Source: an uncultured Candidatus Saccharibacteria bacterium | Lineage (GTDB): Bacteria > Patescibacteriota > Minisyncoccia > Phycocordibacterales > PALSA-1337 | Length of the DNA stretch: 36,330 nucleotides | Reading direction: 5' to 3' | Assembly (NCBI GenBank): GCA_964637485.1 | Contig: CAZWUU010000002.1 | Span: 1-36,330, forward strand | In this document: positions 1-36,330 of the stretch, one piece after another | Numbering within the stretch: position 1 is the first letter of the stretch | How the letters are laid out: every line of letters begins with the position of its first letter | The notes under the pieces: generated by a model | What the model saw: only the letters and a program-made list of their open reading frames with translations | Databases searched by the model: none | Told to the model about the DNA's origin: nothing | Translations under genes and position numbers: made by a program

Positions 1-990
<990 letters not shown>

Positions 991-1116
991 AAAAACCGCT
1001 TGTGTTATATTTTGTTTATATTTGACCCGCAATTCACCGACCAGGTGAACAGCGGAATATAAACTACCTACATTGCTTATTACTTACATACTTGCCTGAC
1101 CGCAACTCCTAATAAA

Positions 1117-1195
1117 TTAAGAGCGGGTCAAGTTATTCCATTTTCAAAGATTCAATCATCCTGCCTTATAAACGAAAAACCGCTTCATTGAGCGG
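1117..1195 (-). promoter_or_regulatory. rRNA leader elements: boxB-like hairpin followed by a boxA-like antitermination sequence
   Basis: The minus strand has the hairpin CCGCTCAATGAAGCGG (1195-1180) followed by TTTTTCG. About 55 nt further downstream is CGCTCTTAA (1125-1117), which resembles boxA (rrn TGCTCTTTAACAA, lambda CGCTCTTA). A hairpin followed by boxA is the rrn-leader order. Confidence 0.4.
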
Positions 1196-1280
1196 CCGAT
1201 TGTCACTTCACCAAAGGCGAATGTGGCTATGGCCGACTGTATGCGCGATTAGTGTTTGTAATCATTCTGATGTAGGCATA

Positions 1281-1308
1281 AGTATACTTGCCGTCGAAAT
1301 ATAGTCAA
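1281..1308 (-). promoter_or_regulatory. Candidate sigma70-type promoter for the 23S rRNA unit
   Basis: The minus strand reads TTGACT (1308-1303), a 16-nt spacer, then TATACT (1286-1281). It sits about 290 nt upstream of the mature 23S 5' end, and no other minus-strand gene lies between them. Confidence 0.5.
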
Positions 1309-1348
1309 TAGTCTTCTCAGTAGATAAGCGGACTTGGTAAAACATGAA

Positions 1349-1357
1349 TGATATAAT
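1349..1357 (+). promoter_or_regulatory. Extended -10 (TGATATAAT) 6 nt upstream of the pilin ATG
   Basis: TG at 1349-1350, TATAAT at 1352-1357, then GAAAAA, then ATG at 1364. No Shine-Dalgarno sequence. Confidence 0.5.
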
Positions 1358-1363
1358 GAAAAA

Positions 1364-2161
1364 ATGAAGAATCGCGGGTTCACTCTTATTGAACTACTTG
1401 TAGTAGTTTCCATCATAGGAATGCTCGCTTCTATAGTTCTAGCGTCACTTTCTAGCGCCAGAGACAAAGCCAGACTAGCATCTGCGATGCAATTCGCTGG
1501 AAATGTATACAGAGCAAACGGTGATCAGATGATGGTAGGATTTAACTTTGATGAGTCATCTGGAAATGCTCTGGATATTTCAGGCAACAACAGAAACGGT
1601 GTAGTACAAAATGGAGCGTTGAGATCAACCGACGTATATTATGGGACTGGCAGATCCATCCAGTTCGACGGAGTAAACGACTTCGTTGAGATTCCGGCAT
1701 TCAGCCCAGAATTGAATGGCACTGAGGAGACGGTAACCTTGTGGGTAAAACACAACACAGCTCTCAGTGATTATATTTTGATCAACACCGGTGATTGGAG
1801 GAGAAGATTATTCGGTACCACATGGACACTGGTAAACAGTGCGGGCACTTATCACAATATGAATTTGCCCAAAGTTAATGATGGTAACTGGCATCATGTC
1901 GCTTACACAGTAAAAGGTACTGAGGTGAGATCCTATGTCGATGGAAGACTCATAGAATCCAGGATTATGGATGCAGGAATGCCCTCAACAAGTGGTACCT
2001 GGTGGCTTGGAAGAATATGCGCCGGAGCCAGTTGTGATTTGTATTATGCTGGCAAAGCTGACGATCTAAATATATACGGCAGGAGTCTAGTAGGTTATGA
2101 GATAGAGGAACTTTATAGGCAAGGGATTATAGCGCGATTGGCCGACAACACGGGCCAGTGA
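1364..2161 (+). CDS. Type IV pilin-like / pseudopilin with a C-terminal LamG (concanavalin-A-like lectin) domain
   Basis: The N-terminus MKNRG|FTLIELLVVVSIIGMLASIVL is a class III prepilin signal (Gly-1, Phe+1, Glu+5). The C-terminal ~200 aa has LamG-type features (WHHVAYT..., DDLNIYGRSL). Confidence 0.85.
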   Translation: MKNRGFTLIELLVVVSIIGMLASIVLASLSSARDKARLASAMQFAGNVYRANGDQMMVGFNFDESSGNALDISGNNRNGVVQNGALRSTDVYYGTGRSIQFDGVNDFVEIPAFSPELNGTEETVTLWVKHNTALSDYILINTGDWRRRLFGTTWTLVNSAGTYHNMNLPKVNDGNWHHVAYTVKGTEVRSYVDGRLIESRIMDAGMPSTSGTWWLGRICAGASCDLYYAGKADDLNIYGRSLVGYEIEELYRQGIIARLADNTGQ

Positions 2162-2235
2162 TCCGACAAGAATATTTATTCCTTCTATAAAACTTAATCG
2201 TATATGTAACGCTCCTGAAAAAGCGGTAAAACAAA

Positions 2236-2262
2236 ACAGCCCCTAGCAATAGCCGGGACTGT
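2236..2262. terminator. Hairpin between convergent genes; works best as a minus-strand intrinsic terminator
   Basis: ACAGCCCC...CGGGACTGT stem. On the minus strand it is followed by TTTTGTTTTACCGCTTTTT; on the plus strand only by TTT. Confidence 0.55.
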
Positions 2263-2287
2263 TTCGTAAATGATGGTTTGAAACTCC

Positions 2288-2977
2288 TTAGTCCTTCTGC
2301 AACACTGTCTGTGCAGTCTTTTCTATGAGCTTCTGAGCGGTGTCTCTTCCACCCAAACCAAACGCCAATCCAAGAGCAAGCGCGAGGCCTGCAAAGATTG
2401 CGGTGATAAGAGTCTGTATGAGACTCGGCGCTACACCCAAGGTGTAAAGCGCGGTCAATAAAGCAAATATCCAGATAGACCACTTTGTGACTCTTCCGCC
2501 CAATTCGGCTACGTGAAGATGACCGGCCTTGGCACTGGCAACGACGACTTTCTGCATCGTTGTAGCAACGACCGCTCCTATGAGCAATACGAGTACTGCT
2601 ACGATAACCTGAGGCAAGTAGCTGACTACGCTCTGTAAGAATTCATTGACCTGATTCAGTCCCAAGATCTCAAATGAGGCCATGAGAAAAACCACGATCA
2701 CGAACCACTTACACAGAACTCCTACAAACCTTCCAGAGTCCAGATTGTGTCCGGCTCTCTTTACTACATCCTCCATTCCAGCTGATCTGAGTGCTGAATC
2801 GAGTTTGAGAGTCTTGATTATGCTGTCGACCAACTTTTCAACCAAGGCGGCAAGAACCCAACCAATGGCGAATATAATAATAGCGACTATGAGATTTGGC
2901 ACCTGAGCCATGACCCCATACCAAACGTTTTGGAGCGAAGCTGTAAATACCTCTCCCCAATTTTGAATAAATGTCAT
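2288..2977 (-). CDS. Polytopic membrane protein with repeated TM-helix modules (resembles the 'conserved TM helix' / MscS N-terminal-like family)
   Basis: 229-aa ORF with four to five hydrophobic helices separated by short charged amphipathic linkers. No catalytic motif recognised. Confidence 0.6.
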   Translation of the reverse strand: MTFIQNWGEVFTASLQNVWYGVMAQVPNLIVAIIIFAIGWVLAALVEKLVDSIIKTLKLDSALRSAGMEDVVKRAGHNLDSGRFVGVLCKWFVIVVFLMASFEILGLNQVNEFLQSVVSYLPQVIVAVLVLLIGAVVATTMQKVVVASAKAGHLHVAELGGRVTKWSIWIFALLTALYTLGVAPSLIQTLITAIFAGLALALGLAFGLGGRDTAQKLIEKTAQTVLQKD

Positions 2978-3025
2978 AATTATGTTTTAGGCTTATAATT
3001 ACCTTATAACACCTATATTATATCG

Positions 3026-3652
3026 TTACGAGAGCTCTAAGCCCAGACGGTCCAACAGAGTTATGTGGGGATAATCCAATATATCTCGTATCAATCGGTC
3101 GTGAATTCCCAATCTATATTCGAAATCTTGAGTTTCAAACGCAGAATATGCTATTTCTCGGCCTATTTCAGCTTCTATGGACTTAATGATTGATTCTATT
3201 CTTCTCTGATCCAACTCATCTCCCACTATCAAGAGATCCACTCTTGAGTCCAAAGACTGCATGAATATTCCCGAAGCAACCAATAATTTTAACTTGCCAA
3301 TATGAGTGAACTTCTTGGTCAAACTATCATCGGCCGAAACACTGGCGACTATGAGCAAATTCTTTAATTGCTCTACATATATAAACTTTGTATTCAATGC
3401 ATACGAAAGACCATGATATTTTTTCATATCTTTTCCCTCTTCCGAACTGGCAGTGATTTCCTTGGTCGTAAGTCGCTTTTTTAATAGACCCACTTTCAAT
3501 AAATTAGACAGCTCTTTTTTTACCACAGACTCCTTGATTTTCGTCCTTTCTATGATTTCCTCCAGGAAAAATGGCGTTTCAGGGTTAAATAAGAAGAGCC
3601 TCAAAATACGGACTTTCGCTTGGCTACCAAATATGGCGGTTAATATATCCAT
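3026..3652 (-). CDS. Winged-helix (ArsR-like) DNA-binding protein with an uncharacterised C-terminal domain
   Basis: The N-terminus AKVRILRLFLFNPETPFFLEEIIERTKIKESVVKKELSNLLKVGLLKK has a wHTH pattern. The remainder is not recognised. Confidence 0.55.
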   Translation of the reverse strand: MDILTAIFGSQAKVRILRLFLFNPETPFFLEEIIERTKIKESVVKKELSNLLKVGLLKKRLTTKEITASSEEGKDMKKYHGLSYALNTKFIYVEQLKNLLIVASVSADDSLTKKFTHIGKLKLLVASGIFMQSLDSRVDLLIVGDELDQRRIESIIKSIEAEIGREIAYSAFETQDFEYRLGIHDRLIRDILDYPHITLLDRLGLELS

Positions 3653-3714
3653 GATCGGTATTGATTAATTTGCGGGGGCATTGTAGCATAGCCTCAAGGC
3701 CAAAGACAGAAGGC

Positions 3715-3750
3715 AATCGGTATTCAAAAGAGATTTTGAAATAACCGATT
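3715..3750 (+). promoter_or_regulatory. Long imperfect hairpin in the rplJ 5' region (possible L10-leader-type autoregulatory structure)
   Basis: AATCGGTATTCAAAA-GAGA-TTTTGAAATAACCGATT lies about 80 nt upstream of the rplJ ATG. The L10(L12)4 complex is known to autoregulate through a leader structure in other bacteria. Confidence 0.3.
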
Positions 3751-3827
3751 AATAAGACCTTCCGAGGTTATATCTCAAGTTTTTTCGGCCTATTGGGTCG
3801 AATTTATTATTAGCACAGAACAAAAAA

Positions 3828-4334
3828 ATGGCTCGCACAAAAGTACAAAAACAAGAAATCATAGACAAGCTGAGCTCGGCTATGAAGGATTCAAATTCTT
3901 TGGTCTTCGTAAACTTTCACGGACTCACCGTAGGTGAAGTCACCGCCATGAGGAAAAACCTCAAGAAAGACGGCGTGAAGTATTTCGTTGCAAAGAAGAC
4001 CTTGGTTGAAAAAGCTCTTCAGAGTCAGGGATATGCTGGGAATCAACCTTCCCTAGTCGGAGAGTTTGGACTGGCCTACGGAACTGATCTCGTAGCGCCA
4101 GCAAGAGGAGTCTATGAATTCCAGAGGAAGTTCAAGGATAAGGTTTCGATCGTCGGTGGAGTATTCGAAAAATCATACATGAATAAAGATGAGATGGTTG
4201 CTATAGCGGCAATACCTCCTCGAGAAACTCTGTATGGCATGTTCGTAAACGTCATCAACTCCCCTATTCAGGGATTGGTCATGGCTCTCGATCAGATCGC
4301 AAAGAAGCCTTCAAGTACCCCGGCCACAGCGTAA
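3828..4334 (+). CDS. rplJ: 50S ribosomal protein L10
   Basis: 168 aa with an L10-like sequence (VFVNFHGLTVGEVTAMRKNLKK...), immediately followed by L7/L12. Confidence 0.9.
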   Translation: MARTKVQKQEIIDKLSSAMKDSNSLVFVNFHGLTVGEVTAMRKNLKKDGVKYFVAKKTLVEKALQSQGYAGNQPSLVGEFGLAYGTDLVAPARGVYEFQRKFKDKVSIVGGVFEKSYMNKDEMVAIAAIPPRETLYGMFVNVINSPIQGLVMALDQIAKKPSSTPATA

Positions 4335-4359
4335 TATTAACAGTCATTAATTAAAATTT

Positions 4360-4758
4360 ATGGAATCAAATCAAACAGTTGAAATTCCGGCAAAATTCAA
4401 GACATTAGTTGAATCAATCGAAAAGATGTCGGTCATTGAGCTTAATGAGCTCGTAAAATTATTGGAAAAGAAATTCGGCGTATCAGCGCAGGCAGTAGCA
4501 GTCGCCGCTCCTGGAGCCGCAGCCGCACCAGCAGCAGGTGAGGAGAAGAGCACCGTAGCAGTACATCTCAAGGAAGCAGGTGCTCAAAAGATTGCAGTCA
4601 TAAAGGTTGTAAAGGAAGTCTTGGGACTCGGTCTCAAGGAAGCCAAGGATCTCGTCGACGGAGCACCCGCTCTCATCAAGGACGCAATGAAAAAGGAAGA
4701 TGCAGAAGCTCTCAAGAAGCAGATCGAAACAGCTGGTGGAAAAGTAGAATTCAAATAA
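4360..4758 (+). CDS. rplL: 50S ribosomal protein L7/L12
   Basis: 132 aa with an Ala-rich hinge ([17 protein letters not shown]) and the conserved C-terminal domain ([27 protein letters not shown]...GGKVEFK). Confidence 0.95.
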
Positions 4759-4774
4759 TCCAGACGCAGCAAAT

Positions 4775-4812
4775 AAAAAACCGTCCTTCGACTATACTCG
4801 GGGCGGTTTTTT
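4775..4812. terminator. Bidirectional intrinsic terminator between rplL (+) and the lipase gene (-)
   Basis: AAAAAA-CCGTCC...GGGGCGG-TTTTTT. The GC stem is flanked by an A-run and a T-run. Confidence 0.7.
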
Positions 4813-4818
4813 ATATTA

Positions 4819-7602
4819 TTAGTTGCTAATAGAGTCTGTAATTTCAATGAATTCTTTTATATATCCGACCAACCTCAGTCTTTCCTGCTTCGAAAGTTCC
4901 TTAATATTTATGTGACCTGTTAATTTCAGCAGACTCAGTGATTGCTTTTCAAACTGTCTCAATTTATTTTGTTTTATTAATTTTCTTAGTTTATCGAATT
5001 TCATCAGAACTTTTTTATCTGATGACGTATCCCCTAAAATCTTAATTGAGAATTTTTCAATGACATCGATCATCATATCTGTCGCAAGTACTTCTGCTTG
5101 TTTAGTAGTCGTGGCATTGCCGGGCAGGCCTGTACCATTCATCGTGACATAATCGTCCACACCACCATCTCCGTCATTATCAATGAGCAAGGGATCCAAT
5201 CTGTCTGTCGATATGGAACTCGATGCTATGAGAAGCGGACTAGTAACGATGGTTTCATATAATACCCTCTTCGAATCACTTTCGGTGTTTAACTCCACCT
5301 CATATGAAGCAAAGCCAAACCCTGTGCCTTTTATAGATATGGAATACTCAGAAGATACATCATATGGTAAATCTATGAACGTGTGATATCCACCAGATCC
5401 ATCATCAGTGATCCTAAATCTACTTCCGGGTATATTTTCCTCATACTGCGCCTTCACATATGAATCCGTATTCTCAATACTGAGACTTTCGACCAGCCCC
5501 GTATGTCTTCCATACTTATCATACACGTGTAATTCTACCGGAGAATGCGTACTGACTGCCACAGATGATTTGTTTGACTGTATTTGCTGCTCTGCTCCAA
5601 GCGTAATTACATTGTCAGGTTCTAAGGAGTCATAATCTTTCAATACTATTTTTCTGATAGTATCCTGAACGACACTGGAACCGAGAATATTTGAATGATC
5701 TCTGCGATCCCCGGCTTCAGATAGCTTTGTCAAATTGATAGATGTGGTAGTTCCCGTTCCATATGTAGCACTTGAAGCAACGACAGTCCCATCGCCTTGA
5801 TCGGTATTAACGATTTCATAATACGCTTCTGGTACACACGTCGATTTCATAAGTGCAAAAGAACATTTTTGTCTTGATCCGTATCTCACCGCCGAGGCTG
5901 TAGGATGACTTGTTCCCACTATGCCATATCTATCTATATTGTTAGGCCAAACAAAGTTATTTATTTCCCTGTGTATATTGTCGGCAAGGCCAATCAGCAA
6001 ATCATTGGCAATAATCGGTTTATTGATTTCAGCGGAATCTGGCTGTTTTCTTATACCGAGCTTATCCGCCAAGAATGATTCCTGATCGAAATAACTACTT
6101 ATACTTCGCGCATACGAACCATCATTAATATAAGACGGTGTATCATCAGAAAAAATAATTGTTGGATCAGACACATTTTCGAAGTATTTCTTAGATGGAA
6201 GCAGTTGATACAGACTCGGCATATTCCTGCCCAAGTTTCTGGCAGATGATTCATTCAAGAAAAAACCATTCAAGATATTGTGTCCATTGCCATGAAGCAG
6301 TCCCGCTATCGCCTCCGGCGTCCCCAGATACGGCACCGCCACGGATATGTATGTATCAACAATATTCGAGAGACCCAATTCCTGTAAATGTTTTATGAAG
6401 TATCTAGCAACCAGACCACCATTGCTATGAGCAACAATATTAATTTTCCCAGTAAATGATGAGGACGCCAATTGTATCGCTTCATCCAAGAGACTCTTGG
6501 TCGTAGATGTCGATAATGTATGAATCAATGCGGTAGTAGAGGCCGGCATTCGCCAATCATATGCGTATTCTTTCCAACTATATATATGTCCGTCCTGCAC
6601 AAGCTTGCTCAGATAATTTATGAATGACCCATATATATCTTTTGCTCCGTAAGCTGATCCGATCACTGATCCGACCGTTATATCTGATTTAGTACTTGAA
6701 CCGAAGGAATCCAAATGCATTATTTCCAGGTCAGAACTGCTATAGGGCTCCCACAATTTCTTATCACCGTAATATAGTCTACTGCCTTCAAGACCTGGCA
6801 GGAATAATATACTCGAACAGCAAGACAGTTTGCGTGATCTCGAGACTGGATTGTAATCAAGCCATGGATCATATGTCACATCTCCGACTATTCTATTTAT
6901 ACCTATTCGAGACGGACCAGATTCACTTCCCCACCAATTATCCTTCGCCTCGACCGAACGAAAATTGTAGGTGTTATCGATCGCTCTATTATTATTTATA
7001 AATGAGGAATATGTTACATCAATTTCAGAGGGTATTTGCAATTCTGGCTCTCTCAATCCATATATTCCCGCAGCACCATTGTTTTCAAAAACGGAGTTCC
7101 GAACCTTGGCTTTACTTGCCCAAAGATATAAACCAGATCCGGATGCCCCAGTAACACTCGACGAGGCAAAGTTCAAATCAGACATGTATGCAACAACTGT
7201 TGTTTTCGTAAACCGCGCGTACTTTATGCTCATACTAGCGCGCCTAGAATGTATCTTGAATATTTGTGACACCTGGACCGGCTCTTGTTCTGTGCCATTT
7301 ATATGAAGCGAGGCATCAGGGTCAAGATACAGTCCTATGTCAGAAGCATCACTAGTCTTTCCTACGACAACCCCAGGCTGAATATCCAGTCTGACACCAG
7401 TTCTAACAAAGATATCTTTGTTGAGAAGGTATGGATTACCGTCCTTGGTCCAAACTTGAGAAGTAGAAATATCTGTATCAACGATGGTTCCAGTCTGCTT
7501 TTTTGCAGAATGAACAGGCGACCAATAATAAACGATAGCCACAAAAACAACCATCACGCACGCCGAATACTTTACATATCGGCCAGGATAAAATTTTTGC
7601 AT
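4819..7602 (-). CDS. Secreted or membrane-anchored multidomain protein: parallel beta-helix, LCAT-like alpha/beta-hydrolase (lipase, phospholipase or acyltransferase), beta-sandwich region, Ca-binding-like DNDGDGGVDD motif and a coiled C-terminus
   Basis: N-terminal hydrophobic anchor (VMVVFVAIVYYW). Beta-helix repeats (NSVFENNGAAGIYG, SSFINNN). LCAT-family signatures LFLPGLEGSRLY, YDWR, nucleophile elbow AHSNGG (Ser393, codon 6424-6426), QGDGTV and DHSNI. Confidence 0.8.
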   Translation of the reverse strand: MQKFYPGRYVKYSACVMVVFVAIVYYWSPVHSAKKQTGTIVDTDISTSQVWTKDGNPYLLNKDIFVRTGVRLDIQPGVVVGKTSDASDIGLYLDPDASLHINGTEQEPVQVSQIFKIHSRRASMSIKYARFTKTTVVAYMSDLNFASSSVTGASGSGLYLWASKAKVRNSVFENNGAAGIYGLREPELQIPSEIDVTYSSFINNNRAIDNTYNFRSVEAKDNWWGSESGPSRIGINRIVGDVTYDPWLDYNPVSRSRKLSCCSSILFLPGLEGSRLYYGDKKLWEPYSSSDLEIMHLDSFGSSTKSDITVGSVIGSAYGAKDIYGSFINYLSKLVQDGHIYSWKEYAYDWRMPASTTALIHTLSTSTTKSLLDEAIQLASSSFTGKINIVAHSNGGLVARYFIKHLQELGLSNIVDTYISVAVPYLGTPEAIAGLLHGNGHNILNGFFLNESSARNLGRNMPSLYQLLPSKKYFENVSDPTIIFSDDTPSYINDGSYARSISSYFDQESFLADKLGIRKQPDSAEINKPIIANDLLIGLADNIHREINNFVWPNNIDRYGIVGTSHPTASAVRYGSRQKCSFALMKSTCVPEAYYEIVNTDQGDGTVVASSATYGTGTTTSINLTKLSEAGDRRDHSNILGSSVVQDTIRKIVLKDYDSLEPDNVITLGAEQQIQSNKSSVAVSTHSPVELHVYDKYGRHTGLVESLSIENTDSYVKAQYEENIPGSRFRITDDGSGGYHTFIDLPYDVSSEYSISIKGTGFGFASYEVELNTESDSKRVLYETIVTSPLLIASSSISTDRLDPLLIDNDGDGGVDDYVTMNGTGLPGNATTTKQAEVLATDMMIDVIEKFSIKILGDTSSDKKVLMKFDKLRKLIKQNKLRQFEKQSLSLLKLTGHINIKELSKQERLRLVGYIKEFIEITDSISN

Positions 7603-7686
7603 TATTTCCTATTATGAATAATGCAGTAAATCTAACCGGGCAGATTAAAAATTAGGCAAAACAAATATTAAATTTGTAATAAAGTA

Positions 7687-7794
7687 TTAATTTGTGTATT
7701 GAACGGCAACAACAATGACCACGAGACTTAACGCCAGAATTGCGACGAAACCCATCAAAAATTTAAAAAAGGTTTTATCAAATAATCCGAACAT
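7687..7794 (-). CDS. Candidate 35-aa single-pass membrane peptide, translationally coupled to the upstream surface-protein gene
   Basis: Minus-strand ORF MFGLFDKTFFKFLMGFVAILALSLVVIVVAVQYTN. Its ATG overlaps the TAA stop of the 600-aa gene (TAATG at 7796-7792). It is below the 60-aa cutoff of the ORF track. Confidence 0.35.
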   Translation of the reverse strand: MFGLFDKTFFKFLMGFVAILALSLVVIVVAVQYTN

Positions 7795-9596
7795 TATATT
7801 TGCTTGTTTAGTAGTGCTCTGGTAGAGGGGCCTACGACTCCGACTGGACTCAGATTATTAGCTTTTTGATACTTAGAAACTGCTTGAGAAGTCAGTACCC
7901 CGAACTTGCCAGTGACAGGACCGCTGTAATGACCGAGTTTCGTTAATAACTTTTGAAGAGCGGTGACATCAGCCCCAGTCATTCCAGATGATATATTCCT
8001 ATAGAAAGTGATTTTATCGCTAGCTTGATTTGATGGTGGTACCGCTTGAGCAACAGAAGCCGATTGGCTCGACCCGGACAAATAATCCGTGCTAACAACA
8101 AAATTGATAGAATTTCTCTTACCTGCCTGATTTGCAATTTCTATTTTGACCGGCAACGAAGATTGTTCATTGATTGTAAGGGTGTAACTGACAACATAAG
8201 GTCCGCTCCCTGCACCGGAAACACTCAATCTCTTGTTATCACCAACGATTACTGTTGGCATATTTACAGCCTGGTTTGTGCTGAAATTGATATTGAGCAT
8301 TGTTCCATTCCCCATGAATTGTCCTGACCCGTTAGAAGAAATGGAGATATTTGTTATCGATGGACTTACATTTTGATTATTGGTAGCGGTATTATTCGCC
8401 GCAGATCCGGAAGAATTTGAATTTGGCGCGACATATACATATATATACCCACACCCACCCGCCACCTGACAAATCTTTATATTTACACCTCCGAAATCTC
8501 GTCCTGTTAACTCCAGATTATTGCCATTTATGTTTGCTGTGACAATATTTGGACTTGGATTTTCCTGCACCGAATAATTTCCCAGGCCATAAATATTTGC
8601 AGTCTTATTTTCACCCACTATCATATTTATTGTACTTGGATTGAAAGTGATTGCATTTGTGTTTTGATTTACTGTGCTTTGATTATTTTGACTTTGCCCG
8701 ACAACCGTCACATCCACCCTGCCACAACTCGTGCTATTCGCCGATGAGGCGCAAACCGAGATTGCAGCCGTTCCAGCCGATAGTGGATTTAGAGTTAGTG
8801 CATTACCATTTAGATAAGCATTCACAACACCTGGGGCTGGATTTGACGATATATAGTAATTACCGGCACCACTCACAGTGATTGTCCTCGGTACACCGAG
8901 GTTCACTGTAACCGAACTTTCGCTGAACGAAAGTGGACCATTTGATCCCGATGAAGATGTATTACCCTGCTGGACGGTCACCAACACAGTAGAACATCCC
9001 ATCGTACCGGCACAAATTCGAATGTTTGAACTTCCGACAGTTAAAGCGTTTATTATTATCTGGTGCCCATTTACATAAGCCTGTACCGACGAGCTGTTGG
9101 AATTTTCCGAAATGTTTAGTCCTGAACTGGCATTTGTCACTACGACACTATTTTGTCCGACAGTCAGACTTAATTGAGACGGGCTGGCAGATAATCCGCC
9201 TGAAATAGAAGAAATGGTAGGCCAGTTTACTATCTGCGATCTCTGTCCATCTACCATGACATATACGGGAGCCTGCGAAGTGATTCCATACTGCGACGAA
9301 TTTACGGATGTCAAAACATATCCGCTTACATTAGTATTTCCCAATGAAATAACACCATACGATCCTCCTGATGGATAATACAGAGTGGCTTGAGTGTTTG
9401 GATTGGCTCCATATATGGTCACTTGAACCGCATCAGTACCAGAAGACGGTTGACCCAAGATCAGATTTGGCACGAGAGCCGCCTGCGCTTGCGATACAAA
9501 AATCATAAAAATAAATGCTGATGTGATCGCAATACCGAAGCACTTCCTCGCTGAGATTATTATGTTCGCTATATTTATTGAATTATTGTTTGTCAT
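7794..9596 (-). CDS. Cell-surface protein: signal anchor, three Cys-containing Ig-like repeats and a C-terminal peptidoglycan-binding (PG_binding_1-like) domain
   Basis: N-terminal anchor and signal (FGIAITSAFIFMIFVSQAQA). Repeats each end in ...C....C..V.V. The C-terminus GMTGADVTALQKLLTKLGHYSGPVTGKFGVLTSQAVSKYQKANNLSPVGVVGPSTRALL is a typical PG-binding repeat. Confidence 0.8.
   Translation of the reverse strand: MTNNNSINIANIIISARKCFGIAITSAFIFMIFVSQAQAALVPNLILGQPSSGTDAVQVTIYGANPNTQATLYYPSGGSYGVISLGNTNVSGYVLTSVNSSQYGITSQAPVYVMVDGQRSQIVNWPTISSISGGLSASPSQLSLTVGQNSVVVTNASSGLNISENSNSSSVQAYVNGHQIIINALTVGSSNIRICAGTMGCSTVLVTVQQGNTSSSGSNGPLSFSESSVTVNLGVPRTITVSGAGNYYISSNPAPGVVNAYLNGNALTLNPLSAGTAAISVCASSANSTSCGRVDVTVVGQSQNNQSTVNQNTNAITFNPSTINMIVGENKTANIYGLGNYSVQENPSPNIVTANINGNNLELTGRDFGGVNIKICQVAGGCGYIYVYVAPNSNSSGSAANNTATNNQNVSPSITNISISSNGSGQFMGNGTMLNINFSTNQAVNMPTVIVGDNKRLSVSGAGSGPYVVSYTLTINEQSSLPVKIEIANQAGKRNSINFVVSTDYLSGSSQSASVAQAVPPSNQASDKITFYRNISSGMTGADVTALQKLLTKLGHYSGPVTGKFGVLTSQAVSKYQKANNLSPVGVVGPSTRALLNKQI
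8430..9191 (-). repeat. Three tandem ~75-aa protein-level repeats (Ig/BIG2-like) within the 600-aa gene
   Basis: aa ~136-208, 221-298 and 316-389 share the pattern L(S/T)V..G....(V/I)......Y.(V/I)..N......A.(V/L)NGN.L.L......G...I..C.......C..V.V.V. Confidence 0.65.
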
Positions 9597-9602
9597 GATC
9601 CA

Positions 9603-9611
9603 ATTATAACA
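9603..9611 (-). promoter_or_regulatory. Extended -10 (TGTTATAAT) 6 nt upstream of the ATG of the 600-aa gene
   Basis: The minus strand reads TGT-TATAAT-TGGATC-ATG (ATG at 9596). It overlaps the U-tract of the upstream terminator. Confidence 0.5.
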
Positions 9612-9631
9612 AAAACCACCCTTTCGGGTGG
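9611..9631 (-). terminator. Intrinsic terminator of the 660-aa surface-protein gene
   Basis: Minus strand: CCACCC-GAAA-GGGTGG followed by TTTTT. Perfect 6-bp GC stem with a GNRA loop. Confidence 0.8.
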
Positions 9632-9669
9632 TTTTTGTTAATTCTAAACTCCTGTCTTAAACAGAAGGA

Positions 9670-11652
9670 TTAGAGATTGTTTGGAGTCCTCCATTCTGGC
9701 TGATTGGCCATGAATGTAGTGATAGTAGCACCTGCGTTAGTTACAGAGTTGATACCTTGTAACTGTACGGCGTACTTGTCAGTTGTAACTGCGAAGTTTG
9801 GAACCGAGAAGGCAAACTCAACTGGGACAGTGACCTCACCGTTCCTTGGAAGAGTGAAGGTTGTACCATCGCTAGAAAGAGTGGTGCCTGTCGGCCTCGA
9901 GTAGTTAACTGATACAGAACGGCCGTTGGTGATGTAGTTTGCTAGACCACCGTCAGCTGCTGTAGTGCTGTAGTTGCTTACGCTGTTCTTATACACAGTG
10001 AAGGAGCTCGTAGCAACAGATGAAGTTGCGGTCGAGAACATATCCTGTGTGGTTGAGCTGGTCAAACCGAACAATATGTCGGTACCGACAGCCCTGACCT
10101 TGACGTTGAAGCGTGCTGTGAAGGTTGTTGTTGAATTGCTGTCTACACCGTTAGCAACTGTGGTGTAAGTGATGGTCGGAGTTCCTACGAGTGTGTAGAG
10201 AGGACCGACTGAAGCAATTGTCTGTGTGTTACCTGTAGCTGCACCGTTTACTGTAACTGTCGAGTCATTTGATGACAAGATAGTCTGAGTACCTGTGGTT
10301 GAAGCTGTAACAGTCAATGAACCTGATGTCACGCCAGTTACGTCCACCTTGACGGTGTAAGGAACTGTTGTGTTTACAGATACGACTGAACCAGGTGTGC
10401 CCTTAGCGATGTTGCTGAATGAAGCAACGCCACCAGAGACTGAAGCTGAGCTGACCATGGTGCTACCCTGATAGAGGTAAGCTGCACCAACTGAACCAGT
10501 TCCGCTTGTAACAACACCAACGTTTATAGTGCGAAGCTGAAGAGCATCGTTCTGAGCGTTGACATTGAATACGAGGACAGGCAAGCCGAGGTACTGACCA
10601 TTTGTTGTGTCATTTACCGGGATTGACTGTACGAGTGGTGATTCAGGAGCGAGAGAGACGTTTGCCTGAGCATTATCAACCAATGACTGGTTGACTGTCA
10701 AAGCCTGATAGAAACCGGTGACTGGACCATAGAGGTTCAAACCGGCACCATCAACACCTCGAACTCCGTTAGCTACGACACCAAGACCCCAACCTGTGAA
10801 GGCTGTTGCATTGATGCTGTTCTGAGCTGTTCCAATACCATCAGGATAATTTGAACCTGAGGCAGAATAGTAAGAAGAGTCAATTGAAGAATTCAAAGAA
10901 CCCTTGATGACTATATCCTTGTATGTGCCCTTCGGGACGAAGAAGTGGAATCCAGCGATACCCAAGAGGTATTCTGAACCACTCTGTACAACTGTTGATC
11001 CATTCAAAGCTTGTGAAGCAAGGACGGTGTTGCCGTCTGTCACAGCGATGGTGTGGAAGAGCTTGTTGTAGATAGCTGTGTTGTTACCGACGTTGAGGGT
11101 CAAGCTCTGGACATCGAGGTCAGAGTATTGAGCCTGAACACGGATTGTCAAAACAGGTACCATCTGCTGACCTACGTTCAAAACTGTGTTTGAGATAGGA
11201 CCAGCTGTAACTGTCATGATTCCTGGTACGCCAACTGTGGTGATACCACCGCCAGTTGAACCACCTGAGACTGGAGCTGTTCCAGCGACTGGAGTACAAA
11301 CGAAACCTGCAGGGCAGGTGACGGTTGAAGGAGCGCCAGCCATAGGAGCTGTTCCGCCATTCAAAGCTGCGCGGGTCAAAGGACCTACGAAGCCGGTGTT
11401 AGGAATACCGCGAGCGGCCTGATAAAGCTTAACTGCAGCCTGTGTCTGTGATCCAAAGTAACCCTTGGAAGCAGCACCGGATGCGATTGCAGGAATATTG
11501 TAGCCAGCAGACATAAGAGCTGTCTGAAGAGCAACAACCTGAGGGCCTGATGATCCAACACTCAAATTAGTGGTGAACACAGCACCCTGAGCTCCAGCAA
11601 CTGTAGCAAGAGCCAAAACGGCTATGCCTGTTGCAAAGAGAACTTTTTTCAT
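9670..11652 (-). CDS. Abundant-looking secreted surface (S-layer-like) protein with an N-terminal peptidoglycan-binding domain and a long Thr/Ser/Val/Gly/Asn-rich beta region
   Basis: Sec signal MKKVLFATGIAVLALATVAGAQG. PG_binding_1-like segment (GPQVVALQTALMSAGY...SQTQAAVKLYQAARGIPNTGFVGPLTRAAL). Low-complexity beta-rich remainder. The gene is visibly more GC-rich and codon-biased than its neighbours. Confidence 0.8.
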   Translation of the reverse strand: MKKVLFATGIAVLALATVAGAQGAVFTTNLSVGSSGPQVVALQTALMSAGYNIPAIASGAASKGYFGSQTQAAVKLYQAARGIPNTGFVGPLTRAALNGGTAPMAGAPSTVTCPAGFVCTPVAGTAPVSGGSTGGGITTVGVPGIMTVTAGPISNTVLNVGQQMVPVLTIRVQAQYSDLDVQSLTLNVGNNTAIYNKLFHTIAVTDGNTVLASQALNGSTVVQSGSEYLLGIAGFHFFVPKGTYKDIVIKGSLNSSIDSSYYSASGSNYPDGIGTAQNSINATAFTGWGLGVVANGVRGVDGAGLNLYGPVTGFYQALTVNQSLVDNAQANVSLAPESPLVQSIPVNDTTNGQYLGLPVLVFNVNAQNDALQLRTINVGVVTSGTGSVGAAYLYQGSTMVSSASVSGGVASFSNIAKGTPGSVVSVNTTVPYTVKVDVTGVTSGSLTVTASTTGTQTILSSNDSTVTVNGAATGNTQTIASVGPLYTLVGTPTITYTTVANGVDSNSTTTFTARFNVKVRAVGTDILFGLTSSTTQDMFSTATSSVATSSFTVYKNSVSNYSTTAADGGLANYITNGRSVSVNYSRPTGTTLSSDGTTFTLPRNGEVTVPVEFAFSVPNFAVTTDKYAVQLQGINSVTNAGATITTFMANQPEWRTPNNL

Positions 11653-11991
11653 AAGTATGATTTTTATAATTAACGATTCCCTCTCGGTCTTACCTAATAA
11701 TATTTCGAGAGTTTAGAATCGCCTAGTAAGACTAATAATACATTCCACAATTCCCTACGTTCGTACTATCGACATGCAAACGTAAAGATTTAGTGGGCAA
11801 TAACCAAAACAAACTTGTGACACATATTAAGTTGTCAAAGTTCGTTCTTCCGAGGTTTTTACACCTTGGGACGAACGCATATCAAACGACTGACACGCGC
11901 TCGTTGCAAGGAATTATATCTCATAATTATGGCTCAACCAACGCTTCGGAATGTGGATAACTCTAATGTATTCGACCTCAAAAGTCAATGA

Positions 11992-12020
11992 ATTATATAC
12001 TAAAATGCCTTTTTTGTCAA
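11992..12020 (-). promoter_or_regulatory. Perfect consensus sigma70 promoter (TTGACA, 17 nt, TATAAT)
   Basis: Minus strand: TTGACA (12020-12015), 17-nt spacer, TATAAT (11997-11992). It lies about 340 nt upstream of the ATG of the 660-aa gene (11652), which implies a leader of about 330 nt. Confidence 0.65.
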
Positions 12021-12107
12021 AGCATGGCTCATTATATGAGTTTTAGCGTACTTTTTTCCGACAAAACCAGACTCAAACTCAACAGCCAGTAAATGGGTGC
12101 CTATAAT

Positions 12108-12833
12108 TTACATGAGTGAATACTTACTCCAACGACGCTCCCCTTCCTTCTTTATAATTCCCCTTTCCACCATATCCAAGAGTTCTCTCTGTATTGTCTT
12201 TTCGCTGCAATCAGTTATTACCTTGGAAAAATCCTTGATCGTCAGATTGGACTGGTTTTTCAAAAGATCCAAAATGACAGACTGTCGCCCGGCTTTCTTT
12301 TCATCTACATGACTAGGGCTCTGTCCTGCAGAGCGTGAATCTGAAGGTTTAACATCCCTAAAACCGGCTGAAAATAACGACGGTGTGTCAAAATATGACT
12401 CAGATAGAACATAACCCGCAGTGGCTGCATTCTTGAACAATTGCTCACGCAATAAATGCAATATTCTGTCTATCTCACCGACGAGGAGCTTGTGATTCAT
12501 GTCAGAAATTAGATTTGAGACCCTTGCGACATTTAACAAAGAAATCGTCTCGAGTGCCGCACCAAATATAGTCTGTATCATCGAATTCTTATCTCCAGGA
12601 ACTGAACTGGACGCAGAAAAGGACGCCGATATCAGATTCATACCCTTGTCCCTTAATTCCCATTTGAGGGGTTCCTCGTCCTTTAGAAGTCCAGATACAA
12701 GATAAAGGGCAGAGGTAATTTTTTCTGTCTTTTTGAAAATATAGACAAGATAATCCTCGGCAGAAAAGAATCCTAGCCCCCTCCACATCAGGGGGTTTTC
12801 ATTGCTATTATTGTCCTTTTTGTCCTTATTCAT
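12108..12833 (-). CDS. Hypothetical protein with a C-terminal DeoR/MarR-like wHTH
   Basis: The C-terminus SVILDLLKNQSNLTIKDFSKVITDCSEKTIQRELLDMVERGIIKKEGERRWSKYSL has a wHTH pattern. The N-terminal two-thirds is unrecognised. Confidence 0.55.
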   Translation of the reverse strand: MNKDKKDNNSNENPLMWRGLGFFSAEDYLVYIFKKTEKITSALYLVSGLLKDEEPLKWELRDKGMNLISASFSASSSVPGDKNSMIQTIFGAALETISLLNVARVSNLISDMNHKLLVGEIDRILHLLREQLFKNAATAGYVLSESYFDTPSLFSAGFRDVKPSDSRSAGQSPSHVDEKKAGRQSVILDLLKNQSNLTIKDFSKVITDCSEKTIQRELLDMVERGIIKKEGERRWSKYSLM

Positions 12834-13026
12834 TGTCTGTGTCCTTGATATGTCTGTTTGCTAAAAGACCCTTAAAGACATATAAAAGTCGAGCTTATTA
12901 TATAGCTACAACTTTTATATGCAAGCAGTATGTTGAACACCTCGCAATGATCATTACCGTCTGTTGTGTGTACTTCGTTTTTTGCTTTTTCTGATGATCA
13001 ATAATTTCAATGCGTGAATAAATCTG

Positions 13027-13035
13027 TGATATTAT
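13027..13035 (+). promoter_or_regulatory. Extended -10 (TGATATTAT) 6 nt upstream of the ftsK ATG
   Basis: TG 13027-13028, TATTAT 13030-13035, then TAGCCC, then ATG at 13042. Confidence 0.45.
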
Positions 13036-13041
13036 TAGCCC

Positions 13042-15291
13042 ATGGCAAAAAAATCCGACGGCGTTGATGTTCCCGCAAAAGGCTCCGATCAGCCTATTTT
13101 CAAGGATCTAAGTGACGGTGCGGTGCGTACAATTTCAGCTATTGCTTGCTTTGCGATTGCGTTGTTATCACTTTTTGCATCATTTGGCATGGCCGGCTGG
13201 GGCAACGCTATTTTTTCATTTTTAGAAAAAATGTTCGGCATCGGTTATTTTCTCATACCTATAATTTTTGCCATTCTGGGAATCACCTATTTGCGAGGAG
13301 TGGAACATAGGATGGAAACGACTAAGATTGTTGGCTCAGTGTTCTTTTTCTTATCCAGTCTTGGAATCATATATTTGATTTCCGACAGAGCCGCAGGAGT
13401 GGTAGGTGGCTTCCTAGCAAAACCACTTATTCAGTTGGTAGATGTATACGCGGCCACAACTCTTCTGGTCGCAATATTTATAATTTCCCTAGTCATGATA
13501 TTCGAATGGGAATTCTCTCTTTCGACGTTTAAATTATTCAAAAAGAAATCAACCGATCTGCTCGATAAGTCAGGTGACAATATAGACAGCACAGGTAAGG
13601 ACATCGAAGATGAGCAGAAAGAAGAGGCCGAACGTGCCGAACAAGAAGCTCTGGCAAAATACGAGCCAAAAATAGTCACACCGAAAACTGATAATTCCAA
13701 GAAAAATTCGCAAGCGTTCGACGAAGACGCTGAATACGGCTTGCTTTCGAAAAACACTCTGCCCCGAATGATGCCTTTCACGCCCCCTCCCCTTTCTATA
13801 CTGGAGAGAGACAAGGGCAAGCCGGAAACGGGAGACATAAAGGCAAACGCTAATATTATAAAGAGGACCCTGCAGAACTTCGGCATATCTGTCGAGATGG
13901 ATGAGATATCCATCGGCCCGTCAGTCACCAGATACGCTCTGAAACCTGCCGAAGGTGTGAAACTATCGAAGATAGTCGCTCTAAACAATGACCTAGCTCT
14001 CGCCCTCGCCGCACATCCTATAAGAATAGAGGCACCGATACCCGGAAAATCTCTGGTCGGTATCGAGGTACCCAACACCGCAAAAACCACCGTCGGTTTG
14101 GGCACCCTGCTCTCTTCATCTGATTATCAAGAATCGGAAAAGCCTCTGCTTACCTCCTTGGGCAAAGATATTGCCGGAAAAGCTCATTTCTCGAATCTCG
14201 CTAAGGCTCCTCATATGCTCATCGCTGGAGCCACCGGTTCTGGAAAATCTGTAACCATTCATGCCCTCATCACTTCTCTTCTGTATAGAAACTCTCCAGA
14301 AAACCTCAGATTCATAATGATCGATCCAAAAAGAGTAGAACTCACTCTCTATAACAAGATTCCTCATCTACTGACCCCAGTAATTACAGATCCTAAGAAA
14401 GCTATCCTAGCCCTCAAATGGGCGGCAAAAGAAATGGCTAGAAGATATGACATATTAGAGAAGGCCGCCGCTCGAGACATAGAGTCATATCACAAGAACG
14501 TATTATCGCCAGCTCTCGAAGCTCATAAGAAGCGCCTCGAGGAGGATGAGGTGGATGAACAGAATCAAGAATTGCCTGAGGGCATGCATTATATAGTGAT
14601 TGTCATAGATGAATTAGCGGACATCATGCAGACATATCCCCGAGAATTGGAATCTGCGATTGTAAGACTGGCTCAAATGAGCCGTGCGGTAGGCATACAT
14701 CTTGTCATTTCCACCCAGAGGCCGTCTGTAAATGTCATCACGGGCCTTATAAAAGCAAATATTCCTACCAGAATAGCCCTTCAGGTGGCATCACAGATCG
14801 ATTCGAGAACTATATTGGACCAGGCTGGTGCAGAAAAATTGTTGGGCGCAGGAGATATGCTCTATCTCGGTGGTGAAATGTCGAAGCCGATCCGCTTGCA
14901 ATCCGCCTATATATCGGAAGCGGAGGTAAAACAACTAGTGAAATATCTTGCCGATCAATATAGGGATGAAATACTGAGCGAGCTTAACTTGAACATGACC
15001 GAAGCAGGATCATCAGCCGCATTCGACGCCATCACAGATGGAGAATCCTTTGATGACGATGAAATGTATGAACCCGCAAAGGAAGCGGTGCTTTCTGCAG
15101 GAAAAGCTTCGACATCATATATTCAGAGAAAACTCGGCATAGGGTACTCGAGAGCCGCTAAGCTTATGGACATGCTATACGAGAGAGGTATCATTGGACC
15201 CGCAAATGGTTCCAAACCTCGTGAAGTTATTAGCACAGGTTCTGATGTGCCAAATCCTGTACCCAACGATCAGGAAGAAAACAATATTTAA
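13042..15291 (+). CDS. ftsK: DNA translocase FtsK/SpoIIIE
   Basis: N-terminal TM helices and an acidic linker. Motor domain with Walker A GATGSGKS and Walker B VIVIDELAD. C-terminal gamma wHTH (TSYIQRKLGIGYSRAAKLMDMLYERGIIGP). Confidence 0.93.
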   Translation: MAKKSDGVDVPAKGSDQPIFKDLSDGAVRTISAIACFAIALLSLFASFGMAGWGNAIFSFLEKMFGIGYFLIPIIFAILGITYLRGVEHRMETTKIVGSVFFFLSSLGIIYLISDRAAGVVGGFLAKPLIQLVDVYAATTLLVAIFIISLVMIFEWEFSLSTFKLFKKKSTDLLDKSGDNIDSTGKDIEDEQKEEAERAEQEALAKYEPKIVTPKTDNSKKNSQAFDEDAEYGLLSKNTLPRMMPFTPPPLSILERDKGKPETGDIKANANIIKRTLQNFGISVEMDEISIGPSVTRYALKPAEGVKLSKIVALNNDLALALAAHPIRIEAPIPGKSLVGIEVPNTAKTTVGLGTLLSSSDYQESEKPLLTSLGKDIAGKAHFSNLAKAPHMLIAGATGSGKSVTIHALITSLLYRNSPENLRFIMIDPKRVELTLYNKIPHLLTPVITDPKKAILALKWAAKEMARRYDILEKAAARDIESYHKNVLSPALEAHKKRLEEDEVDEQNQELPEGMHYIVIVIDELADIMQTYPRELESAIVRLAQMSRAVGIHLVISTQRPSVNVITGLIKANIPTRIALQVASQIDSRTILDQAGAEKLLGAGDMLYLGGEMSKPIRLQSAYISEAEVKQLVKYLADQYRDEILSELNLNMTEAGSSAAFDAITDGESFDDDEMYEPAKEAVLSAGKASTSYIQRKLGIGYSRAAKLMDMLYERGIIGPANGSKPREVISTGSDVPNPVPNDQEENNI

Positions 15292-15297
15292 TATTTT

Positions 15298-15666
15298 ATG
15301 ACAAGAAAGGCATACACGCGCTCTGATTTCCTGAGATTGGCGAAGATTTTTGTGTTTATCGCATTTATTCTAGTTATTGGAGTATACGCCTCGATACGCA
15401 GTTTGCCTTACAGCAAGGGACCATCTATAACAGTGCTTTACCCTATCGACGGAATGGAGATATCAACTTCCACAATCGAAATACTCGGCAGAGTCGATAG
15501 AGTCAATGAACTATATGTTAATGGTTACCCTATTTCTATAGATGAACAAGGTAATTTTTCAATGATTTTGGTCACACAAAATGGATTAAACCTGCTCGAC
15601 ATCAAAGGCAAGGACCAGTTCGACCGAACCACAGAGACACTAATCCGTTACTACGGAAAAATCTGA
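15298..15666 (+). CDS. Small membrane-anchored protein with a beta-sandwich-like ectodomain
   Basis: 122 aa with one N-terminal TM helix (IFVFIAFILVIGVYASI). It starts 6 nt after the ftsK stop. Confidence 0.55.
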   Translation: MTRKAYTRSDFLRLAKIFVFIAFILVIGVYASIRSLPYSKGPSITVLYPIDGMEISTSTIEILGRVDRVNELYVNGYPISIDEQGNFSMILVTQNGLNLLDIKGKDQFDRTTETLIRYYGKI

Positions 15667-16239
15667 TTACTTGCCTACCCTCTCTTTATATTCGGCTGTT
15701 TCAGTATTTATCCTGATTATTTCTCCAGCGTTCACGAATAGAGGCACGTTCATGGTAGCGCCGGTCTCGAGCGTCACTATTTTTTGACCACCTGTAGCTG
15801 TGTCGCCTTTTATACTGGGCGGAGCATCCACTACTTTTAATTCCACTATTATAGGAAACTTGAAACCCATGGGCTTCTCTCTGAAAACCAGCTGTTCTAT
15901 GACTGTGTTTGGTTTTAAAAACTTTCCCTGAGGCCCGAGTTCATCTTCTGAAACTTTGAATCTCTTAGACGGATCACTCGGATCAGTAAACCACCATTCT
16001 CCCCTATTATTGTAGAGATATTTGACCTCTCTGCTGTCTATCTCTGCTTCTTCCACCTTTTCTGATTGATGAAATGAATATTCTGTTACTTTGCCCGTAA
16101 TCAAATTCTTCAGCTTGGTCGCATTCACAGGTTTTCTCTGTTGCTTTCTGAAAACGTGTGAGGATATGACTTCATATGGTGCCCCATCGAGCACAATAAA
16201 TTTCTTTTCTGTAATTTCGTTGTATTCTAGCAAAGACAT
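15667..16239 (-). CDS. efp: Translation elongation factor P
   Basis: 190 aa collinear with EF-P (FIVLDGAPYEV..., KGDTATGGQK, VPLFVNAGEIIRINTETAEYKERV). Confidence 0.9.
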   Translation of the reverse strand: MSLLEYNEITEKKFIVLDGAPYEVISSHVFRKQQRKPVNATKLKNLITGKVTEYSFHQSEKVEEAEIDSREVKYLYNNRGEWWFTDPSDPSKRFKVSEDELGPQGKFLKPNTVIEQLVFREKPMGFKFPIIVELKVVDAPPSIKGDTATGGQKIVTLETGATMNVPLFVNAGEIIRINTETAEYKERVGK

Positions 16240-16240
16240 A

Positions 16241-17299
16241 TTATTCGTTTATTTTCTCTTTTATCTTTTTTAATATTTCGCTTCTTATGTCAGCGTTTTC
16301 CTTCAAAAACTGTCGAGTGGCATCATAACCTCTTCCGAGTTTTACCTCACCGTATGAATACGAAGCGCCAGAATGCGATACTATATCATATTTTTCTCCC
16401 AAGGCTATGATCTCGCCTTCTTGTGATATGCCTTCGTTATACATGAGATCAAACTCGGTCTGTCGAAACGGCGCAGCGACTTTATTTTTTACCACCTTTA
16501 CTCTTACTCTGCCTCCCATGATTTCTTCGCCCTTCTTGATCTGAGCAATTCTTCTGATATCCAATCTGACTGAGGAATAGAATTTCAACGCTTTACCTCC
16601 TGGAGTTGTCTCAGGATTACCAAACATGACACCGATCTGCATCCTTATCTGGTTTATAAATATGACAACAGTCTTTGATTTTGCGACGATTGATGTCAGT
16701 TTTCTGAGTGCCTGAGACATGAGTCTGGCCTGAGATCCGACATGAAAAGCCCCCATGTCTCCCTCTATTTCAGCTTTCGGAGTAAGAGCCGCAACGGAAT
16801 CAATAACTACGACATCCATGTTCCCTGTTCTTATGAGACTTTCGACGATTTCCAATGCCTGCTCGCCAGTATCTGGTTGAGAAATGAGTAAGTCCTCCAC
16901 CTTCACGCCCAATTTCTTTGCATAATCAGGATCCATGGCATGTTCAGCGTCGATAAAAGCACACATTCCACCTTTTTTCTGAGCTTCGGCGACCACATGT
17001 AAAGCCAGGGTAGTTTTTCCAGAAGATTCTGGACCGAATATTTCTATGACTCGGCCTCTTGGCAGACCGCCGATTCCGAGTGCAGCATCCAGACCGAGTG
17101 AACCCGTCGATATCGCTCCTATGTTTACCTTCGGCTTATCACCGAGCCGCATTATTGCCTCTTCACCGAACTTCACTCTGATCGCATCGAGAGCGCTTTT
17201 TACATCCTCCAGTGAGCGTGGTTTATCCGCACTCTTAGACAGAACTGAATCTGGGATTTTTTTTGATTCAGATTTTGCCTGTGTTTTCTTTGCTATCAT
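16241..17299 (-). CDS. recA: Recombinase RecA
   Basis: Walker [21 protein letters not shown] and the L2 region [20 protein letters not shown]. Confidence 0.96.
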
Positions 17300-17303
17300 A
17301 TTT

Positions 17304-17507
17304 TTATCTAGCTACGTATGGCAACAATCCCATAAAGCGTGCTCTCTTTACTGCCGTTGCCAGCTGTCTCTGATACTTTGCAGATATCTGAGATCGCTTT
17401 CGGCTGATAAGTCGGCCGTGCGGATTGAGAAATTTCTTAAGGATTTCTGTATCCTTATAATCGATTTGCTTTATATTGTGTTGACTGAAATAACACTGTT
17501 TCTTCAT
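17304..17507 (-). CDS. rpsR: 30S ribosomal protein S18
   Basis: 67 aa ([50 protein letters not shown]). Confidence 0.92.
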
Positions 17508-17527
17508 GTAATTTGATTTATTTTCTT

Positions 17528-17968
17528 TTAAAATGGTATGTCATCCGGGTTAATATCATCCTGAGGATATTCGATGGTCTCCGCTGATGATTCCTTGCCC
17601 TCTTCTTTGGGATTCTTTGACGTTCCACTTCCGCCAGAACCGCCTTTTGTCCCGAATTGAACATTATCAGCAATGATTTCTGTCCTGTATTTTTTTGTGC
17701 CATCTGGAGCGTCCCATGAACGGGTCTGTATCCTGCCCTCCACGAGAGCCTGTGCTCCCTTTCTCAAATACTGACCGCACAATTCGCCCAATTTAGCGAA
17801 TGCGACGATGTTGTGATAATCGGTAGATTCTTGTCTGGCTCCATTCTTGTCTTTGTATATCCTGTTCGTAGCCAAACTAAAACTTACTACCTTTGTTCCT
17901 GAAGGCAAAGCCCTGACTTCAGGATCTCTGGTTAGGTTTCCTATAATATATGCTTTGTTTAGGTACAT
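17528..17968 (-). CDS. ssb: Single-stranded DNA-binding protein
   Basis: OB fold (NKAYIIGNLTRDPEVR...), Gly-rich tail and an acidic C-terminal tip DDIPF. Confidence 0.92.
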   Translation of the reverse strand: MYLNKAYIIGNLTRDPEVRALPSGTKVVSFSLATNRIYKDKNGARQESTDYHNIVAFAKLGELCGQYLRKGAQALVEGRIQTRSWDAPDGTKKYRTEIIADNVQFGTKGGSGGSGTSKNPKEEGKESSAETIEYPQDDINPDDIPF

Positions 17969-17984
17969 GGTTATTGGTTATTTA

Positions 17985-18488
17985 TTAAACCTCCTTGACC
18001 ATTTCATCGATGCTTTTGTCCATCTCCTCTATTGTAGCAGGCGGTTCTGTAGTATCCTCCTTTTTCGACACGACGCTTTCCACCTGTCCTTCAGGTTTTC
18101 TGCTTATAGAAGCAGCGACGATCGATGCCCTTTTGCCCAAATACGTATTTTCTCTCGTAGCAGTAGTGATAAGTATTCTCAAGACTGAAGACATGGCCTC
18201 GATCTGATTCTTGATGACATTCGTTTTGTCGGTACTTGCCTCGAATTTTATCCAACCAAAGTAGGCCTGGTCGTATTTTTCATATGAACCAGACACGGTC
18301 TTTTTCCTCATCGTATAGGCAAGCTGTTCCTGACGAGGTGCTTCCTCGGCTATTATTTCTGAGCCGTTTTTGATAATTATTTCTCGAAGCGCAAGGTTTT
18401 CTGATTCAACCCTGTCTTCCGGTATTCCTGCAAGGAGATAACCGACTTCATAGACCGATAAACGATCCGCAAATTTATTTTCGCTCAT
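17985..18488 (-). CDS. rpsF: 30S ribosomal protein S6 with a C-terminal extension
   Basis: S6-like N-terminal ~100 aa (YEVGYLL...) in the canonical rpsF-ssb-rpsR context. Confidence 0.8.
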   Translation of the reverse strand: MSENKFADRLSVYEVGYLLAGIPEDRVESENLALREIIIKNGSEIIAEEAPRQEQLAYTMRKKTVSGSYEKYDQAYFGWIKFEASTDKTNVIKNQIEAMSSVLRILITTATRENTYLGKRASIVAASISRKPEGQVESVVSKKEDTTEPPATIEEMDKSIDEMVKEV

Positions 18489-18700
18489 AGTTTTTTGTGC
18501 AAGTGATCTCGAGTGACTATTTCGAGAACCCGATTGTATATTACTTTCGGGACTTACAACTATTATTACTAATATGCGGAGACTAACACGATTTTATACT
18601 CTGCGCAAGAGAACCTCATGGAGGTAATCGCAAGTTATCAAACCAGTCATATATAAAGACTAAATAATATATAAATAATCAATAAACTGTCCCGTCAACG

Positions 18701-20134
18701 CTATTTTCGAAGAAATAGTGGTTTTTCTGGCATTTTACCATCCCTTATCAGGGTCATGATGTTTTCAGAAGTATCTGGCAAAACCGCTCGGAGCATGAAG
18801 GCAATCTTATATATCTCACACCCGAGAAGCGCAATCATGGACTTCCCTTTTTCTGCATCATTCTTTATGACCTTGAAGGGCTCTTCCTTTTGAATGATTT
18901 TGTCGGTCTCCTGAATTTTATTCCAAACAACATCACAATATTCCTTCAGATTGAACGATTCGAGAGCTGGCAGTTTACCTGTATCTACAGATTTCCAATC
19001 TATACTCACCTTATTATCGATAGCCATTTTCATGACTCTAGACACCAAATTACCCAATCCGTTTGCCAGACCAGAATTGTAGGCGTCCTTGAATAGCTGT
19101 TTTGAAAACGGCGAATCTTCGAATGGATGTAGCTCTCTGGATACATAATATCGTAAAGCGTCCTTTCCATACTCCTCGACTATTTCCTTGGGATCTACAG
19201 TATTGCCGAGAGACTTGGACATCTTCATGCCTCCCTCGCCTGTAATAAATCCATCGATTACTATCGTCTTACTATTTGGCAAACCTGCCGCCATAAGCAT
19301 GGCTTGCCACATTGCTGACTGCTGTCTCAGATTGTCTTTGCCACAATACTGAACTACGTTTTCCGCCCTTACCCAATATTCATCAAATTTTTTACTGTCA
19401 CCCGGCCACCCTGTGGCTGAAACATAATTGACCAAGGCGTCAAACCAAACATACATGACCTGAGTGTCATCTCCAGGGACCGGGACTCCCCACGGCATCT
19501 TATTGGCTAGTCGAGATATGCTGAAATCTTCCAGTCCATTTTCTACGAACTTCTTTATTTCATTAAATCTAAAATCGGGGATCACGAAGTCAGGCCTACT
19601 TTCGTAGAATGCGAGCAACTTATCTGCGAAGGCGCTGAACTTGAAAAAGTAATTCTCTTCCTTTATGGTTTCCAGTTCTTGAAGCGGGTGCAGAGGGCAA
19701 CGATCATTTTCAAGTTCTGATTCGGTTTTTTCCAATTCACATCCGACACAATATTTCACCGAATAATTTTTCTTATATATGTAGCCATTCTTATCTACTC
19801 TGCGCCAAAACTCCTGCGCCGCTTCGACATGATGCTTATCGGTAGTACGAATAAAATTTACTTCCGGCATTATGCCGAGCATTTCTATAAGATTCTCGAA
19901 TTTCTGTGCGGCGGAGTCGCAATATTCCTGCGGAGAAAGATTGTTTTCGACAGCCTTCCTGTAGATTTTCAGGCCATGCTCATCAGTGCCTGTATTGAAA
20001 AATACATCGTATCCGGCCAGCTTCTTCGATCTGGCGATAATATCGGCTCTAATGATTTCCATTGCAAACCCTATATGCGGTTCTGCATTCACATATGGCA
20101 ATGTCGTAGTTATATAAAATTTCTTTGAATTCAT
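18701..20134 (-). CDS. metG: Methionyl-tRNA synthetase (short form without the C-terminal tRNA-binding domain)
   Basis: Class I motifs [11 protein letters not shown] (HIGH-type) and KMSKSLGN. Zinc-knuckle cysteines CVGC...CPLH. Confidence 0.92.
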
Positions 20135-20135
20135 A

Positions 20136-21401
20136 TCAGTATTTTAATATTGACTTGAATGAATCGGCGTCGCTCCTCCCCACCAAGGCCAAATTGAGAT
20201 GTTTATCTACGAATATTTGATTGGCGAGTTTTCTTACATCTTCGGCTGTTACAGACTGAATCTTCCCTAGAATTTCCTTTGGAGTCTCTATCTTGCCCTT
20301 CAGAATCTCCGCCGAACCGGCATATTCTGCTCTGGCTTCCGATGTTTCGAGTTCAAGCATAGTAGTTCCTGATATATAATCCTTGGCTTTTTTCAATTCA
20401 CTTTCTGGCACGAGATCAGTCTTAAACCTAGCGCAAACCTTGAGTATCTCTGTGATTGCTTCCTTAACCCTATTATTGTCCACTCCCGCAGATATAGATA
20501 ATTCGCCATGATCCGTAGAAGGACCGTGATCTGTTTTTATGTAATAACATATTCCCATTTCATCTCGCATTTTAGTAAACAATCTAGAACTCATCCCCTT
20601 GCCCATAACAGTTGCAAGCACAGTCATGGCAGGCAGTCTCTCGTCTGTTATCGGAAATGTTCTAGTAGATATGACCAGATGAGTCTGATCAGTTTCTTTG
20701 AATTTAGAACGCATTTTCGGCACACTCTGTGCTTCCTTGACAGGAAGCTTGGCCTTGCCCTTCTCGGATGAGATGGATGAAAACGCTTTATCTATTTTCT
20801 GGATTATCGTCTTTTCGTCGAATGAGCCGGACACTATCACTATCGTTTTTTCACTGACGTAGTGAGAATTCCTATAGTCGACGATATCTTGTCTTTTGAA
20901 TGATTTTACGGTCTCTTCTGTGCCTGCAATATTCCATCCGGCCGGCTGATCTCCATATAGCAATTCATTCATGATGTCATGAACTTGATACTGTGGAAGG
21001 TCGTTATACATTCGAATCTCTTCTACGATCACACCTTTTTCCTTCTCTATCTCCTGTTCATTCAATAAAGGATCGATATACATGTCAGCCACTACATCCA
21101 GAGCAATATCCAACTTTTTTGCGTCTGCTTTTACCCAATAACCCGTCACTTCCTGACCTGTAAAGGCGTTATAATGCGCCCCTATACTATCCAACTCTCT
21201 GGAAATATCAGACATCTTGGGTCGCTTCGTAGTACCCTTGAATACCATATGCTCTAAGAAGTGTGATATGCCGTTTATCTTCTTAGTTTCGTATTTAGAT
21301 CCGGCCTTGACCATTATGAGAATCGTCACGGAAGGATTATCGGCCATCGGTACCGTCACTACGGTCAACCCATTATCTAAAATAGTTTTATTGAATTGCA
21401 T
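20136..21401 (-). CDS. M16 (pitrilysin/insulinase) family zinc peptidase
   Basis: Inverted zinc motif [11 protein letters not shown] (HxxEH). 421 aa. Its stop is 1 nt from the metG start. Confidence 0.88.
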
Positions 21402-21407
21402 GAAAAC

Positions 21408-21416
21408 ACTCTAGCA
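21408..21416 (-). promoter_or_regulatory. Extended -10-like TGCTAGAGT 6 nt upstream of the M16 peptidase ATG
   Basis: The minus strand reads TGC-TAGAGT-GTTTTC-ATG (ATG at 21401). Confidence 0.35.
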
Positions 21417-21427
21417 AAAAAGCCCGC

Positions 21428-21468
21428 AAAATGAAATGAAAAATCCCGCCTCCTATGACAGAGGCGGG
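21428..21468 (-). terminator. Intrinsic terminator (minus strand)
   Basis: Minus strand: CCCGCCTC-TGTCATAG-GAGGCGGG followed by ATTTTTCATTTCATTTT. Confidence 0.75.
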
Positions 21469-21660
21469 GGTTGATTGTTTGCCGAGTAGCTATCCGAGTC
21501 GCAGGAAGCTACAAGGCGGCCGATGCGTTGGCGATATTCTTGTTGAGGCGGATCGAGCGGGCGGTGGGGTCGTGATTATGGCGCATGTTTCGGGGATCTC
21601 CAGATGCTGTATTCAACAGGATTCCAATGATAGGAAACCGCAAGGAACAGCTGGAAACAA
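21428..21660 (-). ncRNA. GC-rich structured noncoding island (candidate sRNA, riboswitch-type leader or long glyQS 3' UTR); family unknown, strand uncertain
   Basis: About 230 nt without a credible ORF, clearly more GC-rich than its flanks. On the minus strand it is bounded by a TTGCAA-16 nt-TAGTAT promoter-like element (21687-21660) and the terminator at 21428-21468. Base composition argues the other way: the plus strand is the G/U-rich one. Confidence 0.35.
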
Positions 21661-21712
21661 TACTAACAAACGACTATATATTTGCAAGTGTATTATTTCT
21701 GAACTTTGTATA

Positions 21713-23104
21713 TCAGCCAATCTTGGATTTTATATAATTCACCAAATCTTTTTCGAGGATCCTTTCCTGTTTTCCTGTATCGCGATCTCTTACCGTCACA
21801 CCAGCGCTTTTCTCTATCGTTTCGAAGTCGATCGTCACGCAATACGGAGTGCCTATTTCATCCTGTCGGCGATACCTCTTGCCTATATTGCCATTGTCAT
21901 CAAAATTAACTGCCGGTATCTCCTTTTTTATTTCTGCGTATATTTCTTTGGCTTTCTTTACCAGTTCCGGCTTATTCTTCAAAAGCGGAAATACTGCAAT
22001 TTTATATGGAGCTATTCGCGGTGCGAATTTCATATATACCCTCTTTTCTCCGCCGAGCTCGTCTACAGTATAAGCATTTGTTAAGACAGCCAGAAGCGAC
22101 CTATCGACGCCAAATGACGGCTCTATACAATGCGGGACAAAACGCTCCTTTGTGATTTCATCATAGTAACTCAAATCGACTTTGCTATATTCGCTGTGAC
22201 GCGTAAGGTCATAATCCGTTCGATAGGCCAAACCATACAATTCCTTTCGTCCAAAAGGAAAATCAAATTCAAAATCGATCGTTCTCTTGGAATAAAAAGC
22301 TCGATCTCCATCCGGTATTTCGAGTTCATGCACCCTGTCGACATCCAGTCCGATATCGACATTAAATGCTTTGATCTCCTTTCTGAAATGTTCGAAGGAC
22401 GTAGTCCAATCTTTAGGATTAACAAAATATTCTATTTCCATCTGCTCAAATTCTCTGGACCGGAATAGGAAATCTCTCGGTGCGATTTCGTTTCTGAAGG
22501 CTTTTCCGATCTGCGCCAAGCCGAATGGCAGAGATGGATGTTCTGTATCTAAAACATTTTTAAAATTTACAAACATTCCTTGTGCTGTCTCCGGTCGCAA
22601 ATATGCGATAGACGTGGTGTCTTCTGATGCCCCAACTTGGGTCTTAAACATCATATTAAATTGTTTTGGTACACTCCAATTAACATTCCGACAATTTGGA
22701 CATTCAACACGCGAATTCATTAACATTTCGTGTTGTTTATGAGCATCAGCCGGAATAATTTGAACCTGGCCCGGAGACATTCTTGCTAACAATACATCTG
22801 CTCGATCACGATGTTTGCACTTTGCACATTCAACTAGCGGATCAGAGAAACCACTAGCATGTCCGCTTGCCTCCCAGACTCTCGGATTCATAATGATGGC
22901 GGCATCCATTCCATACATATCATCTCTATCGTCGACAAAACGCTTCCACCAGACATTCTTAATATTGTTTTTCAACATGACTCCGAGATGTCCATAATCC
23001 CATGTACCAGCCAAACCACCGTATATTTCTGAACCCTGAAATATGAAACCTCGCCTCTTGCACAGCGAAACCAACGAATCCATCAATTCTTCGTTTTTAT
23101 TCAT
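21713..23104 (-). CDS. glyQS: Glycyl-tRNA synthetase (alpha2 homodimeric type)
   Basis: 463 aa of class II GlyRS type (FRNEIAPRDFLFRSREFEQMEIEYF, GVDR, anticodon-binding C-terminus). Confidence 0.92.
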   Translation of the reverse strand: MNKNEELMDSLVSLCKRRGFIFQGSEIYGGLAGTWDYGHLGVMLKNNIKNVWWKRFVDDRDDMYGMDAAIIMNPRVWEASGHASGFSDPLVECAKCKHRDRADVLLARMSPGQVQIIPADAHKQHEMLMNSRVECPNCRNVNWSVPKQFNMMFKTQVGASEDTTSIAYLRPETAQGMFVNFKNVLDTEHPSLPFGLAQIGKAFRNEIAPRDFLFRSREFEQMEIEYFVNPKDWTTSFEHFRKEIKAFNVDIGLDVDRVHELEIPDGDRAFYSKRTIDFEFDFPFGRKELYGLAYRTDYDLTRHSEYSKVDLSYYDEITKERFVPHCIEPSFGVDRSLLAVLTNAYTVDELGGEKRVYMKFAPRIAPYKIAVFPLLKNKPELVKKAKEIYAEIKKEIPAVNFDDNGNIGKRYRRQDEIGTPYCVTIDFETIEKSAGVTVRDRDTGKQERILEKDLVNYIKSKIG

Positions 23105-23122
23105 ACGGGCATTTTACTCTAA

Positions 23123-25069
23123 CTATGGAGCTTTGACTACCACGCCGTCTCCAGGCCTAAATGTAGTATCAGTGCTGAAACTTGTAGTGAGATACATCTG
23201 AGCATTTTCGATTGACTCTTTCGTCCAGTTATCGAGGCCTGTCAATCGCGCCTGATTTACAATGATAGGAGACGTGCCTACATGCTCGACTGATGGTTCA
23301 ACTGAGACTTGGAAAGCAACCTCCTTTCGACCAGACGATGATGTATATGTATTTATCCGGCCAACATTCCATGTGACGAGACCGCTGTTACTGTCATATT
23401 TTATATCCTCAGACTGCGGACTCACCTGTCCCGTCCATGTCACATAGGGTGGAAGCGTGGCTGTGACTACGGCATTTGTGACGACATTATTTGTATTGTC
23501 TATAGACCAGACCACGGTATATGTAGAAGTTCTATCTGATACAGGGGGTATCGGGCCTGTGTTTATAAACGGACCACTATTTCTCAAAATTCTTCCTGAC
23601 AGATTTGTTTCAGTTGAGACTTTTATTCGTCTTGCAGTCTCTCCTGTTTTCATAGGTACATTTATATTACTCACGCGGTCACCCGTGGCATAGACTTGGA
23701 TATTAATTTCGGGATTAGTGATATTGCTTAATGCACCTCCAGACTCTGAGGGCGTGACATTGAAAGTAAGATTGCCACTCGCTCCGGCAGAAACCGTCGC
23801 CAATTCGGGGTTGGTTCTCTGATCCCAGATCATATCGTCCGTTCCAGACCTGTAATACCCTCCCCAGCTCGTCACATACGTCTTATCGTAAGCAGAACCA
23901 TCCAAATGAGCTACAATAACCAGATTTTTGACTGTTTCCGGCAGGTTGTTGGCCCATCTGATCCTGACATTTGTGGATTTTCCAAACTTGGCATTCTTAT
24001 CTGCAAGTCCAGTATCACCATCTATAGATATATCCAGGGAAATGAAAGGTTTTCGTATATTTATTTCTTGTTGAACATCCATAAAGGCAGTTCCTATGAT
24101 GTTCGGATTTGTCGGATTACGCGCTCCCACAGAAAAGTTGAATACGCGAAGCTCATCGTCCTCTCCAGTCAAACTGCCAGTCACACTGACCGTCCTCTCT
24201 CCTCCCGGAGGAATGTCACCGATATTCCAAACTGTATTATCTATAGTCAGAGGTTTGAGCGAGGAAGTTTTGAAACTAAAACCGAAAGGATAGACAGCCT
24301 TTACCAAGACATTTTTTATCGTATTCGTAGAATTCGATTTTATATTTAGACGAACATCGAAGCTCTGTCCGGAAATAGTTTCCTTTATTGAATTAATACT
24401 CACCACTATAGGCGAAGCACTGATGAGAACATCGTGGCTGTTTTCCTTGGTAAACACCGATGACGAACCGGCAATTCCGTATGTAACTGTTGCCAATATT
24501 TTCTTCTGTGAGTTTTGCTCTCCGAAGATCACTGATTCGACCGATTTTGATGCCGAACCGCCGGACGGAATGTCGCCCATCACATATCGCACATCTTCGA
24601 GAAGAGTGGTTGTGTCTACAGGATCAGTCGATCCGGCAGGAAATTTTATATGCAGATCGACAGTCTTCAGAGCGACGTTATTTTTATTGATTACTGTAAC
24701 TTCAAACTTGGAAGGGCTTCCTCCGGAAATGGATATGGGCCCTGTTATTTTTATATCTATATTGTCTCCAGAAATAAAATTGGAACCATTAAAGAACATG
24801 TAAGCCCCAGCGCCTACTGCTAGAACACAAAAAACAAAGGATGATATCAAGAGTTTTGTAAAAAAAGACATACCGCGCTTAGAATTATCCTCATATTCCT
24901 GATTTAATACAACCTCCTCCTTTTCTTCTTCTGCCCTGCCCCAATCCCTAGGTAAATCCGACTCCTCGTCGCTGTATCGAAGTTTTCTGTTCGTTTTTAT
25001 TTTCGGAGCATCTCTTTCATACAGAGATTGTTTCAAATCCTCTATTTTGTTTCTTTCATTAGGATCCAT
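23123..25069 (-). CDS. Membrane-anchored protein with a large extracytoplasmic region of DUF11/CARDB-like beta-sandwich repeats
   Basis: Acidic cytoplasmic N-terminus, one TM helix (LLISSFVFCVLAVGAGAYMFF), then repeated motifs such as GDIPSGGSASKSV and WNIGDIPPGGERTVSVTG. The ORF track starts at TTG 25075. ATG 25069 is preferred because TATAAT lies 6 nt upstream of it. Confidence 0.7.
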   Translation of the reverse strand: MDPNERNKIEDLKQSLYERDAPKIKTNRKLRYSDEESDLPRDWGRAEEEKEEVVLNQEYEDNSKRGMSFFTKLLISSFVFCVLAVGAGAYMFFNGSNFISGDNIDIKITGPISISGGSPSKFEVTVINKNNVALKTVDLHIKFPAGSTDPVDTTTLLEDVRYVMGDIPSGGSASKSVESVIFGEQNSQKKILATVTYGIAGSSSVFTKENSHDVLISASPIVVSINSIKETISGQSFDVRLNIKSNSTNTIKNVLVKAVYPFGFSFKTSSLKPLTIDNTVWNIGDIPPGGERTVSVTGSLTGEDDELRVFNFSVGARNPTNPNIIGTAFMDVQQEINIRKPFISLDISIDGDTGLADKNAKFGKSTNVRIRWANNLPETVKNLVIVAHLDGSAYDKTYVTSWGGYYRSGTDDMIWDQRTNPELATVSAGASGNLTFNVTPSESGGALSNITNPEINIQVYATGDRVSNINVPMKTGETARRIKVSTETNLSGRILRNSGPFINTGPIPPVSDRTSTYTVVWSIDNTNNVVTNAVVTATLPPYVTWTGQVSPQSEDIKYDSNSGLVTWNVGRINTYTSSSGRKEVAFQVSVEPSVEHVGTSPIIVNQARLTGLDNWTKESIENAQMYLTTSFSTDTTFRPGDGVVVKAP

Positions 25070-25075
25070 TGCCAA

Positions 25076-25081
25076 ATTATA
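25076..25081 (-). promoter_or_regulatory. TATAAT 6 nt upstream of ATG 25069
   Basis: The minus strand reads TATAAT-TTGGCA-ATG, directly after the recO stop. Confidence 0.4.
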
Positions 25082-25669
25082 CTACAAATGACTGAATTTA
25101 AGGGCTTTGTTTATTTTTGGATTGATCACACCTATGTCGGCCGAAGCTTTTCTGAGCATCTCTGCTGAGATTTTTTCATTAACGATATATTCAGTTCGAG
25201 GGTCATTTTCTATATAACCCAGAAGGAACAGTATCTTGTAGACTATGACAGATTCTAGACATTTTACATCCTGAGGCGATAAAGACCCACCGAGATCAAG
25301 CATGGATTCCCTGATCACTCGGAAAAGTTCAGGGTGAGACTCCTCGCCCTGCAATAGTCGTCTTAGCAGGCCCGCTACACGACACGCCAGCTCGTATCTA
25401 GGATCATCGACCTTCAATACGGTCTGGTAATCCGCTGGTTGTGCGCTGGTCAATCTGTAGTAGTCTTTACCTCTTACGAGTGAAAAATCTCCGAAAGAAT
25501 AGTCCTGGCAATAATATCTTAGTTTAGATTTTTCAAATCTTATTCCTTGAGCAATCGCGGCCACGAATCCGAGCTTATCGGTAAATATAAACAGCATTTT
25601 GTCGGCCTCGCCTTTTTCCATGGAGCCGACTATAAACCCTGAAGTGTTAATAATCGAGTACATACTCAA
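25082..25669 (-). CDS. recO: DNA repair protein RecO (short form)
   Basis: N-terminal OB-like segment (GFIVGSMEKGEADKMLFIFTDKLGFVAAIAQGIRFEKSKL) and a helical C-terminus with ...LFLLGY. Its start overlaps the ileS stop by 4 nt. Confidence 0.65.
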   Translation of the reverse strand: MSMYSIINTSGFIVGSMEKGEADKMLFIFTDKLGFVAAIAQGIRFEKSKLRYYCQDYSFGDFSLVRGKDYYRLTSAQPADYQTVLKVDDPRYELACRVAGLLRRLLQGEESHPELFRVIRESMLDLGGSLSPQDVKCLESVIVYKILFLLGYIENDPRTEYIVNEKISAEMLRKASADIGVINPKINKALKFSHL

Positions 25670-28600
25670 AACTTCAAATCCAAAGTCGGACCATATTCTA
25701 CAGAGGAAATCTTCGTGACTTTCATGATTGCATCAATATTTTTCGTAACCATTGTCCGAAGATCTTCAGTCACAACTAGGACAGCGACGTCCTTTATGGT
25801 TAACCCTTTCGATTTTCTCAAGTCTTGAACTTTTCGTAAGAATTCCCTCAACTCCCCTTCTTCTCTCAATTCATCGGTTATGTTTGTATCTAGTTCTACT
25901 GAATTTTTTATGTTTTGATCGAAAACAACCGACTTGATATTGACTTCGTCTTTTATGATCTCAATCATTTCTTCAGACAATTTCTTGAAAGCCATATTAT
26001 TTACAGATAACTTATGAAGCGGTTGTCTGACATTTATTTTTGACTGCATTCTGGCATCCAGTCCAGCCGAACAGACAGCACGAACCACTTCCATCTGGTC
26101 CAATATTTTCTTATCCGCCTTCTTCATTTTTGGCCATTTTTCCAGATGAACGCTCTCTGATTTGCCTCCCATTTCCATGTATATTTCCTCAGCAAAAAAT
26201 GGAGTAAACGGCGCCAATACTTTTGACAGTTCGAGCATTACATATTTTAGAGTGGAAAGGGCTTGCTTCTTATCTCCTCCATTATTCTTGAAACGGTCTC
26301 TGGATCTCCTGACATACCATTGGGACAGATCGGCGGAGAAGTCTCTTAGAGCCCTGGTTGGTTCGAAGAATTTGTACTTATCCATACTTTCGGCTGTAAT
26401 CATCGACAGTTCGGCCAATCTAGCAATTATCCACTTATCAAGAATATTTTTCGAAGAGTCCTTTGCTTCCACACTTCCATCATCGTAAAGCTTATAAAAT
26501 GAGATAACATTGGAAATGAGGTTGAAAACTTTCTTGACTATCTCATCGACTGTTTTTTCTTCGAAATTCTTCGACTCACCAGGTTGATTGATAGAATACA
26601 TCCACAATCTGAGAGCATCCACGCCATATTTATCCATCATGTCCCAAGGATTTACGATATTACCGAGCGATTTCGACATCTTTTTGCCATCCTTATCCAA
26701 GATATGTCCCAAACAAACGACGTTTTTATATGATCTACCCTTGCCCATGATGACTCCGATAGCATGCAAGGTGTAAAACCAGCCACGAGTTTGATCGATG
26801 GCTTCCGAGATAAAATCTGCCGGATACGCAAACGAGCCAAAAACAGATTTTTTTTCGAACGGATAATGATCCTGAGCGAACGGCATACCTCCAGAATCAA
26901 ACCAAACATCCAAAACTTCTTTAACTCTTCTATATTTACCCCCACAGGAACAATCCAGAACGACATCATCTATAAATGGCTTATGGAGGTCAGATTCATA
27001 TTCTGAATTATGAGGCAAAATTTTGAAATCAAGCTTTCTACACTCAGCATTTTTTATAGCATCCTTATCAGTTCTTGCGTTCAAAGTCTGCTTTCTATCT
27101 AGACCTTTTGCGGCAGATTCGAGGAGGAATATTGGCGTTTCGTGAGAAATGATCAGTATTTTCTTACCTTTATATTTCGATTCGATATCATACAGGAAAT
27201 CTCCCATCCTTTTTTTGATCAGAGCAAAATTCTCTATACCTCCCTCACTCAGAGTAAATCGATCTTGGCCGACATATTGCTTGTGATAATCATCCACCTT
27301 TCTGCCATTCCACTCGCCGGTGCCGAGTTCGCCCAATCTTTCATCAATGACTATCTGACTATCAGCAAGATTCTGAATTGATTTCACTATATCCGCAGTT
27401 TCTTTAGTCCTCACGAATGGCGAAACAAAAACCATATCGAACTTCTGCTTTTTAAATGAAGTAGCAGATTTTTCCACCTGCCTTCTGCCCTTATCGGTCA
27501 GGTGATGTGGAGCATCGGCGATTCCAGACAAAATACCCAAAACATTATTTTCTGCCTCACCATGTCTCATCACAAAGTAATCATTCTCTGGAGATCGGGC
27601 AATTTCAGAAATTGAACCGGGCACTTTTCTCTTTTCACACTTATCGCATATCCATACAGGTAAAGGCGTCCCCCAATATCTCTCCCTAGAAATTGCCCAG
27701 TCCTTGATTTCTCTGAGCCATTCTCCGAACCTTCCCTCTTTGATGTGATCCGGCTCCCAATTTATCTTATCGTTGGCCTTAACGAGTTCATTTCTAAGAG
27801 ACGACATCCTGATGTACCAGGAATCCCTAGCAAAATAGATAAGAGGCGTCTTACATCGCCAACAAAACGGATAGGTGTGTTCATACTTTTCCTTGGCAAA
27901 CAGAAGACCTCGACTAGCCAAATCCTTTATTATCGCCACATCAGTCGTTTCATCCTTTACGAAGGCACCCGCCAGAAATCCAGCTTCGTTTTTAAATGTG
28001 CCATCATCAGATACAAGATGATATTTTGGTAATCCTACTTTAGTTCCCAATTCAAAATCATCCTGACCATACATGACCGCAGTATGTACAACTCCTGTAC
28101 CATCAGCAGTCGTCACAAAATCAGCACTATACACCTTGTAGGCATTACATAGCTTGGATTTTTCTGAACTGGATATATTTTGTGCCAAAAAAGGATACAG
28201 GGGTTCATACACGACTCCGACAAGCTGTTTCCCTGCTACTATCTTCAATATTTCGTACTTGGCATCTTTCATGACAGACAAACGTTCCTTGGCCAAGATA
28301 AGTGTTTCTCCCGTTTCTATTTTTATTTCGCAGTACTGTATCTCGTCTGAAACTGCCAATGCCACGTTGCCTGGCAATGTCCAAGGAGTCGTCGTCCAAG
28401 CCAGAATAAATGTATTGTCGCGATCTTTTAGCTTGAATTTTACATAAACCGAAAGATCTTTGACCACATCATAGCCCTGTGCCAATTCATGAGAGGACAA
28501 TGCCGTACCACACCTAGGACACCACGGGACAACTTTATAATCTTTATATAATAATCCTCTATCGTCAGCATTTTTTATGATATTCCAAATAGATTCTATG

Positions 28601-29046
28601 TATTTGGCTTCATACGTGATATATGGATTTTTCAAATCAACCCAATAGCCTATTCTTTCTGTAAAGTTTTCCCACTCTTTTACATATTTCCAGACAGACT
28701 CCCTACACTTATTATTAAATTCGCCAATACCATATTTCTCAATATCTTTTTTTGATTTAAGACCTAATTCTTTTTCCACCTGTAATTCAACAGGTAATCC
28801 ATGAGTATCCCAGCCGCCTTTCCTGCGCACACGATAACCCAACATCGTTTTATATCTAGGTATAGCGTCTTTGAATGCTCTGGCTTCAAGATGGTGTATG
28901 CCAGGCAGACCGTTTGCCGTCGGTGGCCCTTCATAAAATACAAAATCTCCTTTTGGAGATTTCTTCTCCAGTGTCTTTTTAAATATTTCCTTCTCTTGCC
29001 AGTATTTGAGGATTTTTTCTTCCTTTTCAGCTCTTTGACTCTTCAT
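25666..29046 (-). CDS. ileS: Isoleucyl-tRNA synthetase with an inserted histidine-phosphatase (PGAM-like) domain
   Basis: PPTANGLPGIHHL (HIGH-type), CP1 editing motifs TTTPWTLPGN and HTAVMYGQDD, WAISRERYWGTPLPVW, DVWFDSGGMPF and KMSKS (aa 789-793). An extra ~190 aa at aa ~488-675 is described in the next feature and in the findings. Confidence 0.93.
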   Translation of the reverse strand: MKSQRAEKEEKILKYWQEKEIFKKTLEKKSPKGDFVFYEGPPTANGLPGIHHLEARAFKDAIPRYKTMLGYRVRRKGGWDTHGLPVELQVEKELGLKSKKDIEKYGIGEFNNKCRESVWKYVKEWENFTERIGYWVDLKNPYITYEAKYIESIWNIIKNADDRGLLYKDYKVVPWCPRCGTALSSHELAQGYDVVKDLSVYVKFKLKDRDNTFILAWTTTPWTLPGNVALAVSDEIQYCEIKIETGETLILAKERLSVMKDAKYEILKIVAGKQLVGVVYEPLYPFLAQNISSSEKSKLCNAYKVYSADFVTTADGTGVVHTAVMYGQDDFELGTKVGLPKYHLVSDDGTFKNEAGFLAGAFVKDETTDVAIIKDLASRGLLFAKEKYEHTYPFCWRCKTPLIYFARDSWYIRMSSLRNELVKANDKINWEPDHIKEGRFGEWLREIKDWAISRERYWGTPLPVWICDKCEKRKVPGSISEIARSPENDYFVMRHGEAENNVLGILSGIADAPHHLTDKGRRQVEKSATSFKKQKFDMVFVSPFVRTKETADIVKSIQNLADSQIVIDERLGELGTGEWNGRKVDDYHKQYVGQDRFTLSEGGIENFALIKKRMGDFLYDIESKYKGKKILIISHETPIFLLESAAKGLDRKQTLNARTDKDAIKNAECRKLDFKILPHNSEYESDLHKPFIDDVVLDCSCGGKYRRVKEVLDVWFDSGGMPFAQDHYPFEKKSVFGSFAYPADFISEAIDQTRGWFYTLHAIGVIMGKGRSYKNVVCLGHILDKDGKKMSKSLGNIVNPWDMMDKYGVDALRLWMYSINQPGESKNFEEKTVDEIVKKVFNLISNVISFYKLYDDGSVEAKDSSKNILDKWIIARLAELSMITAESMDKYKFFEPTRALRDFSADLSQWYVRRSRDRFKNNGGDKKQALSTLKYVMLELSKVLAPFTPFFAEEIYMEMGGKSESVHLEKWPKMKKADKKILDQMEVVRAVCSAGLDARMQSKINVRQPLHKLSVNNMAFKKLSEEMIEIIKDEVNIKSVVFDQNIKNSVELDTNITDELREEGELREFLRKVQDLRKSKGLTIKDVAVLVVTEDLRTMVTKNIDAIMKVTKISSVEYGPTLDLKF
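27022..27585 (-). other. In-frame histidine-phosphatase superfamily (phosphoglycerate-mutase-like) domain embedded in IleRS
   Basis: aa ~488-675 carry RHGE (494-497), SPFVRTKETA (Arg546), ERLGELGTGEWNG and ISHETP (His635). Together these make up the full branch-1 catalytic motif set. Confidence 0.75.
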
Positions 29047-29111
29047 GACGTGACCATTCTAGCGCAATATTTGCCGACTTGCGACTCATATTTTTTTCGA
29101 AGGGATGAAGC

Positions 29112-30830
29112 TTACATTTTATGCGGAACCTTTATTCCGAGTATATCCAGACCGCTTTCGACAATTTCATAGAATTTCCTGGTCAATGCCAGTCTGTATG
29201 AAGACAAACCTTCCGAATCGTCGATGATCGTATGCATAGAATAGTAATTATTATATGCACCGCAAAGGTTTATAAGATAATTAGCGATGAGTTGAGGTGA
29301 TAATTCATTGATTGCTCGACTTGTAATATCATCGAACCTGGAAATCAATCTTTCCACATCATGAACCTGGGAAGGATATCTACTTATCGGCGTCGTTTGA
29401 ACATTCATGCTTTCAGCTTTCTTTAATACGGAACGAGCTCTGACTGCCGTATATTGCAGATACGGTCCAGAATCTCCTTCGAATGAAATAGATTTCGCAG
29501 AATCAAAGATCACATCTCCGCCGACGGACTGACGGAGGATCGTGTATTTGATCGCTGCTATGGCTACGGTTTCACTCACTTGATCTTTTTCCGTATCTGA
29601 CCAATCCCTGTCAGCGACTTTTTTTATGACCATGTTCTTGATATCTCCGATGAGCTCTTCCGCACTTATGATATTCCCCTTCCTCGAAGACATCTTCCCA
29701 TCCCTAAATCTCATCATTCCATGACTTATATGGAGGGTCTTTTCGCCAACTTTTGTATTTATGACTGACAAAACCTTCCTTAGGACTCGGAAATAATCAT
29801 CCTGCTCATTTGCTGTGATGATGATCGACTTCGACAAATCTGGGTACAATTCGAATTTCAGCGTATTCAAACCCAATTCTTTTGTTTCGTAAGTGGGTAT
29901 GCCCTGCGAGGTCACGAAAACTCTGGTATGAAGGCCGTCCTTTTCTCCCTTATAGACAATAGCACCGTCGCTTTTCTCGAAAACGCCAGATTTCGCAAAC
30001 TTATCGACGACTCGTAGACCATCGTGCACGACTTCACTTTCGAAAAAATATTTATCAAACTTTGTACCTAGCAAAGAATATATTCCTTCGAAATAATCGA
30101 GACTCCATTTGCGTCCCATGTCATATATAGCATTGATTTCTTGATCACTACGATCAAATATCTTCATGTTTATGACCGCCATCTCTTTTTTTACAGCCGG
30201 ATCATCCTCGCATTGAGAACCTGTGACATACATATCACCTAGCCATTTTACTTTTTCCACAACCGTTCCCTTCATGGAAGACATATCTACCGAAGTTTTC
30301 TTGTCCTTATTCATGATAGCCCATATGGTTTTTGCCACATGAAGGCCGACATCGCCCTGATAACATGCCCTTATGACCTTATATCCGCCCTTTTCGAACA
30401 ATCTAGCCACAGATTCGCCGATAGCATTCGCCATGAGATGACCAATGTGGAAAATTTTGAACGGATTTGGATCAGTGTACTCGACCATAATCGTCTTTGT
30501 ATTTGAAACAGCCGAAGATTTGGATCTGCTGGTCGAATTATCAATAATGAAATCTAGATAATATCTTGGTTCCATTTTGAAGTTTATAAACCCAGGTCCA
30601 GCAGTCTCTATGGCAGAAACAAGGGAAATATTTTCATTTTGGAGTCTCAGAACGATTTCGTTAGCGACAGCAATTGGATTTTGTTTGGCCTTCTTGGCTA
30701 TTATCATGGCGACATTAGTTGAAAACTCCCCCCGATCATCGATTGGAGGATAGTCGAGAGCTACCTCAACATCATGGAAACCCATATCAAATATAACTTT
30801 CTGTATCTTTTCTTTCAGCAATTGTTTCAT
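29112..30830 (-). CDS. argS: Arginyl-tRNA synthetase
   Basis: 572 aa with an N-terminal Add-1-like domain, HIGH-type FHIGHLMANAIG, and a DALR anticodon-binding C-terminus ending ...HKM. Confidence 0.92.
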   Translation of the reverse strand: MKQLLKEKIQKVIFDMGFHDVEVALDYPPIDDRGEFSTNVAMIIAKKAKQNPIAVANEIVLRLQNENISLVSAIETAGPGFINFKMEPRYYLDFIIDNSTSRSKSSAVSNTKTIMVEYTDPNPFKIFHIGHLMANAIGESVARLFEKGGYKVIRACYQGDVGLHVAKTIWAIMNKDKKTSVDMSSMKGTVVEKVKWLGDMYVTGSQCEDDPAVKKEMAVINMKIFDRSDQEINAIYDMGRKWSLDYFEGIYSLLGTKFDKYFFESEVVHDGLRVVDKFAKSGVFEKSDGAIVYKGEKDGLHTRVFVTSQGIPTYETKELGLNTLKFELYPDLSKSIIITANEQDDYFRVLRKVLSVINTKVGEKTLHISHGMMRFRDGKMSSRKGNIISAEELIGDIKNMVIKKVADRDWSDTEKDQVSETVAIAAIKYTILRQSVGGDVIFDSAKSISFEGDSGPYLQYTAVRARSVLKKAESMNVQTTPISRYPSQVHDVERLISRFDDITSRAINELSPQLIANYLINLCGAYNNYYSMHTIIDDSEGLSSYRLALTRKFYEIVESGLDILGIKVPHKM

Positions 30831-30837
30831 AAGGCGA

Positions 30838-30846
30838 ATTGTAACA
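30838..30846 (-). promoter_or_regulatory. Extended -10 (TGTTACAAT) 7 nt upstream of the argS ATG
   Basis: The minus strand reads TGT-TACAAT-TCGCCTT-ATG (ATG at 30830). Confidence 0.45.
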
Positions 30847-30902
30847 GAGCCCTTATCAGCCTGCTATTTGACTTTTTATATTTTATAGGTTAATCTGCTT
30901 AC

Positions 30903-31086
30903 AGAGAGGTCGCGCATGCGAAGAAAACCGATGTCCTACGCCGCCTAACGATATGGCATCGGGAGCGTATTAGCCCCTCCCTGCTCCTTCGCAAAACCCT
31001 CCGTCGTCTCCGAGTGACCGAAATGGTCATACGCAGTCGGTCACTCGGAGCGACGCCCAACCGCAATCATTGATTGCGGTTTTTTA
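30903..31086 (+). ncRNA. GC-rich, highly structured noncoding island; candidate stand-alone ~185-nt sRNA. The alternative is a minus-strand riboswitch-like leader of argS. Family unknown.
   Basis: Plus strand: TTGACT (30868-30873), 17 nt, TAATCT (30891-30896). This is followed by nested hairpins including a 19-bp stem (31002-31055), and ends in a perfect terminator at 31060-31086. No ORF of 60 aa or more on either strand. Confidence 0.4.
31060..31086 (+). terminator. Intrinsic terminator (plus strand), placed convergent to the glyA 3' end
   Basis: ACCGCAATC-ATT-GATTGCGGT (9-bp perfect stem) followed by TTTTTTATT. Confidence 0.75.
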
Positions 31087-31102
31087 TTACTCCGGATTAG
31101 TT

Positions 31103-32308
31103 TTATTTAATTTGTGCTTTTCTTAGAATCAAGTCGATCTTTCTGGCGATCTTGATCATATCTTTCTCTTTCTTGCCTCTTGTTGTTTCAGCTGCCGTGC
31201 CAAGACGAATACCCGATGGATCCATCGGCGTTCTGCTGTCAAAAGGAATTGCGTTTTTATTCACAATAATACCCTCCTTCTCGAGAACATCACTTGCGAT
31301 CTTACCCGGCACGCCTCCTGCTCCTTTTTCATTTATTACATTACTCATCCAAGTATCAACCAGTATGAGATGTGAATCTGTTCCGCCAGAAATGATCCTC
31401 CATCCGAGATTTTTAAGCTCATTAGCCAGCGTATTTGCATTTTTTACCACCTGCAGTGCATAACGAACAAAACTTTTTGAATCAGCTTCTCTTAGAGCGA
31501 CCGCGATTCCTGCTATCTGATTTATATGCGGACCACCTTGCAAGCCGGGAAATACTGCTTTGTCTATTTTCTTGTCTAATTCTCTAGCATCTTTTTTTAC
31601 AAAAATCATAGCCGATCTTGGTCCGCGTAATGTCTTGTGAGTGGTAGTAGTCACAATATCAGCATGCAAAAACGGTGAGGGATATGCGCCTCCAGCGACC
31701 AAACCAGCGATGTGAGACATGTCTACCATAAGTAGCGACTCGCTCGCATCAGCGATATTTCTCATTTTCTCCCAGTCAATGTGTCTCGGATAGGCTGTAT
31801 AACCGGCCACGATAACATTTGGTTTTTCTTTTATAGCTTGCTCCATCAACTGATCATAATTTAATGTTTCAGTCACAGGATCAATACCGTAAGGAACCTG
31901 GGTCCAAAACTTACCGGTAGCTGACACTTTATGTCCATGGGTCAAATGTCCGCCATGATCGAGAGACATGCCCATTATCTTCCCTCCCTGCGGAACTGTT
32001 GCCGTATATACCGCCAAATTTGCCGGCGATCCAGACAGAGGTTGGACATTCACATGCCATTTTTCCTTATCAAGTTTGAACAATTTTAGAGCTCTTTCGA
32101 TACATAAATTTTCTATCTTATCTACTATTTCATTGCCTCCGTAATAACGCTTCCCTGCATAACCCTCGGCATATTTATTGGTCAATTCTGAACCGAGAGC
32201 TTCCAGGACATCTTTAGAAACATAATTTTCCGAAGCAATCAGATTTATTACCTTCTTTTGTCTGACCTGCTCTGCTTTTATCAGTTTTTTTATTTGCACA
32301 TCTTTCAT
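31103..32308 (-). CDS. glyA: Serine hydroxymethyltransferase
   Basis: SHMT throughout (LIASENYVS, PLP-lysine region TTTTHKTLRGPR). ATG 32308 (MKDVQIKK...) is preferred over the track's 32365, which overlaps dut. Confidence 0.93.
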   Translation of the reverse strand: MKDVQIKKLIKAEQVRQKKVINLIASENYVSKDVLEALGSELTNKYAEGYAGKRYYGGNEIVDKIENLCIERALKLFKLDKEKWHVNVQPLSGSPANLAVYTATVPQGGKIMGMSLDHGGHLTHGHKVSATGKFWTQVPYGIDPVTETLNYDQLMEQAIKEKPNVIVAGYTAYPRHIDWEKMRNIADASESLLMVDMSHIAGLVAGGAYPSPFLHADIVTTTTHKTLRGPRSAMIFVKKDARELDKKIDKAVFPGLQGGPHINQIAGIAVALREADSKSFVRYALQVVKNANTLANELKNLGWRIISGGTDSHLILVDTWMSNVINEKGAGGVPGKIASDVLEKEGIIVNKNAIPFDSRTPMDPSGIRLGTAAETTRGKKEKDMIKIARKIDLILRKAQIK

Positions 32309-32316
32309 GGTTTTTG

Positions 32317-32325
32317 ATTGTAACA
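32317..32325 (-). promoter_or_regulatory. Extended -10 (TGTTACAAT) 8 nt upstream of glyA ATG 32308
   Basis: The minus strand reads TGT-TACAAT-CAAAAACC-ATG, in the dut-glyA gap. Confidence 0.4.
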
Positions 32326-32333
32326 CGAAAAAA

Positions 32334-32756
32334 TTATTTTCCCGTACTCCCCATGCGACCCCCACCTCTCTTGGTTTCGTTCAATTTATCGACTAGAACT
32401 ATATCTGGATTTTCAATTTTCTGAATTAGCATTTGAGCAACCTTGTGGCCCTTAAGAAAGGTATATTTTTTATTGGATATATTCGCCATCCCTATCATGA
32501 TTTCCCCTCTGTAGCCGGAATCAATAACTCCAGCCAAAACTTTTAAGCCTTCTTTTATAGATATTCCGCTTTTATCCCACACAAGGCCCACATAACCAGA
32601 TGGTATTTCCATCGCAATACCACTCTTTACCGGCCTTATCTCTCCAGGAGCAAAGGTTGTATCTTCCAGAGCAAATAGATCCATACCCGCATCGCCTGGA
32701 TGTGCGTACTTCGGAACAACTGCTTCATTGTGCATTTTCTTGACCTTGATTTTCAT
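32334..32756 (-). CDS. dut: dUTP pyrophosphatase (dUTPase)
   Basis: Trimeric dUTPase motifs (PGDAGMDL, GVIDSGYRGEI, RGGGRMGSTG). ATG 32756 (MKIKVKK...) is preferred over 32792. Confidence 0.9.
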   Translation of the reverse strand: MKIKVKKMHNEAVVPKYAHPGDAGMDLFALEDTTFAPGEIRPVKSGIAMEIPSGYVGLVWDKSGISIKEGLKVLAGVIDSGYRGEIMIGMANISNKKYTFLKGHKVAQMLIQKIENPDIVLVDKLNETKRGGGRMGSTGK

Positions 32757-32773
32757 ATTATTAAAATATACTG

Positions 32774-32782
32774 TGATATAAT
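32774..32782 (+). promoter_or_regulatory. Extended -10 (TGATATAAT) for thyA, back-to-back with the dut -10 (TATATT on the minus strand, 32770-32765)
   Basis: TG 32774-32775 and TATAAT 32777-32782. The thyA ATG at 32808 gives a leader of about 19 nt. Confidence 0.45.
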
Positions 32783-32807
32783 CGCACTGCAATCATTTTT
32801 TTTCAAC

Positions 32808-33719
32808 ATGAAACCATTTAATGAACGAGTTCCAGATCATCAATATAAAGACCTGTTGAGAGACATTTTAGAACACGGAACCAGAACTCCAAGTCAACAA
32901 GGAGTAGACGCTCTTACAATCATTGGTCCTAAGCCTTTTCATTTCAAATTTGATAATGGTGTGCCTCTCATAACAGAGCGCAACATGAACCCCAAGACCT
33001 CCGAAAATTTGCCCGTAACGGTTTGGCAACAGGCAGTCGGGGAAATTTTTGCATTTATAAATGGTGTCAGAACTCAGAAAGAACTAGAAAATTTCGGCTG
33101 CTACTGGTGGCGATCTTGGGTAACAAAGGATAAATGTGAGAAAAGGGGCCTTGAAGAAGGAGATCTGGGTCCTGGATCGTACGGGGCCGCTTTCCATGAC
33201 TTTCCCACCCAGGACGGCAAGGCCTACAATCAATTTCAAAATATTATTGAACAGATAAAGGAAATGCCTCACCTAAGAACTCATTTTATCACTCCCTGGA
33301 TACCTCAATACACCATTCGAGGTAAAGGAAAAAATCAAAAAGTTGTAGTTGCCCCGTGTCACGGTTGGATGCATATAAGGATCATAGAGAACAAGCTGAC
33401 GTTGCACATGTTCCAGAGATCATGTGATGTGCCAGTAGGACTTCCTGCAAACCTTATACAATATTCGGCACTGACACTGGCTCTTGCTCATGTCACAGGG
33501 ACTGAACCATACGAATATGTTCACAGCTTTTCTGACGCACACATATACGTAGATCAGATCGACGCAGTAAAGACCATGATCGAAAGAGAGTCCCGAAGAC
33601 TTCCTACACTGGAGATCAATAGGAGCAAATCAAATATTTTTGATATTAGAAGAGACGACTTTATTTTGACTGACTACGATCCCCACCCTGGAATAAAGAA
33701 GATTCCTGTAGCAATATAA
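32808..33719 (+). CDS. thyA: Thymidylate synthase (ThyA type)
   Basis: Catalytic-Cys region VVAPCHGWMHI, plus DVPVGLPANLIQYSALT and HIYVDQ. The start is taken at MKPFNE; the longer track ORF overlaps dut. Confidence 0.9.
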   Translation: MKPFNERVPDHQYKDLLRDILEHGTRTPSQQGVDALTIIGPKPFHFKFDNGVPLITERNMNPKTSENLPVTVWQQAVGEIFAFINGVRTQKELENFGCYWWRSWVTKDKCEKRGLEEGDLGPGSYGAAFHDFPTQDGKAYNQFQNIIEQIKEMPHLRTHFITPWIPQYTIRGKGKNQKVVVAPCHGWMHIRIIENKLTLHMFQRSCDVPVGLPANLIQYSALTLALAHVTGTEPYEYVHSFSDAHIYVDQIDAVKTMIERESRRLPTLEINRSKSNIFDIRRDDFILTDYDPHPGIKKIPVAI

Positions 33720-33723
33720 TACT

Positions 33724-34194
33724 ATGAACGCCTTCATTAATCTCGAAAACACGAGACGAAATGACCAGAAGGAAATAATGGAGCAGATTAACCGTGAGAA
33801 ACATTGCCCTTTTTGCAAAGAAAATCTCGACAAATATCATAAGAAGCCGATAATCAAAGAAGGAAAATTTTGGATACTAACTGATAATCAGTGGCCATAC
33901 GAAAAAGTTAAGCATCAACTGTTGGCTATTTACAAATCACACATAGAGCATATCGAGCAGATGAATCCTGAAGCCGGTTCAGAGCTCATCGAAATGTTTC
34001 AGAATGAGTCAAAAAACAGAAATATTCCCGGTGGAGGAATAGCTATCAGATTTGGGGGACAATCCGAACACGGCACATACGGAAACAGTGTTCTGCATCT
34101 TCATGCGCATCTTATTGAACCAGATCTTGCCGCCTTAAATCCCGAAGAATCTTGGAAATTCAAGTTCGGTCAGCCAAAAAATTACAAGAAATGA
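33724..34194 (+). CDS. HIT (histidine triad) family nucleotide hydrolase/transferase
   Basis: Histidine triad HLHAHLI near the C-terminus and an N-terminal CPFC motif. It starts 4 nt after the thyA stop. Confidence 0.75.
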   Translation: MNAFINLENTRRNDQKEIMEQINREKHCPFCKENLDKYHKKPIIKEGKFWILTDNQWPYEKVKHQLLAIYKSHIEHIEQMNPEAGSELIEMFQNESKNRNIPGGGIAIRFGGQSEHGTYGNSVLHLHAHLIEPDLAALNPEESWKFKFGQPKNYKK

Positions 34195-34238
34195 CACAGA
34201 TGTGATCATGTATCATTAAACTTGCAATAAAATTTGCT

Positions 34239-35099
34239 CTATTTTGCTTTTTTAACAAAAATAATTTTAACTCCCTTACTTTTTAGTATTCTCTTCCCAT
34301 CCAACACTCCATAACCACCTGAATAATATAGTTTTGAAATACCTGAATATGCAATCAATTTTGCACACGGCGGACAAGGAAAGGTGGTTACATACATAGA
34401 CGTTCCTTTCAAAGAAACACCCTTCAGGGCCGCCTCAGCTATGAGGCCAGCTTCAGCATGCATGGCGGTCGATAATTCCAGATTAACTCCTTTACTAAAA
34501 TCACACCTAGGATCGCCATCTTGATATGGCATATGTTCCGAAGGTACGTGTCGATTGTGAGAAATCAGTACTATCTCATCGCCTTGAACTATTGCAGCTC
34601 CGACACGTCTCCACCAATCACTACTTTTGTTTGCCTCCTCTTTTAGCAAGGCAATGATTTTTTGATCGGAATCCTTATCAGAGATAGTCTGATCAATTTC
34701 TACAGCTGTTTCCTCGGTTGATTTGTGTTTATCCCAACGCAAAAAAACATCGTCGAACACCACCTTATTCTTCGTAAAATAATTATTGCTGATCTCACGC
34801 ATGATTTCATCATTCGGCAAAACAACATCTGTATGTGACTTAGCCAGATCGATCAGATTCTTCTTTGAAGCAACCACTATATTGTCGAAAATGTTCCAAC
34901 CGATTATTGCCTGACGCACCGTTTCTGGTTTTAAGGCTCTCAAATCCTTTGTTAATGCTTTAAAATCTGCCGAGACATCAGATCCTATCAGGTAAAGACT
35001 CTTAATATCAGAATGTTTATCGAAAAATTTCTTATATCCATCGTGCAAAACCGGCACATATGCAACGACGGCCTTATTCTTTGCTTTTGTTTTTTGCAT
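34239..35099 (-). CDS. dCMP (CMP/dCMP-type) deaminase with an uncharacterised ~140-aa N-terminal domain
   Basis: The C-terminal half has zinc motifs HAEAGLI and PCPPCAKLI. The N-terminal half is unrecognised. The start is ambiguous (35099, or 35126/35129), and every option overlaps the upstream gene's end. Confidence 0.8.
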   Translation of the reverse strand: MQKTKAKNKAVVAYVPVLHDGYKKFFDKHSDIKSLYLIGSDVSADFKALTKDLRALKPETVRQAIIGWNIFDNIVVASKKNLIDLAKSHTDVVLPNDEIMREISNNYFTKNKVVFDDVFLRWDKHKSTEETAVEIDQTISDKDSDQKIIALLKEEANKSSDWWRRVGAAIVQGDEIVLISHNRHVPSEHMPYQDGDPRCDFSKGVNLELSTAMHAEAGLIAEAALKGVSLKGTSMYVTTFPCPPCAKLIAYSGISKLYYSGGYGVLDGKRILKSKGVKIIFVKKAK

Positions 35100-35715
35100 G
35101 TCTCGTTCCACTTCCTGTGATGGCATCATTTATGAGAACTGATAACTTGGGCAAAATGGCTTTTTCGAAACGTTTAGCTAGTTTGAGTTGTAACAATCTT
35201 ATTTTGGCACTGGTAGAAGTGGTAGCCATGGGATCCAAAACCTTCACACGACCGCACAATTTCTGCATTTCTTTCATCTTCTTAATGCCGTATTTCTCGA
35301 GAGTTTCCTTGGTAATGATGAGCGTATCCGGTCTAACCGACTTTATCAATTGCCACTGAGGCATATTATGTTCCTTCAGTGTAACGATATCCACAGATCT
35401 CATATGAGTGACCATTTCAAGACGTTCTTCTTGTGGTACGAGTGGCCTATCGGGGCCCTTTCTCATTCTTACCTTCTTATCACTATCAACACCCACAATC
35501 AAAATATCTCCGTGTTTTTTGGCCTCCTCGAAATATCTAGCGTGCCCGATATGAACCATGTCATACGTACCCTGAGTCAGAACTATTCTAAGACCTAGGC
35601 CTTTTAGGTGATCCGAGATCTCCTTTAATCTTCTGTAATCAGGAACAAATCTGTCCTTGAAATTGGAGTTGATTGAGAAAATACCTCCATTAGTCACAAA
35701 ACCTTTCGAAGTCAT
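35074..35715 (-). CDS. Cytidylyltransferase-family nucleotidyltransferase (RfaE domain II / TagD-like)
   Basis: VLTQGTYDMVHIGHARYFEEAKKHGDILIVGVDSD (HxGH motif) and a C-terminal ...TSTSAKIR (ISSTxxR-like). Confidence 0.75.
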   Translation of the reverse strand: MTSKGFVTNGGIFSINSNFKDRFVPDYRRLKEISDHLKGLGLRIVLTQGTYDMVHIGHARYFEEAKKHGDILIVGVDSDKKVRMRKGPDRPLVPQEERLEMVTHMRSVDIVTLKEHNMPQWQLIKSVRPDTLIITKETLEKYGIKKMKEMQKLCGRVKVLDPMATTSTSAKIRLLQLKLAKRFEKAILPKLSVLINDAITGSGTRHAKNKSKE

Positions 35716-35722
35716 AAAAACT

Positions 35723-35728
35723 AGTATA
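35723..35728 (-). promoter_or_regulatory. TATACT 7 nt upstream of the cytidylyltransferase ATG
   Basis: The minus strand reads TATACT-AGTTTTT-ATG (ATG at 35715). Confidence 0.4.
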
Positions 35729-35780
35729 ATCGCAGGAGCGACAAACGCAACGATGACATGTGCACAGTTTCGTATTGAAA

Positions 35781-35789
35781 TGCTATCAT
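35781..35789 (+). promoter_or_regulatory. Extended -10-like TGCTATCAT 7 nt upstream of the DHFR-like ATG
   Basis: TG 35781-35782, TATCAT 35784-35789, then TGTCGCT, then ATG at 35797. Confidence 0.4.
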
Positions 35790-35796
35790 TGTCGCT

Positions 35797-36315
35797 ATGA
35801 ATTGCTTTATCATTTCCTGCCTTACCGCAGACGGTTATATAGGCAAAAATTCATCGCATGCTGCCCACTGGACGAGCAAGGAAGACAAGAAGAGGTTCAT
35901 CGAGATCACAAAGAGGGCTGGAGTCATGGTCATGGGTCTCAACACATGGCTAACTTTTGGCGGTAAACCACTCAAGGATAGATTGCATATAGTTTACTCC
36001 CCCACCCCCCTCGATAATCTGCCTGACAAGGTCGAGTATACGAACAAAAGTCCGAAAGACTTACTGATTGAGCTAGAAGGGCGCGGGTTTAAAGAGGTGG
36101 CGATTTGTGGCGGATCACAGATATATACGATGTTCATGAAGTCGGGTCTGGTCAATAAGCTTTACTTGACTATCGAACCCATATTATTCGGAGACGGCGT
36201 GCGTCTGTTCAAGGAGGATTTAAATTATCGACTGAAATTGGACAAAGCAGAACATACTCCCGGAGGAACAGCCATGCTGGATTATTCGGTTGATAATTCT
36301 GCGCCCCTCGTATAG
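35797..36315 (+). CDS. folA: Dihydrofolate reductase-like protein (DHFR / RibD C-terminal family)
   Basis: Collinear with DHFR: VMVMGLNTWLTFGGKPLKDRLHIVYS (compare E. coli [24 protein letters not shown]) and ICGGSQIYTMF...KLYLT. The symbol is tentative. Confidence 0.6.
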   Translation: MNCFIISCLTADGYIGKNSSHAAHWTSKEDKKRFIEITKRAGVMVMGLNTWLTFGGKPLKDRLHIVYSPTPLDNLPDKVEYTNKSPKDLLIELEGRGFKEVAICGGSQIYTMFMKSGLVNKLYLTIEPILFGDGVRLFKEDLNYRLKLDKAEHTPGGTAMLDYSVDNSAPLV

Positions 36316-36330
36316 CATATCGGCAGATCT

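What the first reader, a model, noticed from the sequence alone, without database searches (positions are those of the whole stretch)
1349..35799. Recurrent -10 element 6-9 nt upstream of ATG and no Shine-Dalgarno: apparently widespread leaderless or near-leaderless expression
Twelve genes that look like the first in their transcription unit have a TAnnnT hexamer at a fixed short distance from the ATG, often preceded by TGn. Given as ATG position, element, spacing:
- Pilin 1364, TGATATAAT, 6 nt.
- Lipase 7602, CATAAT, 8 nt.
- 600-aa surface protein 9596, TGTTATAAT, 6 nt.
- ftsK 13042, TGATATTAT, 6 nt.
- M16 peptidase 21401, TGCTAGAGT, 6 nt.
- 650-aa protein 25069, TATAAT, 6 nt.
- ileS 29046, TAGAAT, 9 nt.
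- argS 30830, TGTTACAAT, 7 nt.
- glyA 32308, TGTTACAAT, 8 nt.
- dut 32756, TATATT, 8 nt.
- Cytidylyltransferase 35715, TATACT, 7 nt.
- DHFR-like 35797, TGCTATCAT, 7 nt.

A transcription start about 7 nt after the -10 would fall on or next to the start codon. In addition, none of the internal genes I inspected has a GGAGG-like element within 15 nt of its start; the upstream sequence is just A/T-rich. Those genes are rplL, the 15298 ORF, efp, recA, rpsR, ssb, metG and the HIT gene.

Leaderless initiation is well known in Actinobacteria, Deinococcus and archaea. Here it appears to be the default promoter and start architecture. That matters for gene calling, because three ORF-track starts in this window look too long.
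Basis: seen in the sequence. Interest (0 to 1): 0.65.

Follow-up and report, generated by a model that had tools for sequence, protein, structure and literature searches.

The report
Leaderless genes in SD-free Paceibacteria genome
In this tiny uncultured bacterium (Paceibacterota, candidate phyla radiation) about a third of all genes, and roughly half of operon-first genes, have a promoter -10 box ending 6-7 bases before the start codon. This implies mRNAs with no leader, in a lineage that shows no ribosome-binding sites and whose close relatives lack the matching 16S rRNA tail.

Summary
One hexamer, upstream of the lipase, is CATAAT rather than TAnnnT.

- **Position of the -10 box.** Across the 635-kb genome, TAnnnT ends exactly 6 nt before 18% of crude gene starts and 7 nt before 7.5%. 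Other offsets give about 3% (p = 2e-50).
- **Promoter, not a translation signal.** The aligned sites give TGnTAtaaT with a weak TTG -35 at 17 nt and a pyrimidine at -1. The same motif sits 7-13 nt before 15 of 37 tRNA genes.
- **No Shine-Dalgarno system.** SD motifs are not enriched (9.2% against 9.2% in the control). Five 16S rRNAs from the same genus end GGAAUAUUUCAA instead of GAUCACCUCCUUA. Ribosomal protein uL1 is absent from the whole order.
- **Internal genes.** They are packed with gaps of -4 or +1 nt and have A-rich, G-poor upstream sequence.

So operon heads are most likely made as leaderless or near-leaderless mRNAs, and downstream genes start by coupling or SD-independent initiation.

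This is the known bacterial leaderless architecture (GeneMarkS-2 "group C"), but with no SD/anti-SD system at all. The anti-SD loss in Parcubacteria is published. I found no paper linking it to leaderless mRNAs.

The parts
1349..1366 (+). Extended -10 TGATATAAT, 6 nt, then the ATG of the prepilin-type gene (N_methyl + Laminin_G_3 domains)
   Evidence: PWM 10.7 at d=6
7600..7616 (-). CATAAT, 8 nt, then the ATG of the LCAT/lipase-like 927-aa gene. This is the weakest of the 12 sites and is not strictly TAnnnT.
   Evidence: (PWM -0.1)
9594..9611 (-). TGTTATAAT, 6 nt, then the ATG of the 600-aa PG_binding_1 protein. A terminator-like hairpin lies just upstream.
   Evidence: PWM 11.4
13027..13044 (+). 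TGATATTAT, 6 nt, then the ATG of ftsK
   Evidence: PWM 10.6
20132..20146 (-). TAAAAT, 6 nt, then the ATG of metG, which lies 1 nt after the M16 gene. Either an internal promoter or a chance match.
   Evidence: (PWM 6.8)
21399..21416 (-). TGCTAGAGT, 6 nt, then the ATG of the M16 peptidase
   Evidence: PWM 8.3
23102..23116 (-). TAAAAT, 6 nt, then the ATG of a class II aminoacyl-tRNA synthetase. The promoter lies in the 18-nt gap and the 3' end of the upstream gene.
   Evidence: (PWM 7.4)
25067..25081 (-). TATAAT, 6 nt, then the ATG at 25069 of the 648-aa surface protein. The ORF-track TTG at 25075 is 2 codons too long.
   Evidence: PWM 10.7
29044..29061 (-). gcTAGAAT, 9 nt, then the ATG of ileS. 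This probably gives a leader of 2-3 nt.
   Evidence: PWM 8.6 at d=9
30828..30846 (-). TGTTACAAT, 7 nt, then the ATG of argS. The Arg_tRNA_synt_N domain starts at residue 2.
32306..32325 (-). TGTTACAAT, 8 nt, then the ATG at 32308 of glyA. The true start is not the GTG at 32365.
   Evidence: SHMT profile begins at residue 2; 19 orthologues all start MKDxQ
32754..32770 (-). TATATT at 8 nt (or the overlapping TATTTT at 6 nt), then the ATG at 32756 of dut. The ORF-track TTG at 32792 is too long.
32774..32810 (+). TGATATAAT, 25 nt, then the ATG at 32808 of thyA. This is a leadered, SD-less operon head, back to back with the dut promoter. The ORF-track start at 32700 is too long.
   Evidence: (Thymidylat_synt begins at residue 47 of the long ORF)
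35713..35728 (-). TATACT, 7 nt, then the ATG of the cytidylyltransferase-like gene
35781..35799 (+). TGCTATCAT, 7 nt, then the ATG of the DHFR/RibD_C-like gene
   Evidence: PWM 8.4
25661..25668 (-). TGAgtATG: the ileS stop codon, 2 nt, then the recO ATG at 25663. An example of SD-less translational coupling.
   Evidence: RecO_N begins at residue 6 of the TTG-start ORF; read from the sequence
16241..18488 (-). rpsF-ssb-rpsR-recA run with gaps of 16, 20 and 4 nt. None has GGAGG within 15 nt of its start. Upstream sequence is A-rich.

Best explanation
The recurrent TAnnnT elements are sigma-70-type extended -10 promoters, with consensus TGnTAtaaT and only a weak TTG -35.

**Transcription.** The promoters are placed so that RNA polymerase starts at, or 1-2 nt before, the A of the start codon. 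This gives leaderless mRNAs for about one third of all genes and roughly half or more of operon-first genes.

**Translation of operon heads.** These mRNAs would be translated by direct recognition of the 5'-terminal AUG or GUG by ribosome-bound initiator tRNA.

**Translation of the remaining genes.** These do not use Shine-Dalgarno pairing either. Internal cistrons are packed at -4, -1, +1 and up to about 10 nt from the preceding stop codon, which fits termination-reinitiation coupling. Leadered heads have A-rich, G-poor leaders with no SD.

**Ribosome.** Its 16S rRNA, as seen in congeners, has lost the CCUCC anti-SD.

**Shown:**
- motif position and its statistics;
- promoter identity, from the tRNA genes and the TG/-35 features;
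- absence of SD enrichment;
- absence of the anti-SD in the genus and order;
- gene packing.

**Inferred:**
- the exact transcription start;
- the mode of ribosome recruitment;
- that this genome's own, unassembled 16S resembles its congeners'.
For: **The -10 is fixed relative to the start codon.**
- Genome-wide peak at d=6 (18.1%) and d=7 (7.5%) against a 3% background, p = 2e-50.
- In a PWM scan of 321 operon-first candidates it is the only positional mode: 52 and 29 hits against about 3 per position.
- The peak survives motifs that cannot be an in-frame stop, and counts that need no gene models.
- E. coli gives 1.0x with the same pipeline. The D. radiodurans plasmid MP1, from a known leaderless-rich organism, gives 6.8x.

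**The motif looks like a promoter.**
- The unconstrained positions reproduce the sigma-70 consensus. TG lies one base upstream in 51% of sites. TTG lies at a 16-18 nt spacer in 19%, against 5% in a shifted control (p = 1e-5). C or T is preferred at -1.
- The same matrix hits 15 of 37 tRNA genes 7-13 nt before the mature 5' end, where 1.5 are expected.
- The housekeeping RpoD-like sigma keeps the region 3.0 motif VHMVE. The role of its H and E in reading TG is from established knowledge of E. coli sigma-70.

**The signal follows the rules for leaderless mRNAs.**
- It occurs at first ATG (29.6%) and first GTG (26%) but not at first TTG (3.7%, equal to background).
- It depends on gene context. 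It is found at 58-63% of genes after an 11-60 nt gap and 46% of divergent genes, but only 7-16% of overlapping or tightly packed genes.

**There is no SD system.**
- No SD enrichment.
- 16S rRNAs of 5 congeners and 6 other families of the order lack CCUCC.
- uL1 is absent in 31 of 31 genomes of the order. This matches the anti-SD-less, uL1-less Parcubacteria of Tsurumaki et al. 2022 (PMC9297842).

**The architecture recurs in relatives.**
- glyA orthologues share the start MKDxQ. 6 of 19 have TGCTAcaAT-N6-ATG although the flanking sequence is not conserved.
- Leaderless status is partly conserved between orthologues within the genus and order: 41-47% against 16-23%, p about 0.02-0.03.
- Congeners have 16-27 copies of TGNTAWAAT-N6-ATG against 0-2 at N13.
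Against: - No transcript 5' ends were examined.
- The genome's own 16S is not in the assembly.
- Gene starts come from a crude ORF caller. It misses small genes (rpsR, for example) and produces some false leaderless calls (recO at 25621, for example).
- About half of apparent operon heads lack the signature.
- Several listed sites have 8-9 nt spacing, which implies short leaders rather than none.
- A bS1-like protein with four S1 domains is present, so SD-independent leadered initiation is also available.
Confidence: 0.85

Rival explanations
1. The mRNAs are near-leaderless rather than truly leaderless. The promoters are real, but RNA polymerase in this lineage starts 5-6 nt after the -10 box. 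Most transcripts would then carry a 1-3 nt leader, and initiation would tolerate or need it.
For: A shoulder of sites lies at d=7-9. In the window, glyA, dut, lipase and ileS have 8-9 nt. tRNA promoters peak at 8-10 nt from the mature 5' end. glyA orthologues vary between 6 and 9 nt.
Against: The mode is sharply at d=6. With the canonical 7-nt distance from the -10 box to the start, this puts +1 on the A of ATG. The Y(-1)/A(+1) preference fits a start on the A. d=5 is depleted.
Confidence: 0.1
2. The A/T-rich hexamer is a translation signal on a longer mRNA rather than a promoter. It could be an S1-binding or AU-rich enhancer, or a new SD that pairs with the altered 16S tail.
For: - The region upstream of non-leaderless genes is also A-rich, with AATAA and AAATA enriched.
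- A bS1-like protein is present.
- GAAATA and TGAAAT, which are complementary to the AUUUCA of the congeneric 16S tail, are weakly enriched before non-leaderless starts: 19 against 5 and 8 against 1.
Against: - The motif carries TG at exactly -15/-14 and a TTG at a 17-nt spacer.
- It occurs before untranslated tRNA genes.
- It is rare before tightly coupled genes.
- It is not complementary to the 16S tail.
- The tail-complement signal is about what A-richness predicts and covers at most 5% of genes.
Confidence: 0.03
3. The signal is a statistical or annotation artefact. AT-rich intergenic DNA, in-frame stop codons (TAA/TAG at -12) before the first ATG, or mis-called starts would create an apparent TAnnnT peak.
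For: The in-frame stop bias is real. It alone produced an apparent d=6 TAnnnT peak in anti-SD-positive relatives (G040, G055). That peak vanished with TAYNNT and TGNTANNNT.
Against: In this genome the peak persists with the stop-free motifs (5.3x and 34x) and with gene-model-free spacing controls (38 against 0-5). It is absent at in-frame d=3, 9 and 12 and in E. coli. Composition predicts 3.2%, against 18% observed.
Confidence: 0.02

Closest known systems
GeneMarkS-2 'group C' bacterial genomes (Actinobacteria such as Mycobacterium tuberculosis and Streptomyces; Deinococcus-Thermus)
   Same: A Pribnow box lies 6-8 nt upstream of the start codon of first genes in operons. It affects 25-50% of operons. 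Only AUG and GUG starts are used (bioRxiv 10.1101/193490). The D. radiodurans MP1 plasmid gives the same kind of peak in my pipeline.
   Different: Group C genomes keep an SD-type RBS for the other genes and an intact anti-SD. Here SD motifs are at background and the anti-SD is absent in the genus and order. The promoters are of the TG-extended -10 type with little -35. This is a different phylum (Patescibacteria), AT-rich, with a 0.6-Mb genome.
Anti-SD-lacking, uL1-lacking subgroup of Parcubacteria (Tsurumaki, Saito, Tomita, Kanai 2022, RNA 28:1041; PMC9297842)
   Same: This is the same lineage-level trait. 16S rRNAs of congeners end GGAAUAUUUCAA in place of GAUCACCUCCUUA, and uL1 is absent in all 31 genomes of the order.
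   Different: That paper reports the rRNA and r-protein losses and says SD helices probably do not form. It does not describe what the mRNAs do and does not contain the word leaderless. The gene-start architecture is what is added here.
Bacteroidota/Flavobacteriia (GeneMarkS-2 'group B'): SD-independent initiation on A-rich leaders
   Same: There is no SD usage. Sequence upstream of non-leaderless starts is A-rich and G-poor.
   Different: Bacteroidota keep the anti-SD, which is sequestered in their ribosomes. They have one non-SD motif before all genes and are not rich in leaderless mRNAs. Here a promoter box occupies that position and is tied to operon heads.
Haloarchaea (Haloferax volcanii) and mammalian mitochondria
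   Same: Most mRNAs are leaderless and initiation works without SD pairing (H. volcanii: PMC3986360, listed). That mitochondrial 12S rRNA lacks an anti-SD is from general knowledge.
   Different: These use archaeal TATA/BRE promoters about 26 nt upstream, or mitochondrial polycistron processing. Here it is a bacterial sigma-70 -10 box at 6-7 nt. Haloarchaea keep the anti-SD.

Membership tests
Bacterial leaderless-rich genome (GeneMarkS-2 group C) | -10 (Pribnow) box localised 6-8 nt upstream of start codons of first genes in operons | tested here: met
   The peak is at d=6-7 genome-wide. 11 of 29 window genes have it.
Bacterial leaderless-rich genome (GeneMarkS-2 group C) | A substantial fraction (about 25-50%) of operons is affected | tested here: met
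   The share is 46-63% of genes that are divergent or follow an 11-60 nt gap, and about 34% of all genes. This is a crude estimate.
Bacterial leaderless-rich genome (GeneMarkS-2 group C) | Remaining genes carry an SD-type RBS | tested here: not met
   The SD core occurs at 9.2%, equal to the 9.2% control. G is depleted at -12..-1.
Bacterial leaderless-rich genome (GeneMarkS-2 group C) | Mapped transcription starts coincide with the start codon | not testable with these tools
No RNA data could be reached.
Anti-SD-less Parcubacteria (Tsurumaki et al. 2022) | 16S rRNA 3' tail lacks CCUCC(U) | tested here: inconclusive
   There is no 16S in this assembly. All 5 congeners with a 16S 3' end, and 6 other families of the order, lack it. 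For this genome it is therefore inferred, not seen.
Anti-SD-less Parcubacteria (Tsurumaki et al. 2022) | Ribosomal protein uL1 absent | tested here: met
   PF00687 has no match in this genome or in 30 relatives. It is found in all 14 control genomes.
Sigma-70 extended -10 promoter | TGn immediately upstream of TATAAT-like hexamer; weak or dispensable -35; sigma region 3.0 H/E retained | tested here: met
   TGn is present in 51% of sites. A TTG -35 is present in only 19%. The RpoD-like sigma has TIRVPVHMVE.
Bacteroidota-type non-SD RBS (group B) | One non-SD motif at fixed distance before all genes, internal genes included, with anti-SD retained | tested here: not met
   The positional motif is tied to operon heads and to tRNA genes. 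The anti-SD is absent in the genus. Only generic A-richness is seen before internal genes.

The most novel reading that the evidence does not exclude
In this order of Paceibacteria, SD/anti-SD pairing may have been eliminated completely, which would leave a mitochondrion-like initiation system in a cellular bacterium. Operon heads would be read only as 5'-AUG or GUG leaderless mRNAs, or from A-rich unstructured leaders. Internal cistrons would be read only by re-initiation of terminating ribosomes.

The order of events would be a shift to leaderless and SD-free mRNAs first, with decay of the anti-SD afterwards. Two observations point that way:
- anti-SD-positive relatives in the class already show little SD use;
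- the strength of the leaderless signature does not track anti-SD status.
Probability: 0.4. Interest if true: 0.7.

Novelty: new variant of a known kind. Interest (0 to 1): 0.5.

Why it matters
**Gene calling.** Start-codon prediction tuned to SD motifs mis-places starts in these genomes. Four ORF-track starts in this window are too long: the 650-aa protein, glyA, dut and thyA. The -10-N6-ATG rule gives a cheap and accurate start and operon-head predictor for a large uncultured clade.

**Biology.** This looks like a natural bacterial lineage that runs translation initiation without any SD/anti-SD interaction. It supplies the mRNA side of the published anti-SD and uL1 loss in Parcubacteria.

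It makes two questions testable:
- how internal cistrons and leadered mRNAs are selected when the ribosome has no anti-SD;
- whether leaderless initiation is an ancestral or a reductive state in the candidate phyla radiation.

**Applications.** Promoters for heterologous expression of CPR genes, or for genetic tools in cultivable Patescibacteria, should be designed as TGnTATAAT-N6-ATG fusions rather than with an RBS.

Tried and rejected
- **Anti-SD loss against leaderless abundance.** A first sample suggested a link within the class: 4 anti-SD-negative genomes gave 4-5x TAYNNT enrichment and 3 anti-SD-positive genomes gave about 1x. A 35-genome pattern count did not bear this out. The own order gave 193 against 10 (N6 against N13). 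Anti-SD-positive genomes of the class gave 81 against 26. Anti-SD-negative genomes of other orders gave 154 against 42. The two traits are therefore not tightly coupled. Some genomes from other classes that do have an anti-SD (G104, G125, G092, G114) also show a leaderless signal.
- **Apparent peaks in relatives.** The plain TAnnnT d=6 peaks seen in relatives were partly an in-frame stop-codon artefact. One search corrected this.
- **A co-evolved SD.** I tested for an alternative SD complementary to the new 16S tail. The signal was weak and largely explained by A-richness.
- **Strong SD 6-mers.** A search near any of the first six candidate starts returned mostly sites inside coding sequence and was not informative.
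- **Transcript evidence.** Exact-protein look-ups gave nothing for the pilin. For rplL they gave four contigs whose run type (DNA or RNA) is not given and that carry no information on transcript ends.
- **Literature.** Five full-text searches found no paper that links leaderless mRNAs to CPR/Patescibacteria. The paper with TSS data for Nanosynbacter lyticus TM7x (PMID 35975994) is not held.
- **Leaderless tRNAs as in Nanoarchaeum.** I considered whether tRNA promoters so close to the mature 5' end could mean loss of RNase P. This is rejected, because an RNase P RNA is present at C22:5696-6033 and in 18 of 20 relatives.
- **Rfam.** The window holds no riboswitch, T-box or leader family, only the 5' part of the 23S rRNA.

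Full report
**What the window is.** The window is contig C2 of a 635-kb, 56-contig, 42.6% GC assembly that reads well in code 11. RecA relatives are MAGs labelled Candidatus Paceibacterota, Parcubacteria or Patescibacteria. These include a prepilin-type protein, an LCAT-like lipase, ftsK, an M16 peptidase, metG, ileS, argS, glyA, dut, thyA, a cytidylyltransferase and a DHFR-like gene. Also confirmed are rplJ-rplL and the run rpsF-ssb-rpsR-recA-efp. rpsR is a 67-aa ORF at 17304-17507.

**The observation in the window.** Every one of the 12 sites is present with the stated hexamer and spacing. The lipase element is CATAAT, which is not strictly TAnnnT, and it scores poorly. Two further genes have the same arrangement: the class II aaRS at 23104 and metG at 20134. 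With corrected starts, 11 of 29 window genes have TAnnnT at 6-7 nt, where about 6% is expected (p = 5e-7).

I called 625 genes with a crude self-trained ORF caller.
- TAnnnT ends 6 nt before 18.1% of longest-ORF starts and 7 nt before 7.5%. Other offsets give 2-4%, internal ATGs give 1-2%, and composition predicts 3.2% (p = 2e-50 for d=6).
- An in-frame TAA or TAG at -12 could fake a d=6 peak. The stop-free motif TAYNNT is still 5.3-fold enriched, and TGNTANNNT is 34-fold enriched.
- A count that needs no gene models gives 38 copies of TGNTAWAAT-N6-ATG, against 0-5 at spacings 12, 15 and 20.
- The same pipeline gives no peak in 150 kb of E. coli K-12, where SD is 34.5% against 7.6% in the control. 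It gives a 6.8-fold peak on the Deinococcus radiodurans MP1 plasmid, from a known leaderless-rich organism.

**Is it a promoter or a translation signal?** Four lines of evidence point to a promoter.
- Aligning the 212 sites gives TGnTAtaaT at the unconstrained positions. TG is present in 51% of sites. There is a weak TTG at a 16-18 nt spacer (19%, against 5% in a shifted control, p = 1e-5), and C or T is preferred at -1.
- The same matrix hits 15 of 37 tRNA genes 7-13 nt upstream of the mature 5' end, where 1.5 are expected. The motif therefore works on untranslated genes.
- It occurs at first ATG (29.6%) and first GTG (26%) but not at first TTG (3.7%, equal to background). That is the known start-codon rule for leaderless mRNAs.
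- It is found at 58-63% of genes that follow an 11-60 nt same-strand gap and at 46% of divergent genes. It is found at only 7-16% of overlapping or tightly packed genes.

A PWM scan of 321 candidate operon heads shows no second positional mode further upstream.

The genome encodes an RpoD-like sigma with the region 3.0 motif VHMVE. In E. coli sigma-70 the H and E of that motif read the TG; this last point is from established knowledge.

With the canonical 7-nt distance from the -10 box to the start, d=6 puts +1 on the A of ATG.

**No Shine-Dalgarno system.**
- SD cores occur in 9.2% of -20..-4 regions and in 9.2% of control regions. G is depleted just upstream of starts.
- The assembly has no 16S.
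- Five congeners end ...GCUGCUCGUG-GAAUAUUUCAA where E. coli has GAUCACCUCCUUA. Six other families of the order also lack CCUCC.
- Within the class, about 10 of 27 sampled 16S rRNAs keep the canonical tail. All 22 sampled from other classes of the phylum keep it.
- uL1 is missing in all 31 genomes of the order. A bS1-like protein with four S1 domains is present.
- This matches the anti-SD-less, uL1-less Parcubacteria subgroup of Tsurumaki et al. 2022 (PMC9297842). That paper does not discuss leaderless mRNAs.

**The other genes.** Same-strand gaps peak at -4 (ATGA), -1 and +1 nt. Of 414 same-strand pairs, 189 are no more than 10 nt apart. The ileS stop and recO start, TGAgtATG, are an example. 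Upstream of non-leaderless starts the sequence is A-rich (50-60% A at -7..-2) and G-poor, and is enriched in AATAA, AAATA and ATAAA. Some operon heads are leadered without an SD. thyA has TGATATAAT 25 nt before its true ATG at 32808.

**Comparative evidence.**
- All 19 congeneric glyA orthologues begin MKDxQ(I/V)KKL, which fixes the start at 32308. Six carry TGCTAcaAT-N6-ATG and three have 8-9 nt spacing, within otherwise unconserved upstream DNA.
- Leaderless status is partly conserved between orthologues in the genus and order (41-47% against 16-23%, p about 0.02-0.03). It is not conserved at greater distances.
- Pattern counts in 35 genomes show the signature is strongest in the own order (193 at N6 against 10 at N13). 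It is weaker elsewhere in the class, at about 3-4 fold, whether or not the anti-SD is present. Anti-SD loss and leaderless abundance are therefore associated in this order but are not a strict pair.

**Literature and novelty.**
- Leaderless architecture with a -10 box at 6-8 nt is the defining feature of GeneMarkS-2 group C. That group consists mainly of Actinobacteria and Deinococcus-Thermus, and the preprint does not mention CPR.
- Full-text searches found no paper that joins leaderless mRNAs to CPR/Patescibacteria. A paper with TSS data for Nanosynbacter lyticus TM7x exists but is not held.
- Earlier AI notes of this scan report the same pattern in many Patescibacteria genomes, and in another contig of this genome. 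They agree with my results but are not independent evidence.

**Verdict.** This is a group-C-like leaderless architecture in a new phylum. The variant feature is that no SD/anti-SD system accompanies it.

**Limits.** The genome's own 16S is missing. Gene starts are crude.

Noticed in passing
genome-wide (e.g. C6 tRNA-Ser 4651-4738, C23 tRNA-Arg 1616-1688, C20 tRNA-Arg 649-722): 15 of 37 tRNA genes have an extended -10 box ending 7-13 nt (peak 8-10) before the mature 5' end. Primary tRNA transcripts would then carry 5' leaders of only about 1-4 nt. An RNase P RNA is nevertheless present (C22:5696-6033, below the Rfam gathering score but full length).
   Followed up: partly
window 32757-32807: The dut and thyA promoters sit back to back in a 51-nt divergent gap. 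thyA really starts at the ATG at 32808 (MKPFNERV...), not at 32700. It has TGATATAAT 25 nt upstream, which gives an SD-less, U-rich leader of about 18 nt.
   Followed up: yes
window 25666-29046 (-): ileS carries a complete histidine-phosphatase (His_Phos_1) domain inserted at residues 491-670 (Pfam E = 1e-29). An earlier first-reader note also flagged this.
   Followed up: no
window 1-981 (-): This is the 5' 856 positions of a 23S rRNA gene. No 16S gene lies upstream of it, because the pilin gene follows at 1364. The rRNA genes are therefore unlinked, and the assembly has no 16S at all.
   Followed up: partly
whole order (31 genomes): Ribosomal protein uL1 (PF00687) is undetectable in this genome and in 30 relatives. 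rplJ-rplL in the window stand alone, without rplK-rplA upstream.
   Followed up: yes
genome-wide, -22..-2 of non-leaderless starts: GAAATA (19 against 5) and TGAAAT (8 against 1) are mildly enriched. Both are complementary to the AUUUCA that replaces the anti-SD in congeneric 16S tails. The UUCAA block of that tail is conserved across the order. The enrichment is probably A-richness, but this is not settled.
   Followed up: partly
window 30868-31086: The GC-rich, hairpin-dense, non-coding island between argS and glyA matches no Rfam family at gathering threshold.
   Followed up: no
window 17304-17507 (-): rpsR (67 aa) is missed by ORF lists with an 80-aa minimum. With it, recA follows at a 4-nt gap and is an internal, coupled gene rather than an operon head.
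   Followed up: yes

Follow-up and report, generated by a model that had tools for sequence, protein, structure and literature searches.

A complete small histidine phosphatase domain nested in the zinc knuckle of a type 2 isoleucyl-tRNA synthetase of CPR bacteria

Analysis of the window, a 36,330-nt stretch of DNA from an uncultured Candidatus Saccharibacteria bacterium (contig CAZWUU010000002.1), revealed an ileS gene that, judging from its sequence, probably encodes a bifunctional enzyme: a type 2 (GxHH) isoleucyl-tRNA synthetase (IleRS) carrying a complete small histidine phosphatase. An earlier note on this DNA had described an ORF of 1126 aa uninterrupted by a stop codon or frameshift, and this ORF was present on the minus strand. 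The parts of the gene and its catalytic motifs were as follows.

25666..29046, minus strand: ileS ORF (1126 aa), type 2 IleRS with nested histidine phosphatase
27592..29046, minus strand: N-terminal part of the IleRS, aa 1–485 (tRNA-synt_1 at aa 11–483)
28891..28902, minus strand: GIHH, aa 49–52, swapped GxHH form of the class I HxGH motif (translation)
27637..27648, minus strand: CDKC, first Cys pair of the zinc knuckle, C467 and C470 (translation)
27007..27591, minus strand: inserted branch-1 histidine phosphatase, aa 486–680 (PF00300)
27559..27567, minus strand: RHG, R494, H495 and G496 (translation; invariant in 120 relatives)
27544..27546, minus strand: N501, Asn of the RHGxxxxN motif (alignment and translation)
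27409..27411, minus strand: R546, second phosphate-binding Arg, SPxxR (invariant)
27328..27330, minus strand: E573, predicted general acid/base (invariant)
27142..27144, minus strand: H635, second catalytic His (invariant)
25669..27006, minus strand: C-terminal part of the IleRS, aa 681–1126 (Anticodon_1, DUF5915)
26944..26952, minus strand: CSC, second Cys pair of the zinc knuckle, C699 and C701 (alignment and translation)
26668-26682, minus strand: KMSKS, aa 789–793 (translation)

The motifs named in the earlier note (PGIHHL, C467-D-K-C470, RHG 494–496, R546, E573, H635, C699-S-C701, and KMSKS) were all found where it had placed them. PGIHHL, which it had called HIGH-type, was present but proved to be the swapped GxHH variant of HxGH.

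Residues 1–485 comprised the first half of the Rossmann/HUP fold, CP1, and the connective peptide as far as the first Cys pair; matches to the structures 1wk8 and 1wny located the CP1 editing domain at about aa 191–393. Residues 681–1126 comprised the second half of the catalytic fold (with DVWFDSG and KMSKS), followed by the anticodon-binding and type 2 C-terminal domains, with Pfam matches to Anticodon_1 at aa 870–1012 and to DUF5915 at aa 964–1118. The protein scored 889.1 bits against TIGR00392 ileS (cut-off 621.4), and GIHH, KMSKS and the editing-domain matches provided the class I motifs and CP1 of an IleRS. The best PDB matches, by sequence and by fold, were PmIleRS2 8c8w and 8c8v. The protein was nearer to PmIleRS2 and T. 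thermophilus IleRS than to IleRS1 and, with DUF5915, showed the type 2 organisation of the C terminus, which lacks a C-terminal zinc-binding domain. The GxHH variant has been described for mupirocin hyper-resistant type 2 IleRS (PMC10485003); both GxHH and HxGH were represented among the relatives of the window protein. The intact motifs and the conserved syntenic position argue that this ileS encodes the housekeeping enzyme. Rfam and tRNA scans detected no regulatory RNA or tRNA close to ileS.

Pfam analysis placed His_Phos_1 (PF00300) at aa 491–670 (27037–27576), with E=1e-29 and 104 bits against a gathering cut-off of 21.7, covering positions 2–182 of the 194 in the profile. It was nested, as the earlier note had anticipated, within a tRNA-synt_1 match that was split in two (399.6 bits). 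The insert, which that note had set at 27022–27585 (aa 488–675), is now delimited as aa 486–680, and the insertion site lies between the two Cys pairs of the zinc knuckle, shortly ahead of the second half of the catalytic fold. The nearest known synthetase, PmIleRS2 of Priestia megaterium (8c8u–8c8w; 34% identity, TM 0.79 on the target), shares with the window protein GxHH, KMSKS, CP1, the zinc knuckle and the type 2 C-terminal domains but has only about 4 residues in place of the 195-residue phosphatase. Query residues 485 and 681 aligned to residues 477 and 482 of the 8c8w chain, in agreement with the roughly 190 extra residues that had been proposed for the knuckle. The spacing of the Cys pairs was 220–259 residues in nested forms versus 20–59 in insert-free CPR IleRS. 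Both the CDKC and the CSC pair showed 99% conservation in the 120 closest relatives; the CSC pair was lost in about 17 more distant nested forms.

The insert contained the full catalytic core of branch-1 histidine phosphatases (R494, H495, R546, H635 and E573, together with N501), in which H495 is the predicted phospho-acceptor histidine. R494, H495, G496, N501, R546, E573 and H635 were all invariant in the 120 closest relatives. Of 312 mapped domains, 254 matched a 10-residue catalytic pattern exactly; among the others, many were truncated fragments and a minority had substitutions. Complete copies in multi-copy proteins kept the catalytic residues with two exceptions, one ValRS copy with N->A at the Asn position and one IleRS copy with G->A at the glycine position. 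Modelled by AF2 in isolation, the domain reached a pLDDT of 93.1 and a pTM of 0.90, and in the full-length model the pLDDT was 88–96 for the insert and above 90 for the linkers. The domain is thus predicted to fold independently with rigid junctions, and the model also bears out the adjacent termini that had been proposed. A pseudo-enzyme was rejected because the catalytic residues are invariant, and sequence and model together indicate that the inserted domain is probably a complete, catalytically competent phosphatase. Pairwise identity was 45.5% for the insert versus 70.4% for the core, showing that the insert evolves faster. A word-index homologue search with the insert alone as query returned a single protein, P0385.

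The PF00300 domain was present in all 120 closest full-length relatives, on contigs of up to 856 kb. The GTDB species genomes yielded 480 matching stretches. With each locus taken as the match ±8 kb, and with nesting and the signature motif judged by profile and alignment tests, the domain was nested in one ORF in 77 of the best 80 species loci. Hundreds of assemblies obtained independently, one of them a complete chromosome of 876 kb, contained the domain, and the GC content of the insert was that of the core. Misassembly was ruled out by the 120 relatives, the 77 species loci and the uniform composition. An intein or mobile element was likewise rejected: no intein or endonuclease match was found in Pfam, and the conserved junctions read ...ARSPEN/DYF... 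and ...ILPHN/SEYE..., with flanks conserved as parts of the fold. The claim that this is a genuine in-frame insertion, neither intein nor chimera, therefore held across hundreds of species. A chimeric assembly, intein, mobile insertion or dead spacer has nothing in its favour beyond the odd architecture, the IS200-like domain of one distant relative (P0323) lying elsewhere in that protein. Given the many assemblies, the core-like composition, the lack of intein or endonuclease domains and the invariant catalytic residues, its probability is practically nil. The nested phosphatase is a lineage-wide architecture, not an oddity of the window genome, and is confined to certain CPR lineages. PADLOC, applied to the insert, to the standalone form and to the full-length protein, gave no defence match, and a defence-system component was rejected on this basis. 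The literature search found no description of a phosphatase nested in IleRS, in line with what the earlier note had supposed; a phosphatase was mentioned neither in PMC10485003 (379 sequences) nor in a 2026 preprint on 96,219 IleRS sequences.

The earlier note had left open a phosphatase or a mutase of the PGAM type. Foldseek gave TM 0.80–0.81 for PspA (4ij5/4ij6), GpgP (4pz9), PhoE (1h2e), CobC (6e4b) and 6s2q, and an HFP of riboflavin synthesis was also among the fold neighbours; the alpha/beta fold of the branch-1 family was recovered with high model confidence (pLDDT 93.1; 4ij5, 4pz9, 6s2q). The nearest relatives by both sequence and fold were small-molecule enzymes with a normal-sized cap above the active site. 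The best NCBIfam subfamily match was dPGM_arch, at 91.8 bits against a cut-off of 225; GpmB (42.3 vs 261) and PRK01295 (28.9 vs 316) also fell below their cut-offs. In dPGM of E. coli and yeast, the substrate-binding motifs are E-R-x-Y-G at the acid/base Glu and H-G-N at the second His; both were absent from the insert, which reads E573-L-G-T-G and H635-E-T-P. Among fold matches, the small dPGM 1fzt was at rank 20 (TM 0.78), and phosphatases ranked above mutases. A true phosphoglycerate mutase was rejected on the sub-cut-off dPGM scores and the fold ranking. The dPGM_arch match and the presence of 1fzt speak for a glycolytic cofactor-dependent mutase moonlighting within IleRS, but with scores so far under the cut-offs, the motifs missing and phosphatases ranked higher, this reading is hardly credible. 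The domain resembles phosphomonoesterases, not mutases, so that the phosphatase half of the earlier suggestion stood and the mutase half did not. It also fell below the named phosphatase subfamilies (cobC 66.8 vs 162.9, PspA 63.9 vs 350, SixA 38.2 vs 74.5), and its standalone relatives were below every curated subfamily cut-off too.

Comparison with PspA 4ij5, GpgP Rv2419c 4pz9, PhoE 1h2e and CobC 6e4b/6nru (TM 0.77–0.81) showed a common size of about 190–210 aa and the full catalytic set RHG...N, R, E, H. These enzymes are free-standing and 18–27% identical to the window domain, whereas the latter is nested and its sister-lineage form is basic and ileS-adjacent. The RNase H/acid phosphatase (NF005567, PRK07238; mycobacterial Rv2228c type) also joins a CobC-like phosphatase to a nucleic-acid enzyme, but by end-to-end fusion and with a different partner enzyme; NF005567 matched the insert at 73.9 bits, far under its cut-off of 326. 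ileS_w_GNAT (NF040702) is likewise an IleRS with an additional enzymatic domain, but the window protein lacks a GNAT domain and scored 330 bits where the cut-off is 1999.

In sister CPR lineages, the same phosphatase (hp) is encoded by a separate gene for a very basic protein of about 190 aa, located 4–16 bp upstream of an insert-free ileS, in the order argS-hp-ileS-recO. The neighbours of ileS in the window are the following.

29112..30830, minus strand: argS, directly upstream of ileS with a 65-bp spacer (tRNA-synt_1d, DALR_1, Arg_tRNA_synt_N)
25082..25669, minus strand: recO-like gene, directly downstream of ileS (RecO_N)

Homologues of recO were found in 70 of the 80 nested loci and in 34 of the 80 loci of the standalone scan, the latter selected by the phosphatase motif alone. 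Of 74 standalone genes, 55 were followed immediately by an insert-free ileS, at a median distance of about 8 bp, and 6 more had one within 5 kb downstream or upstream. In all 49 standalone loci that extended far enough upstream, argS was the next gene on that side, which matches the gene order of the window. The nested domain is, on comparison of sequence and gene order, orthologous to the free-standing hp gene, as its internalised version. Phosphatase and synthetase distances co-varied in the broader set (Mantel p=0.002), although the signal was modest. Among the 120 close relatives, whose divergence is star-like, the correlation of insert and core distances was 0.35 (Pearson) and 0.06 (Spearman).

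The free-standing forms had a median pI of 9.9 and +8.9 charges per 100 aa. In this comparison, which is between lineages, the IleRS of genomes with the free-standing type had a pI of 8.6 and the nested domains 6.3. The trend was seen again in three adjacent-type clades, and the charge shift was greatest beside the catalytic motifs.

Transitions between the adjacent and nested states numbered 5–7 in 40 of 40 bootstrap NJ trees, a crude method, versus about 32 with shuffled labels; the nested form is estimated to have arisen about 5–7 times. Besides the knuckle, at least three other loops carried the domain in relatives (at least four surface loops overall), with 1–4 copies per protein, some relatives having 2–4. 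Insertions in other loops occurred in bona fide IleRS (P0275, P0371 and P0273), and the domain was also inserted in two ValRS (P0307 and P0316). The sites at the knuckle, aa ~725–742 and aa ~855–868 all lie in or beside the KMSKS-bearing second half of the catalytic fold. Only internal insertions were seen, and no simple end-to-end hp-IleRS fusion. Copies within one protein are regarded as old because they were only 35–41% identical, a value that also ruled out recent tandem duplication or an assembly artefact as the source of extra copies. The distant relative P0323 had the phosphatase at the knuckle, a GNAT domain in the loop at aa ~730–742 and an IS200-like domain elsewhere.

On balance, we slightly favour the reading that the phosphatase works in partnership with the class Ia synthetase, being no mere passenger, and that selection favours a phosphatase active site on the catalytic body. 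The repeated internal insertion at several loops, the multi-copy proteins and the entry into ValRS support this coupling, as do the conserved hp-ileS adjacency and the co-variation of distances; the basic free-standing form, with its charge shift largest near the catalytic motifs, would suit a partner of the RNA type. Several observations pull the other way and sustain an explanation that we consider somewhat unlikely, namely an uncoupled housekeeping small-molecule phosphomonoesterase (acting, e.g., on phosphoserine, a sugar phosphate or a nucleotide) in metabolism or salvage, with the fusion serving co-expression only. A moonlighting metabolic enzyme of a reduced genome, as conceived in the earlier note, survives as this rival only; the alarmone-linked activity also suggested there received no support. 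On this view, entry into ileS would follow only from the neighbouring position of the gene and the permissive surface loops of IleRS. By fold and by sequence family, the domain lies closest to small-molecule phosphatases, which have a normal-sized cap. The insert evolves faster than the core, as if under less constraint, several loops are used as though geometry were irrelevant, and the divergent extra copies could be sub-functionalised enzymes. Genomic proximity by itself raises the chance of capture, the ancestral site just upstream favouring rearrangement into ileS over other genes, and operon adjacency may be conserved without a functional link, as for ribF-ileS in E. coli. Against the housekeeping phosphatase, internal insertion is mutationally much harder than read-through over a spacer of 4–8 bp, yet every insertion seen, over several independent events, was internal. 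ValRS, too, acquired this domain, and the free form is unusually basic for a metabolic enzyme, with the charge lost once it is tethered.

If the phosphatase is coupled to the synthetase, the leading guess among mechanisms is that it gives the enzyme, besides CP1 and by analogy with it, another inserted site of hydrolysis acting on tRNA acceptor ends; taken by itself this is decidedly tentative. CP1 is likewise a hydrolytic domain with a second active site in the same catalytic fold, and as a concept it sets a precedent for a hydrolase insert that works on the CCA end of tRNA. It differs in fold and in hydrolysing the ester of mischarged tRNA versus phosphoryl transfer, and it is universal and ancient, whereas the phosphatase insert is restricted to certain CPR lineages. 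In the proposed reaction, R494, R546 and H635 would hold the phosphate, N501 would be part of the apparatus and E573 would donate the proton. The tRNA end would be freed of a 2'/3'-phosphate or pyrophosphate that prevents its aminoacylation: H495 would take up the phosphoryl group, hydrolysis of the phospho-enzyme would follow, and the CCA end, once healed, would be charged on the same enzyme. To our knowledge, no histidine phosphatase has tRNA as its substrate, and no known reason picks out tRNA-Ile or tRNA-Val. Repair of tRNA ends is nevertheless plausible because a tRNA-specific 3'-CCA pyrophosphorylation that blocks charging exists (PMC11559606). That the domain is a third catalytic site, which would heal phosphate-blocked tRNA ends or otherwise dephosphorylate a synthetase-bound ligand, is likewise put forward as a doubtful proposal. 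Two other couplings appear far less probable. A self-directed protein phosphatase would keep IleRS active by stripping an inhibitory phosphate from it, with a serine in the KMSKS loop as one candidate site. HipA/HipT-type kinase toxins hit such sites in other class I synthetases, protein phosphatases with the histidine-phosphatase fold are known (SixA, PGAM5, Sts), the three insertion sites lie in or near the KMSKS-bearing half, and 1:1 tethering suits a cis-acting phosphatase. On the other hand, IleRS is not known to be phosphorylated in these organisms, and PADLOC gave no defence-related match; a cis reaction needs no multiple copies, the basic free form is ill-suited to bind a basic IleRS (pI 8.6), and the active-site cap is like that of small-molecule enzymes, which makes this very unlikely. 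Even less can be said for product removal, in which hydrolysis of PPi, AMP or Ap4A-type by-products would drive amino-acid activation in a cell of minimal metabolism. Some histidine phosphatases do hydrolyse nucleotides and phosphoanhydrides, and the domain sits on the catalytic body of IleRS and ValRS, both of them class Ia enzymes that edit and consume much ATP. All synthetases would gain from such an activity, yet IleRS and rarely ValRS alone carry the domain, and tethering is needless for diffusible products.

Few enzymes have been studied as closely as the aminoacyl-tRNA synthetases, and a domain gained by one of them, such as an editing domain, is usually the mark of a new function. Here the core of an essential synthetase houses an entire, conserved catalytic domain from an unrelated class of enzymes, in no fewer than several hundred CPR species; the case illustrates the internalisation of an adjoining gene into a host protein. 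Annotations of these proteins vary between 'class I tRNA ligase family protein' and 'histidine phosphatase family protein', and fragments named histidine phosphatase alone could be miscounted in CPR metabolic reconstructions. The repeated capture and the ileS-adjacent free form provide strong comparative evidence for a functional link between this phosphatase and class Ia synthetases. The link may bring to light a novel activity in tRNA repair or quality control, or a new means by which ultra-small symbionts safeguard translation. If the proposed third catalytic site is real, CPR bacteria would possess an unrecognised, lineage-wide step of tRNA repair or quality control, and the partnership would be old, existing both as an hp-ileS two-gene module and as repeated insertions in IleRS and ValRS.

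Pfam analysis of the 1126-aa ileS product (the window protein, whose numbering is used below) revealed that the tRNA-synt_1 domain was split in two (399.6 bits), and that His_Phos_1 (PF00300) lay between the halves at aa 491-670 (E=1e-29, 104 bits; gathering score 21.7). An anticodon-binding domain and DUF5915 were also present. NCBIfam TIGR00392 identified the protein as ileS with 889 bits (cut-off 621). In the alignment with the Priestia megaterium type 2 IleRS (8c8w), query residues 485 to 681 corresponded to chain residues 477 to 482, i.e., about 195 residues in place of about 4. The features were located as follows:

25666..29046, minus strand: ileS ORF, 1126 aa (ORF call)
28891-28902, minus strand: class I signature GIHH, aa 49-52, swapped GxHH form of HxGH (translation)
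27007-27591, minus strand: inserted phosphatase domain, aa 486-680 (alignment to 8c8w)

The Pfam result bore out the earlier note, which had described a histidine phosphatase domain nested within the synthetase domain, and translation and alignment placed all the residues it named where it had put them. Its reading of PGIHHL as HIGH-type did not hold; the motif is non-canonical, the swapped GxHH variant. In IleRS2, Brkic et al. (PMC10485003) linked this variant to mupirocin hyper-resistance. Both HxGH and GxHH were found among relatives with the phosphatase inside the IleRS ORF (nested) and among those with a separate phosphatase gene, hp, beside an insert-free ileS (adjacent-type).

The ileS gene was located in a synthetase-rich, one-strand housekeeping cluster (16241-32365, minus strand). 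No tRNA gene was found by tRNA scan in the whole 36 kb window. The surroundings were:

1-981, minus strand: 23S rRNA gene, 5' part only, continuing past the window end (661 bits to Rfam LSU_rRNA_bacteria, covering model positions 1-856)
16241-17299, minus strand: recA
18701-20134, minus strand: metG
20136-21401, minus strand: M16 peptidase
21713-23104, minus strand: class II synthetase
23123-25075, minus strand: DUF11-like protein, 650 aa
31103-32365, minus strand: glyA (SHMT), followed in order by argS, ileS and a recO-like gene, all minus strand
32700-33719, plus strand: thyA, beyond the cluster
34239-35129: dCMP-deaminase-like gene, beyond the cluster

The full-protein search returned 120 relatives (59-67% identity, 1115-1242 aa) on contigs as long as 856 kb, and PF00300 was present in 120/120. 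A scan of GTDB, one genome per species, with a motif from the insert gave 480 stretches encoding a relative. The best 80 of these all came from CPR/Patescibacteria MAGs, among them a complete 876-kb chromosome; Parcubacteria, Paceibacterota, Minisyncoccia, and Taylor-, Kaiser-, Nomura-, Campbell- and Vogelbacteria were among the labels. In 77 of these 80, a single ORF carried the phosphatase between the N- and C-terminal IleRS parts, and contig ends cut the other three. The GC content was 0.400 both in the insert and in the remaining gene. These results ruled out misassembly, recent transfer and an intein. The domain insertion is genuine, as the earlier note had read it.

Among the 120 relatives, R494, H495, G496, N501, R546, E573 and H635 were invariant, although mean pairwise identity was 45.5% in the insert versus 70.4% in the synthetase core. 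The insert was the most confident region of the AlphaFold2 full model (pLDDT 88-96, both linkers >90); modelled alone, it reached pLDDT 93.1 and pTM 0.90, in agreement with independent folding. The top fold matches of the domain model were phosphomonoesterases of about 200 aa (TM 0.77-0.81), namely the phosphoserine phosphatase PspA, the glucosyl-3-phosphoglycerate phosphatase Rv2419c, a riboflavin-synthesis histidine-family phosphatase, PhoE and CobC. True mutases ranked below them. None of the NCBIfam models matching the insert reached its curated subfamily cut-off. The substrate motifs of dPGM are E-R-x-Y-G and H-G-N, and both were absent from the insert sequence. The PGAM-type, or mutase, reading of the earlier note was thus not upheld; from sequence and model, the insert looks like a working phosphatase. 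As far as sequence can tell, the analysis showed the window protein to be bifunctional, combining IleRS with an intact histidine phosphatase.

When the insert alone was used in an exhaustive representative search, 8987 matches were obtained at E<=1e-3, 867 of them at E<=1e-10. These included IleRS-length proteins and a family of true free-standing proteins of about 190 aa with the sequence 'MKLNNKYYILRHG...GE.R.LN', whose N-x-Y lead-in before RHG is common to the nested domain. Two free-standing proteins, P0332 (363 aa) and P0372 (418 aa), had two tandem phosphatase domains each, with the full catalytic set in both.

Metagenome contigs were scanned with the motif of the free-standing family, so that loci were picked by the phosphatase only; 74 standalone and 6 nested genes were obtained. 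An insert-free ileS (934-1011 aa) lay directly downstream on the same strand in 55 of the 74 standalone loci (median gap about 8 bp) and 0.4-4.9 kb away in 6 more. In 9 of the remaining 13, the downstream contig was shorter than 600 bp. Wherever the upstream sequence was long enough (49 loci), argS ended <=400 bp upstream of hp. Standalone lineages therefore have the gene order argS-hp-ileS-recO; the window and its relatives have argS-ileS[hp inside]-recO. Judged by sequence and gene order, the nested domain is the neighbouring hp gene, internalised, and the nested protein goes back to a conserved pair of hp and ileS genes.

The phosphatase was internalised repeatedly. Counted on neighbour-joining trees only (synthetase core, 757 columns, 100 taxa), 5-7 changes between adjacent-type and nested forms were obtained in 40/40 bootstrap trees, against about 32 with shuffled labels. 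Distances of phosphatase and synthetase co-varied (Mantel p=0.002). P0275 and P0371, both bona fide IleRS (TIGR00392, 816 and 827 bits), had an intact, insert-free zinc knuckle and carried one phosphatase domain in each of two other surface loops, the first ahead of KMSKS and the second past it. The equivalent window positions are:

26821-26874: loop used for insertion in other IleRS, aa 725-742
26443-26484: loop used for insertion in other IleRS, aa 855-868

Both loops are short in the window protein, whose model has its lowest confidence in the first of them (pLDDT <50 at aa 731-738). The IleRS P0273 had phosphatase domains at three sites, and P0296 had two tandem copies at the knuckle; these four proteins thus held 2-3 copies each. 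Besides the knuckle and these two loops, aa ~416-432 was also an insertion site. A further IleRS, P0323 (1066 aa), had three foreign domains:

aa 340-461: IS200-like Y1 transposase domain, inside the editing domain
aa 680-854: histidine phosphatase, at the knuckle
aa 935-1063: GNAT acetyltransferase, in the loop at window aa ~725-742

A curated NCBIfam family, 'ileS_w_GNAT', also exists. The IleRS of CPR bacteria seems particularly prone to insertion of enzymatic domains.

Nested histidine phosphatases were also found in P0307 and P0316, fragments of ValRS type and not IleRS. P0307 had four copies: one precedes the WCISRQ motif, and a tandem of three follows it. Copies within one protein were only 35-41% identical. 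The catalytic residues were kept in all complete copies but two: a ValRS copy had N->A at the Asn position, and an IleRS copy had G->A at the glycine position. No end-to-end hp-IleRS fusion was present among all sequences retrieved, even though reading through the 4-8 bp spacer would make one most easily.

About 17 nested IleRS (loci L006, L017, L019, L021, L023, L025, L028, L032, L034, L035, L037, L044 and L075; proteins P0260, P0309, P0333 and P0358) had none of the four knuckle cysteines that serve as zinc ligands, with the surrounding sequence kept. These cysteines were kept in 41/41 adjacent-type IleRS. In the cysteine-less enzymes, the inserted domain may take over the structural role of zinc.

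Free-standing phosphatases (loci L081-L160) had a median pI of 9.87, with +8.9 net charges per 100 aa; for their IleRS neighbours the values were 8.57 and +1.0. Nested domains had a pI of 6.26 and their host cores 6.65. This trend, very basic when free versus near-neutral when nested, was seen again in each of three separate clades of the adjacent type. The difference amounted to +15.5 charges, distributed over the fold and greatest beside the catalytic motifs. As indirect evidence, the trend fits a free enzyme that needs to find a polyanionic partner, e.g., RNA; once tethered to a tRNA-binding enzyme, it would no longer have to.

We lean towards a functional partnership between the phosphatase and class Ia synthetases over a passenger domain, because of the several independent internal insertions, the multiple copies, the spread to ValRS and the missing simple fusions. 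An uncoupled housekeeping phosphatase, captured through lying next door, is a less probable but serious alternative; proximity alone hardly explains those same four observations. For the partner reading, the leading specific mechanism is a tentative one and somewhat doubtful: like the CP1 editing domain, the insert would be an additional hydrolytic site acting on the tRNA acceptor end, and would strip a charging-blocking 2'/3'-phosphate or pyrophosphate off it. Toxins of the toxSAS type are documented to pyrophosphorylate such 3' ends in a tRNA-specific manner (PMC11559606).

Other roles for the conserved catalytic site appear improbable: a protein phosphatase acting in cis on its own IleRS is unlikely, and removal of nucleotide products slightly more so. 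A true mutase is very unlikely, and an artefact or selfish element is hardly credible.

Full-text search found no description in the literature of a histidine phosphatase in or beside IleRS, as the earlier note had supposed. A nested phosphatase is unmentioned in PMC10485003 (379 sequences) and in a 2026 preprint surveying 96,219 IleRS sequences. The proteins go under generic names in databases, as 'class I tRNA ligase family protein' or, in the case of fragments, 'histidine phosphatase family protein'. Each of the two component families is well known; their combination, the gene-pair form and the repeated internalisation appear to be new, and are of high interest for synthetase and CPR biologists.

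Follow-up and report, generated by a model that had tools for sequence, protein, structure and literature searches.

A predicted orphan small RNA gene between argS and glyA in a CPR bacterium

The intergenic region between argS and glyA in a 635-kb genome (42.6% GC; 99.6% complete) contains a GC-rich island that is most likely an independent plus-strand gene for a non-coding small RNA of ~184 nt, the expression of which is predicted. The island lies in the window, the term used here for the whole 36,330-nt stretch of DNA that was analysed, which corresponds to contig 2 of this genome. As judged from its sequence, the predicted RNA is a lineage-specific orphan that falls outside all Rfam families. 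Transcription would start at a sigma-70-type promoter located back to back with the argS promoter, would proceed on the plus strand through the interval between glyA and argS, in antisense orientation to both genes, and would end at an intrinsic terminator, 16 nt away from the glyA stop codon. The transcript is predicted to fold into a four-way 5' domain (P1-P4) showing a C-rich 14-nt loop, followed by the P5 hairpin and then the terminator hairpin. In most members of the genus, the same slot appears to be occupied by an RNA gene that would be expressed in a similar way, with RNA bodies that would have diverged beyond recognition between species. Bacteria of the candidate phyla radiation (CPR) have very small genomes and their RNA-based regulation is almost uncharted; a GC-rich intergenic island of an AT-rich genome can prove to be a genuine RNA gene and is not necessarily a leader of the neighbouring gene. 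The ArgS relatives of the window are labelled Candidatus Paceibacterota or Parcubacteria.

Table 1. Positions in the window of the predicted RNA gene, its elements and the flanking genes; the two arms of a helix are separated by a slash.
Feature	Position	Strand	Remarks
argS	29112-30830	minus	Pfam; ATG at 30830-30828
argS extended -10 promoter, TGTTACAAT	30846-30838	minus	7 nt from ATG; outside the RNA and bounding it
-35 element, TTGACT	30868-30873	plus	unchanged in close relatives (L209, L210)
-10 element, TAATCT	30891-30896	plus	17-nt spacer after -35; TAnnnT at 16-18 nt in other genus members
Predicted ~184-nt small RNA	30903-31086	plus	start A30903 inferred; end in U-run
5' domain, P1-P4	30904-31001	plus	MFE and centroid folds; 26/26 pairs identical in L209
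P1	30904-10 / 30996-31001	plus	together with P2, encloses P3 and P4
P2, GCGAAG(G)/(C)CTTCGC	30917-23 / 30987-93	plus	fold
P3, CCGATGTC/GGCATCGG	30928-35 / 30955-62	plus	fold
P4, GGAGC/GCTCC	30963-67 / 30982-86	plus	fold
P4 apical loop, UAUUAGCCCCUCCC	30968-30981	plus	14 nt, C-rich; unpaired in fold
P5	31002-31021 / 31037-31055	plus	19 bp, one bulged U, 15-nt loop; 19/19 pairs invariant in L209
Intrinsic terminator	stem 31059-31081, end ~31086-31087	plus	10-bp stem, 3-nt loop, U6
glyA	31103-32365	minus	serine hydroxymethyltransferase (Pfam)

A preliminary description of this DNA had reported a GC-rich island without a credible ORF that carried a promoter-like element (TTGACT, 17 nt, TAATCT) and a terminator. 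The promoter-like element was present at the positions given for it, and the terminator was confirmed, its stem being 10 bp long and followed by T6. The island ranked sixth in GC content among the intergenic stretches of the genome, where it occurred in a single copy with no repeats elsewhere, and the longest ORF on the RNA strand comprised 16 aa with an ATG start and 19 aa with any start. TTGACT-17-TAATCT was absent from the output of a generic promoter scan, as its -10 element agrees with TATAAT at only 3/6 positions. The credibility of TAATCT as a -10 element would come from its conservation in relatives rather than from a match to the consensus; variants found in the genus were TAATCT, TAAACT, TATAGT, TATGAT and others. 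We infer that the RNA is expressed from A30903, 7 nt after the -10 element. The 6 nt between the -10 element and AGAGAGG are scrambled between the window and L209, and the sequence is conserved from AGAGAGG onward, which is consistent with a start at about 30903.

The assignment of the putative gene to the plus strand is supported by these expression signals rather than by folding energy. The terminator U-run is found on the plus strand only; on the minus strand the stem has A6 before it and GGGCG after it, and the terminator is therefore unidirectional. When the same 330 nt beside argS were searched in 61 genus gaps, TTGAC[AT], 15-18 nt, TAnnnT was present in the antisense orientation in 39 gaps and in the sense orientation in three. 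A hairpin plus U-run abutting the glyA stop codon, 142-370 nt downstream, was present on the same antisense strand in 37 of the 61. The suggestion in the preliminary description of a plus-strand unit with its own promoter and terminator was upheld by the unidirectional terminator, by these counts and by the selection on the RNA body described below. Two G-U pairs (30934/30956 and 30967/30982) are possible on the plus strand only. Folding scores over the same 150 nt (z = -4.5 for the plus strand versus -3.7 for the minus strand) did not discriminate between the strands.

Folding of the plus strand from 30897 to 31092 gave a structure of -80.7 kcal/mol (z = -6.5), and none of 200 dinucleotide shuffles was as good. 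Both the MFE and the centroid structures consisted of a four-way junction and two independent hairpins, with unpaired 5' and 3' ends. The nested stems GCGAAG/CTTCGC, CCGATG/CATCGG and GGAGC/GCTCC, as well as the 19-bp stem with one bulge at 31002-31055, had all been described from the sequence and were reproduced by this fold. A TGACC/GGTCA pairing, proposed at the same time as a competitor of the 19-bp stem, is possible on paper; in the ensemble the 19-bp stem prevails, and the insertion found in the relatives falls in the loop.

Near relatives of the locus were obtained by protein homology search (ArgS 92% identical), not by BLASTN or locus scans. BLASTN of the island against its own genome and 40 relatives returned only the self-match, exact-protein look-ups with ArgS and GlyA gave no match, and ArgS-anchored searches of genome and metagenome contigs yielded nothing above 55% ArgS identity; among those relatives of 55% ArgS identity or less, an antisense TTGAC promoter beside argS was present at 0/50 loci. 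Two close relatives, L209 (JGI Ga0268731_1007367) and L210 (Logan SRR26425197), carry the same RNA, with its helices unchanged. The gene order is dut, glyA, the gap and argS in both, and ileS follows in L210. In a three-way alignment the RNA differed by four substitutions, a one-C deletion and a 2-nt insertion in 184 nt. These differences were confined to the P3 tip, the P4 loop and the P5 loop, and the five helices and the terminator were untouched. In L209 the P4 loop has one substitution and the one-C deletion, and the P5 loop has the 2-nt insertion and a G-to-A change. All 45 of the P1-P5 pairs were invariant in the close relatives, and the chance that 5-6 events would all miss the strong helices was 0.004-0.011.

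The RNA body of L209 was 97.8% identical to that of the window, whereas four-fold sites were 89.6% identical in argS (Fisher p = 0.00075) and 51.5% identical in glyA in the same comparison. Since the identity of the body exceeds that of the argS four-fold sites and the changes avoid the helices, the RNA body is, on this sequence comparison, under purifying selection beyond that on the neighbouring synonymous sites. No covariation was found in the window's own helices in L209 and L210, which are too close, because no helix position in P1-P5 had changed; the predicted helices P1-P5 are backed by their invariance and by the placement of the changes, not by covariation.

Across the GTDB genus, the glyA-to-argS order was kept in most members, with a gap of ~0 to 800 nt; in several of them, among which are G013 and G007, glyA and argS nearly abut and there is no island. 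The position of the slot is clearly orthologous between the window and its congeners. The 37 slot RNAs that had both promoter and terminator ranged from 142 to 370 nt in length and differed in their bodies. No ORF, start or frame was common to them, the position and length of their ORFs varying without pattern, and a global MAFFT/RNAalifold alignment of 21 slot RNAs gave no consensus structure. The ArgS of the window is at most 58% identical to that of any congener, and the collections searched contained no relative with 70-90% ArgS identity. A covariance model of the window RNA (R1) scored 197.9 bits against L209 and 196.2 bits against its own genome; against the other slot RNAs it gave only non-significant matches (E 0.15-5), and against 92 other genus genomes nothing at E <= 0.05. 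The window RNA has in common with the slot RNAs the slot itself, the promoter type, a closing helix (P2) with AAAACCCUCC after it, the long penultimate hairpin and the terminator, but does not contain GGUUCCUC. The relationship between the bodies of the window and congener RNAs would be either one of extreme divergence or one of replacement within a fixed expression frame.

The sole motifs that recur in the genus RNAs are C/U-rich tracts (GGUUCCUC, AAACCUC and CCUCC), to which the P4 loop is comparable. GGUUCCUC was present in 20/37 slot RNAs (0.6 expected), UCCUC in 28/37 (8.6 expected) and AAACCUC in seven, immediately 5' to the penultimate hairpin. Directly ahead of the terminator, a long GC-rich hairpin also recurred, its sequence differing between RNAs. 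When a four-species subset was analysed with RNAalifold, 44 consensus pairs were obtained, 16 of them with compensatory changes; among the 44 pairs were those of the penultimate hairpin and of a long-range helix, Pc, which begins a few nt before GGUUCCUC and finishes just before AAACCUC. The sequence of Pc is wholly different in each genome, as exemplified by the arm pairs CAUAUGAUU/AAUCAUAUG, UCAAAUAGC/GCUGUUUGA, ACACGCGUC/GAUGCGUGU, UUCCACCAU/AUGGUGGAA and others. A positional helix search for Pc around GGUUCCUC gave a mean of 6.70 versus 5.33 +/- 0.22 for shuffled sequences, with 0/200 shuffles reaching the observed value.

Comparison with known RNA families was carried out with Rfam 15. 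At gathering thresholds the only match in the whole window was 23S rRNA, and a sensitive scan of 30780-31150 at E <= 10 returned only snR61, RUF1 and isrK (E 1.3-4.6), all at chance level and far below the cut-offs. The slot RNAs of 18 relatives gave no Rfam match. In agreement with the preliminary description, which had been unable to match the island to SRP, 6S, RNase P, tmRNA or T-box RNAs, the Rfam check thus assigned it to no family; the faint ykkC resemblance mentioned there received no Rfam support at E <= 10. RNase P RNA was rejected as a candidate, the genome copy being located at C22:5696-6033, as was tmRNA, which RF00023 places at C24:5434-5795 beside smpB. The tmRNA of this genome was missed by aragorn. 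SRP RNA was rejected on the basis that the island has no domain IV motif and no RF00169 match and that there is no Ffh or FtsY; an SRP RNA is not expected here because both proteins are absent. RF00169 matched 0/31 genus genomes. PF00448, which covers Ffh and FtsY, was found in 0/31 genus genomes and 1/61 order genomes versus 14/14 controls, and tblastn with an Ffh probe returned only noise. A small-protein gene was also discarded, there being no conserved ORF. A search of the literature on sRNA and 6S RNA in Patescibacteria and on SRP loss in CPR bacteria yielded nothing pertinent.

The organization of promoters in the host genome bears on whether the island could act as a leader of argS. The argS gene is preceded by TG(T/C)TACAAT, which is followed by 6-7 nt and then the ATG, an arrangement that is conserved throughout the genus. 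Genome-wide, TAnAAT was present 4-18 nt upstream of the ATG in 21% of long ORFs, compared to 2% in a control window, and the end of the hexamer was most often 6-7 nt before the ATG. GGAGG and GAGG were located upstream of only 0-1% of starts. This promoter-to-ATG spacing and the near-absence of GGAGG and GAGG suggest that the mRNAs of the host are largely leaderless and devoid of Shine-Dalgarno (SD) sequences. A cis-regulatory leader on the minus strand (a riboswitch, T-box or attenuator), in which read-through into argS would depend on a ligand or tRNA sensed by the hairpins, had been raised in the preliminary description on the strength of the CCGAUG/CAUCGG hairpin and the UUUUCUU that follows it. 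On the same DNA, the island does precede an aminoacyl-tRNA synthetase gene, and stable folding was obtained for the minus strand as well (z = -5.1 and -3.7). However, in this largely leaderless genome argS has its own genus-conserved extended -10 element, which is located between the island and the ATG at a distance of 7 nt from the latter; argS transcription is predicted to begin at the ATG or 1 nt ahead of it, so that the island would lie upstream of the argS promoter and outside the 5' UTR. Furthermore, no minus-strand promoter precedes the island, which directly follows the glyA stop codon; the sole intrinsic terminator points the opposite way; several congeners, G013 and G007 among them, have no island; and T-box, ykkC and other riboswitch models gave no match at E <= 10. 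The minus-strand UUUUCUU is the complement of the A-rich P2-P3 junction of the plus-strand RNA. A leader function for the island is accordingly extremely unlikely.

A divergent housekeeping RNA that Rfam does not recognise in a deep lineage, most plausibly a 6S or 6S-like RNA that binds RNA polymerase, would account for the size of ~184 nt, which equals that of 6S RNA, and for the strong -35 element and the fixed genomic position across the genus. In addition, 6S RNA is the only housekeeping RNA that is unaccounted for; RF00013 finds none genome-wide, but it also misses 7/14 controls (archaea included). The host relies on extended -10 promoters, the class described in PMC1874619 as the most sensitive to 6S RNA in E. 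coli. We consider a 6S-like identity very unlikely all the same: instead of a rod opened by a large central bubble, a four-way junction with two separate hairpins is predicted, the 5' and 3' ends are unpaired, slot RNA lengths are spread over 142-370 nt, and RF00013 gave no match even at E <= 10, a weak test given that the model matches only 7/14 control genomes. Among the other housekeeping RNAs, RNase P RNA and tmRNA are located elsewhere and SRP RNA is not expected. It is also very improbable that the island has no RNA function, being instead a DNA or transcript spacer, a stabiliser or insulator of the glyA 3' end or a palindromic remnant of a mobile element, with a fortuitous promoter match. 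The more distant locus L023 has an unrelated, strongly palindromic glyA-argS spacer that carries no promoter, slot bodies turn over between species, and RNA expression has so far been predicted from sequence. Against these points, the element occurs only once in the genome and is not repeated at other places, and promoter and terminator are conserved in one orientation in about 60% of the genus genomes versus 5% in the other. The body is more conserved than adjacent synonymous sites and its changes avoid helices, compensatory variation is found in other slot RNAs, and a glyA terminator would require a minus-strand U-run, which is absent.

If the island is an independent small RNA gene, the product might use its exposed C/U-rich segments to act in trans, either by base pairing or by binding a protein; the proposal is tentative, and more probably wrong than right. 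The recurrent exposed C/U-rich tracts point to G-rich pairing partners or to a pyrimidine-binding protein that recognises them. It is doubtful that blocking of SD sequences by the C-rich loop is a general role, because the genome is almost without such sequences, and a scan for SD-led candidate targets was too unspecific to point to any. A broader and distinctly less probable proposal is that the argS-divergent spacer is a dedicated, genus-wide RNA gene slot, with a fixed expression frame and a body that is remodelled between species while C/U-rich tracts are always displayed. The frame may consist of the strong -35 element back to back with the argS promoter and the terminator at the glyA stop codon, and the tracts, which can be termed anti-Shine-Dalgarno-like, are GGUUCCUC, AAACCUC and CCCCUCCC. 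Were this so, the RNA could specifically regulate the few SD-led genes, or it could represent a new class of RNA that interacts with the ribosome or with an RNA-binding protein. Taken alone, the RNA is one more orphan small RNA, the value of which would rise sharply if the C/U-rich motifs define a shared mechanism. A predicted, strongly promoted RNA gene with a constrained structure that keeps its place throughout a genus comprising about 90 species-level genomes, and that is absent from Rfam, provides a testable entry to the biology of small RNAs in CPR bacteria.

Three known systems invite comparison. Like the T-box and riboswitch leaders of aminoacyl-tRNA synthetase genes, the island is directly upstream of such a gene, and the gene strand can be drawn with a hairpin followed by a U-tract. 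Unlike them, it is upstream of the argS promoter, has its signals on the opposite strand, matches no T-box or riboswitch model and is missing from some congeners. The rod of 6S RNA comprises a closing stem formed by the paired 5' and 3' ends, a large central bubble and an apical stem; the RNA binds the sigma-70 holoenzyme and templates a product RNA. The island RNA resembles 6S RNA (RF00013) in its length, its apparently strong constitutive promoter and its poor primary-sequence conservation at a fixed locus, but it does not form a rod, has its own terminator hairpin and gave no match to the model at E <= 10. Small RNAs of the RsaE/RoxS type are orphan trans-acting RNAs of Gram-positive bacteria that display C-rich loops. 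The island RNA has no sequence or covariance-model similarity to these RNAs and belongs to no Rfam family, and its host has almost no Shine-Dalgarno sequences to target. By layout alone, the resemblance extends to a stand-alone, non-coding gene with a sigma-70/sigma-A promoter and an intrinsic terminator, several stable hairpins, and a C-rich motif in the apical loop and linker.

In approximately 20 congeners, the slot upstream of argS was found to hold an RNA of 250-370 nt. These RNAs share a conserved core, (A)UUCAGACGA...UCGGUUCCUC, around which a helix with covarying pairs closes; AAACCUC comes next, and then a long hairpin and the terminator. Searches of the core-bearing slot RNAs against Rfam returned no match, and together they look like an undescribed structured RNA family. 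The glyA-argS spacer of isolate REEB144, another Patescibacteria genome (L023:2839-3000), is unrelated; it is taken up by an outer inverted repeat of 22 bp, nearly perfect, around two hairpins, and the antisense TTGAC -35 element is absent from it.

To one side of the slot, window positions 31087-32792 were compared with positions 109-1762 of L209, a contig from a close relative whose ArgS is 92% identical. Protein identities between the window and L209 were alike for argS, glyA and dut (92-93% and 89%). Four-fold sites were 90% identical in argS and only 51% identical in glyA and dut. Because this jump in divergence is located exactly at the RNA terminator and the glyA stop codon, it suggests a recombination boundary at that point.

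The window also contains a second GC-rich intergenic island (21402-21712, 59% GC), which had no match in Rfam and may be another orphan RNA gene. Islands of the same kind on five other contigs of the genome (Table) had no Rfam match at E ≤ 0.01. The GGTTCCTC motif is present in the island on contig 14 (12279-12721), where neither an evident promoter nor an enclosing helix was seen.

Locations of slot RNAs in genus relatives and of features in the genome (Cn, contig n; L, locus of a relative)
Feature	Location	Basis or character
Slot RNA of 250-370 nt	L161, L163, L167, L084, L162, L170, L173, L188, others	Genus relatives
LOOT RNA	C27:3436-3556	Rfam, 80.8 bits
AdoCbl-II riboswitch	C14, ~9782-9843	Rfam, 38.7 bits
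Group I intron within 23S rRNA gene	C47, ~651-898	Rfam, 50.1 bits
Type III hammerhead	C39, ~631-684	Rfam, sub-threshold (32.2 bits; cut-off 48.5)
Further GC-rich intergenic islands	C43:1-412, C14:12279-12721, C24:3859-4323, C13:1447-1898, C6:4229-4447	57-70% GC
argS start region	Window, 30828-30846	In-window case of SD-less/leaderless character

With respect to translation initiation, the genome is essentially without SD sequences and leaderless to a large extent. GGAGG and GAGG are rare, being found upstream of 0-1% of long ORFs; a TAnAAT hexamer is located 4-18 nt upstream of the ATG in 21% of them, its end most commonly 6-7 nt before the start codon. Among the proteins encoded in the window, the isoleucyl-tRNA synthetase (25666-29046) has a complete histidine-phosphatase domain (His_Phos_1) inserted at residues 491-670.

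This genome and its relatives seem to lack the SRP pathway. The SRP54-type GTPase domain of Ffh and FtsY (PF00448) was present in all 14 control genomes and in none of the 31 genomes of the genus; across 61 genomes of the order, each sampled from a different family, the sole match covered 41 positions within a 941-aa frame. SRP RNA (RF00169) likewise was not detected in any of the 31 genus genomes, and a tblastn search of the genome itself with an Ffh probe gave no match.

Known RNAs were recovered by Rfam elsewhere in the genome (Table). When run with default settings, aragorn reported no tmRNA; a tmRNA (RF00023, 98.6 bits) is located at C24:5434-5795, directly beside smpB. Absences of tmRNA from CPR genomes that are based on aragorn are to be distrusted.
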